A stretch of DNA of 64,000 nucleotides from Amoebophrya sp. A120 (taxonomy: Eukaryota > Protista > Dinoflagellata). This document shows positions 1-64,000 of the stretch, piece after piece. Where the stretch lies: contig CAJINV010000009.1 in the NCBI GenBank assembly GCA_905178155.1, positions 3,027,471-3,091,470 on the forward strand, in the 5' to 3' direction. Below the pieces are notes generated by a model that saw only the letters and a program-made list of their open reading frames with translations, was not told the origin of the DNA and made no database searches. Position 1 is the first letter of the stretch. Every line of letters starts with the position of its first letter. The position numbers were made by a program, and so were the translations under genes.

Positions 1-127
1 TGCGCGGCTACCTCAAACAGGGCTACACTCTGCGTCCAGCTTTGTCATGCGAAACAGCCAAAACTTGCTGATTTGTGTAGCAAAGCCGCCATCTTGACTC
101 TGGGGTGGGTCGGTTTTACTCAGGATA

Positions 128-3100
128 TTGCGTCGTGCTTCGTTTTCACGGCGCAGTTGCTCTTTGTCGTGTCGGTTTCCGCTATCAAATGTAAAAATGT
201 CTGGGTCTGGAAGATTCCGAGATTTGTCATGCACATTTTGCATGACTCCTGATGTCTGTGATGCATGCCCTAGCATCAGAAATTTTTTGCGAGCTTTCTG
301 ATGCGTATCCAGCATGACAAATGCCCTCATCGTGTAGCACAAAATCGAATCCTCTTGTTAGTCATGCACCACAGATTTTCTTAGAATCCGAAGACAGCAT
401 CAGAAGTTGAATCCTTCCCGACCCAGACATTTTTACATTTGATATCCGCGGTGACAAAGCAAAAAGCGTTGCAGGTCGAGTATCGCCTCCTCAGCTGTTA
501 CTCTCCTAGCTGTTGCGTACCCGACAGCGTTTTTCATAGCAACCCAGCAAGAGAAAAGCGAGATGCGCTGCTCCGTTCGCATGACAAGTTTTGGACAGAT
601 TTCGATGTTATTCGAGGCATCTCAAATTTGTGATGCGAAGCTACATGAAAACTGGAAAAGTGACGCAGATTTTGCATGACAAACGTGTTGGCTACGTAGA
701 AGTTGAGAGCGTAGCACCTGAGGAAGCCATATCGAGTTTTTCGCACACCAGTCGAGACACCCATCGCACTATGCATTGCAAATATGTCTGGGTTTGGAAC
801 TCTGCAACTTGTGGTGCTAAATCTGAATATTGCAAAAATCTGTGCTGCATGATTACCAAATGCTGTCCACTTTTGATCAAGTTGAGAGGCAGTTTCTCAT
901 GCAGGGTAGGCATGAGAGGGATCTCGCGGAATCTGTCATGCTGGGTCCTCCATTGCAGATCATATGGGTCATGGAAAACCTACATGACAAGTCAAAGTCT
1001 AGCAGTTTTCCAGACCCAGACATATTTGTAGTTGATACGAACGTGATGTGCCCCGGCACGCGGCCGTACGTTCCGGTGGAGAGCAAATCATTTCCCGAGG
1101 CGATTTATGCAATTTGCAAGAGCAGTATCGTGCTGGTGCTCGTAGTAAATTGCATTTACAATTTTTTTCAACAAAACGACAAATCAAATTTGTAATGCGC
1201 TTTCAGGTCAGGAGCCGGATCTCGATCTGTCATGCTCATGCATGACTGCAATTACTCCACCGAGTACAACTTCTACACTCTTGCAATGCGTACGTCCTGC
1301 TCGACCAGGTGCAGACACTCGGAGTCGCGCAGCCTCAAATTTTGCACCTTATCAAATGCGAACATGTCTGGGTCTGGAAGAATGCAAGTTTGTCATGCTT
1401 GTCTCACATGACTCTCAAATCTGGCATGCACATTACCCAAGAGCCCCACTTTTCTGTCATGCAGCAACGCAGTTTGTCATGCAGCATAGGCAACACCTAG
1501 AAGCTCAGAAACTTGTCATGCTGAGCCAGCACTTGTGGTCTCCTCATGATACGCCACCCAGCATCACAAGTTTCCAGACCCAGACACTTTTGCAGTTGAT
1601 ACACCTGCGAGACCAGCAGCTCCTCACGGGGGCCGGGGAACCTGGCGAACCTATCCCACGAAAAAACTGTTTCACTGTGATGATTTTGCAAGATCTGCAT
1701 CACAAGTTTGCTACAAATGACAGAGAAAATTTGCCATGCGCGCTTCCTAAGGGAAAACACAGCTAAAAATCCAATGTCTTGCATGTGTAGCAAGACAAAT
1801 AGTTCTGTGTTACATTCTATGCATCACAAGTTCACAGTGAAACAGTTTTTTCTTGCGATAGAACCGGGAGTCAGAGTAATCGACAATGCCGTGTTATCCA
1901 GGGAAAAAACTGTGTTGGTGTAGGTCTCTTGGACGACCAGCATTACAAATTTACCCTGCACGAGAGAGAAAGCCTGTCATGCAATGCTAGTACGTGAAAA
2001 CACACATGAAAAGAGGACTTCATGGGTGTCTGGCATGACAAGTGTAACTGTTTTGCATTTTTTGCATCACAGACTTACACTTACACAGTTTTTTTCGTTG
2101 CATACGTGGATGACGGCGTTGGTGAAGTCGGTCGCTGCCAGAGCGTATCAAATGCAAAAATGACTGGGTCTGGGAGGATGGAACTTGTCATGCTAAATCT
2201 GCATCATGCAAAAATCTGTGTTGCATGATTACCACAAGTCGTCCAGTTTTGACCAAGTCGGGAGGGAGTTTCTCATGCACGATAGGCACGATAGAGATCG
2301 CACACAATCTGTCATGCTAGGTACTGCATTCCAGACCTCGTGGGTCATGGACAAGCTGCATGACAAACTTGCATTCTTCCAGACCCAGACACTTTTGCGT
2401 TTGCTAGAGCGGTAAACTGGTCACTGACGGTCGCCGCGAATTCCATTTCTAACTTCCCGGAGAAAGCGACCGAAACGGTACTCGTCGTGGTCGTGCTGGT
2501 TGTCATGGGAACAAACTTTTCGAACGAAGTGACTTGGTAGGCTGGCACCACGTATGCAGTGCAAATATGTCCTCTGGGTCTGGAAACCTGTGATGCTTAT
2601 TTGCTGCTGATTGCAACGCTTGCAATGGCAGCCAAGCATGACGAGTTTTTGAAACGGTTCTTTGAAACGCTTTCTGATGTCTAGCACGCATTACCACTTG
2701 CGTTTTTGCATGACTACAAAGGAAGTGGCTCTGCTGCTGCTCGTCACGCAACACAGATGTTCTAGGAATTATGCAAGACACGTATTACAAGTTCCACTTT
2801 TCCAGACCCAGACATATTTGCAATTGATACCACGTACTCAAAATGTCGCACCAGCCAGTCGTACATCCCGTTTGTTTCACTGTTCAGCGCTGCGGTGAAC
2901 ACCCCGGGCATCCTGAGCAAAAACGCCCCCACCCGAAAGTCAAGATGGTGATGGGGATTTTGCTACACAAATCAGCAAGTTTTGCGTGTTGCGCATGACA
3001 AGTGTAGTGCAGTCCTCTTTTGGTTTTGGGTAGTGAAACCGCATGACAAATCGGGTACCTAATCCTGATTCTAGCATGACAAGCTACCCGATAGCATTAG

Positions 3101-6100
3101 AAAATGGCCCTCATGGGACTGCGCATGAGAAACATTTTATTTTTAGGCATGCCAATTCGCATGACAAGTCGGGGGTGGGGAAGTTTTTACACAGGATACC
3201 GGGGGCCCCGGTGGCGGGTGCGGTCGACCAGATCTCCTTCAGTGCGTGCGGTTGGTCCCAATACACCCAGTTTTCCGGGGCCACGGTGAATTTCATATGG
3301 AAGCGTCAGGATTGAAATCGACAACAAAGTTGAAATAATATTAATTTCTCATGCATAACTTGCAAGGCATGAAGTGCCTCTCTTGCAGGGATGGCAAGCG
3401 AGGCCGACTGGCAGCCTGTTTCAGGTCTGCGATAGAGCTGCTAACGTAGCATGACAAAAGACGCCTTCTATCCCTAAGCAGCATGACAAACTGGATTCAG
3501 ATGGTGCCGAAATTTGTCATGCACCGCTTGAAAATTGGGCTGCCGACTGGTGTCGATTTTATGCATGACAAACTACCAGCCATGCTCCGGCTGCCGCCGG
3601 AGCGCAAGGCTGTTGGGCCGGGGCAAGACTGTGCGCCGATTGGACCACAACACCACGGGCCTGCGCACAACGCAACGTATTGGAGTCCTGCCGCCTGTTT
3701 GCGCCGCGCCGACCCGCAGGACCACTTGCGCGCCTCCCGCGCCTTTGGGCGCTCTGCGCAGGGAGCAGCTGCAAAGAACACCGGGGGCGAACAGAAGCCG
3801 CCCGGCGCGAGAGGGTAGCGCGAGGGGGTAGCGCGAGAGGGTAGCGCGAGAGGGTGGCGCGAGAGGGTGACGCGAGAGGGTGCGCGAGAGGGTGGCACGG
3901 AAAGACGCCGAACAAAACAAGTCCGTAAGGGCCTGCAGTTCGAGATATGGGTAGCGCCATGCGGATTCGCGCCTATTTCTTGCTGTTTTTACCTCCTCGC
4001 AGACCTCTCGCAGTCCCTCTTTTTGACCTCTTTTTGGGGTCCCCGCTAATACTCCGGCTATACTCGCGGGTAGAGGTCGACAGAGGTGGCCGAGAGGTGG
4101 CCAAGAGGGTCCGCGGGAGGTCGCCCCTTATTCGCGCAACCTCTCGGCACCTCTGTCCACCTCTCGCCTGCCCTCTTTTCTACCTCTCGGCACCCTCCGA
4201 GGCGCTTAGCGGCCCTAAAGGGCGAGCGGTTCGGCTGGCTATACTCGCGCCACCTCTCGCGCACCCTCTCGAACTGCCTCCCGCGCCACCTCTCCACCTC
4301 TGTCGACCTCTTTTTCACCTCTTTTGACCTCTTTTTTACCTCCCGGCCACCTCTCGTTCACCCTCTCTAGACCAATATTTTCGCATGAATATAATAGATA
4401 GTAATTTCAACTTTGACGATTTCAATTCTGACACTCCCATATTTCAGTCTCAACTCGTAGTACCAGTTTTCTTTGGCATCCGTCACCTGCGTCTGCGCCG
4501 CCTGTCTGTTCAGCGTGAGGCCCAAATCCTTGAACTGGTCCTGCCGCAAATTATCGTTGGTCCTCAAATCGGCAACGTTCCCCGAGGCTATGCATTGCAA
4601 ATATCGATCTGGTGTTTTGGATGGGTACGAGTCTATCATGCGTGTAGTCTCGTCACGTGACAACTCTTAGCTCTGTGATGCATGTTGAGCAGGAAAAGGG
4701 CCTCTTGCCTGTCATGCAAAAACGCAGTTTGCCATGCGAAAACGAAACACATAGTAGCTCAAAACCTTGTCATGCGTGGCTGCGTATTGCAGTGCGCTTA
4801 AGATTGATTCGCACCAGATTTGCATCACAACTTTCCAGACACCCAGACAAATTTGCGGTCGGTAGAGGCCGCGAGAGTGCAACACACCGGCTTCCCGTTC
4901 GCGCAGTACTTGCTTGCGTCATTCTCCTGCTGCCAACAACGAAAGGCGTCCGAAAATATGCAATACAAACTTCCCGTACGTGTACAAGATGCATAACAAA
5001 TTTCTCCAATTTGAAGTCTATACACTTGTCATGCTAAACCAGGACTGAAGCTAAGTTTTGTCATGCAGAAACACCATTTGTACGTTTACGGGACGACATT
5101 TACTGTGCATAGAAAAAACCTGCAACGCATGGCGCAGGGCGTTGTGCTATCCTTTGTAAAAACATCCCCACCCCAGAGTTGTAATGCAAATGCGCAATGA
5201 CAGGAACATTTGTAATGCGCATCCCCATGAGAGGTATTTCCAATCGTGATTTGGCATTTGTAATGCTGTAAACAGGATGAGAAATTGGCTTTCTCATGCG
5301 GCTTGCCTTGCTATGCGCCACTATACTACAGACGGAAACTTGTCATGCACAACTCCCAAAGCTTGCCGATTTGTCTAGGAGATTTCCCATCTTGACTCTG
5401 GTGTGGGGACGTTTTTACTCAGGATATGTGCAGGACTGAGTTGCCCAGGATTTCTCCGATCTTCGCGTCGTCGTCCACCTCCGCCCCGGTGAGGCCGCGG
5501 AACTGCACCAACACGGGGAGGTCCGCGGGGATGTGTTTTTGATAGCTAGTATCAAAAGGAAAAATCCCCCCTCCCCATATCGAAAACGAACTTTGTGCTG
5601 CTGTATTTGAGTACGCCTTGTATTGCTAGAAGGCCAAGAGCCGCGGTCGTGGCCTTGCTTGCAGGCAATTTGACATGCTGTTTCCCACTTCCAGCTGCCT
5701 CCTGTCATGCTGAAAAAGCAAGGCTTTCTCCCGCCCCCCAGCACTACAGTCCGCATCTTTTCCCTTCTAGCATGACAGAGCTGATTTGTGATCACAAATC
5801 TGCGTCACAGATTTCCGTTTTGATGTCGGGAGGGGGGATTTTTCTTCTTGATAGCTAGACCGCCAGAGCTCGTAGATCATCGCGTTCTTCGGCTTCTTCC
5901 CCCCCGTGACAGATATGGAAAGAAAAAAGTTTGTCACAGTCACTCACTAGCTTGGAGGTTTTGCATTACAAATTTTTTCATCACAGCTTTGCCGTGTATT
6001 GCAAAAACACTAAGGGAAATCCCGCATGCAGTTTGGCTGTGAAGATGCATGTTTACGCATGACAGGCATTTTTTGTATTGCAAAAATGCCCATAAGTGAT

Positions 6101-9100
6101 CGCGACGAACTTTTTTCTCTTGATAGCAGACGTTACGACTCTACTGCCACAATAACTCCACCAGGAATTCCATTTTTCACTGCAAGCCGGGTTAGTGTTT
6201 ATCTTCGAGTAGCGAACCTTTTCATTGTATCCTCAGTAAAAACGTCCCCACACCAGAGTCAAGATGGGAAATTTTTTTTATTTTTTTTTGCCTGCGGGAG
6301 GGGATTTCAGTTTCAGATGCGTTTTCCGGTCTATTTCCGCCGGGGGTTACGCCGTGTACAGCAGGTCGACACTGCCAGGAAACTCGATGTGCGCGCCGCA
6401 TTGGTCCATACAAATCAAAACCCAAAACCCTAAACCCTTCAGTTTCAGTTTCATGGAGCGGCCCCGTGCTGGAACACTTCTGATGGTGGACGTGAGCACG
6501 AGATTTGCGGCTTCGCGCCGCGACAACCAAATGGGGGTCTCTTCCCCCCCCCCTCCGCTTTCGAAAATCCCGTTTGTGCGTGCATACTGCAAAAGGTCGA
6601 CATCGGTGGTCGACAGGAAATCGAGATCAAGCTCGAATCGAAGGCACCGGCCACAAAAGAAGATAAGACGAAAATCATCGGGGAGGATCGGAAGACCGCA
6701 ATTTGTGATGCCTGTGGCTGCTAAAACCCGAACGGCATGGGGGTAGCTACCACGCCGAGCGCGCGGATTCGTTTTCCTTTACGTGTCGAGCCGGTAGCAG
6801 CGGCACACGCCACATCTCTTCCATCTTGCAGCGTCCGGACGGATGTGTTGGGGGGCATAGCAGTGCGGGGGGATACTAATGTACTGCGGCTTTGCAGGGC
6901 CGGAATTTGTCATGCAAAATTTGTTTTTCGGATAGTGCAAACGAACTTTTTTACTAGAGCTAACAAGTCACCGCGTCACGCCTAGGTGACACCTACCGGC
7001 TATTTAGTAACTGCGCCGCCTGAATCGGTTTGCTATGTACTGACCCGGTAGCAGCGGGCGGAAGTTCTTTTTCTAGGAAACTACACCGGCAGCTTTGTGC
7101 AGATACCGCAGATAGCCAGCAGGGCGCCGCTAGTAAAACCACTAAATTTTAACTATTTTGTCATGCAAAATTGGATAAGATGGAACTTGTAGGGCAAGAG
7201 CTGCGGAACCAACCGGGGCGAAATCTCGACTATCAGCAGCGGCGAGTTATATGTCGTCGCGGTCGAGGATGTCTTGCACGGGATCGGCAGTATTCGAGGC
7301 TGAAAATCGGCGTGTGGGGTGGAGGAACTTGAAGATGGATTTCCTTTCTTGGGAGACGCGGCAGGCTCGGGTGTACTCGGCGGAGAAAGGGTCTGCAAGA
7401 TGTCGAAGTACAACAGCACACCGGGGAAGTGCAGCAACAGCGTATTTGTCTGATCGTCCGTTGCGGGGGGCAGCTGGCTCCCGTGCAGGTCCGGTGGTGT
7501 GGATTGTACAGCTGCTGCACCGGCCCGCAAGTGCCGGATTGCTGGCGAGAAGAGGTAAAGGGACAGCATGGCGAGCCCCCAAACGCGGCCCGGCTCCGGT
7601 CCGGGCAAGTAAAACTCCGGTTGCTCCCAGGGCGGCAGTGTGGACCCGATACGCCGGGAGGTCTGGTAGCGACGGAAACTGGCGCCAGGTGGGGATTCCC
7701 GTTCTGCGAATGCATAAACAGGGCTAGCAGCTGGTTTGGCGGTGTTGGTGCCCTGTACACCGGTTTTCTGGCCAGTAGCCGCGATTCGCGCAGAACAGAC
7801 CGAAATTCTTTTTGTAGCTCCGTATTCACCGGCCACCGCGATGCACTTGTCTCCGGTGAAACTGGCAGCTGCCGCTTCGGGGTCACCTCCACGTCATCAG
7901 GATCCGGTCGGGCCGGAGTACTATGGATCGAAAAACCGAACGGGGAAATTCATATTTGAAATCAAGGTGAGGAAAAGACCGAAAACACCGCCGGCGAGCA
8001 AGCTCTTCCGCGGTGCTTTTAGTTTTACGGTGCTATAGTGTGATTTTGTTTTGGTATTTGCTTTTATGGTCCAACCCGGACCTGAAATCAAAACCCGGAC
8101 CCGAAGCCGAGACTCGGACCCGAAACCGAAACCCGTACTCGAACCGTGGGCCCGAAATCCGGACCCGAAACTTCGGACACTACCTAGAAGAGGGCATACC
8201 GTCCTAAGTGCAACTACGTTTTCGTACCGGGAGAGAGCGACAAAGACAGATCCAAACGCAGGCGTACAGCCGGGGGAAAAGAAGGATGCCTCTATACACG
8301 GCTACCCGCATGCAAAAATAAGGGAAAAGGAAAAGTGTATTCACGCAAAACGGTTGGCACCCACCTTGAGTATGTCTTCCTACTGATAAGCGGAGACGAA
8401 GATAGGTAGAATTCTTGCCGCTAGAATTCTACCTTTGGTATTTATTTCTTAGTCCTGACATACATACCTGATTAGCAACCAAGAGATCGCACTTCGCCGA
8501 AGGCTAGTGCCACGGTTGTAGCATACATATCTGCGCATACATGTCATACAAGAAACAGTAAAGGACTGATTAAAACAAATACCAATCTCAGTCTCCCACA
8601 TACCTGTAGGGCGCGGTTGCCTCACCTTCTGGAAATCTGCGGTTGAGTCAAGATGGGAAATCTGCTAGACAAATCAACCACTTTTGTTTGTTTGGCATGA
8701 CATCAAGTTTGTCCCCGTATTGTCATCCTGTTTAGCTAGTTCCGAAGCATCACAGATCTAGCGCATCATGCTGATTCTAGCATCACAAATTCCGAAACAC
8801 GACTAGAAAATGGCTCTCATTGGGCTCCGCATCATCATCATCATCATCATCATGTAGTGGACACCCGCACCCAGCGCCACAGGTCAAGGATCCCCTCCCC
8901 GGGGGGTGGGCGAGGAAGCACATTCGGCGACCTCCGCATGAGAAACTTTTTGGGCATGCAGATGTGCATGACAACTCTGGAGAGGGGACGTTTCTACTCA
9001 GAATACATTGTACCACGAGTAAACCTATCAAGTGCAAAAATGTCTGGGTCTGGAAGATTTTGAGATTTGTCATGCCTGTCTAGCATGACCAAAAAGTTTG

Positions 9101-11395
9101 TGACGCGTGTCCAAGAAGAGACCCTGTTGCCTGTCATGCAAAAACGCAGTTTGTCATGCGAAAAGCGCAACACAAAGAAGCGCAGATATTTCTCAACGTG
9201 CTTGCCTGTGCATTTTTACAGAGCATTCATTATTCCCAACGTAGCATCACAAGTCTCCAGACCCAGACATTTTTGCAGTTGATAAAACCTGGTCGATCAC
9301 GGGGTCGGAATCCGGATTATCGTAGCACTGGCGGAAATAGTCTTTGCAACGTGTCTTGCATTCTATCAAATGCAAATATGTCTGGGTCTGGAAGGTTGGA
9401 AGACTTGTCATGCAGGTCTTCCATGACACCTGAGTTCTGTCATACATGACCCAGCATGACAGATTCTGTCTGACCTCTATCATGCCTCGTCTGCATGAGA
9501 AACTCCCTCTCAGCTTGGCCAAAAGTGGACAGCTGCTTTTGGTAATCATGCAACACAGATATTTGCACCATCCAAAATTAGCATGACAAGTTGCAACCTT
9601 CCAGACCCAGACATATTTGCAATGCGTACATTCGGTCTGGCAACAATTGTTTTTGTTCTTCCACGAGTTCAGTTCGGACATATCCAACGCAAATCAATGT
9701 CTGGGTCTGGAAGGTTGGAATTTGTAATGCTAGCTTTCCATACCTAGGATATCTGTAATTGCATAACCACCAAAATTCACAGCCTCTTTTGTACATCCAA
9801 ACACGCAGCTTCTTATGCGGATTGCCTATGAGAAAGCGTTCTGGAAGTTGTCACGATGGATAGGTTGCATTCGGAAGTATTATTTCCATCATCCACATTT
9901 TAGCATCACAAGTTTCCAGACCCAGACATTATATTTGCAGTTGATAGGAAACATCGCGGCACCACTCCCACACCTTCAAATTGTTTCCCATTTTCCAGTA
10001 TCAAATGCAAATATGTCTGGATGGGGTAATGCTGAGTTGTGAATAGTGAAAAACTCTCTGTAATGCACAGCCAAGCATGAGAAATATTTGCGCTGCTTAG
10101 TGTTGCGCCTTCCGAATGACAAATTGCGTTTTGCATGACAAGCAAAAGGGTCTCTCCTTGGCCACGCATCGCAAACTCTTTAGTCATGCCAGACAAGCAT
10201 GACACACCTTGCATCCTTCCTGACCCAGACATATTTGCACAATGCATATCCAGTTCTCCGTGTCAAGAATGGCCGCATCCGGGAACGTATCCTGTGCCAA
10301 AGTATCGCACTCGTAGTAACTGCATTTATGCATTACAAGTCTGGTTCTCAAGGCCAATCAGCATTACAAATTTTACTTCTCATGCTGAGGAAATTTGTAA
10401 TGCAATTACTACAACTAGTACGATGCTCTTGCAATTCATAGACTGTATCACCTGCAAATACCTTTGTCTGGGTCTCGAAGTAGAGTGCAACTTGCGAAGT
10501 TGCCGTTGGATTTTTCCAAAAAAATGCGTGATTTTTTTTTTGTCGGAGCAGCAAAAGGCGGCCAGTTTTTCTACTCAGTAGTAGTGAGAGTGACCATTTT
10601 ACCCTTTGCGCGTGCTTGCGGCCCGTGGGCGCTAGATGTGGTTGGCCTGCCTTATCATCCAAGCCCGTGAGCAAGGTGGAGCTCCAGCGTTGCCTTGGTG
10701 GGTTAATAGTCTTGCAAACTTTATTGCAACCTCTCCGCTTTTGTGGTTGGTTGCGCGCTAAGATAAGCTGGGGGGCTAAGATCGTACTCGCTAACCCTAT
10801 CCCGATGACGGACAACCCCAAACGCGTGCCCTTTTTTAGCACGCTCCCGACCGGTTTCCGCGCCCCCTTTTTATGCGCATAGGTGCAGATCGGTCCTCCG
10901 AGCTCCGCGCTAGCAGAGCCGCCACCGCGCCCGCCCCGGGGGGACCACTTTAGGAAACCCAAACCATGCAGAATGTGCATGACAAACCTTGCAGTCTCCC
11001 AGGAGACCCTGACACTATATTTTATGCACTGGATAGACCGAAGCAGCCGTTGCTGCCGTTCGGTGCCCACCTACCGTAGTAACCAAGATCCCCCCGCCAG
11101 TCTGGTTCAACGGCTGCAGGGCAAAGGCTGGCACAGGAAGGATTGGCGCGACGTTTATTTCTGCGTGAAGTGCTCGCCCCTGTTCTACTACTTTCTGGTT
11201 GTACAACTGGGCTTCTTCATTTGCACTGCCTTCTACCGAGAATGCGCCTGTAGTACTGCAGCTCAAAAAAAGTTGTACTGCAAGTACCCACACGAGAACC
11301 AGGCTTCTCATGCAGAGTCGCACGTCAAACCGCCATGCCGGCATGAGGCCGAGGTGCGGCCGCAGAAATTTATGCCTCTCTGGCGCCGGGAACAT
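128..11395 (-). CDS. Large multi-exon hypothetical protein (possibly secreted), split by more than 20 introners; runs off the window's left edge
   Basis: Inter-element segments read open on the minus strand (e.g. ECKTRCKDYFRQCYDNPDSDPVIDQV, NVADLRTNDNLRQDQFKDLGL, FTVAPENWVYWDQPHALKEIW). A hydrophobic stretch MRSLVLVWVLAVQLFLSCS lies near 11300. Not fully spliced; could be more than one gene. Confidence 0.5.
183..444. mobile_element. Introner family A representative (TIR TATCAAATG-AAAAATGTCTGGGTCTGGAA), the most abundant family
   Basis: About 30-bp imperfect TIR; direct repeat tccgc at 178-182 and 445-449. Confidence 0.92.
1652..1860. mobile_element. Introner, ~210-bp class (TIR TATC-C--GAAAAAACTGTTTCACTGT)
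   Basis: TIR pair with direct repeat gaacc; relatives at 32024-32237 and 45248-45466. Confidence 0.9.
3296..4441. mobile_element. Introner family E (TIR TATGGAAG-GTCAGGAT-GAAATCG) enlarged by a nested insertion
   Basis: Direct repeat tttca on both sides; uninterrupted relatives at 56515-56834 and 59820-60129 are about 310-320 bp. Confidence 0.85.
3576..4398 (-). mobile_element. Non-autonomous Helitron-like element nested in an introner
   Basis: On the minus strand it starts A|TCTATTATAT and ends with hairpin gctccggc-(4)-gccggagc then CTGG|T. No duplication; the empty site is A|T. Interior has GAGAGGGT repeats followed by ACCTCT/ACCCTCT repeats. Confidence 0.6.
5148..5426. mobile_element. 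Introner family B representative (TIR TATCCTG-GTAAAAACGTCCCCAC-CCAGAGT), ~280 bp
   Basis: Direct repeat tgtgc; relatives at 29963-30244, 31632-31910, 34802-35080, 48755-49039, 49701-49979, 55285-55563. Confidence 0.92.
5550..5853. mobile_element. Introner family C representative (TIR TATCAAAAGGAAAAATCCCCCTCCCCATATC), ~305-335 bp
   Basis: Direct repeat gctag; relatives at 29314-29624, 30932-31253, 32684-32999, 48382-48702, 56908-57232. Confidence 0.92.
6273..8645 (-). mobile_element. Non-LTR retroposon-like insertion (poly(A) tail, 17-bp duplication), no recognisable RT ORF
   Basis: gagtcaagatgggaaat is duplicated at 6256-6272 and 8646-8662; a T-rich run follows the left copy directly. Confidence 0.7.
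8833..8931 (-). mobile_element. Short retroposed fragment with (ATG)n/(TGA)n tail
   Basis: ctccgcat is duplicated either side; (cat)n run at the left end; absent from other family B copies. Confidence 0.65.
10288..10440. mobile_element. Introner, ~155-bp class (TIR TATCCTGTGC-AAAGTATCG)
   Basis: Relatives at 49450-49616 (gaagc), 51706-51859 (caaag) and 60834-60990 (gcttg). Confidence 0.8.
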
Positions 11396-12099
11396 TCTTT
11401 ATTTTGCTTTTGTTCTTTCCCCCGCTACAGCAAAGCAGGGCAAGAAGTCGCATACTTTCAGAAATCTATTCTCAAGGCTACCCGCCGCTCCTTGTACTTT
11501 ATTTCGGCTGTACTGCTACGTACCAGTATGCAGGAAGAACTCATCGAGTAAAACCCTCTATCGCTGCTCGTTGTCGTTCAAGCTGCGCACCGGGAATAAT
11601 TGAAATCATGGTGACCTGCTCGGCTGTGTTTGCTGCAGGACCTCCCGCTTGTTCACGCCCCCTCCTCTCAAGGTTATTTGGTCTACAATTCAATATTCCA
11701 AAAGAAACGAAAACTGAAAAAGCCCCAGCCAAATTTTCCAAATTCTTACCCGGCGAACCATTTTGCATGATTCATCCGCTTTGTTGAGGCTCCTTGTGGA
11801 GTTCTTGTACTGGTTGTATCATTCTATTTCATTTTCACTTGTGTAAACTACAGAAACAGAACCACTGTCAACATTCCCCGATAATCGACGTCCAGTGTGG
11901 TCGTGTTTGCTTTCATCAAGTACACCGGTGAAGTTCTTTAGCTTTATTTTTTCGTTATAGACAACTTCAACCCGCCGCCCCCTGTTCGTTTTTGAGATGA
12001 CCCTCCTCACGCCTAATATTCCACCGCAAGAAAAATGATCCGCCTGTTGCTGTTTCCTAGCCAAAACTCGGCAAGAACTTCTGGCGTTCATGCAACACT

Positions 12100-14790
12100 G
12101 GTTTTTTTGGAATTAGGACTTCGCATGTTCTTGACAAGCTCCATTCATCATCTTCGAGACCCAGACATACTTCCCAGGCATAGGGGGTTATCAAATGTAA
12201 AAATGTCTGGGTCTGGAAGATTGCGAGATTTGTCATGCAGATTTTCCATGACCCATAAGGTCTGGAATGCAGGGCCTAGCATGACAGAGTCTGTGAGGTC
12301 TCTGCCATGCCTATCCCGCATGAGAAACTACCTCCCAACTTGGTCGAAAGTGGACAGCTTTTGGCACTCATGCAACACAGATTTTTGCACTATTCGGATT
12401 TAGCATGACAAGTTTTAATCTTCCAGACCCAGACATTTTTGCATTTGGTAGGGGTAATCGTCGTCGTGGTGGTCGTTGTGGACGTTGTCGGGGCTTTTGT
12501 GCTATGCATTGCAAATATTAATATGACTGAATCTGGAAACTTGTAATGCAACTCAGCGAATAGTACTAAGCACTCTGTACTGCACCGCCAAGCATGACAG
12601 GTTTTTTCGTCCTCGCGCTGTGTTGCGTATTCCGCATGAGAAGCTGCGTTTTTGCATGACAGGCAGAGGGACCTGTTTGTGGCCACGCAAGCGCAACACA
12701 GAGTCCAGAGTCATGCCAGACAAGCATGTTGACAAATCTCGCCCTCTTCCAGACCCAAACATATTTATTTGCATTTGATACGTGCAGTTCTTGCGCGCCT
12801 CCTTCATCAGTGTCTTCCCGGAAGCAGTCCTATCAAACAAAAAAAGTTCGCCACGATCACTCATGCACATGCGCATTTTTGCAATACAAAACTTTCTGTC
12901 ATGCGTAAAAAGGCATCACAGCCAAACTTCATAAGGGATTTCCCTAGTGTTTCTGCGATATAAGGAAAAGTTGTGATGCTAAAAAGATTTGTAATGCAAA
13001 GCCTGCAAGTTAGTGACTTTGACAAACTTTTTTCTCTCTCCATAAGTCCCCTTGTTCTTGCAGTAGTCCCACCAATCGTCCACTTTCGTTTTGCACGTGG
13101 ACCCGGCCTCCTCGTACTTGGCAAGGCAGGCTATGCAAGAAAAAAACTGTCTTAATGCAGAACATGCAACAGCGTTACATCTGTCATGCCAGACAACCAC
13201 GAAGTCCTCTTTTCATGTGGATGTGTGTTTTCCCTTACAAGCCACGCATGACAGGATTTCTCTGTCATGTAGACCAAACTTGTGATGCTGTCAGGCCAAG
13301 AAAGTTACACTAACACAGTTTTTTTCTTGGATAAAGGCGGCCGGAGGGTTAACGTCTGTCAGGTCCCACTCTCGGTTCTCGAAGTCCCAAGTGCTGCCCA
13401 GAGAGTAGCAGTCCTTTACCCAGGCCCGGCATTTGTCCTGACACTTCTTCTCGTCGCCACTGGAGTACAAGAAGCTCCCCAGGTACTGATTTTCGTTACT
13501 TCGCGACATTTCCCTATGCATTGCAAATATGTCTGGGTCTGGATTTGCGATGGAGGACTTCAAGGACAACAAGATCTGTAATGCATGAATACCATTGCCC
13601 ATTTTTTTTGTCGTGCGGGATATGGTACTTTGTCTTCATGCTAAATACGAATGAATCTGGAATAAGCCTCGCGAAATTTCTCATGCTGTTATGCCGTACA
13701 AGCAGCAAGTTTGCAATGCAAGTATCAGCAACACAAGTTTCCAGACCCAGACATGCTTGCATTTGATATTCCCAGCACCGGAACCACAGAAACTCGTGCT
13801 TCTTAAACTTGCAGTCGTAGCAGTTGTTGCAACCTTCCACCCTCGGTGTGTTCCCGCTTGCAGCAATGTAGTTAAAACGTTTGGACTTGGCGCACCGCTT
13901 CGTCTTGGCCTCGGTGTGATAAAGAGGCTGTCTTATTGCGAGGACATGTCCCCCCTCCCCATATCGAAGCGGTATTATTTTTCCGCAAATTTGTGTTGCT
14001 GCTTTGAGACCACAAATCACGACTATCTTGCAAGACGACAAGCGCAGAGGCTTCCGCGCCGCCATTATGGGAGCGATTTGGCATGCTGTTGGGCCTCGGG
14101 GACAGCCGTTTGTAATGCTACTTACACGACTAGACCCATACACCCCTACCTAGGCTAGGGATCTACTGGCTGCGATGCCTTACTGCAAGACAGCGCGCAT
14201 TTGTGTACGGAAATCCGGCATCAGAAACTTCCTCTCGATATGGGAGGGGGCGATTTTTCCTTACGATAAGTCTCGGTTTGCAGCGATACCCTTCCTCCAG
14301 CGCTGCCGTGTCCTTGTTAGCTATGAAAGAAAAAAACTGTGTAAGTGTAACTCTGTAATGCAGAACATGCAACAGAGTTACGTCTGTCATGCCAGACAGC
14401 CATGAAGTCCTCTTTTCATGTGTGTTTTCCCTTACAAGCCACGCATGACAGATTTTCTCTGTCATGTAGAGCAACTTTGTGATGCTGCCAGCCAAAGATA
14501 GTTACACTAACACAGGTTTTTTCTTGGATATTAGCCTCGTTAATCCCATTGTCTTGGTCGATGTCTATCTTTTCACACGCGCCCTGGTATTTCTCGTTGT
14601 GCTCAAGGGCCGCAGCAAAGAGTGACAGCGTTCTTTCGAGAGACCTGGTAGAGCCTAGCGGCAGAGCGAGGCCGAGCAGAAATGCGGTCAAGATGAACAA
14701 AGGCCACATTTGCCTAGTGCCGGCGCAGGACAGCCGCGACAAGGAGAGGACCACCTGGCGTTCTGGTCGTGAAAGGAACAGACACATTTT
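12100..14790 (-). CDS. Multi-exon Cys-rich, probably secreted hypothetical protein with a Thr-rich linker
   Basis: Signal-like MWPLFILTAFLLGLALPLG followed by Cys-rich exons (GCNNCYDCKFKK, KKCQDKCRAWVKDC, TCKTKVDDWWDYCKNKG) and TTSTTTTTTTIT, separated by seven introners. Both ends uncertain. Confidence 0.55.
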
Positions 14791-16169
14791 TCCGACCGGC
14801 CAATGTCTCGTATGCAGCGGACCAAGACGAAAGGGGAAACCGACTGGAGCTCCGGTGCTTTTTTTACGTTCCAATTTTACTTTTCACCAGCACGGTAATA
14901 CTGCCTCTCCGTCTCTTGCCGGCACGTTCACGTTGTAGATAGTCCTGCTGACGCGGTCAAGAAAGAGAACGTCGCACGGCGTGATACAGACGCACTACGG
15001 ATTTTCAAACTTCATTCTGGCCCCGCAGCTGGCCGTCCCCGCCCTGCAGTGGGATCTCCTCTGTCCCCGTACTTTCGACGACCCGCCCCGTCCCGAGATG
15101 TGCAACAAGTGCCCCAAGAACGGCAGCTCATGGTCATTGCACACGCATAGAAGAGTGACGGTGTTCGTGCAGCGGCAGTGGCAGTCAGCATGATTTTTGA
15201 CTCCTGTACTCTACTTCTAAACTCTAGACAAAATATTCGCAGCTTGCGCTGCGCTTGAGGGTTGAAAACCCTCCCTCAACGTAAAGTCGATCAGATTTCT
15301 CGTTTCTCTAGGAAAGAAAAAGAGAAAGTGACGCTGTGAGACCCAGAAGTCAATGGATTCCGCTCGGGAAAGGTCGTTTAAGGTTTCCCGGGAAACCTTC
15401 GGCTTAGCTCGTGCTAAAGTGTGTTGCAATACATTGCAATACAACCGAAAAGGCGGCGCGCGCATGGACTCCGCTGCTGTTTGTGTACACAACCGCGCCG
15501 CGTCTGTGTTGGCGTCTCGTGTGCTTAAATCGCCACAGTCGGCTGCGGATTGCGAGCAACCTGGCGGCCCCGGCAAACCGGCGCACATTTTCCACAGAGG
15601 ACTCCGGAGAGGATTCCAAAATCCTCTCCGGAATCCTCTGGCCCAAGTTGAGCCGTCTTTCGCGCCCTTTCCCCGACGGCACTACCTCGATTTCGGGAAC
15701 AGGGGGCTTCGAAGATGATGCGCACACCATCATCTTCGTCCCCGTGCTGTTTGCCGCCGGATTTGGGGGCGCGGCAAACCGGCGCACATTTTGCGCGGAC
15801 TTTGCCTCGCGGACTTTCTGGCCCAATTTGGACCGCCTCGGACGGCCTTTCCCCGATCAGGCGGAGGGGCCGGGGCGGTGGTGGCTGCTACATCGCTTCT
15901 AAATTTTGCGGGATTTTTCAGAAACGGCCTTCCCGGGGAATATGCGGACGGCGCCTCAATTGAAAAGGGGCGAGAAGGAAAAAGGCAAAGACGAAATGGG
16001 GAACACAGAGGCAAATGGTGTGGGACCGAGGAAAAGAAGACATAGGAGAAACTCCGGCGCGGCCCCCTACGCACTGCGGGTGGGGAAAAACCCGGAGAAG
16101 CGTCGCGGGGTGGGGAGAAGCAAATCATGGGGCCGATTTCGCAGACGAGGTGGGCACCTGCCCAAAAGC

Positions 16170-16412
16170 GCTCTAAATGGCACTCTAAATGGGGGTGCTA
16201 AATGGGGGCTCTAAATCGACCCCTTCTAAATGGGGGTGCTAAATGGGGGCTCTAAATCGAGCCCTTCTAAATGGGGGTGCTAAATGGGGGCTCTAAATGC
16301 ACCCCTCTAAATGGGGGTGCTAAATGGGGGTGCTAAATGGGGGCTCTAAATACCCCTCTATCTGGCATGCTAAATCAGCACGCTAAGTCGCATGCTAAAT
16401 CAGCATGCTAAA
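16170..16412. repeat. CTAAATGGGGG(T)G minisatellite with ~39-bp higher-order period
   Basis: Repeated ctaaatgggggtgctaaatgggggctctaaatcga units. Confidence 0.9.
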
Positions 16413-17099
16413 TGAACCTGCTAAACCGTGCGGGAAAACGGTTTAGCAGACCACCCCGAAACCGGGCGAAATTCCCGAAAGCACGGGAATCGTTCCCGAA
16501 AATGCACCCCCCGGCGACTCTAAATCAAAACGGAGTTGGTCCGGAAGGTGGTTCTCCCGCAGGAAAGGTCGTTGCGCGACCCCGACCGCGGATCTTGCCG
16601 AAGGTCGGTCGCGAAGCCCCACGACCTTTCCTTCCGACGGACAACTCAAACAAATCCCAAACCCTTCCCAAAATCGCACTGACTCACGAAAGTCAGCGCG
16701 ATGTTGGAAACAACCTCACGCCCGGGAGGCAGAATACGGACAACCCACCACGCACACCTACCCCGGTGTGTGCGATCGGAAATGAACACAGAGGAACCCA
16801 CGAGGCTGCGGGATTGGGAAATTCCTAGCACACGCAATACCACTCAAGACGCTGCCAATTTTTAAATTTTAATTTTTTCGCAAGGCAACGCGAGAACACC
16901 AGGGGGGAAACACTGCCGCCGGGCACACGGACGGGAGGCAATGCGCCCAAACCCCCGCGGTGCCCGGACGCATGGCGTCCCTGCCAACCGTGGCGCCGCA
17001 GGCAGCGCCGCACCCCCCGTTCTTTTCATTTTTCAAAAATCCCGCAAAATATAGAAAATATTTAGTCGACTTCACCGCCCCGGGCCTCTCCGACTGACC

Positions 17100-17770
17100 C
17101 CGATGGCACGGCCTCGGTTTCACCAGAGGATTTTACAGAGGACCCGTCAGAGGACCCGAGGGTCCTCTGTCGGGTCCTCTGGCCCAATTTGGACCGCCTC
17201 GGGCGGCCTTTCCCCGATGGCACGGACTCGATTTCACCAGAGGATTTTACAGAGGACCCGTCAGAGGACCCGAGGGTCCTCTGTCGGGTCCTCTGGCCCA
17301 ATTTGGACCGCCTCGGGCGGCCTTTCCCCGATGGCACGGACTCGATTTCACCAGAGGATTTTACAGAGGACCCGTCAGAGGACCCGAGGGTCCTCTGTCG
17401 GGTCCTCTGGCCCAATTTGGACCGCCTCGGGCGGCCTTTCCCCGATGGTACGGCCTCGATTTGACGAGAGGACTTCACAGCCCAATTTGGACCGCCTCGG
17501 GCGGCCTCCCTTTCCCCGATGGCACGGCCTCGATTTGACGAGAGGACTTTACAGAGGACCCGTCAGAGGACCCGAGGGTCCTCTGTCGGGTCCGCTGGCC
17601 CAATTTGGACCGCCTCGGGCGGCCTTTCCCCGATGGTACGGCCTCGATTTGGCCAGAGGATTTTACCGAGGACCCGTCAGAGGACCCGAGGGTCCTCTGT
17701 CGGGTCCTCTGGCCCAATTTGGGCCGCTTCGGAAGGGCCTCCCCCGGTGGTATGGTCCCGATTTGGCCAG
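17100..17770. repeat. 114-bp GC-rich tandem repeat, about 5.5 copies, internally palindromic
   Basis: ggcccaatttggacc recurs at 17181, 17295 and 17409; each unit has agaggaccc...gggtcctct inverted pairs; degenerate copies at 15570-15860. Confidence 0.92.
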
Positions 17771-18239
17771 AGGCCAGAGGGCTGTGCACATGGACCGTCG
17801 AAGGGCTCCGCAGCCCTCTGATGCGGCACCACGGACATTGCGGCAAACCGGCGCACATTTTGAAACGCACTCGGGTGCAGGCGCGCGACCTTCGGCGTGT
17901 CTGCAAGCGCGCTGCGTCAGTCTGTCTTAACTACACGGCCCGCATTGTCCTCGCTTGGTTATCAAGACCCCACGCGGTTGCAGGCCGCCACATTTGCCGC
18001 GCTTTGGTTGTCAAAACGCCGGCTTGACAACCAAACCACACAAGTTGGCAACTTGTAAGAACCAAGCCGAAGCAAGAAATGTGCGCCGGTTTGCCGGTGC
18101 CCGTGCTCACCGCCAACGCGGCAAGGGCAGGGACCCCTAGCTAAGGCCGGAGCCTCTGGCGCAAGGGCGCACCCGCCCCGGGCAGCCCGGGTGCCCGTCG
18201 GGGAGGGAGTGAAGCCCCGCAAGGCCGGCGCAGTCCGCT

Positions 18240-18912
18240 CGGGGAGCGGGCGGCTCCCCTGCGGGAAGGCGGATCCCTGGGAAGCGGGCGGATCCCCGAG
18301 GAGCGGGCGGCTCCCCTGCGGGAAGGCGGATCCCCGGGAAGCGGGCGGCTCCCCGAGGAGCGGGCGGATCCTCGGGGCGCGGGCGGATCCCCGGGGAACG
18401 GGCGGATCCCCGGGGAACAGGCGGATCCCCGAGTAACGGGCGGATCCCCTGGGCGAAGGCCGACCCCCGGGGGACGGGCGGATCCCCTGGGCCAAGGCGG
18501 ATCCCCGGGATGCGGGCGGATCCTCGGGGGGCGGGCGGCTCCCCGAGTAACGGGCGGATCCCCGGGGAACGGGCGGATCCCCGGGGAGCGGGCGGATCCC
18601 CGAGTAGCGGGTGGATCCCCTGGGCGAAGGCCGATGGATCCCCGGGGCGCCGGCGGATCCTCGGGGCGCGGGCGGATCCCCGGGGAGCGGGCGGATCCCC
18701 TGGGGGAAGGCGGATCCCCTGGGCGAAGGCGGATCCCCGGAGAGCGGGCGGATCCCCTGGGGGAAGGCGGATCCCCGGGGAACGGGCGGGCCCCCTGGGC
18801 GAAGGCGGATCCCCGGGGAACGGGCGGATCCCCTGGGCGAAGGCGGATCCCCGGGGAACGGGCGGATCCCCGGGGAGCGGGCGGATCCCCGGGGAACGGG
18901 CGGATCCCCCAA
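18240..18912. repeat. ~19-bp GC-rich minisatellite GGGCGGATCCCCGGGGAAC, roughly 35 copies
   Basis: Direct inspection; gggcggatcc at 18381 and 18400. Confidence 0.93.
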
Positions 18913-19457
18913 AAAACAACACAAATCGAAATCGCGACGGTATGCGTATTTTTTTCCCGTCATTCGAAACACAAAAAAAACCCCGCTGCCGTCGTGTTTC
19001 GCTGGTTTGGGTCTCAGAGCGTCAGGGTCTCGAGAAAAAATATCTCTCGCTCCGGGCACCGACGCGCACTCTTCACTTCGGTTTCAGCGCTCTTCTGGAT
19101 ATGTAATGTTTTCAATTCCCCAAGAAAGCACCCTCCCTGCACTTTTTGTAGTGAACCATGACGTCTAGCTCGACAAGAAAATCTTAGGGACACGACTCGT
19201 CTTTTGTACTTTTGTCCCTTTCGAGCAGATTGTATCTGCTTTTCTCGCCTGATAGATACTCAATCTCTTTTTTCATCGAGGAGGAAGGAAAAGACCCGCG
19301 TAACAAGCGGTCTTGTCAATCGGAGTTCGTGTTCATACCGGATAATTTGAAAGTCGTTGCGTAGTAGCACAAACGAAGTGAAGAAGTTGTGAATGCAGAC
19401 AGCACCAAATCGTTCATCTGCGGCCTCCTGCTCATCACGGAGCCCTCCCGAAACGGA

Positions 19458-22400
19458 TTACTCGAATCGATGTCCAACGGTGGACCACGGCTTCTTCCCT
19501 TTGCCACCGCCTTTTTTGCATTTGCCGCTGTGATAGTAACCATCGACGCCCTCTTTGCTCCAGTAGTGATTTTTCCCATTCTTCCCTTGTCCCTTCGCAC
19601 CACTCCCTGTTTTATGATATCTCGTGCCTGGAGCCCCGTATCCCGCAGCGCCATATGGAGCTGCTGCGAAACTGCTGCTTCTGCTCGCTTGCGCGGCTGC
19701 GATCGACCGCTGGACCAGTTCGGAAACGGGGCGGTACACGCCGAAAGCATTCGGATCTGGATACTTCTGTCCCCTCATGATGTGCTGAAGGCCACGGAAA
19801 ATGTCGCCCGATTCCCCGTCCGCGCAAACCTTCCGTCCCAACTGCTCTTCGCGTCGTTCCGCAACTTCTCGCCCCAGCCCCGCGCCAAGAGTCTTCGTGC
19901 AGAACAGTTGCTGCCGAATCGGGTCGATTTGGCCGGGGGAGAGCCTCTCCCCGCCCGCGTGCGCGCTTGCCAGCGCGAGGTAGAAGTCCTGCGCCTTGTC
20001 ACCCACCCAGGCGTAGGTCCCCGCAAATTGCTTCGGTTGGTGCAGGTCTCCGGCCTCGATCAAGGTTGCCACTACTTGTCGCACGGCGCCCTGATCCTCT
20101 GTTTCAGTAGCTCTCCCCTCCCCGAACTGCAAAAAGTGGCGGACGTTGTCCAGCAATTCCGGATCGTACACTGCGTTACTGTTTTCTGCTTCATTCGGCA
20201 CCAGTATTGCCCCACCCTTGTACAGCGTTATCTTCTCCTGGAACATCTGCTGAAACGAAGGCTTGTAAACGACTGCGTTCAAATTTGCATTAATCTGCCT
20301 TCGGTCGGGCAGATCAGGGATGGGCACGCACAACTTTTTGCGCAGCTCCTCGACCAATGCCTCCTTCATCTCGTCAAAAGCACACAAACAGCACCCCGTC
20401 TGCTCGTGCATGCACAGCTTGTTTTTCTCAACCTCTTCTGGCTCGTACGATTGGAGATGATGGATGATGTTGCGAAAATAGGACTCGTTAACGAGGATGC
20501 GTGCGTCGCTGGGCACTCCCCTTCGGTTAGCCTCGAACGTTACCGTGGTTCCGGACCAAAGGCCATCGCATACTTCGCGAGCTCTGACGGGACCCTCGGG
20601 AACGAAACTCCCCTGCGGAACTTCCGCCTCCCCATCCATGTACCGCGCTCCATTGTTGCATTTCTGCAGGTAAGTCTCTTTGTTGCCGCAAAATCGAACT
20701 TGTGACGACGTCGCTGACGGCCAGTAGAAAAACGAACCACCGTCCCAAGGCTGCTCGTAGACTGGCCGATTGTTGATGCTGTAGTCATGGTTCAAAACAT
20801 ACAGCCCATTCAAGAGATCTGCATTCTGTTGAAATCCTGATATGATGTACTCACCCACCCGCGTTCCAACAGCTCCGACACTGACTTCGGATGCCGTCGG
20901 ACAGTCCACGAGATGAAACATACTCGGGTCAAGGTCGCAGACGCCGTGGAAGCTCAAACTCAGTACCTCGAACAAAGCGGAGTAGACGTCGGGAACAGGG
21001 AAAACCGCGTGTGCTTTTCGCATCATCTCGCCTTTGAGCCGATCCCAGGCAGCGGCTGCGTCGGTCTCCACGGCCTTTGCTCTTTGTAACGCGGCAAACA
21101 GGACTCGATTCACAGTCTTTGGATTTTGTTGCAGCTTGCCGCGCACGATATCCTCGCTGCGACTGTCACCAGAAACCACAGGAAAGCTGCCCGAGAACTC
21201 CTTCAGAAAATACTGAGCAAGCAGGTTACACAGCTCTTCTGCGCTGTAGTTGTCCGCCCAAAGACAATTCGCTTCCGTGCAGTGCTCGTCCCGATCTACT
21301 GCGGTATAGAGGTGTTTTACCATATTCAAGCTACTTCCTGCCGCGGCGCTGCGCCAGGCTTGCGCAATCTGTTCGCACAGTGCGTCTTCAGACAGTGTGT
21401 TTTGTCGGTCCCGTGATTGCATTTCGTACTGCTTTAGGTTGATGCCGTACGTGAGGTTGCTTAGTTCCTGGACAAACATGCCCTTCACGTAGATCTTTTT
21501 CTTGTGGCGTTTCCCTTTCAAAATCTCTGCGACGGGAGACTCCCCTAGCAGTTTCTTGTCTGTTTTGTGTCGCAAAAACAAATAGCGGTCCCGGTCAAAT
21601 CGCGTCTTCCAATTTCTGCCACACTGGATGCGCGCGGCGGTATCCTGGTAAGCGTCGAAGCAATGCAGCCGCCGAGCGCGTATGTCTTCTTCACTTTCGC
21701 GCCAGATGCTCATTGCGAAACACGGAACGCCGTCTTTATTCTGTTTCATGCTAAAGTGGTAACGCCGTCCGAGGCTGAAAAGCTGAACGTGGGTATCAGG
21801 CTCACGCGTCAGTACCAAAGTCGACGACGGCAAGCCATCCCCGAACTTGCCTCGTGTCTCGCCATGTTCCGTGCCGTTTCGCTCCTTTTCCTCGCCGCTG
21901 TATCCCAGGAGAAAGCACTTCGGCGGCAAGGTCGTTGAAAAATTCACCATGGTGAGAATGTTCGATTCTTTCGAAATGTACCCGACCCGGTACTTCTTCG
22001 CAGCTGGCGTGGAAACAGTGAACTCCAGTCGCCAGTCTTCGTCTGGTTCTGGTGGGCAATTTCCAGTACTGCTGGATGCGATTTTCTTGTCCTTTTTCTT
22101 TTTCTTTTCCCCATGGCTCGTTCGTTCGGTCATCTTCAGCAGGTCGACGTCGAAGCCGTTCAATCGCACGGAATTTTCCAGCTGGTCGTACCAATTTTGC
22201 ACGTATTCGTCCATGGCTTGGGCCGGCGTCCAGTGTTTCACGTACTTGTTTGTCAAATCAAAAATGCGCTGCTCCTCTCTCGGCCGCTCCACGTCCTCGG
22301 CGGACGGCTTTGGCAGTTTTGGAAGCGTCTCAAACCGCACTCGCTCCTCGGTTGGGGTGGCCGCTGTTGAAGCCGCGCTGGGCGAAAAAGGCACTGCATC

Positions 22401-22847
22401 GCGGACGTCAAAGTGCTCAGCGCGTTCTCCGCCCATCGCATTGCGCGGAGCGAAATGCGGGGCTTCTCTGCCCTCCGAAGAAGTCGTTTTGGCTTTCATG
22501 AATCTTTGCGTTCCTCCTTCGAATGGTGGAAAGGGATCTCTCCTGCGCCTTCTCGAATGCGACTTGGTACTAGCAACCCTCGTATCCTTCCTGCTGTTCC
22601 CTTGTTTCCTCACTCGTGATGCACGCGACCTGCTGCGTTTCCGACTCACGGATCTGTTTCTATCATCTTTTTCTTCCCCGGCACATGCAGGAGGATTGGA
22701 AAATATCGCAGCCGGCGAGTGAAGGCCGTGCCAGTAGTCTTCATCACGAATCGCCGTGTAGCATTCCGCAGGAGCATATGAACCGGCATCGCTCCTGCTG
22801 CCACCAGCAAGGCCGGAGGATTCGTCGGAGTCGCTTCTACTTTCCAT
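19458..22847 (-). CDS. Intronless 1129-aa protein with a GHKL (HATPase)-type ATPase domain
   Basis: Bergerat-fold-like motifs YVKHWTPAQAMDEYVQNWYD, MVNFSTTL and RGKFGDGL...LVL, followed by KIYVKGMFV...YGINL. Confidence 0.75.
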   Translation of the reverse strand: MESRSDSDESSGLAGGSRSDAGSYAPAECYTAIRDEDYWHGLHSPAAIFSNPPACAGEEKDDRNRSVSRKRSRSRASRVRKQGNSRKDTRVASTKSHSRRRRRDPFPPFEGGTQRFMKAKTTSSEGREAPHFAPRNAMGGERAEHFDVRDAVPFSPSAASTAATPTEERVRFETLPKLPKPSAEDVERPREEQRIFDLTNKYVKHWTPAQAMDEYVQNWYDQLENSVRLNGFDVDLLKMTERTSHGEKKKKKDKKIASSSTGNCPPEPDEDWRLEFTVSTPAAKKYRVGYISKESNILTMVNFSTTLPPKCFLLGYSGEEKERNGTEHGETRGKFGDGLPSSTLVLTREPDTHVQLFSLGRRYHFSMKQNKDGVPCFAMSIWRESEEDIRARRLHCFDAYQDTAARIQCGRNWKTRFDRDRYLFLRHKTDKKLLGESPVAEILKGKRHKKKIYVKGMFVQELSNLTYGINLKQYEMQSRDRQNTLSEDALCEQIAQAWRSAAAGSSLNMVKHLYTAVDRDEHCTEANCLWADNYSAEELCNLLAQYFLKEFSGSFPVVSGDSRSEDIVRGKLQQNPKTVNRVLFAALQRAKAVETDAAAAWDRLKGEMMRKAHAVFPVPDVYSALFEVLSLSFHGVCDLDPSMFHLVDCPTASEVSVGAVGTRVGEYIISGFQQNADLLNGLYVLNHDYSINNRPVYEQPWDGGSFFYWPSATSSQVRFCGNKETYLQKCNNGARYMDGEAEVPQGSFVPEGPVRAREVCDGLWSGTTVTFEANRRGVPSDARILVNESYFRNIIHHLQSYEPEEVEKNKLCMHEQTGCCLCAFDEMKEALVEELRKKLCVPIPDLPDRRQINANLNAVVYKPSFQQMFQEKITLYKGGAILVPNEAENSNAVYDPELLDNVRHFLQFGEGRATETEDQGAVRQVVATLIEAGDLHQPKQFAGTYAWVGDKAQDFYLALASAHAGGERLSPGQIDPIRQQLFCTKTLGAGLGREVAERREEQLGRKVCADGESGDIFRGLQHIMRGQKYPDPNAFGVYRPVSELVQRSIAAAQASRSSSFAAAPYGAAGYGAPGTRYHKTGSGAKGQGKNGKNHYWSKEGVDGYYHSGKCKKGGGKGKKPWSTVGHRFE

Positions 22848-23700
22848 ACTGTTCCGTCCTTGAGACGAGACCTTGGTGCTGTCGGAAGTGTCTAGAACGA
22901 CAATAAAACAACGATGATTACAACAGAAACAGATACAGACTTGAAAGCAAGTATAAGAAAAATGACTTCTAGACTAATGCTCAGCGTAAAAGCAGGGTGT
23001 GAGTAGACAGACCTTGGCGACGAATGCACTCTTTCACGGGTCGCAATTCTACTTGACTTCGTCGTCGTGAGTTATTCCGCTTGACAAAGAGACAAATCAC
23101 GAATGAAGAACTACCACTGACTTTGAATATAGAGATCGTAGTCGCTCGTCTAAAACAAGCGAAGACAGCAGGAAATTCCTATTCATTGCTCGTACTCGCT
23201 GTGCATTTTCCTCCAATAATTTCCGGGCGGCAGCAAGCAGCTGACAGAGCTCTCTTATGCAGCGTGAACTGACTTCTGATCGTGGAAGAAGGTAGATGAG
23301 ATCGAAATGCGATCCGTTAAGAAGGAGAAACAATTCATACCTCGCGGAGACATCAAGCAGCCTCAATAAGTTCACGAAGACTAATGATCTCATGCTCGCC
23401 TCGCTACAAACTGATCTCCCATCGACCGGTGAGTACTTGCCGATCTCCTCGAATAATCTGTTCCTCTCTTTCAGTGCCTTAACAGAACCACGCACATTGC
23501 GGTAGGCTGCAACATCATCCTCCGGCAGAACCCTACCAGCATCAAACGTGGTGCATTGATTGATGTATCGCTACGAACTACTGCACATAAGTGCTTGCAG
23601 CAGCAGCAAGTTATAATTAGAACGTACTTATAAATACGACGCTGCCGTTTCGGCCACTCCCACTGCGCCTTTTACATTATTGAATTCTGATACTTCATGA

Positions 23701-25161
23701 TCAGGAGATGACGGTTGTCGCTCTGGTCTCTTGTGGTTTGCTTGTTGCAAAGAAGCTTGCACTGTTTTCGAACCTTCTTTCGTGCGCATCGTTACCATGG
23801 TCTGAGCACAGGAGTCTTCGAGCCTTATCAAGTTTCTCAGCATTTAGTGGTGTGGAGAAATCGATGTAATACTCACTTTGCTTTTTCTGCCGTTCACGGG
23901 ACCGTGGCCGTAACTTAGCGCCATCGAGAAACGGAGGGTATAAAACCAACCACTTTCGATGTGCTATGGGCACGAGATCTTTGTCAGCAGTTTGCTTATT
24001 GTGCGCCAAAAAAGTGTCGTGATTCTCCTTGATCAGCTGGTAAGGAATGATGAAAGCACCACGCAGAACACCTTCTCCTTCCCGCGATCGCTCCTCTGCG
24101 AGGATCATTCCAACGTAGTACTTCACTACCGGCTGCAACTTCAATGTATGCACTTGCTGAAACAGATAACACTCCCCGCCCCGGCGCGAGTACGTCTTGC
24201 ACTGGTGACAGAGGCGCTGCAGGCAAGGGACGCCCGACAGCAACACGTTTCCGCGGAACACGTCTGCACCGGGACGCAGGAAATCCTGCTTCAAGCCGAG
24301 CGGGCGATACAGCGACTCGTCCAAATACTGTGCGCACAAGTTCGACATCTGATCCCGCTGGTTGTAGCACAACTGTTCCATCCACTCCTCCCTCGTCTTC
24401 CTCGGTTTTTCGTCGCACCACTGCAGCAGCGTGCGCTGCACCGACGAGAGGGTAAGATCCTCGAGCTCCGACAGAGCTAGAAGTAACCACAAGTGCTGCT
24501 GCGGTCCACGCAATCGCGGGCCTATTTCTTTGTCGTCCAGAAGACTCGCCTTGTTCTTTTGTGGGTGAATGAAGGCGTAACTCACCCCGGCCGCCGGTGC
24601 CGTCAAGTGCGAAAACTTGTAGCTCGTGGACCGGCCGTCCCTCTGGCGCTGTATCAGACCCCTCTCCGAAGTGGTCTTCAACTGCAAGGCGACCCAGTCG
24701 TCGGACACAGTGCTAGCCCCGATTTTTCTTCGGATTAAAAGCGTTGCTTTTGCACGCCGAGGTAGCTGAAAGACCTCAAAATCTTCTGAAAGTGGCTCTA
24801 ATACGTTCGTTTCGAACCAGAATCTTCCATCGTGGGCTGTGCGATGAGAGATGCAGACGCCTCCGACGCAGCGATTGTTATGACCAACAAAGTCTCGAAA
24901 CGACGTCCAACCGCTGTCGGCGTAAATGTTGGAAGGGTGCGACGGAATGAAAGCCGGGCGATCACCGTCTCGGCACCACGATTTCCACGCCAAGATGGAT
25001 TTCACGTTGGGCCACTCGCGTTGCATGTAATCCCGCGCGGCTTCGAAATTTAGGAACTTGGACCCTCGCCCCCGTCCGGCGCTCGCTCGTGGTACAAGGG
25101 AAGTCACTGTGGACAAGGAAGCCGAAGAGCAGGAGCGGAAGGACGACGTCGATAGTGACAT
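23701..25161 (-). CDS. Intronless 486-aa protein: integrase-repeat-like helical unit plus PD-(D/E)XK-like domain
   Basis: FLNFEAARDYM...RPAFIPSHPSNIYADSGWTSFRDFVG, then ATLLIRRK...WVALQLKT; collinear with the 36627-38588 protein. Confidence 0.7.
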   Translation of the reverse strand: MSLSTSSFRSCSSASLSTVTSLVPRASAGRGRGSKFLNFEAARDYMQREWPNVKSILAWKSWCRDGDRPAFIPSHPSNIYADSGWTSFRDFVGHNNRCVGGVCISHRTAHDGRFWFETNVLEPLSEDFEVFQLPRRAKATLLIRRKIGASTVSDDWVALQLKTTSERGLIQRQRDGRSTSYKFSHLTAPAAGVSYAFIHPQKNKASLLDDKEIGPRLRGPQQHLWLLLALSELEDLTLSSVQRTLLQWCDEKPRKTREEWMEQLCYNQRDQMSNLCAQYLDESLYRPLGLKQDFLRPGADVFRGNVLLSGVPCLQRLCHQCKTYSRRGGECYLFQQVHTLKLQPVVKYYVGMILAEERSREGEGVLRGAFIIPYQLIKENHDTFLAHNKQTADKDLVPIAHRKWLVLYPPFLDGAKLRPRSRERQKKQSEYYIDFSTPLNAEKLDKARRLLCSDHGNDAHERRFENSASFFATSKPQETRATTVIS

Positions 25162-25764
25162 GATCTTTTACTCCATCAGTGAAGTAGAAGAGCCAGCTCC
25201 AAGACCCGAGCACCACATGTGGGTGGCGGGACAACCCCCATTGCAGCTGCAGCGCAACTAGACGATCGCAAAGTCGGCGACGTGAGACGCATGTTCTGAC
25301 TTTCTTTCCGTACCTCTCGTTCTCTCACAGCTCGATCGCCCTTCTTTTTTCCACAACTAGAATTACGCAAACCACTCTCTAGGTATAGCTGTAGGTCGTT
25401 TCACATCACAGAATCCTCTTCCTCCTATCTCAGCCTCATAATTTGTCGCGAAGCTAGAATCTTGTTCAGGGCTTCTAGCGATTTCACTCCCTTCAGAACA
25501 CAGCATCGCCACAGCGAAACTCTAACCGCCCGACCGAAGAGAACAGTGACTTCTGGGAATGCGGGGTCTTCAGAAAAGATTTACACTTGCAGCAAATTTT
25601 TGTGTTTCACAGTTTGTACATCTAACTCCAATTTAATTAATCTCCAGGTCGTGGAAAACATACAAGGAGAATGGTCAAGACCAAAGGTGAAACCGAAGAC
25701 ATATCTTTCTAGCAGTAGTTGTACTAGTTCAGCATTGAAAATTTTTTTCGCGTTTTATCAAGTC

Positions 25765-28700
25765 TCACGCAGGTGTTGAAAACTCGTCGCTTTTTCTGCT
25801 GGTGCTGTTCCTGGGAAGACCAACATGCTTTGCATTGTTTGTTTCCACAAGCTCGTGGTCGTGTAGTTGTTGCCCTGGCTCCTGCGCCTCCCCCCTTGCC
25901 GGCACACTTCTTGCATCCGCTTCACTTTCCCGCCCCGCAGGGATGAGGCGCTCCGGGTAGTCATTTTTCAGAGGGGAAGAAGAATCACGGTGATGACCTT
26001 CCTCCTGTTCGCGCCCCCGGGACGTAGAGCTACTGCCCTTTTGTCGTGCCTCCCCTACTTGTTCTTCCTATCAAAGGGAAAAATCCCCCCTCCCCATATC
26101 GAAACGAAGTTTCTGATTTTGGATGGCTAAGGGCTGGGCGTCCCTGTCTAAACTATGCCTAAAAAACTTAAACCACATACCCGGTAAACTCTAGTAGGAT
26201 TATTTGGACGATGTGATTTCTACCGAAAGACAGCAACAACAGCTCCTGGGAAGGCGGCGTAGTGAGTTGTGTTGTTATCTGGGTAGAAATAACTTCGTAC
26301 AAATGTGCCCACTAGCACCGAGGGATCAAAGAAAGTATAGAAAGGAGTACTATCAAAAAACAAGTTCTAATTCCACTATATCTAAAAACGCCCTAAAGCT
26401 GGTACCATCACACTGGTTCAACTGAAAGACCAAGTTTCTGATGCTGGATCTGCGTACACAAATCAGGTCTGTCTTGCTGGAGAGGACTGCAGGCATATGC
26501 CAAGCCTGGGTCGCGAGGTTTTGACGTAGGGGACTAGCATGACAGATATCGGCTCTGTAAGCCCAACAGCATCACAAACCGCCGGCATAATGCGGCGGAC
26601 TCTCTGGCTTTGCCTTCTTGCAAGACAGACAGGATTTGTGACCTCAAATCTGCATCACAAATTTTCTGACGAATGCGTTTTCAATATGGGGAGGGGGGAT
26701 TTTTCCTCTCAATACTTCCGGTTCGGAATTCACTAGAAAACCACCCTTGGCCACGGTGATGACCTTCCTCCTGTTCGCGCCCCCGGGACGTAGAGCTACT
26801 GCCCTTTTGTCGTGCCTCCCCTACTTGTTCTTCCTATCAAAGGGAAAAATCCCCCCTCCCCATATCGAAACGAAGTTTCTGATTTTGGATGGCTAAGGGC
26901 TGGGCGTCCCTGTCTAAACTATGCCTAAAAAACTTAAACCACATACCCGGTAAACTCTAGTAGGATTATTTGGACGATGTGATTTCTACCGAAAGACAGC
27001 AACAACAGCTCCTGGGAAGGCGGCGTAGTGAGTTGTGTTGTTATCTGGGTAGAAATAACTTCGTACAAATGTGCCCACTAGCACCGAGGGATCAAAGAAA
27101 GTATAGAAAGGAGTACTATCAAAAAACAAGTTCTAATTCCACTATATCTAAAAACGCCCTAAAGCTGGTACCATCACACTGGTTCAACTGAAAGACCAAG
27201 TTTCTGATGCTGGATCTGCGTACACAAATCAGGTCTGTCTTGCTGGAGAGGACTGCAGGCATATGCCAAGCCTGGGTCGCGAGGTTTTGACGTAGGGGAC
27301 TAGCATGACAGATATCGGCTCTGTAAGCCCAACAGCATCACAAACCGCCGGCATAATGCGGCGGACTCTCTGGCTTTGCCTTCTTGCAAGACAGACAGGA
27401 TTTGTGACCTCAAATCTGCATCACAAATTTTCTGACGAATGCGTTTTCAATATGGGGAGGGGGGATTTTTCCTCTCAATACTTCCGGTTCGGAATTCACT
27501 AGAAAACCACCCTTGGCCACGGTGATGACCTTCCTCCTGTTCGCGCCCCCGGGACGTAGAGCTACTGCCCTTTTGTCGTGCCTCCCCTACTTGTTCTTCC
27601 TATCAAAGGGAAAAATCCCCCCTCCCCATATCGAAACGAAGTTTCTGATTTTGGATGGCTAAGGGCTGGGCGTCCCTGTCTAAACTATGCCTAAAAAACT
27701 TAAACCACATACCCGGTAAACTCTAGTAGGATTATTTGGACGATGTGATTTCTACCGAAAGACAGCAACAACAGCTCCTGGGAAGGCGGCGTAGTGAGTT
27801 GTGTTGTTATCTGGGTAGAAATAACTTCGTACAAATGTGCCCACTAGCACCGAGGGATCAAAGAAAGTATAGAAAGGAGTACTATCAAAAAACAAGTTCT
27901 AATTCCACTATATCTAAAAACGCCCTAAAGCTGGTACCATCACACTGGTTCAACTGAAAGACCAAGTTTCTGATGCTGGATCTGCGTACACAAATCAGGT
28001 CTGTCTTGCTGGAGAGGACTGCAGGCATATGCCAAGCCTGGGTCGCGAGGTTTTGACGTAGGGGACTAGCATGACAGATATCGGCTCTGTAAGCCCAACA
28101 GCATCACAAACCGCCGGCATAATGCGGCGGACTCTCTGGCTTTGCCTTCTTGCAAGACAGACAGGATTTGTGACCTCAAATCTGCATCACAAATTTTCTG
28201 ACGAATGCGTTTTCAATATGGGGAGGGGGGATTTTTCCTCTCAATACTTCCGGTTCGGAATTCACTAGAAAACCACCCTTGGCCACGGTGATGACCTTCC
28301 TCCTGTTCGCGCCCCCGGGACGTAGAGCTACTGCCCTTTTGTCGTGCCTCCCCTACTTGTTCGTCCGGTTCGGAATTCAGTAGAAAACCACCCTTGGCAT
28401 CGATGCTAGTTGTGCCACGTCTTGAAGATGTTGAGGGGGATGTGCTGTGTGGTACAACTGGTCGCTCATGATCTCCAGCTGCATGTCGTTCTTGGTTTCC
28501 GAAGAAACTTGGTCCCCCGCTGCGGAGAAGCTGCATGTAGTTCTTGGTCCTTAGCTCCGGTTGTTCTGGGGAAGATGTTGAACCTTGTAGTTCTGCTGTG
28601 GCACGACCTCCACGCGGCGGCGCACCAACTTCATCTTCCTTTGCTGTGGCTGTTCCGTTTGTGCTTCTTCGATTCCTTTTTTCCTTGATGATGTTCTGAC

Positions 28701-31700
28701 CTCTGTGAAACAGTCCTGCCCCAGCTCCGACGGCGAGCATGGGAAGCCCGCGGACCAACTCGGAAACACCATCTTCTACCACGATCTGGGCCATTTCCTT
28801 GGTTTTCTCCCAGATGGGACGGTTGTCTTTTTCCGGATCAAAGTAGTGCTCGTAGTGCTCAACCAAACCGGGGTCGGCCTCGCTGGGCACGCTTTGGTCG
28901 CTAAGCTCGTGCATTCCGACGGTCGCACGAACGTCCGTCGTGGTCGTTGAGTCCAATTTCTCCGACAAGCGCTGCCAGGTTTCCGGCGTCCCCGCCCAAG
29001 CATAATGAAAAATCGTCGGTGTTTTTTCCCAATCGCAAACCACTATGCATTGCAAATATGTCTGGGTCTGGAAACTTGTAATGCTAAGAGTGAACGATAG
29101 ACGCACTGCAATACGCAGCTATGCATGACAATTTTTTTGGCTGCCATGTGTTACGTATTCCGCATGGCAAGCTGCGTTTTTGCATGACATCTAAGAGGGC
29201 CTTTTCGTGCCTATGCAGCACAGATTCTCGACAAACTTGCAATCTTCCAGACCCAGACATGTTTGCAATCCATAACCACATCGACTCCGTGGTTGTGGTC
29301 ATTGCCTTCCTCATATCGAAAGGAAAAATCCCCCCTCCCCATATCGAAAACGAAATTTGTGATGCTGTATTTGAGGTCACAAATCGACTTGTCATGCTAG
29401 AAGGCCAAGAGCCGCAGTCGTGGCCTCGTTTGCAGGCAATTTGTCATGCTGTTTCCCACTCTCAGCTGCCTCCTATCATGCTGAAGATGCAAGGCTTCCC
29501 CACGCCACCCAGCACTACAGTCCGCATCTTTTCCCGTGTAGCATGACAAAGCTGATTTGTGACAACAAATCTGCATCGCAGATTTCCGTTTTGATATGGG
29601 GAAGGGGGATTTTTCCTTTTGATACCTCACACCCCGCGTCGAAACCCGCGGCATTGCTGGCAAATATGTCTTGGGCTGGAAGATTCTGAGCCTTGTCATG
29701 CACGTTCTGCATGAGCCATGACGTCTGTGATGCATGCCCTAGCATCACTCATTTTTTGAGGGCTTGTTGATGCCTATTCCGCATAAGAAATGCCCTCTGC
29801 TCCACGTAGCAAAAATTACATTCCCTTTGCTGCTTATGCAATACAGATTTTTTTGGAACCCACACGCAGCATCACAAGTTGCATTCTTCCAGACCCAGAC
29901 ATATTTGCACTTGATACGCGGCCAGGTGCTGCAACTCCTCCCACCCCACTTCCGTTCCTTCGTATCCTGAGTGAAAACGTCCCCACGCCATAGTCATCAA
30001 GATGGGGATTTCGCAACACAAACCTGGAAGTTTTGGGAGTCACGCATGACAAGTTGCAATCCGTAGCGTAGTGCAGGTTACAAAGGAGAGCAGCATGACA
30101 AATCCATCTGCTTATTCTGTTTACAGCATTACAGATTCCAAAACACGACGGAAAGTCCCTCTCGTGGGCATGCGCATTACAAATGTTTCTGCAATTGCAA
30201 ATCTGCATCAAAACTATGGGGTGGGAACGTTTTCACTCAGGATACTTCGCGAGGACTCTTTGCCAGCAGAATGGCCTCCCAATTTCGTTGAAAGGTTTTT
30301 GTGAACTCCGCTTCCGCCTCCTTGTCGCCGGCGATATGCATTGCAAATATGTCTGGGTTTGGATGAGTGCAGAAGGGTGTCTCATGCATCTTACGCAACT
30401 GGTCCCGATCCCGAATGCATGCAAAAGCAGTACAGGTTCTGCGCAGGCCTCTTGATATCTATCCTGCATGAAAAGTTTCCTACTTGCGTAGCAAGAAATT
30501 GGCAGGTTGTTTTGGCGCTCATGCAATGCTAATTTTTGCTTCTATTCAGAATCCGCATGACAACTTTCCAGATCCAAACATATTTGCAGTTGATAAGCGA
30601 CGTGGTGTTTCCACACTTCGGCAACAGCGTCGACCTCGGCCGCGCTGTCCACCTCGGCTTATGACAGTGCACAACTCCCCTCATTTGAATGGCATGAGCA
30701 GCAACACAAGCAACGCCAGAAATGTGGCTTCCGCTGCATGACAAATCTGCAGACGGATTATATGTAGTACCGTTTGAGGCTCCAAAATTTGTCATGCTAA
30801 CTGTGCTTGGAGGCAAGAGCAAGACGTGGATTTGGTATTTCGCATTACAAATGAGGGACGAGAGCACGGGGAGTTCTTGTGCATTCTCATACGGCTCCCA
30901 GATTCGCAATGACGTGCTTTGACGAAGATGATATCAAAAGGAAAAATCCCCCCTCCCCATATCAAAACGAAACTTCTGATGCTGGATTTGAGTACACAAA
31001 TCAGCTTTGTACTGCAGGAAAGCATTGCAGTCAGGTCCCCAGGCTAGGTAGGGGCGTATGCGTCTAGCTGTTCAGCATGGCAAGCGGCTCCCCTTTAGGC
31101 CCAACAGCATGACAAATCGCCTCCATAATGGGGCGGAAGCTTCTGCCCTTGCCTTCTTGCAAAACAAAATTGATTTGCGACCTCAAATCAGCAACACAAA
31201 TTTTCGGAAGCATGCCTTTTCAATATGGGGAGGGGGGATTTTTCCTCTCAATAGATGAAATTTCCGTGCTACTGGCCGCGGTTTCTTGCATATCCCAAGA
31301 AAAAAGTGTATACAGTTACACACCTGTTGTCAATGCAGCAACACAAATTTCTCTGCATGAGAGAGAAAACTTGCAATGCAGAAATCCTACGGGAAATAAA
31401 CACGTGTGAAAGATGAACGAAGCTCCGATGCTACTTATCCGGCATGACAGAGCTTGCCTGTCTTGCTTGGCCTGCAACAAAATGTGTAAGTAACTGTAAC
31501 ACTTTTTTGCTGCGATACTGCAGGGCGTCGAGAAAAGCCCGACTTTCGCCCCCGTTGACCCCCGGGGTCCCGAAGGTTCTGCCCGTCACCGTGTGTTCCG
31601 TCAGCCACTGCTGTAAACTTTTCGGAGTGCTTATCCTGAGTAAAAACGTACCCACACCAGAGTCAGAATGGGGATTTTGCAGCACAAACCTAGGAGTTTT

Positions 31701-34700
31701 GTGAGTCACGCATGACAAGTTGCGCGATGCAGTGTAGTGCAGGTTAGCAAGTGCAGCCGCATCACAGATTCATCTGCTCATCCTGTTCACAGCATCACAA
31801 ATTCCAAAACACGATTGGAAATGGCTCTCATGGGAATGCGCATTACAAGTCTTCCTGTCTTTGCAAATCTGCATTACAACTCTGGTGTGGGTACGTTTTT
31901 ACTCAGGATAGTGCTGTCAGCGTTAACCCATGCGGGCTGCGGGGCATAGCCGAAGTTGGTTTGGTGCCGCACCGAGAAGTGCTCCGCCTCCGCCCCCTCG
32001 TGGCCTACTGCCCACCACGAGGATATCGTACGAAAAAAGTGCTTCACTGTAAAAGCATTTTGCATGTTTTGCATCACAAGTTTGCTCTACATTACAGAGA
32101 AAATTTGCCATGCGAGATTCCTGCTAAGGGAAAACACAGCTAAAAATCCACTGTCTTGCATGTGTAGCAAGGCAACCACTTCTCGGATGCATTTCCTGCA
32201 TTACAAGTTGACAGTGAAACAGTTTTTTCTTGCGATAGAGGACACCCTTTGCCCAATGCTCTCGGCATTCTCGGCGTCATGCTCGAAATTGTACCTTCCG
32301 AGGTCTTATCAAATGCAAAAGTGTCTGGGTCTGGAAGATTCCAAGCTTTGTCATGCAGTTTTTCCAAGCTCCACCAGGTCTGGAATGCAGGGCCTAGCAT
32401 CACAGGCTCTGCAGCCCCTTCGTGATGCCTATTCTGCATGAGAAATGCCCTCTCAGCATGGCCAGAAATGGGGACCTTTTGCAAGTCATGCAACACAGAT
32501 TGTTGCATCATCCGCAACACGCATCACAAGTTCGCATCCTTCCAGACCCAGACATTTTTGCAGGTGATAGGTCTTCGGCGGTGATGTAATTGTCCGGCAA
32601 CTGGTCTGCTCCGCCCGCCATCCACGATCCGACCCCATGAAGCGACCAGGGATCATCGCGACCGCGAACGGCATGCCAGATCCTATTGTGAGGAAAAATC
32701 CCCCCTCCCCATACCAAAACGGAAAACTTCTAAAAATTTGCGATGCTGATTTGAGGCCACAAATCGTCTCTGTATTGCAAGAAGGCAAATCCAAAAACCT
32801 GGCCGCGTGCAGCAGGCGATTTGTAATGCTGTAGGGCCTAGGGAGGACATGCCTACCTTGCTAGGCCCCTACACCAAAACGCCCCTACTCCGGCTTTGTA
32901 TCTGTCTGCAGTTCTCTACTGCAATCCGATTTGTGTACACAAATCCCAAATCACAGATTTCCATTTCGATATGGGGAGGGGGGATTTTTCCTTTTGATAG
33001 ATCCCCTTCGGCCCGGGCCACTCCTCCTGGGTTATTTTTCCGTCGGCGACCGCGGCTGGGATCGTCGCCGCCAGGTCGTCCCAAGAGAGAACATCCTTGC
33101 CATCCATGTCGCTAGCGGCCATCGCGTGGCGAAGCCAAACCCACTGCATATCGGTTCTGAACCGGTCGTAAGATTCCTCCGCGGTGGATCCTGAGTGGGT
33201 GAGCAAAAGTCCAACCTGGCCGGTCAGTTCCTTTGGGTCCTTCAGGTCGTGCACGACGTGGGCGCCATGCGTGCGATGCTCCACCAGCTCTTCGATCGTG
33301 CCCAGCGTGGATGGGTGAAACGATGCCGGGTCCAGGTACCCCTCGCTCGTCATGTGGTCTCTCATGTCAAACTTTTCTCCGCCGTGCGTAGCGTCCTCCA
33401 TCTTCATCAGGTCGCCAAGTACGCCCTGTTATGGATTGCAAACATGTCTGGGTCTGGAAGAGTACAAACTTGTGATGCGCATTTCAGAAAACAGAAAAAT
33501 CTATCACGCATAGGCAGCAAAAGCTGCCCACTTTCTGTCACCAGGATGGGGGATTTCTCATGCGGATTCGGCATTGCGGAAGCTTCTCGAAGCCTGTGAT
33601 GCTAGAGCTTCCATGCCAGACCTTCTGTGTCATGTTGGGAAGCTAAGGGCTGGGCGTCCCTGTCGTTCTCTAAACCTTAAAACGGTAACCACTTACTCGA
33701 CAAACTCTAGGTAGAATAAGTTTGGACAAAGTGATCACTACCGAGAGACAACAACAAAAGATAGCTCCTGGGACGGCTGCGGCGTGAGCATTTGTTGCTA
33801 TCTGGGTAGGGATAACGTTGTATGCAAACCTAAGCACCAGCGTCAAGGGAGAAAAGAAAAGTAAAAAAGCGGTAAATCATCCTACTATGACACAGTCCCA
33901 ACTACGAAAGAAACCATCTGTAAGAGGGGCCAGACCTTCTGTGTCATGCAAAAACAGCACGACTCTTCCAGACCCAGACTCACTTTTGCATTTGATACCT
34001 GTAAAGGAGCATCAACTTCTCCACTGTGGTCCACGTCACCCGTCAAGTAGTCCTGGTTCTCCAACAACCACCCTTGCATGTGCTCTGCCGCTATCAAATG
34101 CAAATACGTCTGGTTCTGGAAACTTGTGATGCTAAAACAACCGCGCCGACATTGCCATTGTCCATTATCGCTGGGGAGGCAAGCCAGTGAGCAAGTCAGT
34201 GAGCAATAAGTGAACTGTATTAATGCGCAGCCAAGTATGAAGACAAGTTTTTTTCGTGCTTCTGTGCTGCGCATTCCGCATGAGAAATTGCGTTTTTGCA
34301 TGACATGCGAGAGAGGCTGTTCCGATGGCCTCACGCAATACACAATGCAAAGTCATGCCAGACTAGCATGACAAGTCTTGCAATCTTCCAGAGCCAGACA
34401 TGTTTGCATTTGATAGCCGCTACTGCCACGGCCCCAGTGACGTGGCCGACGTCGACGAATTTGTTGAGGAAGCTGCTCTATCAAATGCAAAAGTGTCTGG
34501 GTCTGGAAGAATGCAACTTGTCATGCTGCATTTGGATTCCAGAAAAATCTGTATTGCATGAGTACCAAAAGGAATGCAATTTTTGCTACGCGGAGAGGGC
34601 ATTTGTCATGCGGAATAGGCATCAAGAAGCTCTGAAAAAATCTGTGATGCTAGGGCATGCATCACAGACATCAGGGCTCATGCAAAACGTGCATGACAAG

Positions 34701-35950
34701 TGTCAGAATGTTCCAGAGGACCCAGACATTTTTACAGTTGATATGCTCACAACCTCGTGCCAGAAGCCTGTACGTGGTTGTACTGCTTCTCTTGATGTTC
34801 TTATCCTGAGTAAAAACGTACTCACACCAGAGTCAGGATGGGGATTTTGCAACACAAACCTAGGAGTTTTAGGAGTCACGCATGACAAGTCTCAGTCCGT
34901 ACGGTAGTGCAAGTTAGCAAGGAAAGCCGCATCACAAATCGACCTTCTGATCCTGTTTACAGCATTACAAGTTCCCAAACACGATTGAAAATGCCTGTCA
35001 TGGGGTTGCGCATCACAAATGTTCCTGTCATGGCAAATCTGCATGACAACTCTGGGGTGGGGACGTTTTTACACAGGATAGTTCTTGTGCCGGAACTACT
35101 TATACTGCTCCGCGGCGCTGGTCGTCCGTCGCCAAATTTAGTACTTTCGCTCCCTCCGTCCACCTTCTCGCCGGTCGGGCTAAGCCGCCGCGCCGTAGTT
35201 CGCCCCTGCTCCTTGAAGATGTTCAAAACGGAGCTTGTTGCGGCGCCGTGTTTCGTGGTGCGTGGTTCATCTGCCGCTGGAACGACGCCGCGGGTGTCGT
35301 GCTGCGCAAGAGTGGGAACCACATCACCGCGAGGGGCGCCGGTATTCTGTTCTGATTGTGATTCTGTGGTCCTCATCCGGATCAAAATAAACCCGCCGCG
35401 CAGCCGCGTGTTTAGAACTGTTCCGTCGCGGGCCCCGCCCTGAGGCTTTCGCTCCTCGTGCAGCAGCTGCTGCTGCCCTGCTCCGTCGTCCCGGCTAGAA
35501 GTCCTCGACGACGACACGTCGTGGTCTACTTCCGGCTGAAATTCCTTTTCCTGTCGACCAGATAATGCGTCCACATCAACTGCTGAGCAGAAACACAACA
35601 AGGCGAGATGAATATCAAAATCAAATGTAAAAATGTCTGGGTCTGGATGATTGCAACTTGTCATGCTAAATCTGAATCAGGCAAAAAACTGTGTTGCATG
35701 ATTGCCAAAAGTTGTGCACTTCTGACCTGATCGAGAGGCAGTTTCTCATGGAGGGTAGGCATTAGAAAAGTCTCGCAGAATCTGCCATGCTATGTCCTAC
35801 ATACCAGACCTCATGGGTCATAGAAAACCTGCATGACAAATCTGGCAATCTTCCAGACCCAGACATTTTTGCAATCCATAATGAAACAGTGGAAGCAACA
35901 CCACCGCCAAGCTTTTGGACGTCGGCCCTGGATGATGAACTCGTGGTGTC
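25765..35950 (-). CDS. Multi-exon hypothetical protein split by about 20 introners
   Basis: Long open exons at 28247-29043, 33000-33429 and 35081-35612; EF-hand-like DMDGKDVLSWDD. The 3' end is disturbed by the 766-bp triplication. Confidence 0.55.
25986..28400. repeat. 766-bp tandem triplication (115-bp exon piece + family C introner + nested retroposon)
   Basis: Identical ORF-track entries at 26204, 26970 and 27736; introners at 26069-26714, 26835-27480 and 27601-28246 with direct repeat cttcc. Confidence 0.95.
26118..26431 (-). mobile_element. SINE-like or truncated non-LTR insertion with a long hairpin (repeated at +766 and +1532)
   Basis: aagtttctgat is duplicated at 26107-26117 and 26432-26442; homologous to 33635-33928. 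Confidence 0.75.
29044..35880. mobile_element. Cluster of about 17 introners
   Basis: Examples: 29044-29274 accac; 30660-30891 cggct; 32307-32569 ggtct; 33430-33997 cctgt; 34092-34415 gccgc; 34479-34743 tgctc; 35613-35880 atgaa. Confidence 0.92.
33635..33928 (-). mobile_element. SINE-like or truncated non-LTR insertion nested in a family A introner
   Basis: 20-bp duplication gccagaccttctgtgtcatg at 33615-33634 and 33929-33948; shares gctaagggctgggcgtccctgtc and the hairpin with 26118-26431. Confidence 0.8.
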
Positions 35951-36626
35951 CAAAACATCATTTTGATAATATGACACTCTTCGATATTACGAAGTGGAAG
36001 TTGACTACAAGAATCAACGTACTAATACTAAGGAGGAAGAAAAAACATGCGTGGCTCCTGCCGCTGCGTGTCTAATGTACTTTTTACCCACCAAACAAGT
36101 TTATGTGCAATTACGTTGTGGAAAGAAGTCACGTCTGTCATCGCGCCAGGAATGGCGCAGACGACATCTCGATCTCCAGTACGTATCTATTATACGAGTG
36201 AAGGGGAGGAGCAGGAGCAAAAGGGCTTGCTCGCGCCCACGATAACGGGAACGCGAAATTTGGAGCGACAATGTGAATGAAAGCAGCACATCTTCACTTC
36301 TGGCGAAACGACAACGACAACGATTCGAAGATCCCAGTTATGGTAGTATCTCGATGAGAAATATGAAAACACGCCCGATGTACTTATGTATTCCCTGTTT
36401 GAACATCACGGGCGGGCTTGTTTATTTTTTCTGAGATGAACATCGTCGCTCGCTCCTTGTAATCTGGATTTGATTCGATCAACACGAAACGATCACCCGA
36501 ACTCATCCCACGTGTTGAACACAAATAAGAACACGACTTGGCCATTTGCATTTCATCTGTATCTTAATCTTGCGAGACAATGTTCTATAACCATGTCCAT
36601 AACTTCTGTGCCGCGCATAGTACTGA

Positions 36627-38588
36627 CTAGATATTTGCAGGAAGATCATGGTCTCCAAGTCCATGGTCTTGTTTTAAGTGATTCTCTTGGAGTGCAAGCA
36701 ACTCCCGTGCGCGGTCGAGCTGCTCACACGGACTCATAGTGACGAAATCTACAAAGTACTGACTCTGCAGCACCTGCCGCACTTCGGAGTGCGGCTTCAG
36801 GCCGATCTGAATGCTGGGCGGATAGAGCAGAAGAAATTTCCGCTCGACCACCGCCTTTTCGTCCGACCTTGCATCGTCCTGGTTCGACTTCATGGAAGTA
36901 GTGGCGAACGCCGCACGGTTTTGGATCAGTGCGTCGAAGGGGATAATGAAAACCCCGCGAATGCGCTCTGCGGACCGGTCTGGTATGATTGCAATGTAGA
37001 AATCCAAATCCACCGCTCGGTGTGCGGTGTTCATTTGTTGAAACAAAAACGCTTTTCCGGCCCCGTACCGCTCCTGGCGGTAGCAGGTCCGCAGCAGACA
37101 CGCGCGCCCGGACAACTGAATGTTTCCGCGGTATGGATGGGCTGTCGTCGAGTAGCGCAGGTGTGTGAGTTCCACCTGGAGCGGATCGAACAAAAGCTTT
37201 CGCAGCTCCGCTCCACTGCGATGCGCCACCCGGTCGTGCGGGTGCTCGCAAACTAGCTCGATCCACTCGTCAATCGTCCTCCTCGGCATCTCCGCACACC
37301 ACCTGGAAACCGTCCGCTCTAGGAATCCCGGATCCAGCGGCCGGAGCTCATCCTTCGGCAAAAACATGGATCTGCTCTTTCCCGACCCCGTCAAGAACGC
37401 CGGTAGCTCGTCGCCATCGAGAAAGCACACGGTGGAAGGTTCGTGGCACACAAAGACGTAGGACACACCGAGTGGCAGCTCCGCCACGTGCGAGAACCGC
37501 AGGCTTTGGCGCGACGGCTGCTGCGTTCGCAGACCGTGATGCGACCATGCGGAACACACTTTCACTTGTATTGCGACCCAACTGTTGTCCGTGCCGTGCT
37601 TCCTCCGAAGCAGGTAGGTGGCTTTGGCTCGGCGCGGCAGGTGGAAAATTTCGAACGTGTCGCCGAGCGTTCGGGAGATGTGGCCGCTAAACCACGTTCG
37701 GCCGATGTGCGCCACCTCGTGGGCAGCAACCGCCCGCTGCGAGACTTCGGGCGGTATTGTCGGCTTGACGGGGTGCACCACCTCCCGTCCGAAAAAGTCG
37801 GCGTACGACACCCAGCCGCGGGCCTTGTACTGGCGCGCGAGGTTTGACGGAATGAAGGCTGGTCGTTTCTCGCGGCGAAATCTCGAACGAAACCCGTCTA
37901 CCGTCTTCACCTCCGGGTACGTCTGCTGCATGAACCTGCTCGCGGCGTCGTAGTCGAGAAACCGCGACGAAGGTTCATCTTCTACTGCTTTTGCAGCAGG
38001 AGCGTCACTCGTTTGACGCGCGGTCGCAGCAAAATTTCCTGTCGCGGCCGAACCCAAAAATCTCCGGGCCGTTGTAAGCGAGGATGCACTCAGAAAACCT
38101 TCCCCTGCGATAGTTCCGGAGTACGGGGAACGCGAACGAAGAGCAAACATCTTTCTCTTTGTTTGAATTTCTTCTCTGGAAAAATAAAACGCGGGTCCAC
38201 CAGAATCATGGCTCTCACGCTCAAACAGTTTCCCCGCCCCCGGCCCCGAAACACACGAGGTTTTGATTTCCGGCCATTCCCGCTGCATGTACTGGCGCGC
38301 GGCTTCGTAGCCCAAACACTTGGACTGCGATCCTCGCACCCGCGCATGGCGTGCTGCTGTGCGATTTACCACCTCGACTGACGAGCCGCACGATGGATAC
38401 GAACGGGGAAGCGACAGCTGCAACATCTTGTCTTTCACCCTTCTCTTCAAAGAAGATGAACCAGCCACCCCCCGGCGGAGGCCGCCGGGGAGGGGGCTGT
38501 TCGGTGGAGGTGTTCCGGTGGGGAAGGTGGCGCCAGCAATGAATCGCTGCGCGCCACTACACAACCAAAGAAAAAGAGCCCGGCCCAT
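36627..38588 (-). CDS. Intronless paralogue of 23701-25161; the true start is probably the Met at 38426
   Basis: FLDYDAASRFM...RPAFIPSNLARQYKARGWVSYADFFG; FHLPRRAKATYLLRRK...WVAIQVK; RGVFIIPF; LLLYPP. The ORF's first ~42 codons come from the adjacent GC-rich element. Confidence 0.7.
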   Translation of the reverse strand: MGRALFLWLCSGAQRFIAGATFPTGTPPPNSPLPGGLRRGVAGSSSLKRRVKDKMLQLSLPRSYPSCGSSVEVVNRTAARHARVRGSQSKCLGYEAARQYMQREWPEIKTSCVSGPGAGKLFERESHDSGGPAFYFSREEIQTKRKMFALRSRSPYSGTIAGEGFLSASSLTTARRFLGSAATGNFAATARQTSDAPAAKAVEDEPSSRFLDYDAASRFMQQTYPEVKTVDGFRSRFRREKRPAFIPSNLARQYKARGWVSYADFFGREVVHPVKPTIPPEVSQRAVAAHEVAHIGRTWFSGHISRTLGDTFEIFHLPRRAKATYLLRRKHGTDNSWVAIQVKVCSAWSHHGLRTQQPSRQSLRFSHVAELPLGVSYVFVCHEPSTVCFLDGDELPAFLTGSGKSRSMFLPKDELRPLDPGFLERTVSRWCAEMPRRTIDEWIELVCEHPHDRVAHRSGAELRKLLFDPLQVELTHLRYSTTAHPYRGNIQLSGRACLLRTCYRQERYGAGKAFLFQQMNTAHRAVDLDFYIAIIPDRSAERIRGVFIIPFDALIQNRAAFATTSMKSNQDDARSDEKAVVERKFLLLYPPSIQIGLKPHSEVRQVLQSQYFVDFVTMSPCEQLDRARELLALQENHLKQDHGLGDHDLPANI

Positions 38589-39524
38589 GTTTCGGCATGG
38601 GTGGGCAACCGGAGGGGCGCGCCTCTAGGGCGCTGCCTGTATTACTAATAGACGGCGCGGGGGCGCGTCCTACACTTCCGCCTGCTGCTGCATGCCCGGC
38701 CTTAATAGCTGCGCGCCGTGAGAAAATGCGCACAGGGAACTATTTCCGGGCGCCAGCGCGTTTCAGGCGCCACAAGGACGACGCACCGACCTGCTGCCAG
38801 CGCGCGCGGGCGCTGTGTAAAGTAGTTGCGGCCACCCTAGGTGGCCGACCAGGTTAGGGCGGGGCGCCGCGCCCCCTCTGGGGGACGCAGAGCGGCGCAC
38901 GCACTTTGAACGGCCGCTCTGATCTGAAAGCTAAAGCAATGCCAGCCGGTCGCTGCGCCCTAGCGAGCTTCTTGAGGAGGCGCCGCGCGCAGAAAAATGG
39001 GCTGGCTGTGCTCCGGGAGAGGTTCCCGGAGAGGGTCCGGGAGAGGGTCCCGGAGAGGGTCCGGGAGAGGGTCCGGGAGAGGGTCCGGGAGAGGGTCAGA
39101 GAGGGTCCGGGAGAGGGTCCGGGAGAGGGTCGGAGAGGTTCCCGGAGAGGGTCCGGGAGAGGGTCGGAGAGGTCCCGAGAGGGTCCGTTGAGAGGTAACA
39201 TAGAGGTTCCCTGGGAGGGTCGCGGTAGAGGGTCGCCTAGAGGGTCGCCTTATACTACGCACCCTCTTCGACCCTCTACACCCTCTTCCCCTACCCTCTA
39301 CTTTACCTCTCCCCAACCTCTACCCAACTTCTGCGCGCGTATTGCCGCGCTTTAACGGCGTGCATACTACGCACCCTCTCCCTACCCTCTCCGCTACCTC
39401 TCGTTTTACCTCTCCCCGACCCTCTCACTTTGGCCGACCCTCTACTTTACCTCTCCGACCCTCTATTTTACCTCTATGAAACCTCTCCCCAACCTCTACT
39501 GTACCCTCTCCCGCCCCGTTTTAT
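38461..39524 (-). mobile_element. Helitron-like GC-rich fold-back element
   Basis: Minus-strand end has hairpin ccccggcgg-(3)-ccgccgggg then CTGG|T; (GGGAGAGGGTCC)n at 39015-39190 then ACCCTCT repeats; same architecture as 3576-4398. Confidence 0.55.
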
Positions 39525-40987
39525 CACGATGGATACGAACGGGGAAGCGACAGCTGCAACATCTTGTCTTTCGCCCTTCTCTTAAAGAAGATGAATACAC
39601 AACACCGCTCTTGTCCACCATGCTCTCAACTTTTCAAGAGCGCCGATATCCCCTCAGCCTCTCTTCCCCTAACAGACACGCTCAAAGTCTTCTTCAGAGT
39701 CTCCGGAAACGTCAAAGGATCTTTTCCGACTATTACTGAAACCGACACGGATGAATACTTTTACCGTAATCGTTCAGCTTCGGGAGGTCTCACAGTTGGT
39801 GGAAATTGAAAATAAGAAAAACACCGCATGGATTCTACTTGCTTCGTGAAACATTAAAGATGGAGCGGGGTAATAGCGTTTAGCGCTGCGCACAGAAGCG
39901 AGAAGTATCTTTCAAAAGGTATGCCAAAACTGCAAAAGATGCATTTGAATTTCTCTTGGGGGGTGAACGTCTTTGCCATATGCGTTTTTCCACGACGTCT
40001 TCACTGCTGGTTTGTAGTTTTTCGTTCTTCGATTCATCGACATGAACCGGCACAATAAATACCCGCGGCCCATTTATTTCGGCCCTACAACAAAAGTTAT
40101 TTTTCCTATGCCATAAAACAGGACGGGGGGCACAAAATGTGTGCCTTCTGTGGTAAGTAGCTCCATAAAGTATGTAAAGCTGTGGTTGGCTTTCGTACAT
40201 ACAATATCAGAAAAAACGGCTGCTGACTTGCTTATTCATGTTTTTTATTTGTATGGAGAGTAGCGACGCATAGGTTGTAGTAAGTTGATGTTGAAGTTCT
40301 TTGTCTTTCTCATTCTCTTGTATCAATAATGCAACTGCAAAAAATATTGTTGGCTTATTTCAATTCACCGATCATAACACGTCTCTGCGCGGCTGCGGCA
40401 AGAAGTTTGTGTTTGCGGAGCACGAAGGACTAAACCACCGGCACCGCTTTGTTCTTGCTGAAGTAGAAAATGGTGGCACTTCTACTACAGGCTCACCACC
40501 GTAGAGGCTCTCGTGTGGTTTCGTTGCAGAAACCGCGGTATCGGGATTTCCGCTTCGCGCGGGGGTCGAACCACCAGGGACTCTGGCTCCGATGATATGC
40601 ATCGCAAACATGTCTGGGTCCTCTTGGAAACTACGTGCCAACTTCAACTTGTGATGCGCGGATTATATAACGCAGCTGCAGCTCCTCACGCGGTTACATA
40701 ACAAAGACAAACATCTGTCATGTAAGTTGGTATAATGACGTCTTCTGGTGCTCCGATTGAATTCTGTCCACACGGGACGAGACTACGGGAGTTGCCATTC
40801 AGGATTAAGGAGCAGAAATCTCCTGCTCCTCCTGCGTAAAAGCTGTACTATTGTTTTCGCATGCAAGACGGGTCTTGTTCTGGATCAGATTTGCACATTA
40901 AGATGCAAAAATAAGCAGACACAGCAACAGCCGGAGCCGCATTCTAACAAGTACTTATTACTTATTCCAGATGAGGACCTCCCAGAT

Positions 40988-43900
40988 TTAGTTTTTATTT
41001 CTGATAGAGGAATCATCGGACCTATGATATCTGGTAGAGGAATCATCGGAACTGTGATAACTCTGCGCCGACGAAGCCATTGACGAAGTCTCACTGTTGG
41101 GCACGAGGATGCGACTCGCGCCTGCGGCGCCCGCCGCGGTCGTCTGAACGCGCGACGGAGCGAACCCATGATCGTCGGAACCGCGCCCCTGCTGCTGCTG
41201 GTTGCGTAAAAATTCGTGCCACGTCGGCCGCAACTCGGTCTGCTCGTCCTGGCCTTCCCCATCCTCCGGTGGGAGGAAGGAGGGTTGTTGCTGCGGGCCA
41301 ACACGTTCCTGGTGCTGCTGGTCCCGAAGGGCAAGCAGCTGATAACAGGTCCCTGCTAGCTGATGGTCGTGATGCATCTGCTGCTGCCTCGGATCTAGTT
41401 CAGTTTGTCCAGCATCATTACCCACGGCAACCTGGTTCCACATCTGCTGCCGAAACAAGGTCTGGGACCTCCAAAGTAGATCGCGCACAGCAGACTGCTG
41501 TGCGCGATCTTCTACTTCGGAGGTCGACTGCATATAGTTTGCAGCTTGCTCCTGGCCAGAAGATTGTTGTTCAGGAGCAGGACCCGGTGCGGCTAGATGA
41601 CCACTGCACGGATAATAATTCCCACCTAGTTGTACGTCTTCCCGCGGCAGGAAGGCCTCGTTGCGTTCTTGCTCCCCCTGGACTTCTACACCGTCGCCCA
41701 CACGCTGCTGGTCTAGCCACGCAGCCGGAGCAGAAGGAGAACTTCCGCTACAGCTAGCACCAGTTTCGAAGGTTCTCGAACCCGTACTATAGCTCGTCGA
41801 AAGAATCAAACAGCCTTCCTGGTCATGGCGATAAAGCAGTCCTGGAGGTGGAGGAGGTCCACTGCTGGAAGCCGCGGCTGCAACGCAGGAGGATCTTCTC
41901 ACCGCAGTTGGCTCGTCGTCGGGCATGCTGTATAAAAATTGCCGGTTCTTGAACTTCTTCTTCGAGGGAACTACATGAGGATCATGGTTAGGCAAACGCA
42001 AAGCTCCCTCTTGTTCACCGTGCTGGTTATCTATTTCGTCTTGATGCACAAATAGTCCCTGCACAAAATCCCCGGTTCTTGTAGTTGTACCACGACCAAG
42101 TACGACTCGGGAATCTTCTACTTCCGGCTGCAATGCTCCTGTATACGACGTCGGCGCGGCAGTTCTTATCGTGTGGCCAGGATCAAATATGTTTCCTCGT
42201 TGGTCCCCGACGTCGTGGTCCGAGTGTAGCTGATCTTGATGCTCGTGAAAGCCTCCGCGACCTCCGTCTTCTCCGCCACCTCCCGCAGAAAACAAACTCG
42301 CGTTCGTCGTCGCACCCGGCGAATGCGGACGGTCTAAAATTTCGCTCCCGAAAATAGACAGTGCATCCTCTTCGGCCCGTGGCGCTTCTGTGGAGGCAAA
42401 CGAAGTACTTAGGCACAACGTCAACTACAGCTTGGTGTTGTCGCTCTTGATGTTCTTGTTGCTGCAAAACTTGCTCCAGCCCGCGCAGAGCACTAGCCTG
42501 TTCCCCCGAGAGGTCGGGGGCCAAGAAAGGCCCTTGTGCACCGGAAACGGCGGGAGAGGAGGAGGCGGATGAGCGAGGAGTTGAAGTACTACTATGGCTT
42601 GTGGTCCCACTAGTGCAAGTCCCCGGAGGACGAGTAGCAGAAGTAGATCGCCCTGCTAAACGGGAGGACCCGCTGGTGTTCTTCTTCCTCGAAGATCGCG
42701 GTCCAGCAGCAGCTATTGCCTTTGCAGCAGCCGGAATTGGCTTTGCAGCAGCCGGAGTTGGCCCTGAAGCGGACCACCCACTGGCGTAGTTCCCCGGTGG
42801 TCCAGATTCCTCCGATACTGGTTCCGTCGACCGGAATTGCAGGTGTTTGACCCATCGAAACCGCCCGTGTGGCCGCTGCAAGTCGTAAGCCGGGTTTTTA
42901 CTTTCCCCGCTGGAACAGGTGCAGCCCTCCTGCCCCCGATGAACTGCGGTTTTTTTGTCCGGCGTCTCGTGGCCAATTTTTGGTCCTCCTGGAATCCCTC
43001 GGAGGATGTACCGCTTTTCTTCTTCGCTCCAAAAAACCGGCGGTTGCTTGTTCCTGTTATTGCCCGCGTCGTTCTTGTTGTACGGGGAATTTTTACTTTT
43101 TCCACCAGCATCGTCGTGATAGGGATACCAGTCAATCTGCAGCGAGACTTGCGGAAAGAACACGTCTAGCCCTCCCTTTATCAAAAGTAAAAATGTCTGG
43201 GTCTGGAAACTTGTGATGCTGGTCGGCGTCTCATGATGAGGCTACGAATACTGGCTCAGCATGACAAGTTTCTGAGCTCCTAGGTGTTGCCTATTCTGCA
43301 TGACAGAATGCGGCTCTGCATCACAGAAAAACGGAGCTCTTGGATAACGTGCATGACAGATTTAAGAGTCATGCCAGACAAGCATGACAAACATGAATTC
43401 CTCCAGACCCAGACATTTTTACAGTTGATACCCTTGACCGCAGAACCAGTTGCGGAGCAGGAGGAAGTGCGGAAAGAAGTAGAAGACTCTTGGTTCTTCG
43501 ATGTTCCCGGCAACACCTTCGGCAGGAATCTCGCTTTAGCCTTGCTGGACGACGCTGCAGGGTCCGACGATGCAGGTTCACCCGAGGAGGAAGAGGCCAT
43601 GGCTGTACCTCCCTTGCGCGGTCCCGCCGATGGATTTACCACCGCGTTTTCACCTTTTCGGTGGACTGATGCAGTTGCACCCCCGCCGTGTACTTCTGCT
43701 TCACTGGAAAGATAGGACGGCGACCACGTCGACAGGCTCTTCTTAGTAGCACTAGAAGTATCGGCATCCAAGAAAAAAACTGTCTTAGTGCAAGTCTTTT
43801 GGGAAAACAGCATCACAAGTTTGTCTGCAGTGACAGGAAAAACTTGTTATGCGCAGACAGGAAGGGAAAACACATAAGTACATAGGAAACGAGCCGATCA

Positions 43901-45570
43901 TGCATGTCGAGCATGAGAAGTGTAACTTTTTCTGCATCACAGATTTACACTTACACAGTTTTTTTCTTGCATAATCGGTTGTGTCGCCTCCAGTTTCAAT
44001 TTTGACACTCAAAAACCCGACCATGGCGGGCTTGTAGTATTGCAGCTTGGAATCCCATATCAAATGCAAAAATGTCTGGGTCTGGAAGAATGCAACTTGT
44101 CTTGCTGATTTTGGATTCCAAAAAAATCTGTATTGCATGACCAGCAAGACGAGGTTTGTGCCACGTGGAGAGGGTATCTCTCATGCGGAATAGGCATCAC
44201 AAAGCCTTCTAAAAATCTGTGATGCTAGGCCATGCATTACAGGCTTCATGGCTGATGCAGAATATGCAACACAAACCTGGCAGTCTTCCAGACCCAGACA
44301 TTTTTACATTTGATATCCCACGTTGGATTCCACCACACATCCTTTCCCCCCAAAAGTGCATTCGCCCGATTTTGCAGCTCCTGGTATCAAATGTAAGAAC
44401 GTACCGCCTCTAAACCCAATAGGCAACAAGATAGGGAGTGTGCTACGGAATAAATCGTAGAACTTTGGAAGAAGTCAAGCGTGACAGCCTCGTTGATGTA
44501 GTGTAGTCAAAATTAGCTTGCGTTTCGGCGTTAGAAATGTTCCCATACTAATTAGACAAGTGTGACGAATTGCCAAAAACTCACAACCCCTACAATTCGC
44601 ATGTCATTATGGGAAGCTGCATGACAGCACGGGATATCGACATTGTATCGTTTTATAAACGCAAAACTCCATGGCAAACACGGCGTAGTTGCTTTTTTAC
44701 ACAGGATACCTGGAGAAAAAACGCATTCGCCTGGTTTTCCAGTTCCTGGGCAAAAAAATAGCCACTTTCTGGTCGCGCAGCACCACGGACGACGGGCTGC
44801 CTGCGATTCAGATACTGCTCTGCTCTGTTCTGCGCCGCGAGCCTGCTGACCGCGTTTAAAAAGAGTTCACAGTTTTCTTCCTCGACATTCACCCAGAACT
44901 TCGGCTGGGATTTGTAGCGGTTGTTCCCCATGCGCGCTTGGTATTTCGGGAAGTAGTAGTCCTCGTCGGTTGAAAAGAGTTCCGCGTTCAATTTCTCCTG
45001 GTTCGCATCCGATAGGGGTATGATAAAGTTTTTCAGCAGCTTTCTGTTCACCAATTTGTACTTTTGGTTATTCCGAGTGATGAAAACTTGTTCGCGTTCT
45101 TCACGAATTTCACGGTGTATTTTGTTGTAATTATTTTTCTCCGGCTCTAGATCTTTCTCGACCCAAATGCCGTGAAAAATTTCGTCGCAGTGGGAGAGTA
45201 AACGGGTTTCTGGAAGTTCTACGTCCGACGCAATTTCGACATCCGGCTATCGCCAGAAAAAACTGCTTCATCTGTAAACTTGCATATGCAAAAAATGTAT
45301 CTCACAAGTGTTTGTCTTGCTACACATCCAAGACAGTGGATTTTCACGACCTGCGTTTTCCCTTAGGAACCTTGCATGGCAAATTTTCCCTGTCATGTAG
45401 AACATCAAACTTGTGATGCAAATAACCTGCAAAATCCTTACAGTGAAACACTTTTTTCTCACGATACCGGCCGGTCGATAACAAACGCCGCGCGGGAGGA
45501 GAGGAGAAAGTACCTCGAAGCAGCCGGCACGAGAAACAGCAGCCGCAAATGGGCTGCTGCTCGGTAGAGA
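40988..45570 (-). CDS. Multi-exon hypothetical protein with a low-complexity C-terminal region
   Basis: Open segments at 44709-45247, 43431-43764, 42183-43178 and 40988-42424, with five introners (43179-43430 ccctt, 43765-43973 atcgg, 44058-44315 tccca, 44385-44708 cctgg, 45248-45466 ccggc). Confidence 0.5.
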
Positions 45571-45706
45571 ATGGTAAGGGTTTTTGACATCTTGACAATT
45601 CCTATACTATACGAAAAGAGCAGCGTGAATTATCAGGGGAGGGGGAGGGGGGGGGGACCCCGGGGGTCCGGGGGAGGGGACCCCCCCTCGAGGAGGGGGG
45701 AGGGGG

Positions 45707-46376
45707 NNNNNNNNNNNNNNNNNNNNNNNNNNNNNNNNNNNNNNNNNNNNNNNNNNNNNNNNNNNNNNNNNNNNNNNNNNNNNNNNNNNNNNNNNNNNNN
45801 NNNNNNNNNNNNNNNNNNNNNNNNNNNNNNNNNNNNNNNNNNNNNNNNNNNNNNNNNNNNNNNNNNNNNNNNNNNNNNNNNNNNNNNNNNNNNNNNNNNN
45901 NNNNNNNNNNNNNNNNNNNNNNNNNNNNNNNNNNNNNNNNNNNNNNNNNNNNNNNNNNNNNNNNNNNNNNNNNNNNNNNNNNNNNNNNNNNNNNNNNNNN
46001 NNNNNNNNNNNNNNNNNNNNNNNNNNNNNNNNNNNNNNNNNNNNNNNNNNNNNNNNNNNNNNNNNNNNNNNNNNNNNNNNNNNNNNNNNNNNNNNNNNNN
46101 NNNNNNNNNNNNNNNNNNNNNNNNNNNNNNNNNNNNNNNNNNNNNNNNNNNNNNNNNNNNNNNNNNNNNNNNNNNNNNNNNNNNNNNNNNNNNNNNNNNN
46201 NNNNNNNNNNNNNNNNNNNNNNNNNNNNNNNNNNNNNNNNNNNNNNNNNNNNNNNNNNNNNNNNNNNNNNNNNNNNNNNNNNNNNNNNNNNNNNNNNNNN
46301 NNNNNNNNNNNNNNNNNNNNNNNNNNNNNNNNNNNNNNNNNNNNNNNNNNNNNNNNNNNNNNNNNNNNNNNNNNNN
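45707..46376. other. Assembly gap (670 N) with low-complexity G/C-rich flanks
   Basis: Run of N. Confidence 0.99.
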
Positions 46377-48364
46377 CCTCTTCGCCCTTTCCTCTTCGCC
46401 CTTCTTGGGTGCTTTTTCTCCTTCTCTTTGGCACCTCCGTCCCGGCTTCCACCCTCCTCCCCTTCCCACTTGCTGCCTGCCCTTCCCCCCCCTCCGGCTT
46501 CCCCCTTTCTGCGCTGCGGCCCCCCACCTCCCCCGCTCGCTCCCTCCCCCTTTGCCTCCTTTCCCACTCACGCCCGCCCCCTGCTCTAGAGTCTGTGGTC
46601 CTGGCTACAGAAAGCAACGCGGCTGCGTTCGATTACAAATACTGCGGTCACACGGATAATAGCTAGTATGAAATTAATATAAATACGTCAAGGATGCAAT
46701 ATGGTAGATCTTTCTTGTAAAGGTAGCTTGATATGACGTCGAGTGTGCTCAAATAAAAATACATGTCATGGCGTCGCAAGATACATCTTGGGGAAGTTCT
46801 TTCGCTAAGTAAGTATCGACATAAATAATCCAAATCGCCGTCTCTTGTCAAGACCACACGTCCTAGCAGGTAGAAACAAAGTTCTCGCAAAAAAAAACTT
46901 TGGTTCGTTATGTTGATGCTTTGAGTCAGGAGCTTCTTCACAGAATGGTTTTACAATGCCTCGATAAAGATGCCGAAGCTTATTTTTCAAAAGGACTGAA
47001 CGGAATTTTTTCTTACACTCGAAATCGAATCATGTTGCACAAAACTAGGGCGGTAAAATCGACGATGCTACTTACTAAGCTCAGTCAGAAGCTGAAGCAG
47101 AACTTCACGCAGATCGTGCGCTGATAGTAGACTAGAACCTTCGCTACCCGCTCGGGAGCACTGTATCTGGTCCCCTTTTTACAGGGGTGGTCGTGGTAGA
47201 TCTCGTTCCATGGTAAGTAACACACCGTTCGTCACAGATTGCTAACGCTTTTGTTCTGAAGCAGAACGAAGACCACTTTCTCTTTCATCTACAGCTTGTT
47301 GGCGACGCAAAAATTGTACTTATGTAGAGATCCTTCTTCTTGCAATATCAACCGTACAACTACAACTACTTACCCGGACCTACCACTATGATCGTTCCGC
47401 CACCAAGCAGATCACGTTTGCTGTGCTGTCTCTCCTCAAGAGATGAGAAGTTGTACCATTCCGCAATGCTAAATTTGGCGCATTCTTTCACCTCACCCGC
47501 CACCGTGCCTGGCGCGCCAAGCGCAAAAAACTTTTTCGCTAATGTTCATTTTTGATCAGTACATGACACGGAAAATTCATGAGGTCAGGGTCTCTGCTCC
47601 TCTCTTTTGTCTCTTAGCATCATAAACTGGAAGACCACGATGATGATCCTAGGTCTTCCTATGCACGACCTCCGGGAAATCGGAAATCGTTGTAGTAGCT
47701 TCTGCTACAGGTTGTACTATTCTGTAGAGCTTCAAGAAACCGAAACTCATTGATACAAAAATTCAATAGGAGTACGCTTGTTCAGATTTTCTACCACAGC
47801 GATGATCCTTAGTAGGTTTTAATTTTTCGATTCGGGGGTAGAACGACTGGACTTCTTTGCAACATCAAGATGTACTAAGTAGTGTTGAAATTTTTATGTT
47901 GATGAATACGTACAAGTTTAGAGAGAGAGAAACTGTTGGCGCGTAAAAATATTAACCTCTAAAAATTCATAAATTGCGTGCGTATCATGCTACTTTCTTC
48001 ACCTTCTCTATCCATTGAAATGGGGTACTTAGACAAGGGGAAGTGTTGCTTTAAGCAGACTGACACTTCAGTTTTGATTGATTACAATTTAACGGTCGCG
48101 TACTATCGTAGAATTTAGGCACAAGCACAACCTGCGGAATGGTATGCTGCAATGGTGCCTGCAACTTCGTGTCACCGCGAGTAGTTGCTAACTTCCTTCA
48201 ATGATACTCGGGCTTCTGTGACAATCTGCAACTGGCTTTTGTTTTTCTTTTTCGCACTATCGTCGGTAAACTTTACTCCCCTTGATGCCCTGCGAAGGAC
48301 CACGATCCCATAGACGTGAACTTCTATGGGATCCATAGGTCGGTAAAATTCACCTCCCTATCCC

Positions 48365-51300
48365 TCACGGCAGCGCGTCTCTATCAAAGTGAAAAAAGTC
48401 CCTACCCCAAATCGGAAACGGAAGATGCGCGAATTTGTGATGCTGTATTTGAGTACACAAATCGACTTGTATTGCTAGAAGGCCAAGAGACGAAGCTGCG
48501 GCCTAAATTGCAGGCAGTCTGTCATGCTGTTTCCCACTTCCAGATGCCTCCTGTCATCCTGGAGCTGCAAGGCTTTCCTACGCTAGGCAGCACTACAGTC
48601 CGCATCTTTTGCCTTCTAGCATCACAAAGCTGATTTCTGACCCCAAATCTGCATCACAGATTTCCGTTTTGATATGGGGAGGGGGCATTTTTCATTGTAA
48701 TAGTCTCGGAAGCAGGTCATGATTTTCGACCCTTCGACGCCCGTCAGGGTCGCGTATCATTTGTAAAAGCGTCCCCATACCAGAGTCAAGATGGGGATTT
48801 TGCAACACAAACCTTGAAGTTTTGGGACCCACACATGACAAATTGCTGGCTATATTGTAGTGCAGTTTAGCAAGGAAAGCCGCATAACAAATCCATCTGC
48901 TTATCCTGTTTACAGCATTACAAGTTCCAAAACACAATGGTAAATACTTACCTCTCATGGGGATGCGCATTACAAGCGCTCTTGTGCTTACAGATCTGCA
49001 TGACAACTCTGGGGCGGGATGTTGTTTTTACACAGGATATCGCGTGACACACGGTCAGTGTCAACATCGCCGACGTTTTGTCGTCCTGTAGTCGCCCGAC
49101 GCCCAGAATCCCGGTGGTGGCTTTTGGCAGCACCGGGATCATATCAAATGCAAAAATGTCTGGGTCTGGAAGGTTCTGAGACTTGTCATGTTTTGCATGA
49201 CCCAGGATGTTTGTAATGCGCGACCTAGCATCACAGCTTTCTAGAGGGCTTCCTGATGCCTACTCCGCATGACAAACGCCCTCCACGCGTAGCACAAACT
49301 TCTAGACTCCTCTTGCTGGTCATGCAATACAGATTTTTTTAGAGTCCAAAGTTAGCATCACAAGTTCTAACCTTCCAGACCCAGACATGGTTGCATTTGA
49401 TAAATCACCATCTGCGGCGCGTCCTTGCCCAGGCTGGAAACAGTGAAGCTATGCATTGCAAAAGTATCGCAAGAATCTTCGTAGTCCTCCTTGCATTACA
49501 AATTTTCTCAGCATGACGAGAAATAAAATTTGTAATGCTGGTTTGGCTAAGGAAGGGCACTTGTCATGCATGATTGCAATGATCACTACGAGCACGATAC
49601 ACTTTTGCACTGGATAGAAGCACACCTTCGACAGGTCCTGGTCTTCCGCCGGCAACTTGGCGCCGAGGGCAACCATGCGGGCTAAGTCGTCCTTGATTTC
49701 TATCCTAAGCAAAAACGTCCCCACCCCATAGTCGAGTTGGGAATCTAGCAAGACAAGTCTCCAAGTTTTGGGAGCGGCGCATGACAAGTTTCCGTCTGCA
49801 TTATAGTGCTGGTTGGCAAGGGAAGCCGCACGAGAAAGCAATTTTCTCATCGTGTTTACAGCATTACAAATTCCAAAACGCGATTGGTAATGCCTCTCAT
49901 GGAGCTGCGCATTACAAATGTTCCTGTCACTGCACATTTGCATGACAACTCTGGGGTGGGGACGTTTTTCCTCAGAATAATTTCGGTCAAAGATTTGCCG
50001 TAGGCGTCCTTGATCACCGCGGTCCTGAGCTGTCCCGCGACGTCAATGGCGCATGCAAGAAAAAACTGTTATGTGTAAGTTTGTGATGCACAAAATGCAA
50101 AACAGTCACACTTGTCATGCCAAACACACAACATGAAGCTCTCTTTTCATCATGCGTGTTTTCACGTACTAGCTGAGCATGACAAACTTTCTCTGTCAAC
50201 ATGCGGAGGAAGTTTGTCATGCTGTCACTCCAAGACTCCTTTACACCAACACTTTTCTTTCTTGCATATGGCGCAGCCGATGTTCACCGTATCGTGGTAA
50301 ATCATTTCCTCGCGGTTTTTGCTCAGCCGGTGGTTCATGCCGGAGTGTTGTGCCGCCTCCGCCATCGCCTTGATTAAAACGATCACTGGGGAAACACCTG
50401 TTGTAGAGGTTTGTACGTCATGGATTCTAGTCTATTTTCCAGTACAAATAAGTTCTTTTCCAAAAATCACAAGAACATGCATATTCATCATGCTGACAGG
50501 TTATAGTACTGGCTCGCAATCAATATACATCACATCCTAGTCGTACAGTACTAGATACTATCAAGTGAAAAAATGTCTGGGTCTGGAAACTTGTGATGCT
50601 GAGTGGCGTAGCATGAGGAGGCCACAAGTGCTGGCTCAGCATGACAAGTTTCTGAGCTTGTAGGTGTTGCCTATTCTGCATGACAAACTGCGTCTCCGCA
50701 TGACAGAAAAAAACGTCTCTTGGGCAATGTGCATGACAGATTTAAGAGTCATGCCAGACAAGCATGACAAACATGGATTCTTCCAGACCCAAACATTTTT
50801 ACATTTGATATATACCTTCGCTCTTCGCCTTCGTGATGATCTTTTTGAAGTCCACCGTCTCCGCTATCAAATGCAACTAGGTCTGAGTCTGGAAACTTGT
50901 AATGCTGAACGATCATCATGATTGAGCAGTGCGCAGCGCCTTTATGCGCAGTGAAGCATGACGAATTCTTCTTTCTCATGGGTAGCACGCATTACAAACT
51001 GCGATTTATTTGCATGACGGAAATAATGTAGTGCTTGTTTATTTGTTGCTCATGCAATACAGATTTTTGAGGAATGCGACACACACAACACAGGTTCAAA
51101 CTTTCCAGACCCTGACATTATCTTTGCAATGCATATCCACCAGGAAGAAGCAGTTCGTGTCCAAATTTCCAACGCTCTACGAATTGCAAAAATGTCTGGG
51201 TCTGGAAGATTGCAACTTGTGATGCTGTCTTTAGATTCCAAAAAAGTCTGTGCTGCATGACCAGCAAAAGGAGTCCAGTTTGTGCTGCGCGGAGAGGGCA

Positions 51301-54300
51301 TTTCTCATGCGGAATACGCACCAGAAAGCCCTCCCAAAATCTGTGATGCTAGGCCATGCATTACAGGCATCACGTGTCATGCAAAATGTGCATGACAAAC
51401 CTGGCACTCTTCCAGACCCAGACACTTTTGCATTTGATACGCTCATGTTTTTCACCATAGCCTGTTGGAAGCGCGACAGTTTTCGCCTTCCCCCGTCCCC
51501 AACGGACGACTTCCTGGCGAATTTGCCACTGGCACTCTGCGCCGGCGTCGGGGCACCGGCTGCCGGGGCGGGTGTGGAAGCCGCCGGCGCGGGGGTAGAC
51601 GCGGCCGCCGCGGGAGCTGCTGCGGGAGCACTGCCCATCGCTTGCACGCTGCAGATGTTGGTCTCGTCGCCCGTAACATTGATTTCCTTGTTCTCTTCCA
51701 CAAAGTATGAACCGCAAAAGTATTTTACTAGTAGTAATTGCAATACTTACAAATGAGCTCAGCATGACAAATGGAATTTGTCATGCTGTTTGGAATTGGG
51801 ATAGAGATTTGTAACGCATGGCTGCGATTACTACGAGTACGATACTTTTGCACAGGATACAAAGTACTCCTTCACAACTCCATCCACAGGCGAAGTGATC
51901 TCAATGGTTGCCTTGTCGGATTCGACCTCGCAAATCAGCTCGTCGGCCTTCACCGAGTCGCCAATCTGCTATCGTATGGAAAAACGTCCCCACACCATAG
52001 TCGAGATGGGGAATCGGCTAGACAAATCCACAAGTTTTGGCTGTTTTATTGCCACTGTACTCGTACTGTAGTGCTGTTTGAGGTAATTCAGCAGCATCAC
52101 AGATCTAGTATATCATGCTGATTGGAGCATGGAAAATTCCAAAACACGACTAGAAGAAAATGCTTCTCATGGGGCTCCGCATGAGAAGCATTTTGACCAT
52201 GCAGATTTGCAGGGGTGGGGACGGTTTTAAATACGATATCTGCTTCACAAATTTCACGTAAACACCCTCCCCGTCCATCGGTGCCTGCACCATTTCCAAT
52301 TTTCCGGTTGCCGCGGCGGCAGAAGGCGCGGCCGCCGGCGTAGCGGCTGGCGCGGCAGCGGCGGGAGCCTAGAGAGTAAGACGTTTGGATTCGTAAAAGG
52401 ACAATCCAGACATTGCCGAATGGCATAAAGTTCAAGTATGCAATACGTAAAAGAAGTGCTTTGAATAAAATCTGTGCCACAAAATATTGGAATTGTCCTG
52501 TGTTAAAAAAAATCATAAGTACCGCGCCCGCCGGCTTAACCGAGCAGATCTTGGTCTCGTCCCCCGTGACATCAAATGCAAAAATATCTGGGTCTGGAAA
52601 CTTGTGATGCAAGTCAGCCAATAATTAGCCTACTGCAATGCGCCGCCAAGCATGGCAAGTTTTTTCGTGCTTCTGTGCTTCGTATTCCGCATGAGAAACT
52701 GCGTTTTTGCATGACAGGCAAGAGGTGCTCTTTGCGGCCACGCAATACAGAGCTCAGAGTCATGCCAGACTAGCATGACAAAGCCCGAAATCATCCAACC
52801 CCAGACATTTTTGCAGTTGTTACGTGACATCCATTTCCTTCTGCTCTGCCACGAAAATTTCTTCGATCACCCCATTAATCGGACTTGTGATCTTATCACA
52901 AGAAAAAAGCGTTACAGTTACACATTTGTTGTAACTTCAGCAACACAAATTTTCTCTGCATCAGAGGAAAAAACTTGCAATGCACAGGCCATAGTGGAAA
53001 ACACGTATGAAATGAAGCTCGGAAGCATTTCTGGCATGACAGAGCTTGTCTGTAGTGCTGAGCTCGCAACACAATGTGTATTAAGTGTGACACTTTTTTT
53101 TCATGATAGATCTCGATGGTAGCTTTATCCGACTCCACCTCGGCGATGATCTCGTCGGCCTTCACGCTGTCGTATCCTGTGTAAAAACGTCCCCACCCTA
53201 GAGTTGCAATGCAAATCTGCATGCCAAAAGAGTCTCTCATGCGGAGCCCCACGAGAACGCTTTCTAGTCGTGCTTTGGCGTTTGTGGTGCTAGAATCAGC
53301 ATGATATGCTGGATCTGTGTTGCTGCTGAACTAGCTAAACAGGAAAACACCACGAGGGCAAACTCGTCATGCGAAACAGCCAAAGCTGGCCGATTTGTCT
53401 AGCAGATTTCCCATCTTGACTCTGTTGTGGGAACATTCTTATTCAGGATACGTCACCCACCTTCTTCTGAAAGGAGATGTAGACGCCTTCGCCATCCATC
53501 GGTGCAAACACCGTCTCCGTCGCCCCACCGCTGGCGCCTGACGCCGGGGCGGCCGAGCCCGCGGCCGGCGCCGCGGCGCGGGACTTGACGCGCTTGATCA
53601 TGGAGAGATCCGGGACGCCCTCGATAACTTTATCAACTGCAAAAATGTCTCCTGGGTCTGGAAACTTGTGATGCGAAAATATGAATGATGGAAACAATTC
53701 CGGATGCAGCCCAGCATGACAACTTTCCAGAGCGCTTTCGGATAGGAACTCCGCATGAGAAACTGCGTTTTCGCATGAAAAAAGAAGCTGCGGCTTTTGT
53801 TGGTATATGCAATACAGATTTCTTAGCAATGGAACGCTAGCATTGCAAGTTCCACTCTTCCAGACCCAGACATATTTGCAATCCATAAACTTGCCGGTAA
53901 AACAGCGTGTTGTAGATGTCCTTCTCCTGGATCAACGGGTCGCCCAGCCCGTAGGGTACATAGGCGTTTTGGATGGTGCACTCACTGAAAAACAGGTCGT
54001 CCGGGTACTTGATTCTGCGCCGGTATGGACTGTAAATGTGTCTGGGTCTGGAAGAATGCAAGTTTATCATGCTTGTCTCACATGCCCCTCGAATCTGTAA
54101 TGCAGGAGCAGGAAAAAAAGCCTATTGCCTGCCATGGAAAAATGCAGTTTGCCATGCGGAAAGCGAAACATATACATAGGAGCTCAAAAACTTGTCATGC
54201 GTAGCTACGTATTGCAGTCGTGTGCCCACCATTCACAAACTGGCATCACAAGTTTCCAGACCCAGACATATATTTGCATTTGATAGCCGGATGCTGGACA

Positions 54301-57300
54301 CCACCGGGGACATAAGCGCGGAGTTCGGGTTCGGGTCCACCACAATCACCTCCGTTGCCACGTATGCATTGCAAATATGTCTGGGTCTGGAAGGTTGGAA
54401 CTTGTAACGCAGGTTCTCCATGACCCATGAGGTCTGGAATGCGGGACCTAGCATGACAGAGTCTGTGAGGTCTCTGACACTGACTCTGTCATGCCTCTCC
54501 TGCATGAGAAACTCCCTCCACCCAACTTGGTCGAAAGTGGGCAGCCTTTGGCACTCATGCAACACAGATTTCTGCATGATTCGGACTTAGCATGACAAGT
54601 TGCAATCCTCCAGACCCAGACATTTTTGCATTTGATACCACGCCCTTGGTCGCAAGGTCATCCAGGTAATTGACCTAGTTTATTTGGAGTTTTCGGTAAG
54701 CTGCATACGCTTTTTTTGCTATTGCTATCGCCAGCAACGGGATTATTTGTCTTGCTCTGTTTACATGAGAGGTTCTTGCGCTTCTATTCTACAAATGTGC
54801 ATCACAAGTTTTTCGCTCAAAATCCATCTTATCTATCAGTACTCCAAACCATTACCAGAGCATTCGGTGCCCGATTGTAGTTCAACACGATGAGCTCGCA
54901 GTTCAGGTTCTCTTGCGATTATGCAACACAAATCCACTGTCTGGATCTGACTTTCTGATGCTGGAACTGAATTCAAAAATAAAAGCACCTGTAGTAATCA
55001 ATGTGCGAATTATAATGGACCTGTGGATAATTTCAATTTGTCATGCCAAGCCTCCCAGACAGTAAATACATGATTCGCATTCTTTCTTGCATAGCATCAA
55101 GACCTTCGCGATCATTTTGCAGTCGGGACCCCAGCCGATCATGATCAGCTTCTTTCCGTTCATCGGCTCCAGCGTACCGGGCACCTGCACCTTAAAGTAG
55201 TCGTTCACTTGCATCCCCGTGGCCTGCTTGTGCTCCGGCAGCGGGAGTATCGGGTGCAGCATGCCGAAGCTCATGGTGGGCGCGTATCCTGAGCAAAAAC
55301 GTCCCCGCCCCAGAGTTGTCATGCTAAACAAAATGCGACGCGCTTTTCTCATGCGAAGCCCCATGAGAAGCATTTTCTAGTCGCGTTGTGGAATTTGTGA
55401 TGCTAGAATCAGCATGATAGTCTAGATCTGTGACGCTGCTGAACTACCTAAACAGGATCACACTACGAGGAGAAACCTGTCATGCGAAACAACCACAGCT
55501 GGTTGATTTGTCTAGCAGATTTCCCATCTTGACTCTGGTGTGGGGACGTTTTTACTCAGGATAGCGCGACCCCCAAAACCATGCGCCCCATGTCGTGGAG
55601 CCGGACCATCTCCTGCATGCAGTTCGACAACACGTTCATGTCGATCGGCAGACACATCACAGTGTTGGCGTCGCCGGCAAAACTGCTGTACTCCGGCGTG
55701 TTGTGGTGCTCCCCGACGCGGGCCAGGAACATATCCCGCTCCGTCTCCTCGTTTGTTTCGGCGTCGATAACTTTCTCCTTCTCACGGAAAGCCAAGGAAC
55801 CGCCGTCGAAGATGTAGATGTGGTTCGCGTGCTCTATGCATTGCAAATACGTTTCGGTCTGGACGAGCACACTGGTTTGTCATGCATTTTCTGAAATAGA
55901 TACATGCTCTGGAATGCACGCGAAGCATTACAGGTTTATTTGCGAACGCCTTTTCATGCCTATCCTGCATGAGAAACTCGCCATTTGTGTGGCAAAAAGT
56001 GGGCAGCGTTTCTTGGCACTCATGCAATACAGGTTTTTCTCTGCTCGAGATTTAGCATCACAAGCTGCAGCACTCTTCCAGACCCAGACTTGATATTTGC
56101 ATGGGATATGCTCGCCAGCATCGCAATACCGGTAGGCGGCGTACTTGATGTGATCGCGTGCGTGCTCGTTAAAGATGGTGTGGGGACCTGTGGTGAAAAG
56201 CAATAAAAGGTTTTTCTCCTTTACAGAAACCTCCGCGCGGCGATCCTTCGAATGACAAAAATGGTGCCCGAACTGCGATCTAGAAGTAGAACTAGAAGCA
56301 CGTCGAGCTATGTATAATGCAAGTTCAACATTATTAATTTCACACGTTGACCGTAGAACAACACTATCACTATGCTTTCTTCTAATCATACCTTTCACAA
56401 ACACCCGGTTCCCGGATGGCAGCACCGATCTGTACGCTGCCCCAACCTGCACGACCTGCGCTTCCTGCGGCATGAAACCAACAAATTTGTCCGCGTGCTC
56501 GGGGCCGATAGCCTTATGGAAGCGTCGGGATCGAAATCAACGAAATCGAAATAATTTGTGATGCATAAAATCGATACCAGTTGACGCCTCAGCTTCCAAA
56601 TGGCGCATGACAAATTTCGGGAGCACCGAAATCCAGTCTGTCATGCCGTTTGGGCAAAGAAGACTACGCCTGTCGTGCTGCTCTGGCAGCGCATCGCGTT
56701 CCCCGTAACAGGCTTGCGCATCGGTCTCATTTGCCTGCTCCCCAGCACAGGCGCAGGCCTTGCGTGCCCTCCAGCTCCATTTTATGCATTACAGATTTTT
56801 CGATTTTGTCGATTTCGATCCTGACACTCCCATAAGCCTGGAGCTCGCCATACACGCCGCCGCGGGTGTCGTGCTGCCCTTTGTGGTGGTTTTCTTGGTG
56901 CACGTAGTATCAAGAAGAAAAATCCCCCCTCCCCATATCAAAACGAAACTTCTCATGCTGGATTTGCGTACACACATCAGCCCTGTCGTGCAGTAGAGGA
57001 CTGCAGGCCCACATCAAGCCTGAGTGGGAGAGGTCTTGGCCTAGGCGCTCAGCATGACAAAAGTCCATGCTGTACTAGGCCCGACAGCATCACATCCCGC
57101 CGGTGTAGTCCGGGGGCCTTCTGGGTTCGCCTTCTTGCAAGACAGACGCGATGTGTGGCCACAAATCAGCATCACAAATTTCCGAAAATGTACCTTTTTG
57201 GTATGGGAAGGGGGGGATTTTTCCTTTTGATACGTAGCGGACCATCTTGCCCTCTTTGTCCGCAATGTCCATCTGATTCTGAATCGCCTTGCTGTAGATC

Positions 57301-60300
57301 TCGGACCCCATACCTTTGGTAATCGTATATAATTTTGTCGCATTTTCATCACGACCCGATAAATTATTACGTTACACAAATTTCATCAAAGCTCGACTCG
57401 TCACGAAGACGCCGATCAGGGTCGAAGATATTAGTCCTTTTGCTTTTTCCCTGCTTCGAAGCATCCATAATATTAAGTAAGTACCTGCGAACTTTTTCTG
57501 TCCCTTGCCGAGCAGATAGTTGATGTCCAAATCCACCGCCTCGCCCCCCTCTTCCTTCAACACGGTGGTGGACCCCGGCTGCGAAAGTTCGCGCACCTGC
57601 TCGCGGCGTATGCATTGCAAACATGTCTGGGCGGTCTAGGAAGTTGGCATGCTAATCCCCCCCATGAGAAACGAACCTCAGTACCTAGCCAAGCATGACA
57701 ACTTGTTTGGAGGCTTGCGAAGTGCGTATGGAGCATGAGAAGTTGTGGCCTTGCAAGACAAACCTTCTGGTTCTGGCTCTCATCTTCTTCATGCATCACA
57801 GATTTTTGCTTCTTCATTTAAACTGCGCATATACAGGTTCACCCTCTACTTCCGGACCCAGACATATTTGCATTGCATACGGCTCATCACCTTGCAGCCT
57901 CGGATGGCGTGCTCGACGTGGCCCACGATGGAATCTTCCGCCTGCTGAATCTCTATCAAAATGAAAAATCCCCACTCCCCATATCAAAATGGAAATTTCT
58001 GATGCTGATTTGCGTACACACTTGTCTTGCAGTACGGCACTCCGGCCAGATCCGCAGCCTAGGTGGGAGCGCTCAGGTCTAGCTGTTCAGCATTGCAAAC
58101 GGCTACCCTCTAGGACCAACAGCATGCCAAATCGCTTCACAATTGGGCGGATGCCTCTGCACTTGTCTTCTTGCAAGACAAACCTGCTTTGTGGTCACAA
58201 ATCAGCAATACAAATTTTCGGAAACATATCTTTTCAATATGAGGAGGGGGGATGCTTCCTCTCAATAATCTTCGCCACCAGTTCCGACCCAGACATACCC
58301 TTCGGGGCGGCGCACGCCAGCTGGTAGATCATGACGTTCTTGTACTTTTCAAACTGGTCCAACAGCATCTCCTCCGGCGCGGGGTTCTGGTCGCTTGCGT
58401 GGCCCCCCGGACGGAACGGCCACCGGGAAATCACGTAGGTTGGCCTCCCGGTCTCCAGCACCTGGTCGCAGGCTTTTTTCATGGCGTCAATGCCGCTGTT
58501 CATGTCGTGCGCCCAGGTCTCGAATCCCTTGTCGATCAGATTACTCCACAATTCAAACCGCTTGTATCCCAACAAAAAAGTGCTACAGTTAGTACACATT
58601 TGTTCTTCTTCTTGCAACTTCAGCAACACAAACTTGCTCTGCATTACAGAGAAAACTTGCAATGCAGAGATCCTGAGGGACAACACGTATGAAACGAGGC
58701 TCACAAGCCTTTCCGGCATGATGTCGTGCGCGTTCCGCAACACTGTATACACTTTTTTCTTTGCATAGCTCGTGGATGCGCTTGACTCCGTACTCTCCGA
58801 GGTCGCCGTACTTCCCTCCGTAGTCAAAACGGGCGGGGTATCAAGGTGAAAAAAGCCCCCACCCCATACTCAGAAGACAATTTGTGTTGCTGGATTCCTG
58901 TACACAAATAGGCTTTGTATTGCAGCAAGAGCTTGTAGGGATATCATAAACCCATTTGGGTACGCATCCGGCTGGCAGCTGCGCATGAGAAACAAGTCTT
59001 GCATAGGCGAAAACGCATGACAGACTGGCTGCACCATGCGCGACATTATGGGTGCCGTTTGCATTGTACGCAAGACAAAGTCGATTTGTGGTCACAAATC
59101 AGCATCACAAACTCCTTTTCGATATGGGGAGGGGAGATTTTTCCTCACAATACGGAGATGGCCGAGTTATTGGCGTTGATCAGGAAAATCATCGGCATTT
59201 TGTAGCCCTGCTCCCGTGCCTCCGCGAAGTGCTGCAAGGCGTGCATGGCGCCGTCCGTAAAGAACCCCGTGTCGCCCGTGTTCAGAATCGTCACTGGGGC
59301 CTCCATGTTCTCCTTTCCCATGCAGTACAGCTTATCAAGTGCAAACATGTTGGGTCTGGAAAAGTGCAAACTTCTCATGCATATTTTCCATACCCCATGA
59401 GGTTTGGAATGCAGGATCTAGCATGACAGGTTCTGCGACGTCTCTTCTATCATGCCTATCCTGCATGACAAACTGCCTCTAAACTTGTTCAAAAGTGGAC
59501 AGCTTTTGGTAGTCATGCAACACAAATTTTTGTACGATCCAGCCTTAGCATGACAAGTTCGCGTCCTCCCAGACCCAGACATATTTCCCATGCAGTACAG
59601 CTTGGCGGCCTGCAACTCCGTGTCCCGGCCCAAATCCGTGGACCCCGCTCCGATGTGGCTGTCGCACGGGTAGAAGGTGCGGACCATCGGGTTGAAAATT
59701 AGCGGGTCCTTGTTGTCCTGCCCGGACCAGTACTGGAGGTAAAACTGCTTCGCCACCAGTTCGTAGACCTTCTCCGGGCTGTACCCCATCCGGAAGAGCT
59801 CCTCGGAGATGATAGGGGTTATGGAAGTGCCAGACTCGAAATTGACAAAGTCGAAAAATTCTTTGTCGTGCATAAAATCGATACCAGTTGGAGCCTCAGT
59901 TTGTAACAGTGGCGCATGACAAATTTCGGAGCACCCAAATCCAGTCTGTCATGCTGTTTGGGCAAAGAAGACTGCGCCTGTTATGCTACTCTGGCAGCAC
60001 ATTGCATACCCCTAAACAGGCTCACAATCGGTCTCATTTGCCTGCTCCGCAATACAGGCCTCCAGTGCCCTACATTTTACGCACCACAAATTTTTCGACT
60101 TTGTCGATTTCGATCCTGACACATTCATAGGGGTGCGGTAGTAGGTAATAATTTTCATGACCTCGTCGATTTTCTGCGCCGAGGGTTTCTTGGCCATCAA
60201 GTGGTTGCCCACACCGGCCCACATATGCGAATACACCGCAGAACCGAACAAAGGAATATGAATTGCAAAAATGTGTGGGTCTGGAACGTTGGAACTTGTG

Positions 60301-61801
60301 ATGCTATCTTTGGACTGTGAAAAAAAATTATATTGCATGACCAGCAAGAGGAGTACAGTTTGTGCTACGCTGGGAGGGGATTCCTCATGCGGAATAGGCA
60401 TCAGGAAGCCCGCGCAAAATCTCTGATGCTAGGGCATGCATCACAGACCTCATGGGCCACGCAAAATATGCATGACAAACTCCTGTAATCTTCCAGACCC
60501 AGACATTTTTGCAATCCATAAGGAAGGCCGAAACACGACTTGTCAAAATGGGTGTGCACCGCCTTCGGGAAAATCAGGTTCGCGAGTAGGGAATGCTGTT
60601 TTAGTAGATTTTCATTTTTTGTTCCACCATTTCATGCGGATCGATGATGATGATGAACTTAGCTTGCTGACAGAAGTCAGGATGTTTGTCATGCACGAGG
60701 ACTACAACACACAGCTATAAGAAAATCGCCAAACATCAAATTCGGTACCAAATAAGCATCCTTTTCCCCCTCCGACAGGAGTGGAAGGCTCCCGTTCCCG
60801 GGCAGACTATCCATTTTGCCGATCTCATGCTTGTATGCAATGCAAAAGCATCGTACTAGTATATATAAATTGCAATACAAATTAGTCCTGCATTACAAAT
60901 TAAATTTGTAATGCTGATTTATCTTGAGAAACAGATTTGGAATGCATAAGTGCGATTACTACGAGCACTACGATACTTTTGCACAGGATAGCTTGATCTG
61001 CTCCAGCGACTCGCTGTAGAGACCCACTATGGGAAGAAAAAAGTGTTACAGTGACGCCTTGTGGTCTTGCAAAACCGGCGACACAGACAACCTTTCTCAT
61101 GCAGGAAATGCTTTGGAGCCTCGTTTCCTTCCTGTTTTCCCTTATAACTTGTGCATTGCAAGTTTTCTGCTCTGTTATGCGGAGAAAACTTGTGATGCTG
61201 AAGTTGCAGCAAGGGTGGAACTGTAACACTTTCTTCGTGGGATACCCACCGGCTTTCGGATATTCTTGATAAAGTCCGCCTTGGAAAGTGTTGGACAGTA
61301 TGAAAAGGAAAAAAAAGTTCGTGTCTTGATCAGAAAATCTTCCTCTTTGAACGCATTTGCATAATACTTCTTTTCAACATACACGACTAATTACACCAAG
61401 GGCCCGGACAAAACACGCACAGGAGTGGTCATACTCAATCATAATCTTACTTGTTAGCCATGCATTCTCACAGCATGAATTTTCGGTGGCAAGACACGTG
61501 CGAAAATAAATGATTTCGTCTTGCATAAGTGCTCAAAAGTTTCCAGTTCCGGTTTCAAATCGAAGCCGGAAAAGTGACGCACTTGCACTTGTGGTCTACC
61601 GTGGCCGCTTCTCTGGAGACCCTCCACGCGGCGGCCATTAATATGCCCTGGAACAAACAGTCTGGTCGTGCTCGACGAACTGAAGCCGGCGACTGAAGTT
61701 GCGGCAGCGGGAGAAAAACTGCGGAGCCTGCTAGAACTTTCTCTTTGCTGGAGTGCAGCGCGCCGGGCAAAGCCGGCGGTCACTACCGTGGTGCTTGCCA
61801 T
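48365..61801 (-). CDS. 2-oxoacid dehydrogenase E1alpha-E1beta-(lipoyl)2-E2 fusion protein, probably mitochondrion-targeted; about 30 introners plus several GT-AG introns
   Basis: Spliced motifs in order: Ser/Arg/Ala-rich N-terminus; TPP motif GDTG...NANNSAIS; FRPGGHASD; HQENH...RGGVY; two EVESDKATIEITSP lipoyl domains with Ala/Pro linkers; LSRFQQAMVKNM; NIGCAIDV...LRTAVIKDA; FTVSSLG; ILGVGR; LTLTVCHATLTG; stop at 48365-48367. Confidence 0.85.
50398..50815 (-). other. Canonical GT-AG intron containing an introner (50559-50810)
   Basis: GAAG|gtata ... aacag|GTGTT joins to ...KSEGVSPVIV. Confidence 0.65.
52369..52522 (-). other. Canonical GT-AG intron
   Basis: GCG|gtactt ... ctctag|GCT joins in frame to ...PAGAAPAAA. 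Confidence 0.7.
56188..56391 (-). other. Canonical GT-AG intron
   Basis: AAAG|gtatga ... cacag|GTCCC joins to ...VFVKGPHTIF. Confidence 0.75.
57314..57484 (-). other. Canonical GT-AG intron
   Basis: GCAG|gtactt ... caaag|GTATG joins to ...KKFAGMGSEIY. Confidence 0.75.
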
Positions 61802-62990
61802 GGTTAGATTTGCGTCTTTACCCAGAAATGTTGGTCATTTTCGTTTTAAAAAATCATAGTTTTTCATACCGTCGCTCTGTAGTTGTCAGTAACAGAATTT
61901 ATTTTGGCGCAATAAGCGAGGTTCTTGTGTACCGTTCTCAAATAATCGCGGTGAATTCTGTCTCTCAGGTAGAAGTAGATCTTTAGGTGCTTTTACTTGA
62001 TGACCAGCTTTTGTCACCGTCGTCCCACTTACATGTGACGACCACGACGCCTCAAACAGCTATAGAAAATTGATTGAATTTGTTATGTAAAAATGCGTTG
62101 TTCGTCGTCCAAAAATCTATCAGGACTCCTTGTTTCTCGGAAAAAATCCCATAGTACCTCAGAAAACCACAACTCTCGTAGTGCGTGAGTAGTTTAGTCC
62201 TGATATGCGGCGCATAATTGAAACATCTTCCTCACGTCTAAATGTTTCCTCTCGTCCTCGTCACTACACTCAAAAATAAGTACTAGCCTACTCGTAATTG
62301 CTCTTATTGACAACTCACTTGTTTTTTCGTAGCGTTTCCCTAAATAGTACTTCGTATCAAAAGAAATTGATATCACCCTTTCTTTCCGGGTGCCAGCACT
62401 ATTGCTAGCGTTAACAGGACAGATTTTTTTCGTTCCTAAAGGAGCCGACATTTTCTTAATAAAACAGGAACCAGAAGAAGAACCTCCTGCCTCTACTAAG
62501 GTGTGCTTCCGCGGCCCAGATGTATCGTGATCTTCCACAGACAACAGGTTCCGAATCTACCAAACCGACCACCTCTTTCCTGCACTACATTGCAATTTCC
62601 GTAAGTAGTAAGTACATCACTCAAGATGGTGCATCTTTGTTTTCTGTGACTACGGGCTGTAGTCCTTGTTCATTCCAACCGACAGTGGAAGAAAGTGGTT
62701 TGATTTACTTCAGCCCTGGAAAGAATCTGATCACCAATAGATACCGAGCGGTTGATGCGGTTGTTGTAGTCAACATAGCAGAAAAAACAGATACTGCAGA
62801 CAGAGTTTTGGTGTCGACATTGACATTCCGTGTACCTCACTGTAACGCGCTGCCACGCATGACAAGTTTTTTTCATGCTTTTGAGTTGCGTATTCCCCAT
62901 TAGAAACTGCGTTTTTGCATAACAGGGAGAAAGAGCTCTTCGCGGCCACGCAATACAGAGCTCAGAGTCATGCCAGACTAGCATGACAAA

Positions 62991-64000
62991 CAAGGTCCGA
63001 GCACGGGGGCTGGGGCCCCCGTGCAGAGACCTTGCATCTTTGGAGGGCATTGGGCGGTCCGTCGGAGCAGTTTCCGAGGCCGGGCGGGCTTGCTCCTCGC
63101 GACATTCGAACGCAACCGCCACGGGGACGCGCGTCGCGAAGTAGAGGAATGGCCAGCGCCGCGCCATCCCCAGCGGGCTACCACATAGGGCGCCCCGATG
63201 GGCGCCCGAGGAGTGGCGCGCTCGCTTCCACTTGCAGGACTCCGACACCGGCCTGCAAGCTGATGGCAGGCGTTTGGAAGTCGGCGCCGGGCTATTGGGC
63301 GCCGCTGCCTGGCGGCCCTACTTCAGGAGAGAAGCGCTGGGCGGGCGGCCTAACTTCTAAAAGCCGGCGGCATACCTGCGGAAGGAAGCGGCCCCCAGCC
63401 TTGCGGAAGTCGCCGCCCGGCTTTTCTTTGGCCAATGCGGCCGCGCTTTTGGATGTCTGCGCCGGCCGGAATCCCGCAAGCCGCCGACCAACGTCGCGAG
63501 GCCGGTCCCGGATTTCTGAAAGCGCTGGCGGGCTTTTGGAAGCTAGCCGGCGGAAGACGTTGGCAGCCCGCTCGTCCGTGTCCCCCTGCCAGTCTCCGCG
63601 GGAAACCGGGCAGGCAACGCCGTCGGCCGCTCGACTCTTTCTCTGCGAAGCTTCGGGCCGCGGTTTTCGTCCGTGTCCCCGTGCCAGTTCGCGCGCGAAG
63701 CCATGCACTGCCTTCGCCATACTCTGGAGAGCCTCTGGCCATGGTTTTGCTCCGTGTGCCCACGCCAGCTGGCGCGAGAAACCCAACCGGGCACAGCCTG
63801 CGCCCAAGTGTGAGAAACTAAGCGCAGGCCGCGGCCTTGCCCCATGTCCTCAAGCCAGTCTGCGCGAGAAAGCGGGCAGGCACCGCCTTCGCCCGGCTGA
63901 TTCTGCGAAGCTTCGGGCCGCACTTTTGCGCCGTGCACCCCCATGCCAGTTTGCGGGAGAAACCAGGCACCGCCCTCGCCCAATTCTGGGGGGGGGAGCG
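62991..64000 (-). mobile_element. GC-rich Helitron-like element truncating an introner; continues beyond the window
   Basis: Family A introner body stops at gcatgacaaa (62990); 10-bp-stem hairpin gcacgggggc-tggg-gcccccgtgc lies 10 nt from the junction; minus-strand end is CTTG|T (not strict CTRR); internal ctgcgaagcttcgggccgc repeat. Confidence 0.45.

Follow-up and report, generated by a model that had tools for sequence, protein, structure and literature searches.

Introner elements of Amoebophrya sp. A120 may be removed from RNA at a fixed distance from their inverted-repeat ends

In Amoebophrya sp. A120, one transcript contig of a conserved enzyme gene lacks all 26 of the transposon-like elements that interrupt the corresponding DNA. 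The data favor a cut made in RNA at a fixed distance from the element ends over excision from DNA or homology-guided skipping, because the elements lie in random orientation, their junctions show no base preference, the cut follows the third or fourth base of the flanking repeat, and an element with no repeat left is also removed in the public protein model. We put at about even the chance that a dedicated system, probably not the spliceosome, recognizes the terminal inverted repeats (TIRs) of these introners in RNA, cuts at a set distance from those ends, and rejoins the exons. The fuller proposal falls a little short of an even chance: that A120 has a second, spliceosome-free mRNA splicing machine, which takes out transposon introns in their tens of thousands, recognizing them by the TIR ends alone, is blind to orientation and junction, cuts with a fixed stagger (1–2 nt before and 3–4 nt after the TIR), and re-joins the exons.

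The elements and their host gene

An earlier, sequence-only reading had counted about 80 TAT...ATA elements with 5-bp direct repeats in the window (the whole stretch of 64,000 nt that was analyzed). We find 84, of which 83 were catalogued and one is the decayed element 61299–61527 (Table 1). An end-profile search requiring an exact 5-nt repeat yielded 57 of the catalogued elements, and inspection of the unpaired ends by eye supplied the other 26. Together the 83 make up 40% of the window, with a median length of 265 nt, and 72 of them have TAT...ATA termini. The inverted repeat consists of TAT, seven less conserved bases, and at least three A, both in end logos (n = 350) and in a window-only profile. 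Its positions 1–3 and 11–13 are near-invariant at both ends, which is partly built into the end profile used; the bases directly preceding the terminal ATA differ widely from family to family. The elements recur in families across the window and related loci, and three of them (26069–26714, 26835–27480, and 27601–28246) are identical copies in a tandem triplication. No Rfam family was found in the window. The elements belong to the Amoebophrya A120 introner elements: TIR inserts that carry no coding sequence and are flanked by a 5-bp target duplication.

When ends were paired blind to the repeat, 361 of 486 pairs (63 from the window, the remainder from related loci) had an exact 5-nt repeat, 3 had one of 4 nt, and none had one of 6 nt, so the 5-nt repeat exceeds chance. 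The 25 repeat-blind pairs with at most 2/5 bases alike were left out of the evidence, as several were mis-paired with an inner TIR-like stretch and none had RNA. The proposed flanking 5-bp repeats are real, with the correction that they are perfect in 61 of 81 unique elements and imperfect in the other 20.

The best-documented host gene encodes a fused 2-oxoacid dehydrogenase, with two Biotin_lipoyl domains and a 2-oxoacid_dh domain found by Pfam; its E1-like part has no Pfam hit and is labeled from sequence. An exon is 100% identical to a protein labeled Amoebophrya sp. A120 (70% for the A25 protein), and the product, conserved with homologs, matches A120 protein P0002 exactly over residues 213–1333 (1121 residues) and 1–235. 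The gene holds 32 elements and 6 GT-AG introns. That elements sit in coding sequence holds for the 31 located between exons but fails for 50559–50810, which lies inside a GT-AG intron. As the sequence-only reading had claimed, ordinary GT-AG introns occur beside the elements in one gene, five of them within the RNA-anchored stretch 47756–59811. Two motifs said to be restored by deleting an element plus one 5-mer were reproduced: LTVCHATLTG at 48755–49039, where a homolog ends ...LCHATLTGVEG, and DKATIEITSP at 52894–53108. Elsewhere in the gene the public model P0002 is wrong, reading into an unrecognized element at its C-terminus; in practice, other public A120 gene models may do the same.

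Table 1. Elements, host gene, and ordinary introns in the window
Feature	Positions	Strand	Basis or remark
28 elements (183..14530)	183-444, 481-731, 770-1037, 1350-1601, 1652-1860, 1895-2104, 2146-2406, 2553-2829, 2909-3198, 4589-4864, 4957-5111, 5148-5426, 5550-5853, 5914-6125, 6228-9005, 9026-9284, 9364-9628, 9681-9946, 9999-10248, 10288-10440, 10446-11035, 12189-12450, 12503-12780, 12831-13044, 13132-13333, 13515-13768, 13934-14268, 14322-14530		
19 elements (26069..35880)	26069-26714, 26835-27480, 27601-28246, 29044-29274, 29314-29624, 29652-29916, 29963-30244, 30335-30595, 30932-31253, 31291-31517, 31632-31910, 32024-32237, 32307-32569, 32684-32999, 33430-33997, 34092-34415, 34479-34743, 34802-35080, 35613-35880		sequence only
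5 elements (43179..45466)	43179-43430, 43765-43973, 44058-44315, 44385-44708, 45248-45466		sequence only
31 elements (48382..61244)	48382-48702, 48755-49039, 49142-49402, 49450-49616, 49701-49979, 50052-50268, 50559-50810 (intronic), 50865-51135, 51178-51439, 51706-51859, 51970-52238, 52570-52822, 52894-53108, 53173-53450, 53631-53887, 54024-54285, 54363-54637, 54920-55093, 55285-55563, 55835-56108, 56515-56834, 56908-57232, 57609-57879, 57954-58267, 58565-58767, 58839-59152, 59333-59597, 59820-60129, 60257-60520, 60834-60990, 61028-61244		
Element, repeat copies differ at bases 1 and 5	53173..53450		transcript piece starts 53452; S948 of P0002
Element, copies share only last 2/5 repeat bases	54920..55093		transcript piece starts 55094, no differences; M789 of P0002
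Element with transcript junction seen directly	55285..55563		pieces 55094-55279 and 55564-55829 adjacent in X7 contig
Element, one TIR tip replaced by copy of opposite exon flank	59333..59597		removed, interval residual 0
Decayed element, 0/5 repeat bases alike	61299..61527		public protein model P0002
Fused 2-oxoacid dehydrogenase gene (E1-like part, two lipoyl domains, E2 catalytic domain)	47756..61801	-	transcript contig, P0002, Pfam
GT-AG intron, element 50559-50810 at its donor end	50398..50815	-	transcript contig and P0002
GT-AG intron, 154 nt	52369..52522	-	transcript contig and P0002
GT-AG intron, 181 nt	54675..54855	-	transcript contig and P0002
GT-AG intron, 204 nt	56188..56391	-	transcript contig and P0002
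GT-AG intron, 171 nt	57314..57484	-	transcript contig and P0002
GT-AG intron, 153 nt	60596..60748	-	fits P0002

Loss from transcripts and the position of the cut

Subtracting the 26 elements (with 5 nt each) and five GT-AG introns from 47756–59811 leaves 4033 nt, which is the length of the transcript contig, and the interval residuals against the transcript offsets are either 0 or equal to GT-AG introns. The GT-AG introns are missing from the contig as well, and its set, X7, has zero depth at 46400–47401, so it behaves as cDNA; X7 was classed as RNA by an automatic guess, not by its record. At 55285–55563, the transcript skips 284 nt, the 279 nt of the element plus 5. The removed element 59333–59597 has a 19-nt direct repeat (59314–59332 and 59584–59602). 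Element-plus-5 joints were also present at six elements in 183..14530 (starting at 2553, 2909, 4957, 5148, 5550, and 13132), each in a single contig of depth 3.9–5, with four flagged for unclear sequence between the pieces. These joints and the 26 elements bear out the claim that element plus 5 nt is lost precisely, in either orientation and without GT-AG. Retention would break the reading frame in 347 of 350 elements. Where RNA contigs exist, we saw no element retention, no use of cryptic GT-AG sites, and no untranscribed pseudogenes. Among the pieces and joints listed, none covered the gene across 183–444, most of 1–14700 had no exon cover, and no exon-length pieces were seen there in contig sets X4–X6. 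The raw RNA runs X9 and X10 gave 10 and 127 matching reads, almost all of them partial and seemingly derived from copies of the elements at other sites, so that they carry no information on splicing.

Relative to the gene, element families lie randomly. The four largest are oriented 39:38, 15:18, 14:8, and 9:12, and three families are present in both orientations inside the RNA-anchored dehydrogenase gene. The elements 183–444 and 34479–34743, described earlier as one subfamily in opposite orientations within same-strand genes, are indeed 83% alike when one is reversed versus 68% forward, and coding model calls place both genes on the minus strand.

The junctions are similarly featureless. With every register allowed, a GT-AG pair can be placed in 6 of 81 window elements and in none of the 26 in the RNA-anchored gene, where GC-AG is possible in one. 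Across 350 elements, GT-AG is possible in 16, against 12.9 ± 3.4 expected by chance, in agreement with the earlier observation that the 5-mers have no GT/AG consensus. The repeat bases match phase-matched exon composition and thus show no preference: G was the first donor base in 89 cases (83.0 expected), no purine preference followed the cut (n = 350), and self-complementary repeats were neither depleted nor enriched (61 and 66 observed, 68.0 and 66.2 expected).

Mismatched repeats reveal which copy's bases survive, and thereby the position of the cut. Bases 1–3 came from the upstream copy in all four RNA cases (elements starting at 53173, 54920, 57954, and 58565), and base 5 came from the downstream copy in all four RNA cases (53173, 13132, 5914, and 13934). 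At 54920–55093, retention of upstream bases 1–3 means a cut after base 3 or later; at 53173–53450, the downstream base 5 means a cut after base 4 or earlier. The cut thus lies after base 3 or 4 in the direction of the transcript, 1–2 nt before the first UAU and 3–4 nt after the last AUA. P0002 is reproduced only with one of these two cuts. At 61299–61527 it requires removal of exactly 234 nt (229 + 5), again cut after base 3 or 4; just two of the removals tried there reproduce it, and the evidence is the public model, which is wrong elsewhere in this gene.

The repeat itself looks dispensable and appears to drift at about the neutral rate, because only 2/5 bases are alike at 54920 and 0/5 at 61299, and the mismatch is 4.4% per site versus 5.6% for half the nearest-neighbor divergence. 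In 17 of 350 repeats no identical run exceeds 2 nt. Base 4 was considered as a mark for the cut, being invariant in the window (0/24 mismatches), but this did not replicate in 297 other elements, where bases 1–5 had 21, 17, 10, 13, and 15 mismatches (chi-square P = 0.34). AT-ward mutation gave no usable signal for telling which repeat copy is intronic.

Candidate routes of removal

In the mechanism that we propose, the elements would have been spread by a DDE transposase, and their removal would act on RNA rather than DNA. The TIR would present UAU-N7-AAA ... UUU-N7-AUA in either orientation, the repeat would be an insertion scar only, and the 5-nt cut would restore the reading frame. Most tentatively, an endonuclease and a ligase might release linear or circular RNA instead of a lariat. 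That U1 snRNA was not detected in A120 (PMC7789003) also speaks for this mechanism. No transposase was found, six window frames and three L067 frames giving no Pfam hit; two of seven long TIR-bounded stretches have frames of 120 or more codons. No end-to-start joint, as circular RNA would give, was among the 15 listed in the 1–14700 set (8 more are unlisted) or the 15 listed elsewhere, and contigs cannot show absence.

The sequence-only reading had proposed symmetry-based excision by either structure-guided RNA splicing or ciliate-like DNA excision. A second removal route is indeed the likeliest reading, but guidance by structure is unproven. In 98% of 60 sampled pre-mRNA contexts, pairing of the ends is predicted, and an end-to-end stem is predicted at 55285–55563 (z = −7.8), but G-U versus A-C mismatches in the stems (292:292 and 129:120) gave no sign that pairing is selected for on the transcribed strand. 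Orientation-dependent conservation reached P < 0.05 in 9 of 2985 alignment columns, a comparison of limited power. An internal motif, GCAT-N-A[CG]AA, was rejected as a branch point, as it is conserved equally on both strands.

A spliceosome rewired to work without U1 could also make a fixed-distance cut in RNA. In this reading, an adapter that binds the TIR would define both ends, the cut would follow base 4, giving a donor N-UAU, and the branch point would be an A in the terminal AUA, roughly 6 nt ahead of the acceptor. Short fixed branch-to-acceptor distances occur in other protists and yeasts. We consider this reading, branch point included, unlikely but worth serious attention. A120 keeps nearly all spliceosomal proteins together with U2, U4, U5, and U6, whereas U1 snRNA was not detected (PMC7789003), and both the A120 authors and a review favor a new subunit. 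With a cut after base 4, N-TAT would also match positions +2 to +4 of the GTAT/GTAC donors in the dehydrogenase gene. However, neither donor G (89 vs. 83.0) nor GT-AG is enriched although strict GT-AG introns exist in the same cell, no branch-like motif shows strand-specific conservation, and the bases before the terminal ATA vary widely among families.

Excision from DNA, like that of ciliate internal eliminated sequences (IESs), would have to occur in a transcriptionally active stage, with the assembly representing the unexcised form. All sequence features tested are strand-symmetric, as a DNA enzyme predicts, and the DNA evidence comes from one DNA-like run. In that evidence, 7 of 8 listed DNA-like X1 pieces cross element borders with no differences at a depth of 38–47, the single-copy level given by an element-free piece (47.4), and none of 15 listed joints is an empty site (2311 further joints are unlisted, contigs drop rare forms, and this is one sample). 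A mirror-symmetric cut would split the outcomes, but in each of the five junctions where the copies differ at base 2 or 3, the copy kept is the one upstream in transcript direction (only two of these junctions would be informative for a cut after base 3), so the cut follows the direction of the transcript. No separate germline nucleus is known in Amoebophrya, and each parasite lineage must pass the elements to its spores. We therefore judge the IES-like proposal improbable.

Hairpins combined with short direct repeats are a classic setting for template switching. RNA polymerase might jump between repeats over a looped-out element, or reverse transcriptase might do so in library making. Most single-mismatch junctions fit a crossover in the longer identical run equally well, and excised RNA was not seen. 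Homology-guided skipping nevertheless has little chance of being the answer, given removal with two shared bases (54920, RNA) or none (61299, public model) and repeats that drift near-neutrally, 17 of 350 lacking an identical run above 2 nt. A library artifact would moreover leave a conserved enzyme gene unreadable, with the frame broken in 347/350 and a contig free of all 26 elements. Finally, that ribosomes hop between matching repeat codons in mRNA that retains the elements, or that the genes are dead, is hardly credible: the 5-nt repeat always contains one whole in-frame codon, but the elements are absent from transcript contigs, the shared codon is non-synonymous in 6 of 8 imperfect repeats, and the protein is conserved with homologs.

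The removal of more than half of the introns of Amoebophrya A120 has been an open question since 2021. A fixed cut, a dispensable repeat, and the lack of bias in orientation restrict the possible mechanisms and let the termini of the excised RNA be predicted exactly. If removal is non-spliceosomal, it would be a genome-wide alternative to the spliceosome with a parallel in euglenids alone. Transposons could then land at any coding position with little penalty, and the system could provide a portable, sequence-blind intron.

Comparison with known systems

The A120 elements, their 5-bp repeats, and the question of their removal are already published (Farhat et al. 2021, PMC7789003); the sequence-only reading had mentioned introners with inverted and direct repeats in Amoebophrya and an unsettled removal mechanism. 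In the available portion of that paper, the introners are about 240 nt long and supported by RNA-seq, with an inverted repeat that starts with TAT, followed by seven variable bases and at least three A; the direct repeats are 3–5 nt (5 bp in the Fig. S19 legend). The window elements are the same in kind, and the strain label on the encoded protein matches. The same portion places the inverted repeat 1–5 nt from the splice site, leaves the border position and the removal mechanism open, and does not mention orientation, whereas here the repeat is 5 nt long and lies outside the TIR, the cut follows base 3 or 4, the elements are randomly oriented, and the repeat is seemingly dispensable. The cut position, the random orientation, the seemingly dispensable and near-neutrally drifting repeat, and the junction without base preference appear to be new relative to the literature searched.

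Introners of Aureococcus, Micromonas, and Polarella and the non-canonical introns of Fritillaria share a MITE-like origin, a TIR with target-site duplication (TSD), and the loss of one TSD copy, but they carry or co-opt splice dinucleotides, none of which is enriched in the window elements. Spliceosomal introners of the U2 type likewise differ in having GT/GC-AG borders (possible GT-AG here in 16/350 vs. 12.9). Ciliate IESs, too, are short, derive from transposons, interrupt coding sequence, have symmetric ends, and require exact removal. They are removed from DNA, have TA at both ends and leave one TA, and need a separate germline; in contrast, the DNA-like run keeps the inserts studied here, and the scar kept is an arbitrary 5-mer. 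IS3EU/GingerRoot elements (PMC10045372) share the TA..TA termini but have a 6-bp TSD, compared with 5 in the window elements (361 of 486 pairs with 5 nt, 0 with 6 nt); Ginger2 has a TSD of 4–5 bp. An integrase-like TIR element has been reported in A120 (PMC12130899).

The nonconventional introns of euglenids (PMC12501133, PMC11282704) share with the window elements the lack of GT-AG, paired ends, and coexistence with spliceosomal introns, as well as cut sites at set spacers from the paired motif, longer on the 3' side (PMC12501133). Their signature, 5'-N3CDG ... CH'GN5-6|R, in which the next exon begins with a purine (PMC12501133), differs from the end motif and the absence of purine preference here. 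Circular excised RNA has been reported for the euglenid introns (PMC11282704).

Elements, host gene and passengers

A search for repeat-flanked inverted ends recovered the TIR elements and their direct repeats as the sequence-only reading had described them. Demanding an exact 5-nt repeat, an end profile found 57 elements in the window, and visual inspection added 26 more whose repeats are imperfect or whose ends have decayed. The resulting 83 elements (81 unique; three form a tandem triplication) make up 40% of the window. Scanning metagenome contigs for the pattern gave 136 related loci, of which 133 (824 kb in all, with overlaps) were kept; these share the element families of the window at identities reaching 98.7% and have no overlap with its exons. 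Repeat-blind pairing of left and right ends gave 486 unique pairs, with an exact repeat of 5 nt in 361, 4 nt in 3 and 6 nt in none. Strand at the related loci was assigned with a coding model, which called 59 of 63 window elements minus and left four uncalled. Of the 486 pairs, 422 could be assigned a strand and had no more than two mismatches in the repeat; 350 of these also had an open, coding-like frame.

P0002, a public protein labelled Amoebophrya sp. A120, is 100% identical to one exon of the window, and an A25 protein is 70% identical to the same exon. The accessible text of Farhat et al. 2021 (PMC7789003) describes A120 introner elements whose inverted repeat is TAT, seven variable bases and then three or more A, with repeats of 3-5 nt and 29,850 repeated introns; it reports that U1 was not detected in A120 and leaves the border position and removal mechanism open. 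Because the host is A120 and this description matches, we identify the window elements with these introners: they are real, expressed and previously described for the strain.

P0002 is the model of a gene at 47756-61801 (-), whose product joins an E1-like part, a pair of lipoyl domains and an E2 catalytic domain in one chain; its homolog P0006 (1260 aa) has the same Pfam domains. No catalogued element lies in 14536-26068 or 35886-43178, where there are a few unpaired ends (e.g. 40596, 41006); by eye, the frames at 23701 and 36627 look like paralogs. Several elements are unusual (see table). The 19-nt repeat and the ambiguity in element 5550-5853 are possibly repair or conversion scars, and the back-to-back pair looks as if the second element had inserted at the target duplication of the first. 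The insert of about 315-325 nt recurs in three related loci (L004, L027, L129) and is a putative SINE-like passenger targeting elements. The 2.4-kb insert has a duplication and T-rich end as in a non-LTR retrotransposon, and its two frames had no Pfam match. In related locus L067, 476-2934 holds an element whose 2.2-kb insert contains a 415-codon frame, again with no Pfam match; the flanks look coding, so ends 2.4 kb apart may still get joined.

Coordinates of notable features in the window and related loci
Feature	Position	Strand	Details
Long frame	19458-22973	-	no Pfam match
Long frame	23701-25167	-	no Pfam match
Long frame	36627-38624	-	no Pfam match
Long frame	40988-42424	-	no Pfam match
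GC-rich tandem repeats	17098-18909
Run of N	45707-46376		670 N
84th element	61299-61527		in the P0002 gene; its two 5-mers share no base
19-nt repeat	59314-59332 and 59584-59602		opposite exon flank copied over one TIR tip
Element 5550-5853	5539-5549 with 5848-5858		11 bases could belong to either side of the joint
Element with 2.4-kb insert	6228-9005		17-nt duplication (6256, 8645), T-rich end
Insert of ~315-325 nt	inside elements at 26069-28246 and 33430-33997		11- and 20-nt duplications
Two elements back to back	10288-11035		one common 5-mer, 10441-10445
Element in L038	10329-10608		8-nt flanking repeat, not 5
Element in L089	76-330		7-nt flanking repeat, not 5

Removal from transcripts

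One contig of 4947 nt (depth 166.5) from X7, a run whose RNA status is a guess, matches the window in exon pieces with zero differences. In favor of an RNA origin, it lacks the GT-AG introns too, and X7 depth is zero at 46400-47401. In two intervals between its seven listed pieces, the missing length is exactly the sum of element plus 5 nt; four others leave residuals of 375, 360, 154 and 161 nt. We assigned these residuals to five GT-AG introns plus one additional element. Since 1, 3, 430 and 12 candidates fit on length and frame alone, total length and P0002 served as an external check. After these removals, 4033 nt remain against 4033 expected, with an open frame of 1140 residues, and the spliced translation is identical to P0002 at residues 213-1333. 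Within 1-14700, where the X7 contigs have a depth of 3.9-5, six additional joints among the best 15 of 23 each equal an element plus 5 nt (282, 295, 160, 284, 309 and 207 nt); none of the remaining nine, mostly long or repeat-to-repeat, is an element junction. Thus, both the proposed exact loss of element plus 5 nt and the coexistence of GT-AG introns in one gene held up. Retention would disrupt the frame in 347 of the 350 coding elements. Past residue 1333, P0002 runs into element 48755-49039 (its residues 1334-1363) and ends early; X7 offsets and the P0006 C-terminus support removal of this element and a conserved C-terminus.

Orientation and candidate mechanisms

Removal in either orientation, also anticipated, is borne out by three families present both ways within the P0002 gene (49142 vs 51178; 49701 vs 55285; 54024 vs 53631). 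Orientation bias was absent in all 17 families of four or more members (largest 39:38). Since the ends are TIRs, RNA of either orientation starts UAU-N7-AAA and ends UUU-N7-AUA, which is enough to explain direction blindness. Among the 350 coding elements, repeats have the base composition of exons, and 16 could be read as GT-AG in one register or another, where random exon 5-mers would give 12.9 ± 3.4, in line with the lack of consensus noted from sequence.

We give about even odds to removal by a dedicated cut-and-join system acting on RNA. The argument that decides this is indirect: strict GT-AG introns are kept in the same cell, yet surviving insertions drift neither to a donor G nor to GT-AG. 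A rewired spliceosome, unlikely but still worth considering, would fit the resemblance of N-TAT to the GTA donors of the P0002 gene; that same lack of pull among surviving insertions argues against it. Rfam scans of the window and Pfam scans of the window and L067 frames found no removal enzyme, transposase or excised RNA.

Ciliate-IES-like DNA excision, an option in the sequence-only reading, is improbable. Strand asymmetry was absent from every conservation test, which suits it, and stem G-U and A-C mismatches stood at 292:292 and 129:120; these tests neither show nor exclude RNA pairing, because variation that predates the insertions dilutes them. In X1, a DNA-like run, however, seven of eight listed pieces cross element borders at depth 38-47, against 47.4 for the element-free piece, and no empty-site joint occurs among the best 15 of 2326 (a single sample, possibly the assembly's source, and rare forms do not show in its contigs). 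Moreover, in 5/5 junctions where base 2 or 3 is mismatched, the cut followed transcript direction.

The internal motif GCAT-N-A[CG]AA occurs 11 times per kb in elements and 0.3 per kb in exons, with equal conservation on both strands. All families carry an inverted pair of it about 45 nt from each end, and its GCA is 1-5% diverged against a 14% background, both strands alike; it is likely a protein-binding site. Pairing is predicted for TIR positions 11-20 in 98% of 60 sampled contexts and for positions 1-3 in 55%; complementarity at positions 4, 5 and 7 is just 45-58%. Given this weak pairing, it may be the sequence of the terminal UAU/AUA that is read.

Position of the cut and published introners

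Imperfect repeats reveal which copy the transcript keeps. Judged from RNA piece ends, the base 5 that is kept belongs to the downstream copy at 53173, 13132, 5914 and 13934 (one end each for the last two), and bases 1-3 belong to the upstream one at 53173, 54920, 57954 and 58565. P0002 fits all seven non-synonymous mismatch cases only with a cut after base 3 or 4. At 61299-61527, this public model is reproduced only if 234 nt are removed with the cut following base 3 or 4; it is presumably transcript-based there, since the borders are non-canonical. Base 4 showed zero mismatches in the window, but this did not replicate in 297 other elements, so the cut stays at base 3 or 4. Insertions are unevenly spread over codon phases: in 147 of 350, repeat base 1 is the third base of a codon, against 105 and 98 for the other two positions (P = 0.002); a cut after base 4 would turn these 147 into phase-0 introns.

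Homology-guided skipping between repeats is no more probable than DNA excision, as the public model implies removal at 61299-61527 between 5-mers with no shared base. The per-site mismatch rate of the repeats is 4.4%, compared with 5.6% for half of nearest-neighbor divergence (326 elements). Together, the kept-copy pattern, the 61299 case and this rate point to a ruler set from the TIR rather than homology between repeats. Ribosome hopping or dead genes are scarcely credible.

Our literature search, with subscription journals mostly outside it, found no published report of random introner orientation or a resolved removal mechanism. Compared with the published introners, random orientation, a fixed cut at base 3-4 and a seemingly dispensable repeat are new constraints, though the figures of PMC7789003 may already show orientation or register; they make the removal question testable with existing data.

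Follow-up and report, generated by a model that had tools for sequence, protein, structure and literature searches.

The window analysed here, a stretch of 64,000 nucleotides from Amoebophrya sp. A120, contains 87 catalogued elements with terminal inverted repeats (TIRs) between positions 183 and 61244, 85 of which are 150–650 bp in size and two of which are long. They begin with TAT, end with ATA and are flanked by a 5-bp target-site duplication, and 81 of the 87 were called blind to the internal motif discussed below (of the six added manually, three were added with motif matches in view). The two long elements are a 1146-bp element (3296..4441), which has the TIR type of the element at 56515..56834 and a relative in L022 and in which no transposase was recognised, and a 2778-bp element (6228..9005) with the ends of the 279-bp family, a perfect duplication and interior ORFs of 208–246 aa for which no identity was found. 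The minus-strand gene at 47536..62185, which is spanned by a single 5.3-kb transcript contig, hosts 31 elements (one within a canonical intron) in addition to canonical introns, and reads open for at least 1183 codons after removal. Its product contains a lipoyl domain by Pfam match. The canonical GT-AG introns of this strand include one seen in transcripts at 54675..54855 (one exact motif at 54799, no TIR), two that lack the motif, at 56188..56391 and 57314..57484, and one known from the gene-model prediction only, at 60596..60748, with an exact motif at 60686.

Together with a second assembly, in which element detection permitted at most one mismatch in the 5-bp duplication, the window yields a set of 17 families and 461 elements. 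All families share a 15-nt end, roughly TAT-S-N4-G-N-AAAAA, and a duplication that is perfect in 366 of the 461 elements and is 5 bp in length, as the sixth base on either side matches at chance level (112 and 102 of 461). Because this end consensus and this duplication are common to all families, the ends probably share an ancestor. The bodies are a different matter: with TIRs and motif sites masked, they fall into 12 non-aligning groups at z≥6 (nine at z≥4), although several families are related to each other. This bears out the original prediction that the bodies are otherwise unrelated, and the families do not all align as descendants of one ancestor with neutral decay. Insertions favour GC-rich DNA, flanks below 47% GC accounting for 4.6% of element flanks versus 34% of the background. 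Both orientations relative to coding occur in all 11 families with at least three coding calls and reliable orientation, including the 279-bp family (8 insertions one way and 6 the other in coding DNA), and the TIRs form a terminal hairpin in either orientation (z −8.4 and −7.7). A single doubtful pair of orthologous insertions was found between the window and the second data set.

The central finding of this study is that these families carry one internal motif in a fixed geometry. The window has 172 exact matches (101 GCATNACAA and 71 TTGTNATGC), 168 of which lie inside the catalogued elements (27.8 kb), against four in the remaining 35.6 kb. The 85 short elements alone have 158, versus 1.8 (maximum 5) in 30 dinucleotide shuffles, and the intronless ORFs of the window (8.9 kb) have none, which confirms the predicted enrichment in elements and scarcity elsewhere. 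De novo discovery with gapped k-mers recovered GCAT.ACA in 17/17 family consensuses. The exact 9-mer proposed as common to all is present in 16 of the 17 consensuses but absent from 11 of the 85 short elements; the real site is degenerate, about WGCAW[GCT]ACARRT. The expectation that every family would carry the motif in both orientations did not hold up, since both exact orientations occur in only 36 of the 85 short elements and the 279-bp family is one-stranded (exact sites 78 versus 0, degenerate sites 124 versus 2). Neither are the motif and TAT/ATA the sole shared features, for the 15-nt end, the 5-bp duplication and the pair geometry are likewise common to all families. We found no earlier report of this motif in the literature searched, and none by title among the matches listed.

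The geometry is precise. A same-strand pair of motifs 31–33 bp apart is found in 17/17 families (null mean 3.5, maximum 10 of 5000), with 27 such pairs versus 3.8 expected, and the spacers between paired sites do not align (identity 0.37 versus 0.31 when shuffled). Exact or intact pairs are exemplified by a 311-bp family element at 29314..29624 (29357/29389, 32 bp apart, the first site 43 bp from the tip), by a 279-bp family element with a one-stranded motif at 31632..31910 (31840/31871, 31 bp apart, the last site 31 bp from the tip) and by a member of the 150–167-bp family at 49450..49616 (49530/49561, 31 bp apart). Spacing to the termini is also regular: the outermost outward-facing sites cluster 31–33, 41–43 and about 53 bp from the tip, as in the element of the commonest TIR group (TCTGGGTCTGGAA) at 183..444, which has a perfect 5-bp duplication and an outward site 41 bp from its left tip, and tip distances are phased (R=0.65 at 10.5 bp, n=52 ends). 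One motif and one pair spacing are thus common to 9–12 non-aligning body lineages with at least seven TIR types, and both the pair geometry and the tip phasing would suit a protein bound to double-stranded DNA.

Conservation tells a similar story. Mismatch is 0.064 in the motif core and 0.205 in the neighbouring body, the core being better kept in 11/11 families and better conserved than the TIR columns taken as a whole; the extra conservation foreseen in the original prediction is therefore present. Hypermutation at CpG was considered as a cause of this gap and does not explain it. Because the core surpasses the neighbouring body in conservation and the pair spacing is fixed, a single trans-acting binder, as originally proposed, is well supported by the sequence comparison. 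Changes shared with a near neighbour amount to 0.017 in the core versus 0.138 elsewhere, copy-private changes to 0.030 versus 0.073, and indels per 100 bp of pair spacer to 0.11 versus 0.20 when shared and 0.47 versus 0.42 when private. Drift after insertion, estimated from duplication mismatches (73 versus 305 elements), is 0.023–0.046 per site, a range within which the private core rate falls. Inherited changes therefore avoid the core while private ones erode sites and spacing, and 11 of the 31 elements of the transcript-backed host gene lack an intact pair (5 of the 31 lack an exact motif), which makes it most likely that the motif serves transposition.

Removal of the elements takes place in transcripts and not in DNA. 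Transcript contigs skip each element together with one copy of the duplication, whereas DNA contigs retain the elements: at the seven element joints of transcript runs X5 and X7, the depth in X2 and X3 is 0, contigs of X1 and X2 pass through elements at flank depth, and depth in the transcript runs is near zero inside several elements. The search for the joined form in DNA covered contigs of one sample. None of the runs listed as containing the host gene is on record as RNA, and a raw RNA run, X9, was uninformative, as just 10 of its reads fell on the host gene. Exactly one duplication copy is always lost regardless of its sequence, in-frame read-through being obtained at 161 of 390 junctions for this length and at 2–4 for other lengths, and only 12 of 187 elements could be cut as GT-AG, versus 4.3% expected. 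Codon likelihoods gave no signal as to the cut position inside the duplication. Template switching by reverse transcriptase is unlikely to be the sole source of the joints, since the reading frames need removal and depth inside several elements is near zero. In the host gene, two 279-bp family elements lie in opposite orientations. For the forward one (49701..49979, pair 49909/49940), the length of the transcript and the open frame lead us to infer removal together with 5 nt; for the other (55285..55563), the transcript joint runs from 55279 to 55564 (279+5 nt skipped). A one-stranded family is hence removed both ways, which contradicts the idea that a two-strand layout of the motif explains orientation independence. 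Three elements without an intact pair are directly observed to be skipped, namely 54024..54285 (267 nt), 54920..55093, an old eroded element with a diverged duplication (179 nt; of the sense-upstream duplication copy, the transcript retains the first 3 bases or more), and 56515..56834, of a further TIR type (325 nt). The proposal that the motif licenses removal is accordingly not supported: pair-less elements are skipped, private spacer indels are not depleted and DNA keeps the elements. Since every transcript-backed element retains at least two degenerate sites, removal may yet require the motif in a redundant way.

We consider it probable that the motif is the sub-terminal and internal binding site of one transposition machine mobilising all these non-autonomous introner families in trans. 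This machine is likely a transposase of integrase type, similar to that of IS3EU/GingerRoot, or a DNA-binding partner of it. The protein would occupy a pair of sites that lie three turns apart on the same helix face, and would set a catalytic subunit on the TAT tip, 3–5 turns away. Only copies with intact sites would found new ones, so that unrelated bodies would keep or converge on one geometry, and the sites would decay once a copy has inserted. For removal from RNA, the main requirement would be the TIR hairpin, which forms in either orientation, rather than the motif. Our search for the enzyme covered, by Pfam, the longest 100 of the 122 ORFs in the loci and found no transposase there, no autonomous element among the long TIR pairs examined, and neither of these in viral contigs searched with three patterns. 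Farhat et al. likewise did not find a DNA transposase in A120 (PMC7789003). A120 family 38 has been annotated as Ginger, with a 5-bp TSD, TA/TA termini and integrase-like ORF homology. Nothing ties the motif to the window's intronless paralogous ORFs, whose products were considered as its possible binder.

A host protein, possibly a domesticated transposase, might instead bind the motif pair on duplex DNA and mark the stretch for co-transcriptional removal, replacing U1 snRNA, which was not detected in Amoebophrya; elements would then have spread in exons because they carry the mark. We regard this as rather doubtful, although a signal on double-stranded DNA would fit orientation independence and several observations point the same way. 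Outside element-like DNA, the second assembly has 72 exact matches versus a mean of 12 (maximum 36) for 200 permuted 9-mers, and 10 degenerate pairs at 31–33 bp occur outside elements versus 1.5 per 3-nt bin elsewhere. GCAT.ACA is present in 12 of 78 predicted GT-AG introns (14 sites versus 2.3 shuffled, two as pairs), and for this reason a host factor may yet license removal. That GT-AG introns lacking TIRs contain the motif, and pairs of it, also weighs against the transposition reading. The other 66 predicted canonical introns lack the motif, however, and its density in canonical introns is 1 per kb versus 12 per kb in elements; some motif-bearing introns contain element remnants, and IR/DR are found in 15% of A120 canonical introns (Farhat et al., PMC7789003). 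Private changes in the core reach 0.4 of the rate in the body, which would allow for some constraint after insertion, and by the duplication-mismatch clock the core rises less (0.007) than the body (0.018), a difference that is not significant. Against this, private indels break the spacing freely and elements lacking a pair are skipped nonetheless, and exonic and non-exonic copies show no difference, the core/rest ratio being 1.07-fold in a comparison of low power (95% 0.49–2.12; 211 versus 30 copies). An apparent three-fold effect in one of three versions of this comparison rested on four elements, mostly one, and was discarded. In its boldest form, which we think unlikely, a host or domesticated DNA-binding protein would read the three-turn pair on chromatin, define introns on DNA independently of strand and splice-site sequence and replace U1; it would also serve some GT-AG introns, and any element bearing the pair would become a cleanly removed intron.

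The remaining explanations are far less probable. Programmed DNA excision directed by the motif, as for ciliate IESs, with transcripts made from excised templates, would account for the exact loss of one duplication copy in frame and for the rarity of GT-AG solutions, but is very improbable given the zero depth of the seven joints and the contigs that run through elements; as these come from one DNA sample, rare or stage-specific excision is possible. There is scarcely any likelihood that the motif acts in pre-mRNA, either read by an RNA-binding protein or through copies pairing together to drive splicing. Removal does occur at the RNA level, and degenerate sites lie on both strands in 363 of 461 elements; yet the 279-bp family, removed in both orientations with its sites on one strand, presents opposite words in RNA, the terminal hairpin already forms both ways and three-turn spacing suits duplex DNA. 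It is just as implausible that the motif was simply inherited from one ancestral element and has no binder today: the shared ends and duplication and the related families are compatible with this, but a core with three-fold higher conservation than the body in every family compared, surpassing even the TIR columns as a whole, and a spacing maintained around unalignable spacers are not.

In the available parts of published accounts, introner movement without a recognised transposase and removal without splice sites or detected U1 are open questions. A shared, spaced motif means that many introner families likely depend on one machine, for the isolation of which the pair offers a precise bait with mutant controls, and it provides a signature for finding the autonomous element and old element-derived introns. 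Were the binder a host factor needed for removal, it would represent a novel mode of intron definition.

The elements have the properties of A120 introners (Farhat et al. 2021, PMC7789003; Gozashti et al. 2025, PMC12130899), which likewise have an IR starting with TAT followed by an A tract, a short direct repeat, non-canonical borders, RNA-supported removal and size classes of about 150, 210, 255–260, 280, 305–320 and 1150–1190 bp. Here, the IR is TAT, about seven variable nt and at least three A, the direct repeat at the borders is 5 bp (3–5 nt in A120 introners), and 17 repeated families are removed from transcripts at non-canonical sites. The accessible portions of those accounts describe only terminal IR/DR motifs and families that are diverse or of unknown superfamily, and mention no internal motif common to families, 31–33-bp pairing or tip phasing. 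IS3EU/GingerRoot elements, which are defined by TA..TA ends (PMC10045372), share with ours these termini, TIRs and a GC-rich target preference (PMC10045372, PMC6839031, PMC12730594), but their duplication is usually 6 bp rather than 5 bp, and the integrase-related DDE transposase of their autonomous partner was not seen here in the ORFs and long TIR pairs examined. In the parts of these sources available, no sub-terminal motif is reported ("subterminal" has 0 matches in PMC6839031). Euglenid and Fritillaria non-conventional introns (PMC11282704) are also TIR-bearing, transposon-derived and non GT-AG, with TSD-like repeats, but have border consensuses, whereas the borders here have no sequence signature and an entire duplication copy is removed with the element. 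The joined form characteristic of IES-like elimination is absent from DNA contigs (one sample, seven joints), and the strand of the motif is not fixed relative to transcription, unlike that of a spliceosomal RNA signal. The closest parallel for the motif is with the sub-terminal repeats that transposases bind in Emigrant/Lemi1 (PMC1636448) and Hermes (PMC10368747), which are likewise short sites repeated internally to the TIRs, occur in either orientation and differ between the two ends; here too, the motif is conserved in transposing lineages. Unlike in Emigrant and Hermes, the motif and its pair spacing, with binding putative, span non-aligning bodies and at least seven TIR types.

The minus-strand genes of the window, whose DNA is eukaryotic, are broken every 50–300 bp by elements with terminal inverted repeats (TIRs), and our main finding is that the motif inside these elements is a real, apparently unreported cis-element. 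The introners themselves are already known. Their ends (TAT, variable bases, an A tract) and 5-bp target duplication agree with the A120 introner elements in the available part of PMC7789003, and their size classes with the A120 rows of PMC12130899 (40 of the 58 in the supplement compared). Searching for TAT…ATA ends, similar arms and direct repeats at the flanks, blind to the motif, identified 81 elements; another six placed by hand bring the catalogue to 87, and one chance match was discarded. Family analysis used 83, excluding the two long elements and all but one of three identical tandem copies at 26040–28360 (766-bp unit, each with a 646-bp element and an inner inverted repeat), which are either a recent duplication or an assembly artefact. 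A second data set came from searching metagenome contigs that share an accession prefix for the TIR pattern (158 loci, 704 kb; 11 of 64 parts covered). It added 378 unique elements belonging to window families, with a bias toward the TIR group that served as bait. The resulting 461 elements form 17 families and 43 singletons or pairs. The original prediction called these families otherwise unrelated, which holds for their bodies, since these fall into 9–12 non-aligning groups once ends and sites are masked, but not for their termini: all families have a 15-nt end in common, as well as the 5-bp duplication. In family alignments, length changes are skewed toward insertions (+3 and +6 or more bases).

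The motif is concentrated in the elements, which hold 168 of its 172 exact matches in the window; the 85 short elements contain 158, against 1.8 after shuffling, and the 8.9 kb of intronless ORFs in the window none. It is the top shared gapped word in 17/17 family consensuses, widening to about WGCAW[GCT]ACARRT; later site counts use a degenerate pattern fixed post hoc from inspected data. What is new relative to the original prediction is the pair geometry. Every family (17/17) has at least one same-strand pair of sites 31–33 bp apart, a range picked post hoc from the observed peak, whereas random placement gives 3.5 families (maximum 10 in 5000 trials); the 43 unassigned elements supply 13 further pairs. 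Spacer identity is barely above chance (0.37 vs 0.31 for shuffles). From the tip to the outermost outward-facing site the distance is 31–33, 41–43 or about 53 bp, with a periodicity of R=0.65 at 10.5 bp over 52 partly dependent ends, periods of 10–11 being about equally good. Because these distances equal three, four and five helical turns, they indicate, we infer, a protein that contacts a single face of the DNA duplex, its position fixed relative to the tip.

Transcript-like contigs, putative RNA (labelled "RNA?") from which GT-AG introns are missing as well, omit every element together with exactly 5 nt. This is observed directly at seven joints, and for the rest of the 5.3-kb transcript it is deduced from lengths and from the open frame, which runs for 1183 codons; DNA-like runs continue through the elements and contain no such joints. 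Keeping one duplication leaves 161 of 390 junctions in both data sets confidently in frame, against 2–4 for frame-shifting lengths, under a codon model tuned assuming the 5-nt loss. A GT-AG cut is possible for only 12 of 187 elements, near the 4.3% chance level. Families are inserted in either orientation; the original prediction held that a two-strand arrangement of the motif would explain orientation independence. The 279-bp family, with sites confined to one strand, is nevertheless removed in both orientations within one gene, which is evidence against that explanation and against a signal in the RNA strand; its terminal hairpin, which folds in either orientation, also opposes the latter.

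The product of the transcript-backed gene (47536–62185, minus strand), read from a single transcript, exceeds 1180 aa and includes two lipoyl-like repeats, of which Pfam confirms one; by resemblance it would be a fused 2-oxoacid dehydrogenase E1/E2-like chain, its other domains being putative. At 50398–50815 an element sits exactly at a canonical intron donor, the GT falling inside its duplication. Among 161 calls for coding insertions, mainly in the loci, 86 put the first duplication base at codon position three (12/34 in the window alone, 13/27 in this gene). In the window and loci L001–L068, elements strongly avoid AT-rich DNA: flanks below 47% GC make up 4.6% of 370 insertions, compared with 34% for DNA free of elements. 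Predicted exons contain 315 of these 370 insertions.

The original prediction's proposed check of per-column conservation bore out the motif: its core is better kept than the body in 11/11 families with at least eight copies (mismatch to consensus 0.064 for core, 0.099 for TIR, 0.205 for body). Changes shared with a near-neighbour copy are eightfold rarer in the core, private ones only 2.5-fold; likewise, private indels are equally frequent in pair spacers and other intervals, and shared indels are halved in spacers. Duplication mismatches (73 vs 305) amount to roughly 0.046 per site for the two copies together and therefore put post-insertion drift at an estimated 0.023–0.046, bracketing the private core rate of 0.030. 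Of the 461 elements, 148 have no intact pair; for the transcript-backed gene the figure is 11 of 31. Since the core is spared mainly in shared changes, private core change runs close to drift and many elements lack a pair, the data fit selection on the motif at transposition and decay thereafter. Against this, private changes include unsampled transposing lineages and the private/shared split is imperfect, a redundant requirement would stay hidden with 4–6 sites per element, and the comparison of exonic with non-exonic elements has little power.

That the motif is instead an intron-marking site bound by a host factor seems to us less likely, and is kept alive by its occurrence elsewhere. The second data set has 72 exact matches beyond any element-alignable DNA, sixfold the permuted controls; the 31–33-bp peak persists among them, and a recognisable TIR and duplication surround only five. 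A simple gene model, which recovered 5/5 of the canonical introns known for its test gene and is noisy elsewhere, yielded 78 strict predicted GT-AG introns free of element remains; 12 carry the motif, on either strand, two as pairs, and the model's exons show no excess. The simplest reading is that these introns are relics of old elements, now ordinary introns, which agrees with the available part of PMC7789003, where inverted- and direct-repeat motifs are reported for 15% of canonical introns in A120. Pairs at 31–33 bp with no clear TIR also occur in short GT-AG-like introns of five loci (L008 ~2200–2310, L029 3347–3494, L030 ~5920–6030, L061 4569–4742 and L032 ~15790–15907).

Among the intronless ORFs of the window are three on the minus strand. 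Two are paralogous (23701–25167 and 36627–38624; 35–38% identical) and have no Pfam match of their own; their N-terminal repeat of ~60 aa is present in some 2400 library proteins, its top relative hitting Pfam INT_rpt, and their C-terminal region has one other full-length relative among the best 150 matches. For the third (19458–22973; 1171 codons), Pfam gives nothing significant and the loci contain no relative. GC-rich tandem repeat arrays (15900–19000 and 38640–39530) flank the ORF blocks, and a segment near 38390–38460 recurs near 39525–39600. At L019 2625–6080, two neighbouring ORFs match a C-5 cytosine DNA methylase, one its N-terminal part and the other its C-terminal part.

The motif and its spacing go unmentioned in the accessible texts of PMC7789003 (supplementary figures aside), PMC12130899, PMC10045372, PMC12730594 and PMC6839031, in that of the review PMC11282704 and in literature searches; subscription papers, e.g. 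Roy et al. 2023, could show the motif. According to the available parts of PMC10045372, PMC12730594 and PMC6839031, TA..TA ends mark IS3EU/GingerRoot, whose duplications are usually 6 bp. Among the A120 families, one bears a Ginger-like annotation, a 5-bp TSD and TA/TA termini (accessible part of PMC12130899). Because no transposase was found among long TIR pairs or by Pfam in the 100 longest of 122 long ORFs in the loci, we do not class the elements as members; they behave like IS3EU/GingerRoot-dependent MITEs. On balance we favor the motif sites as candidate transposase docking sites, sub-terminal repeats bound by transposase being established for Emigrant/Lemi1 and Hermes in the portions available of PMC1636448 and PMC10368747, respectively.
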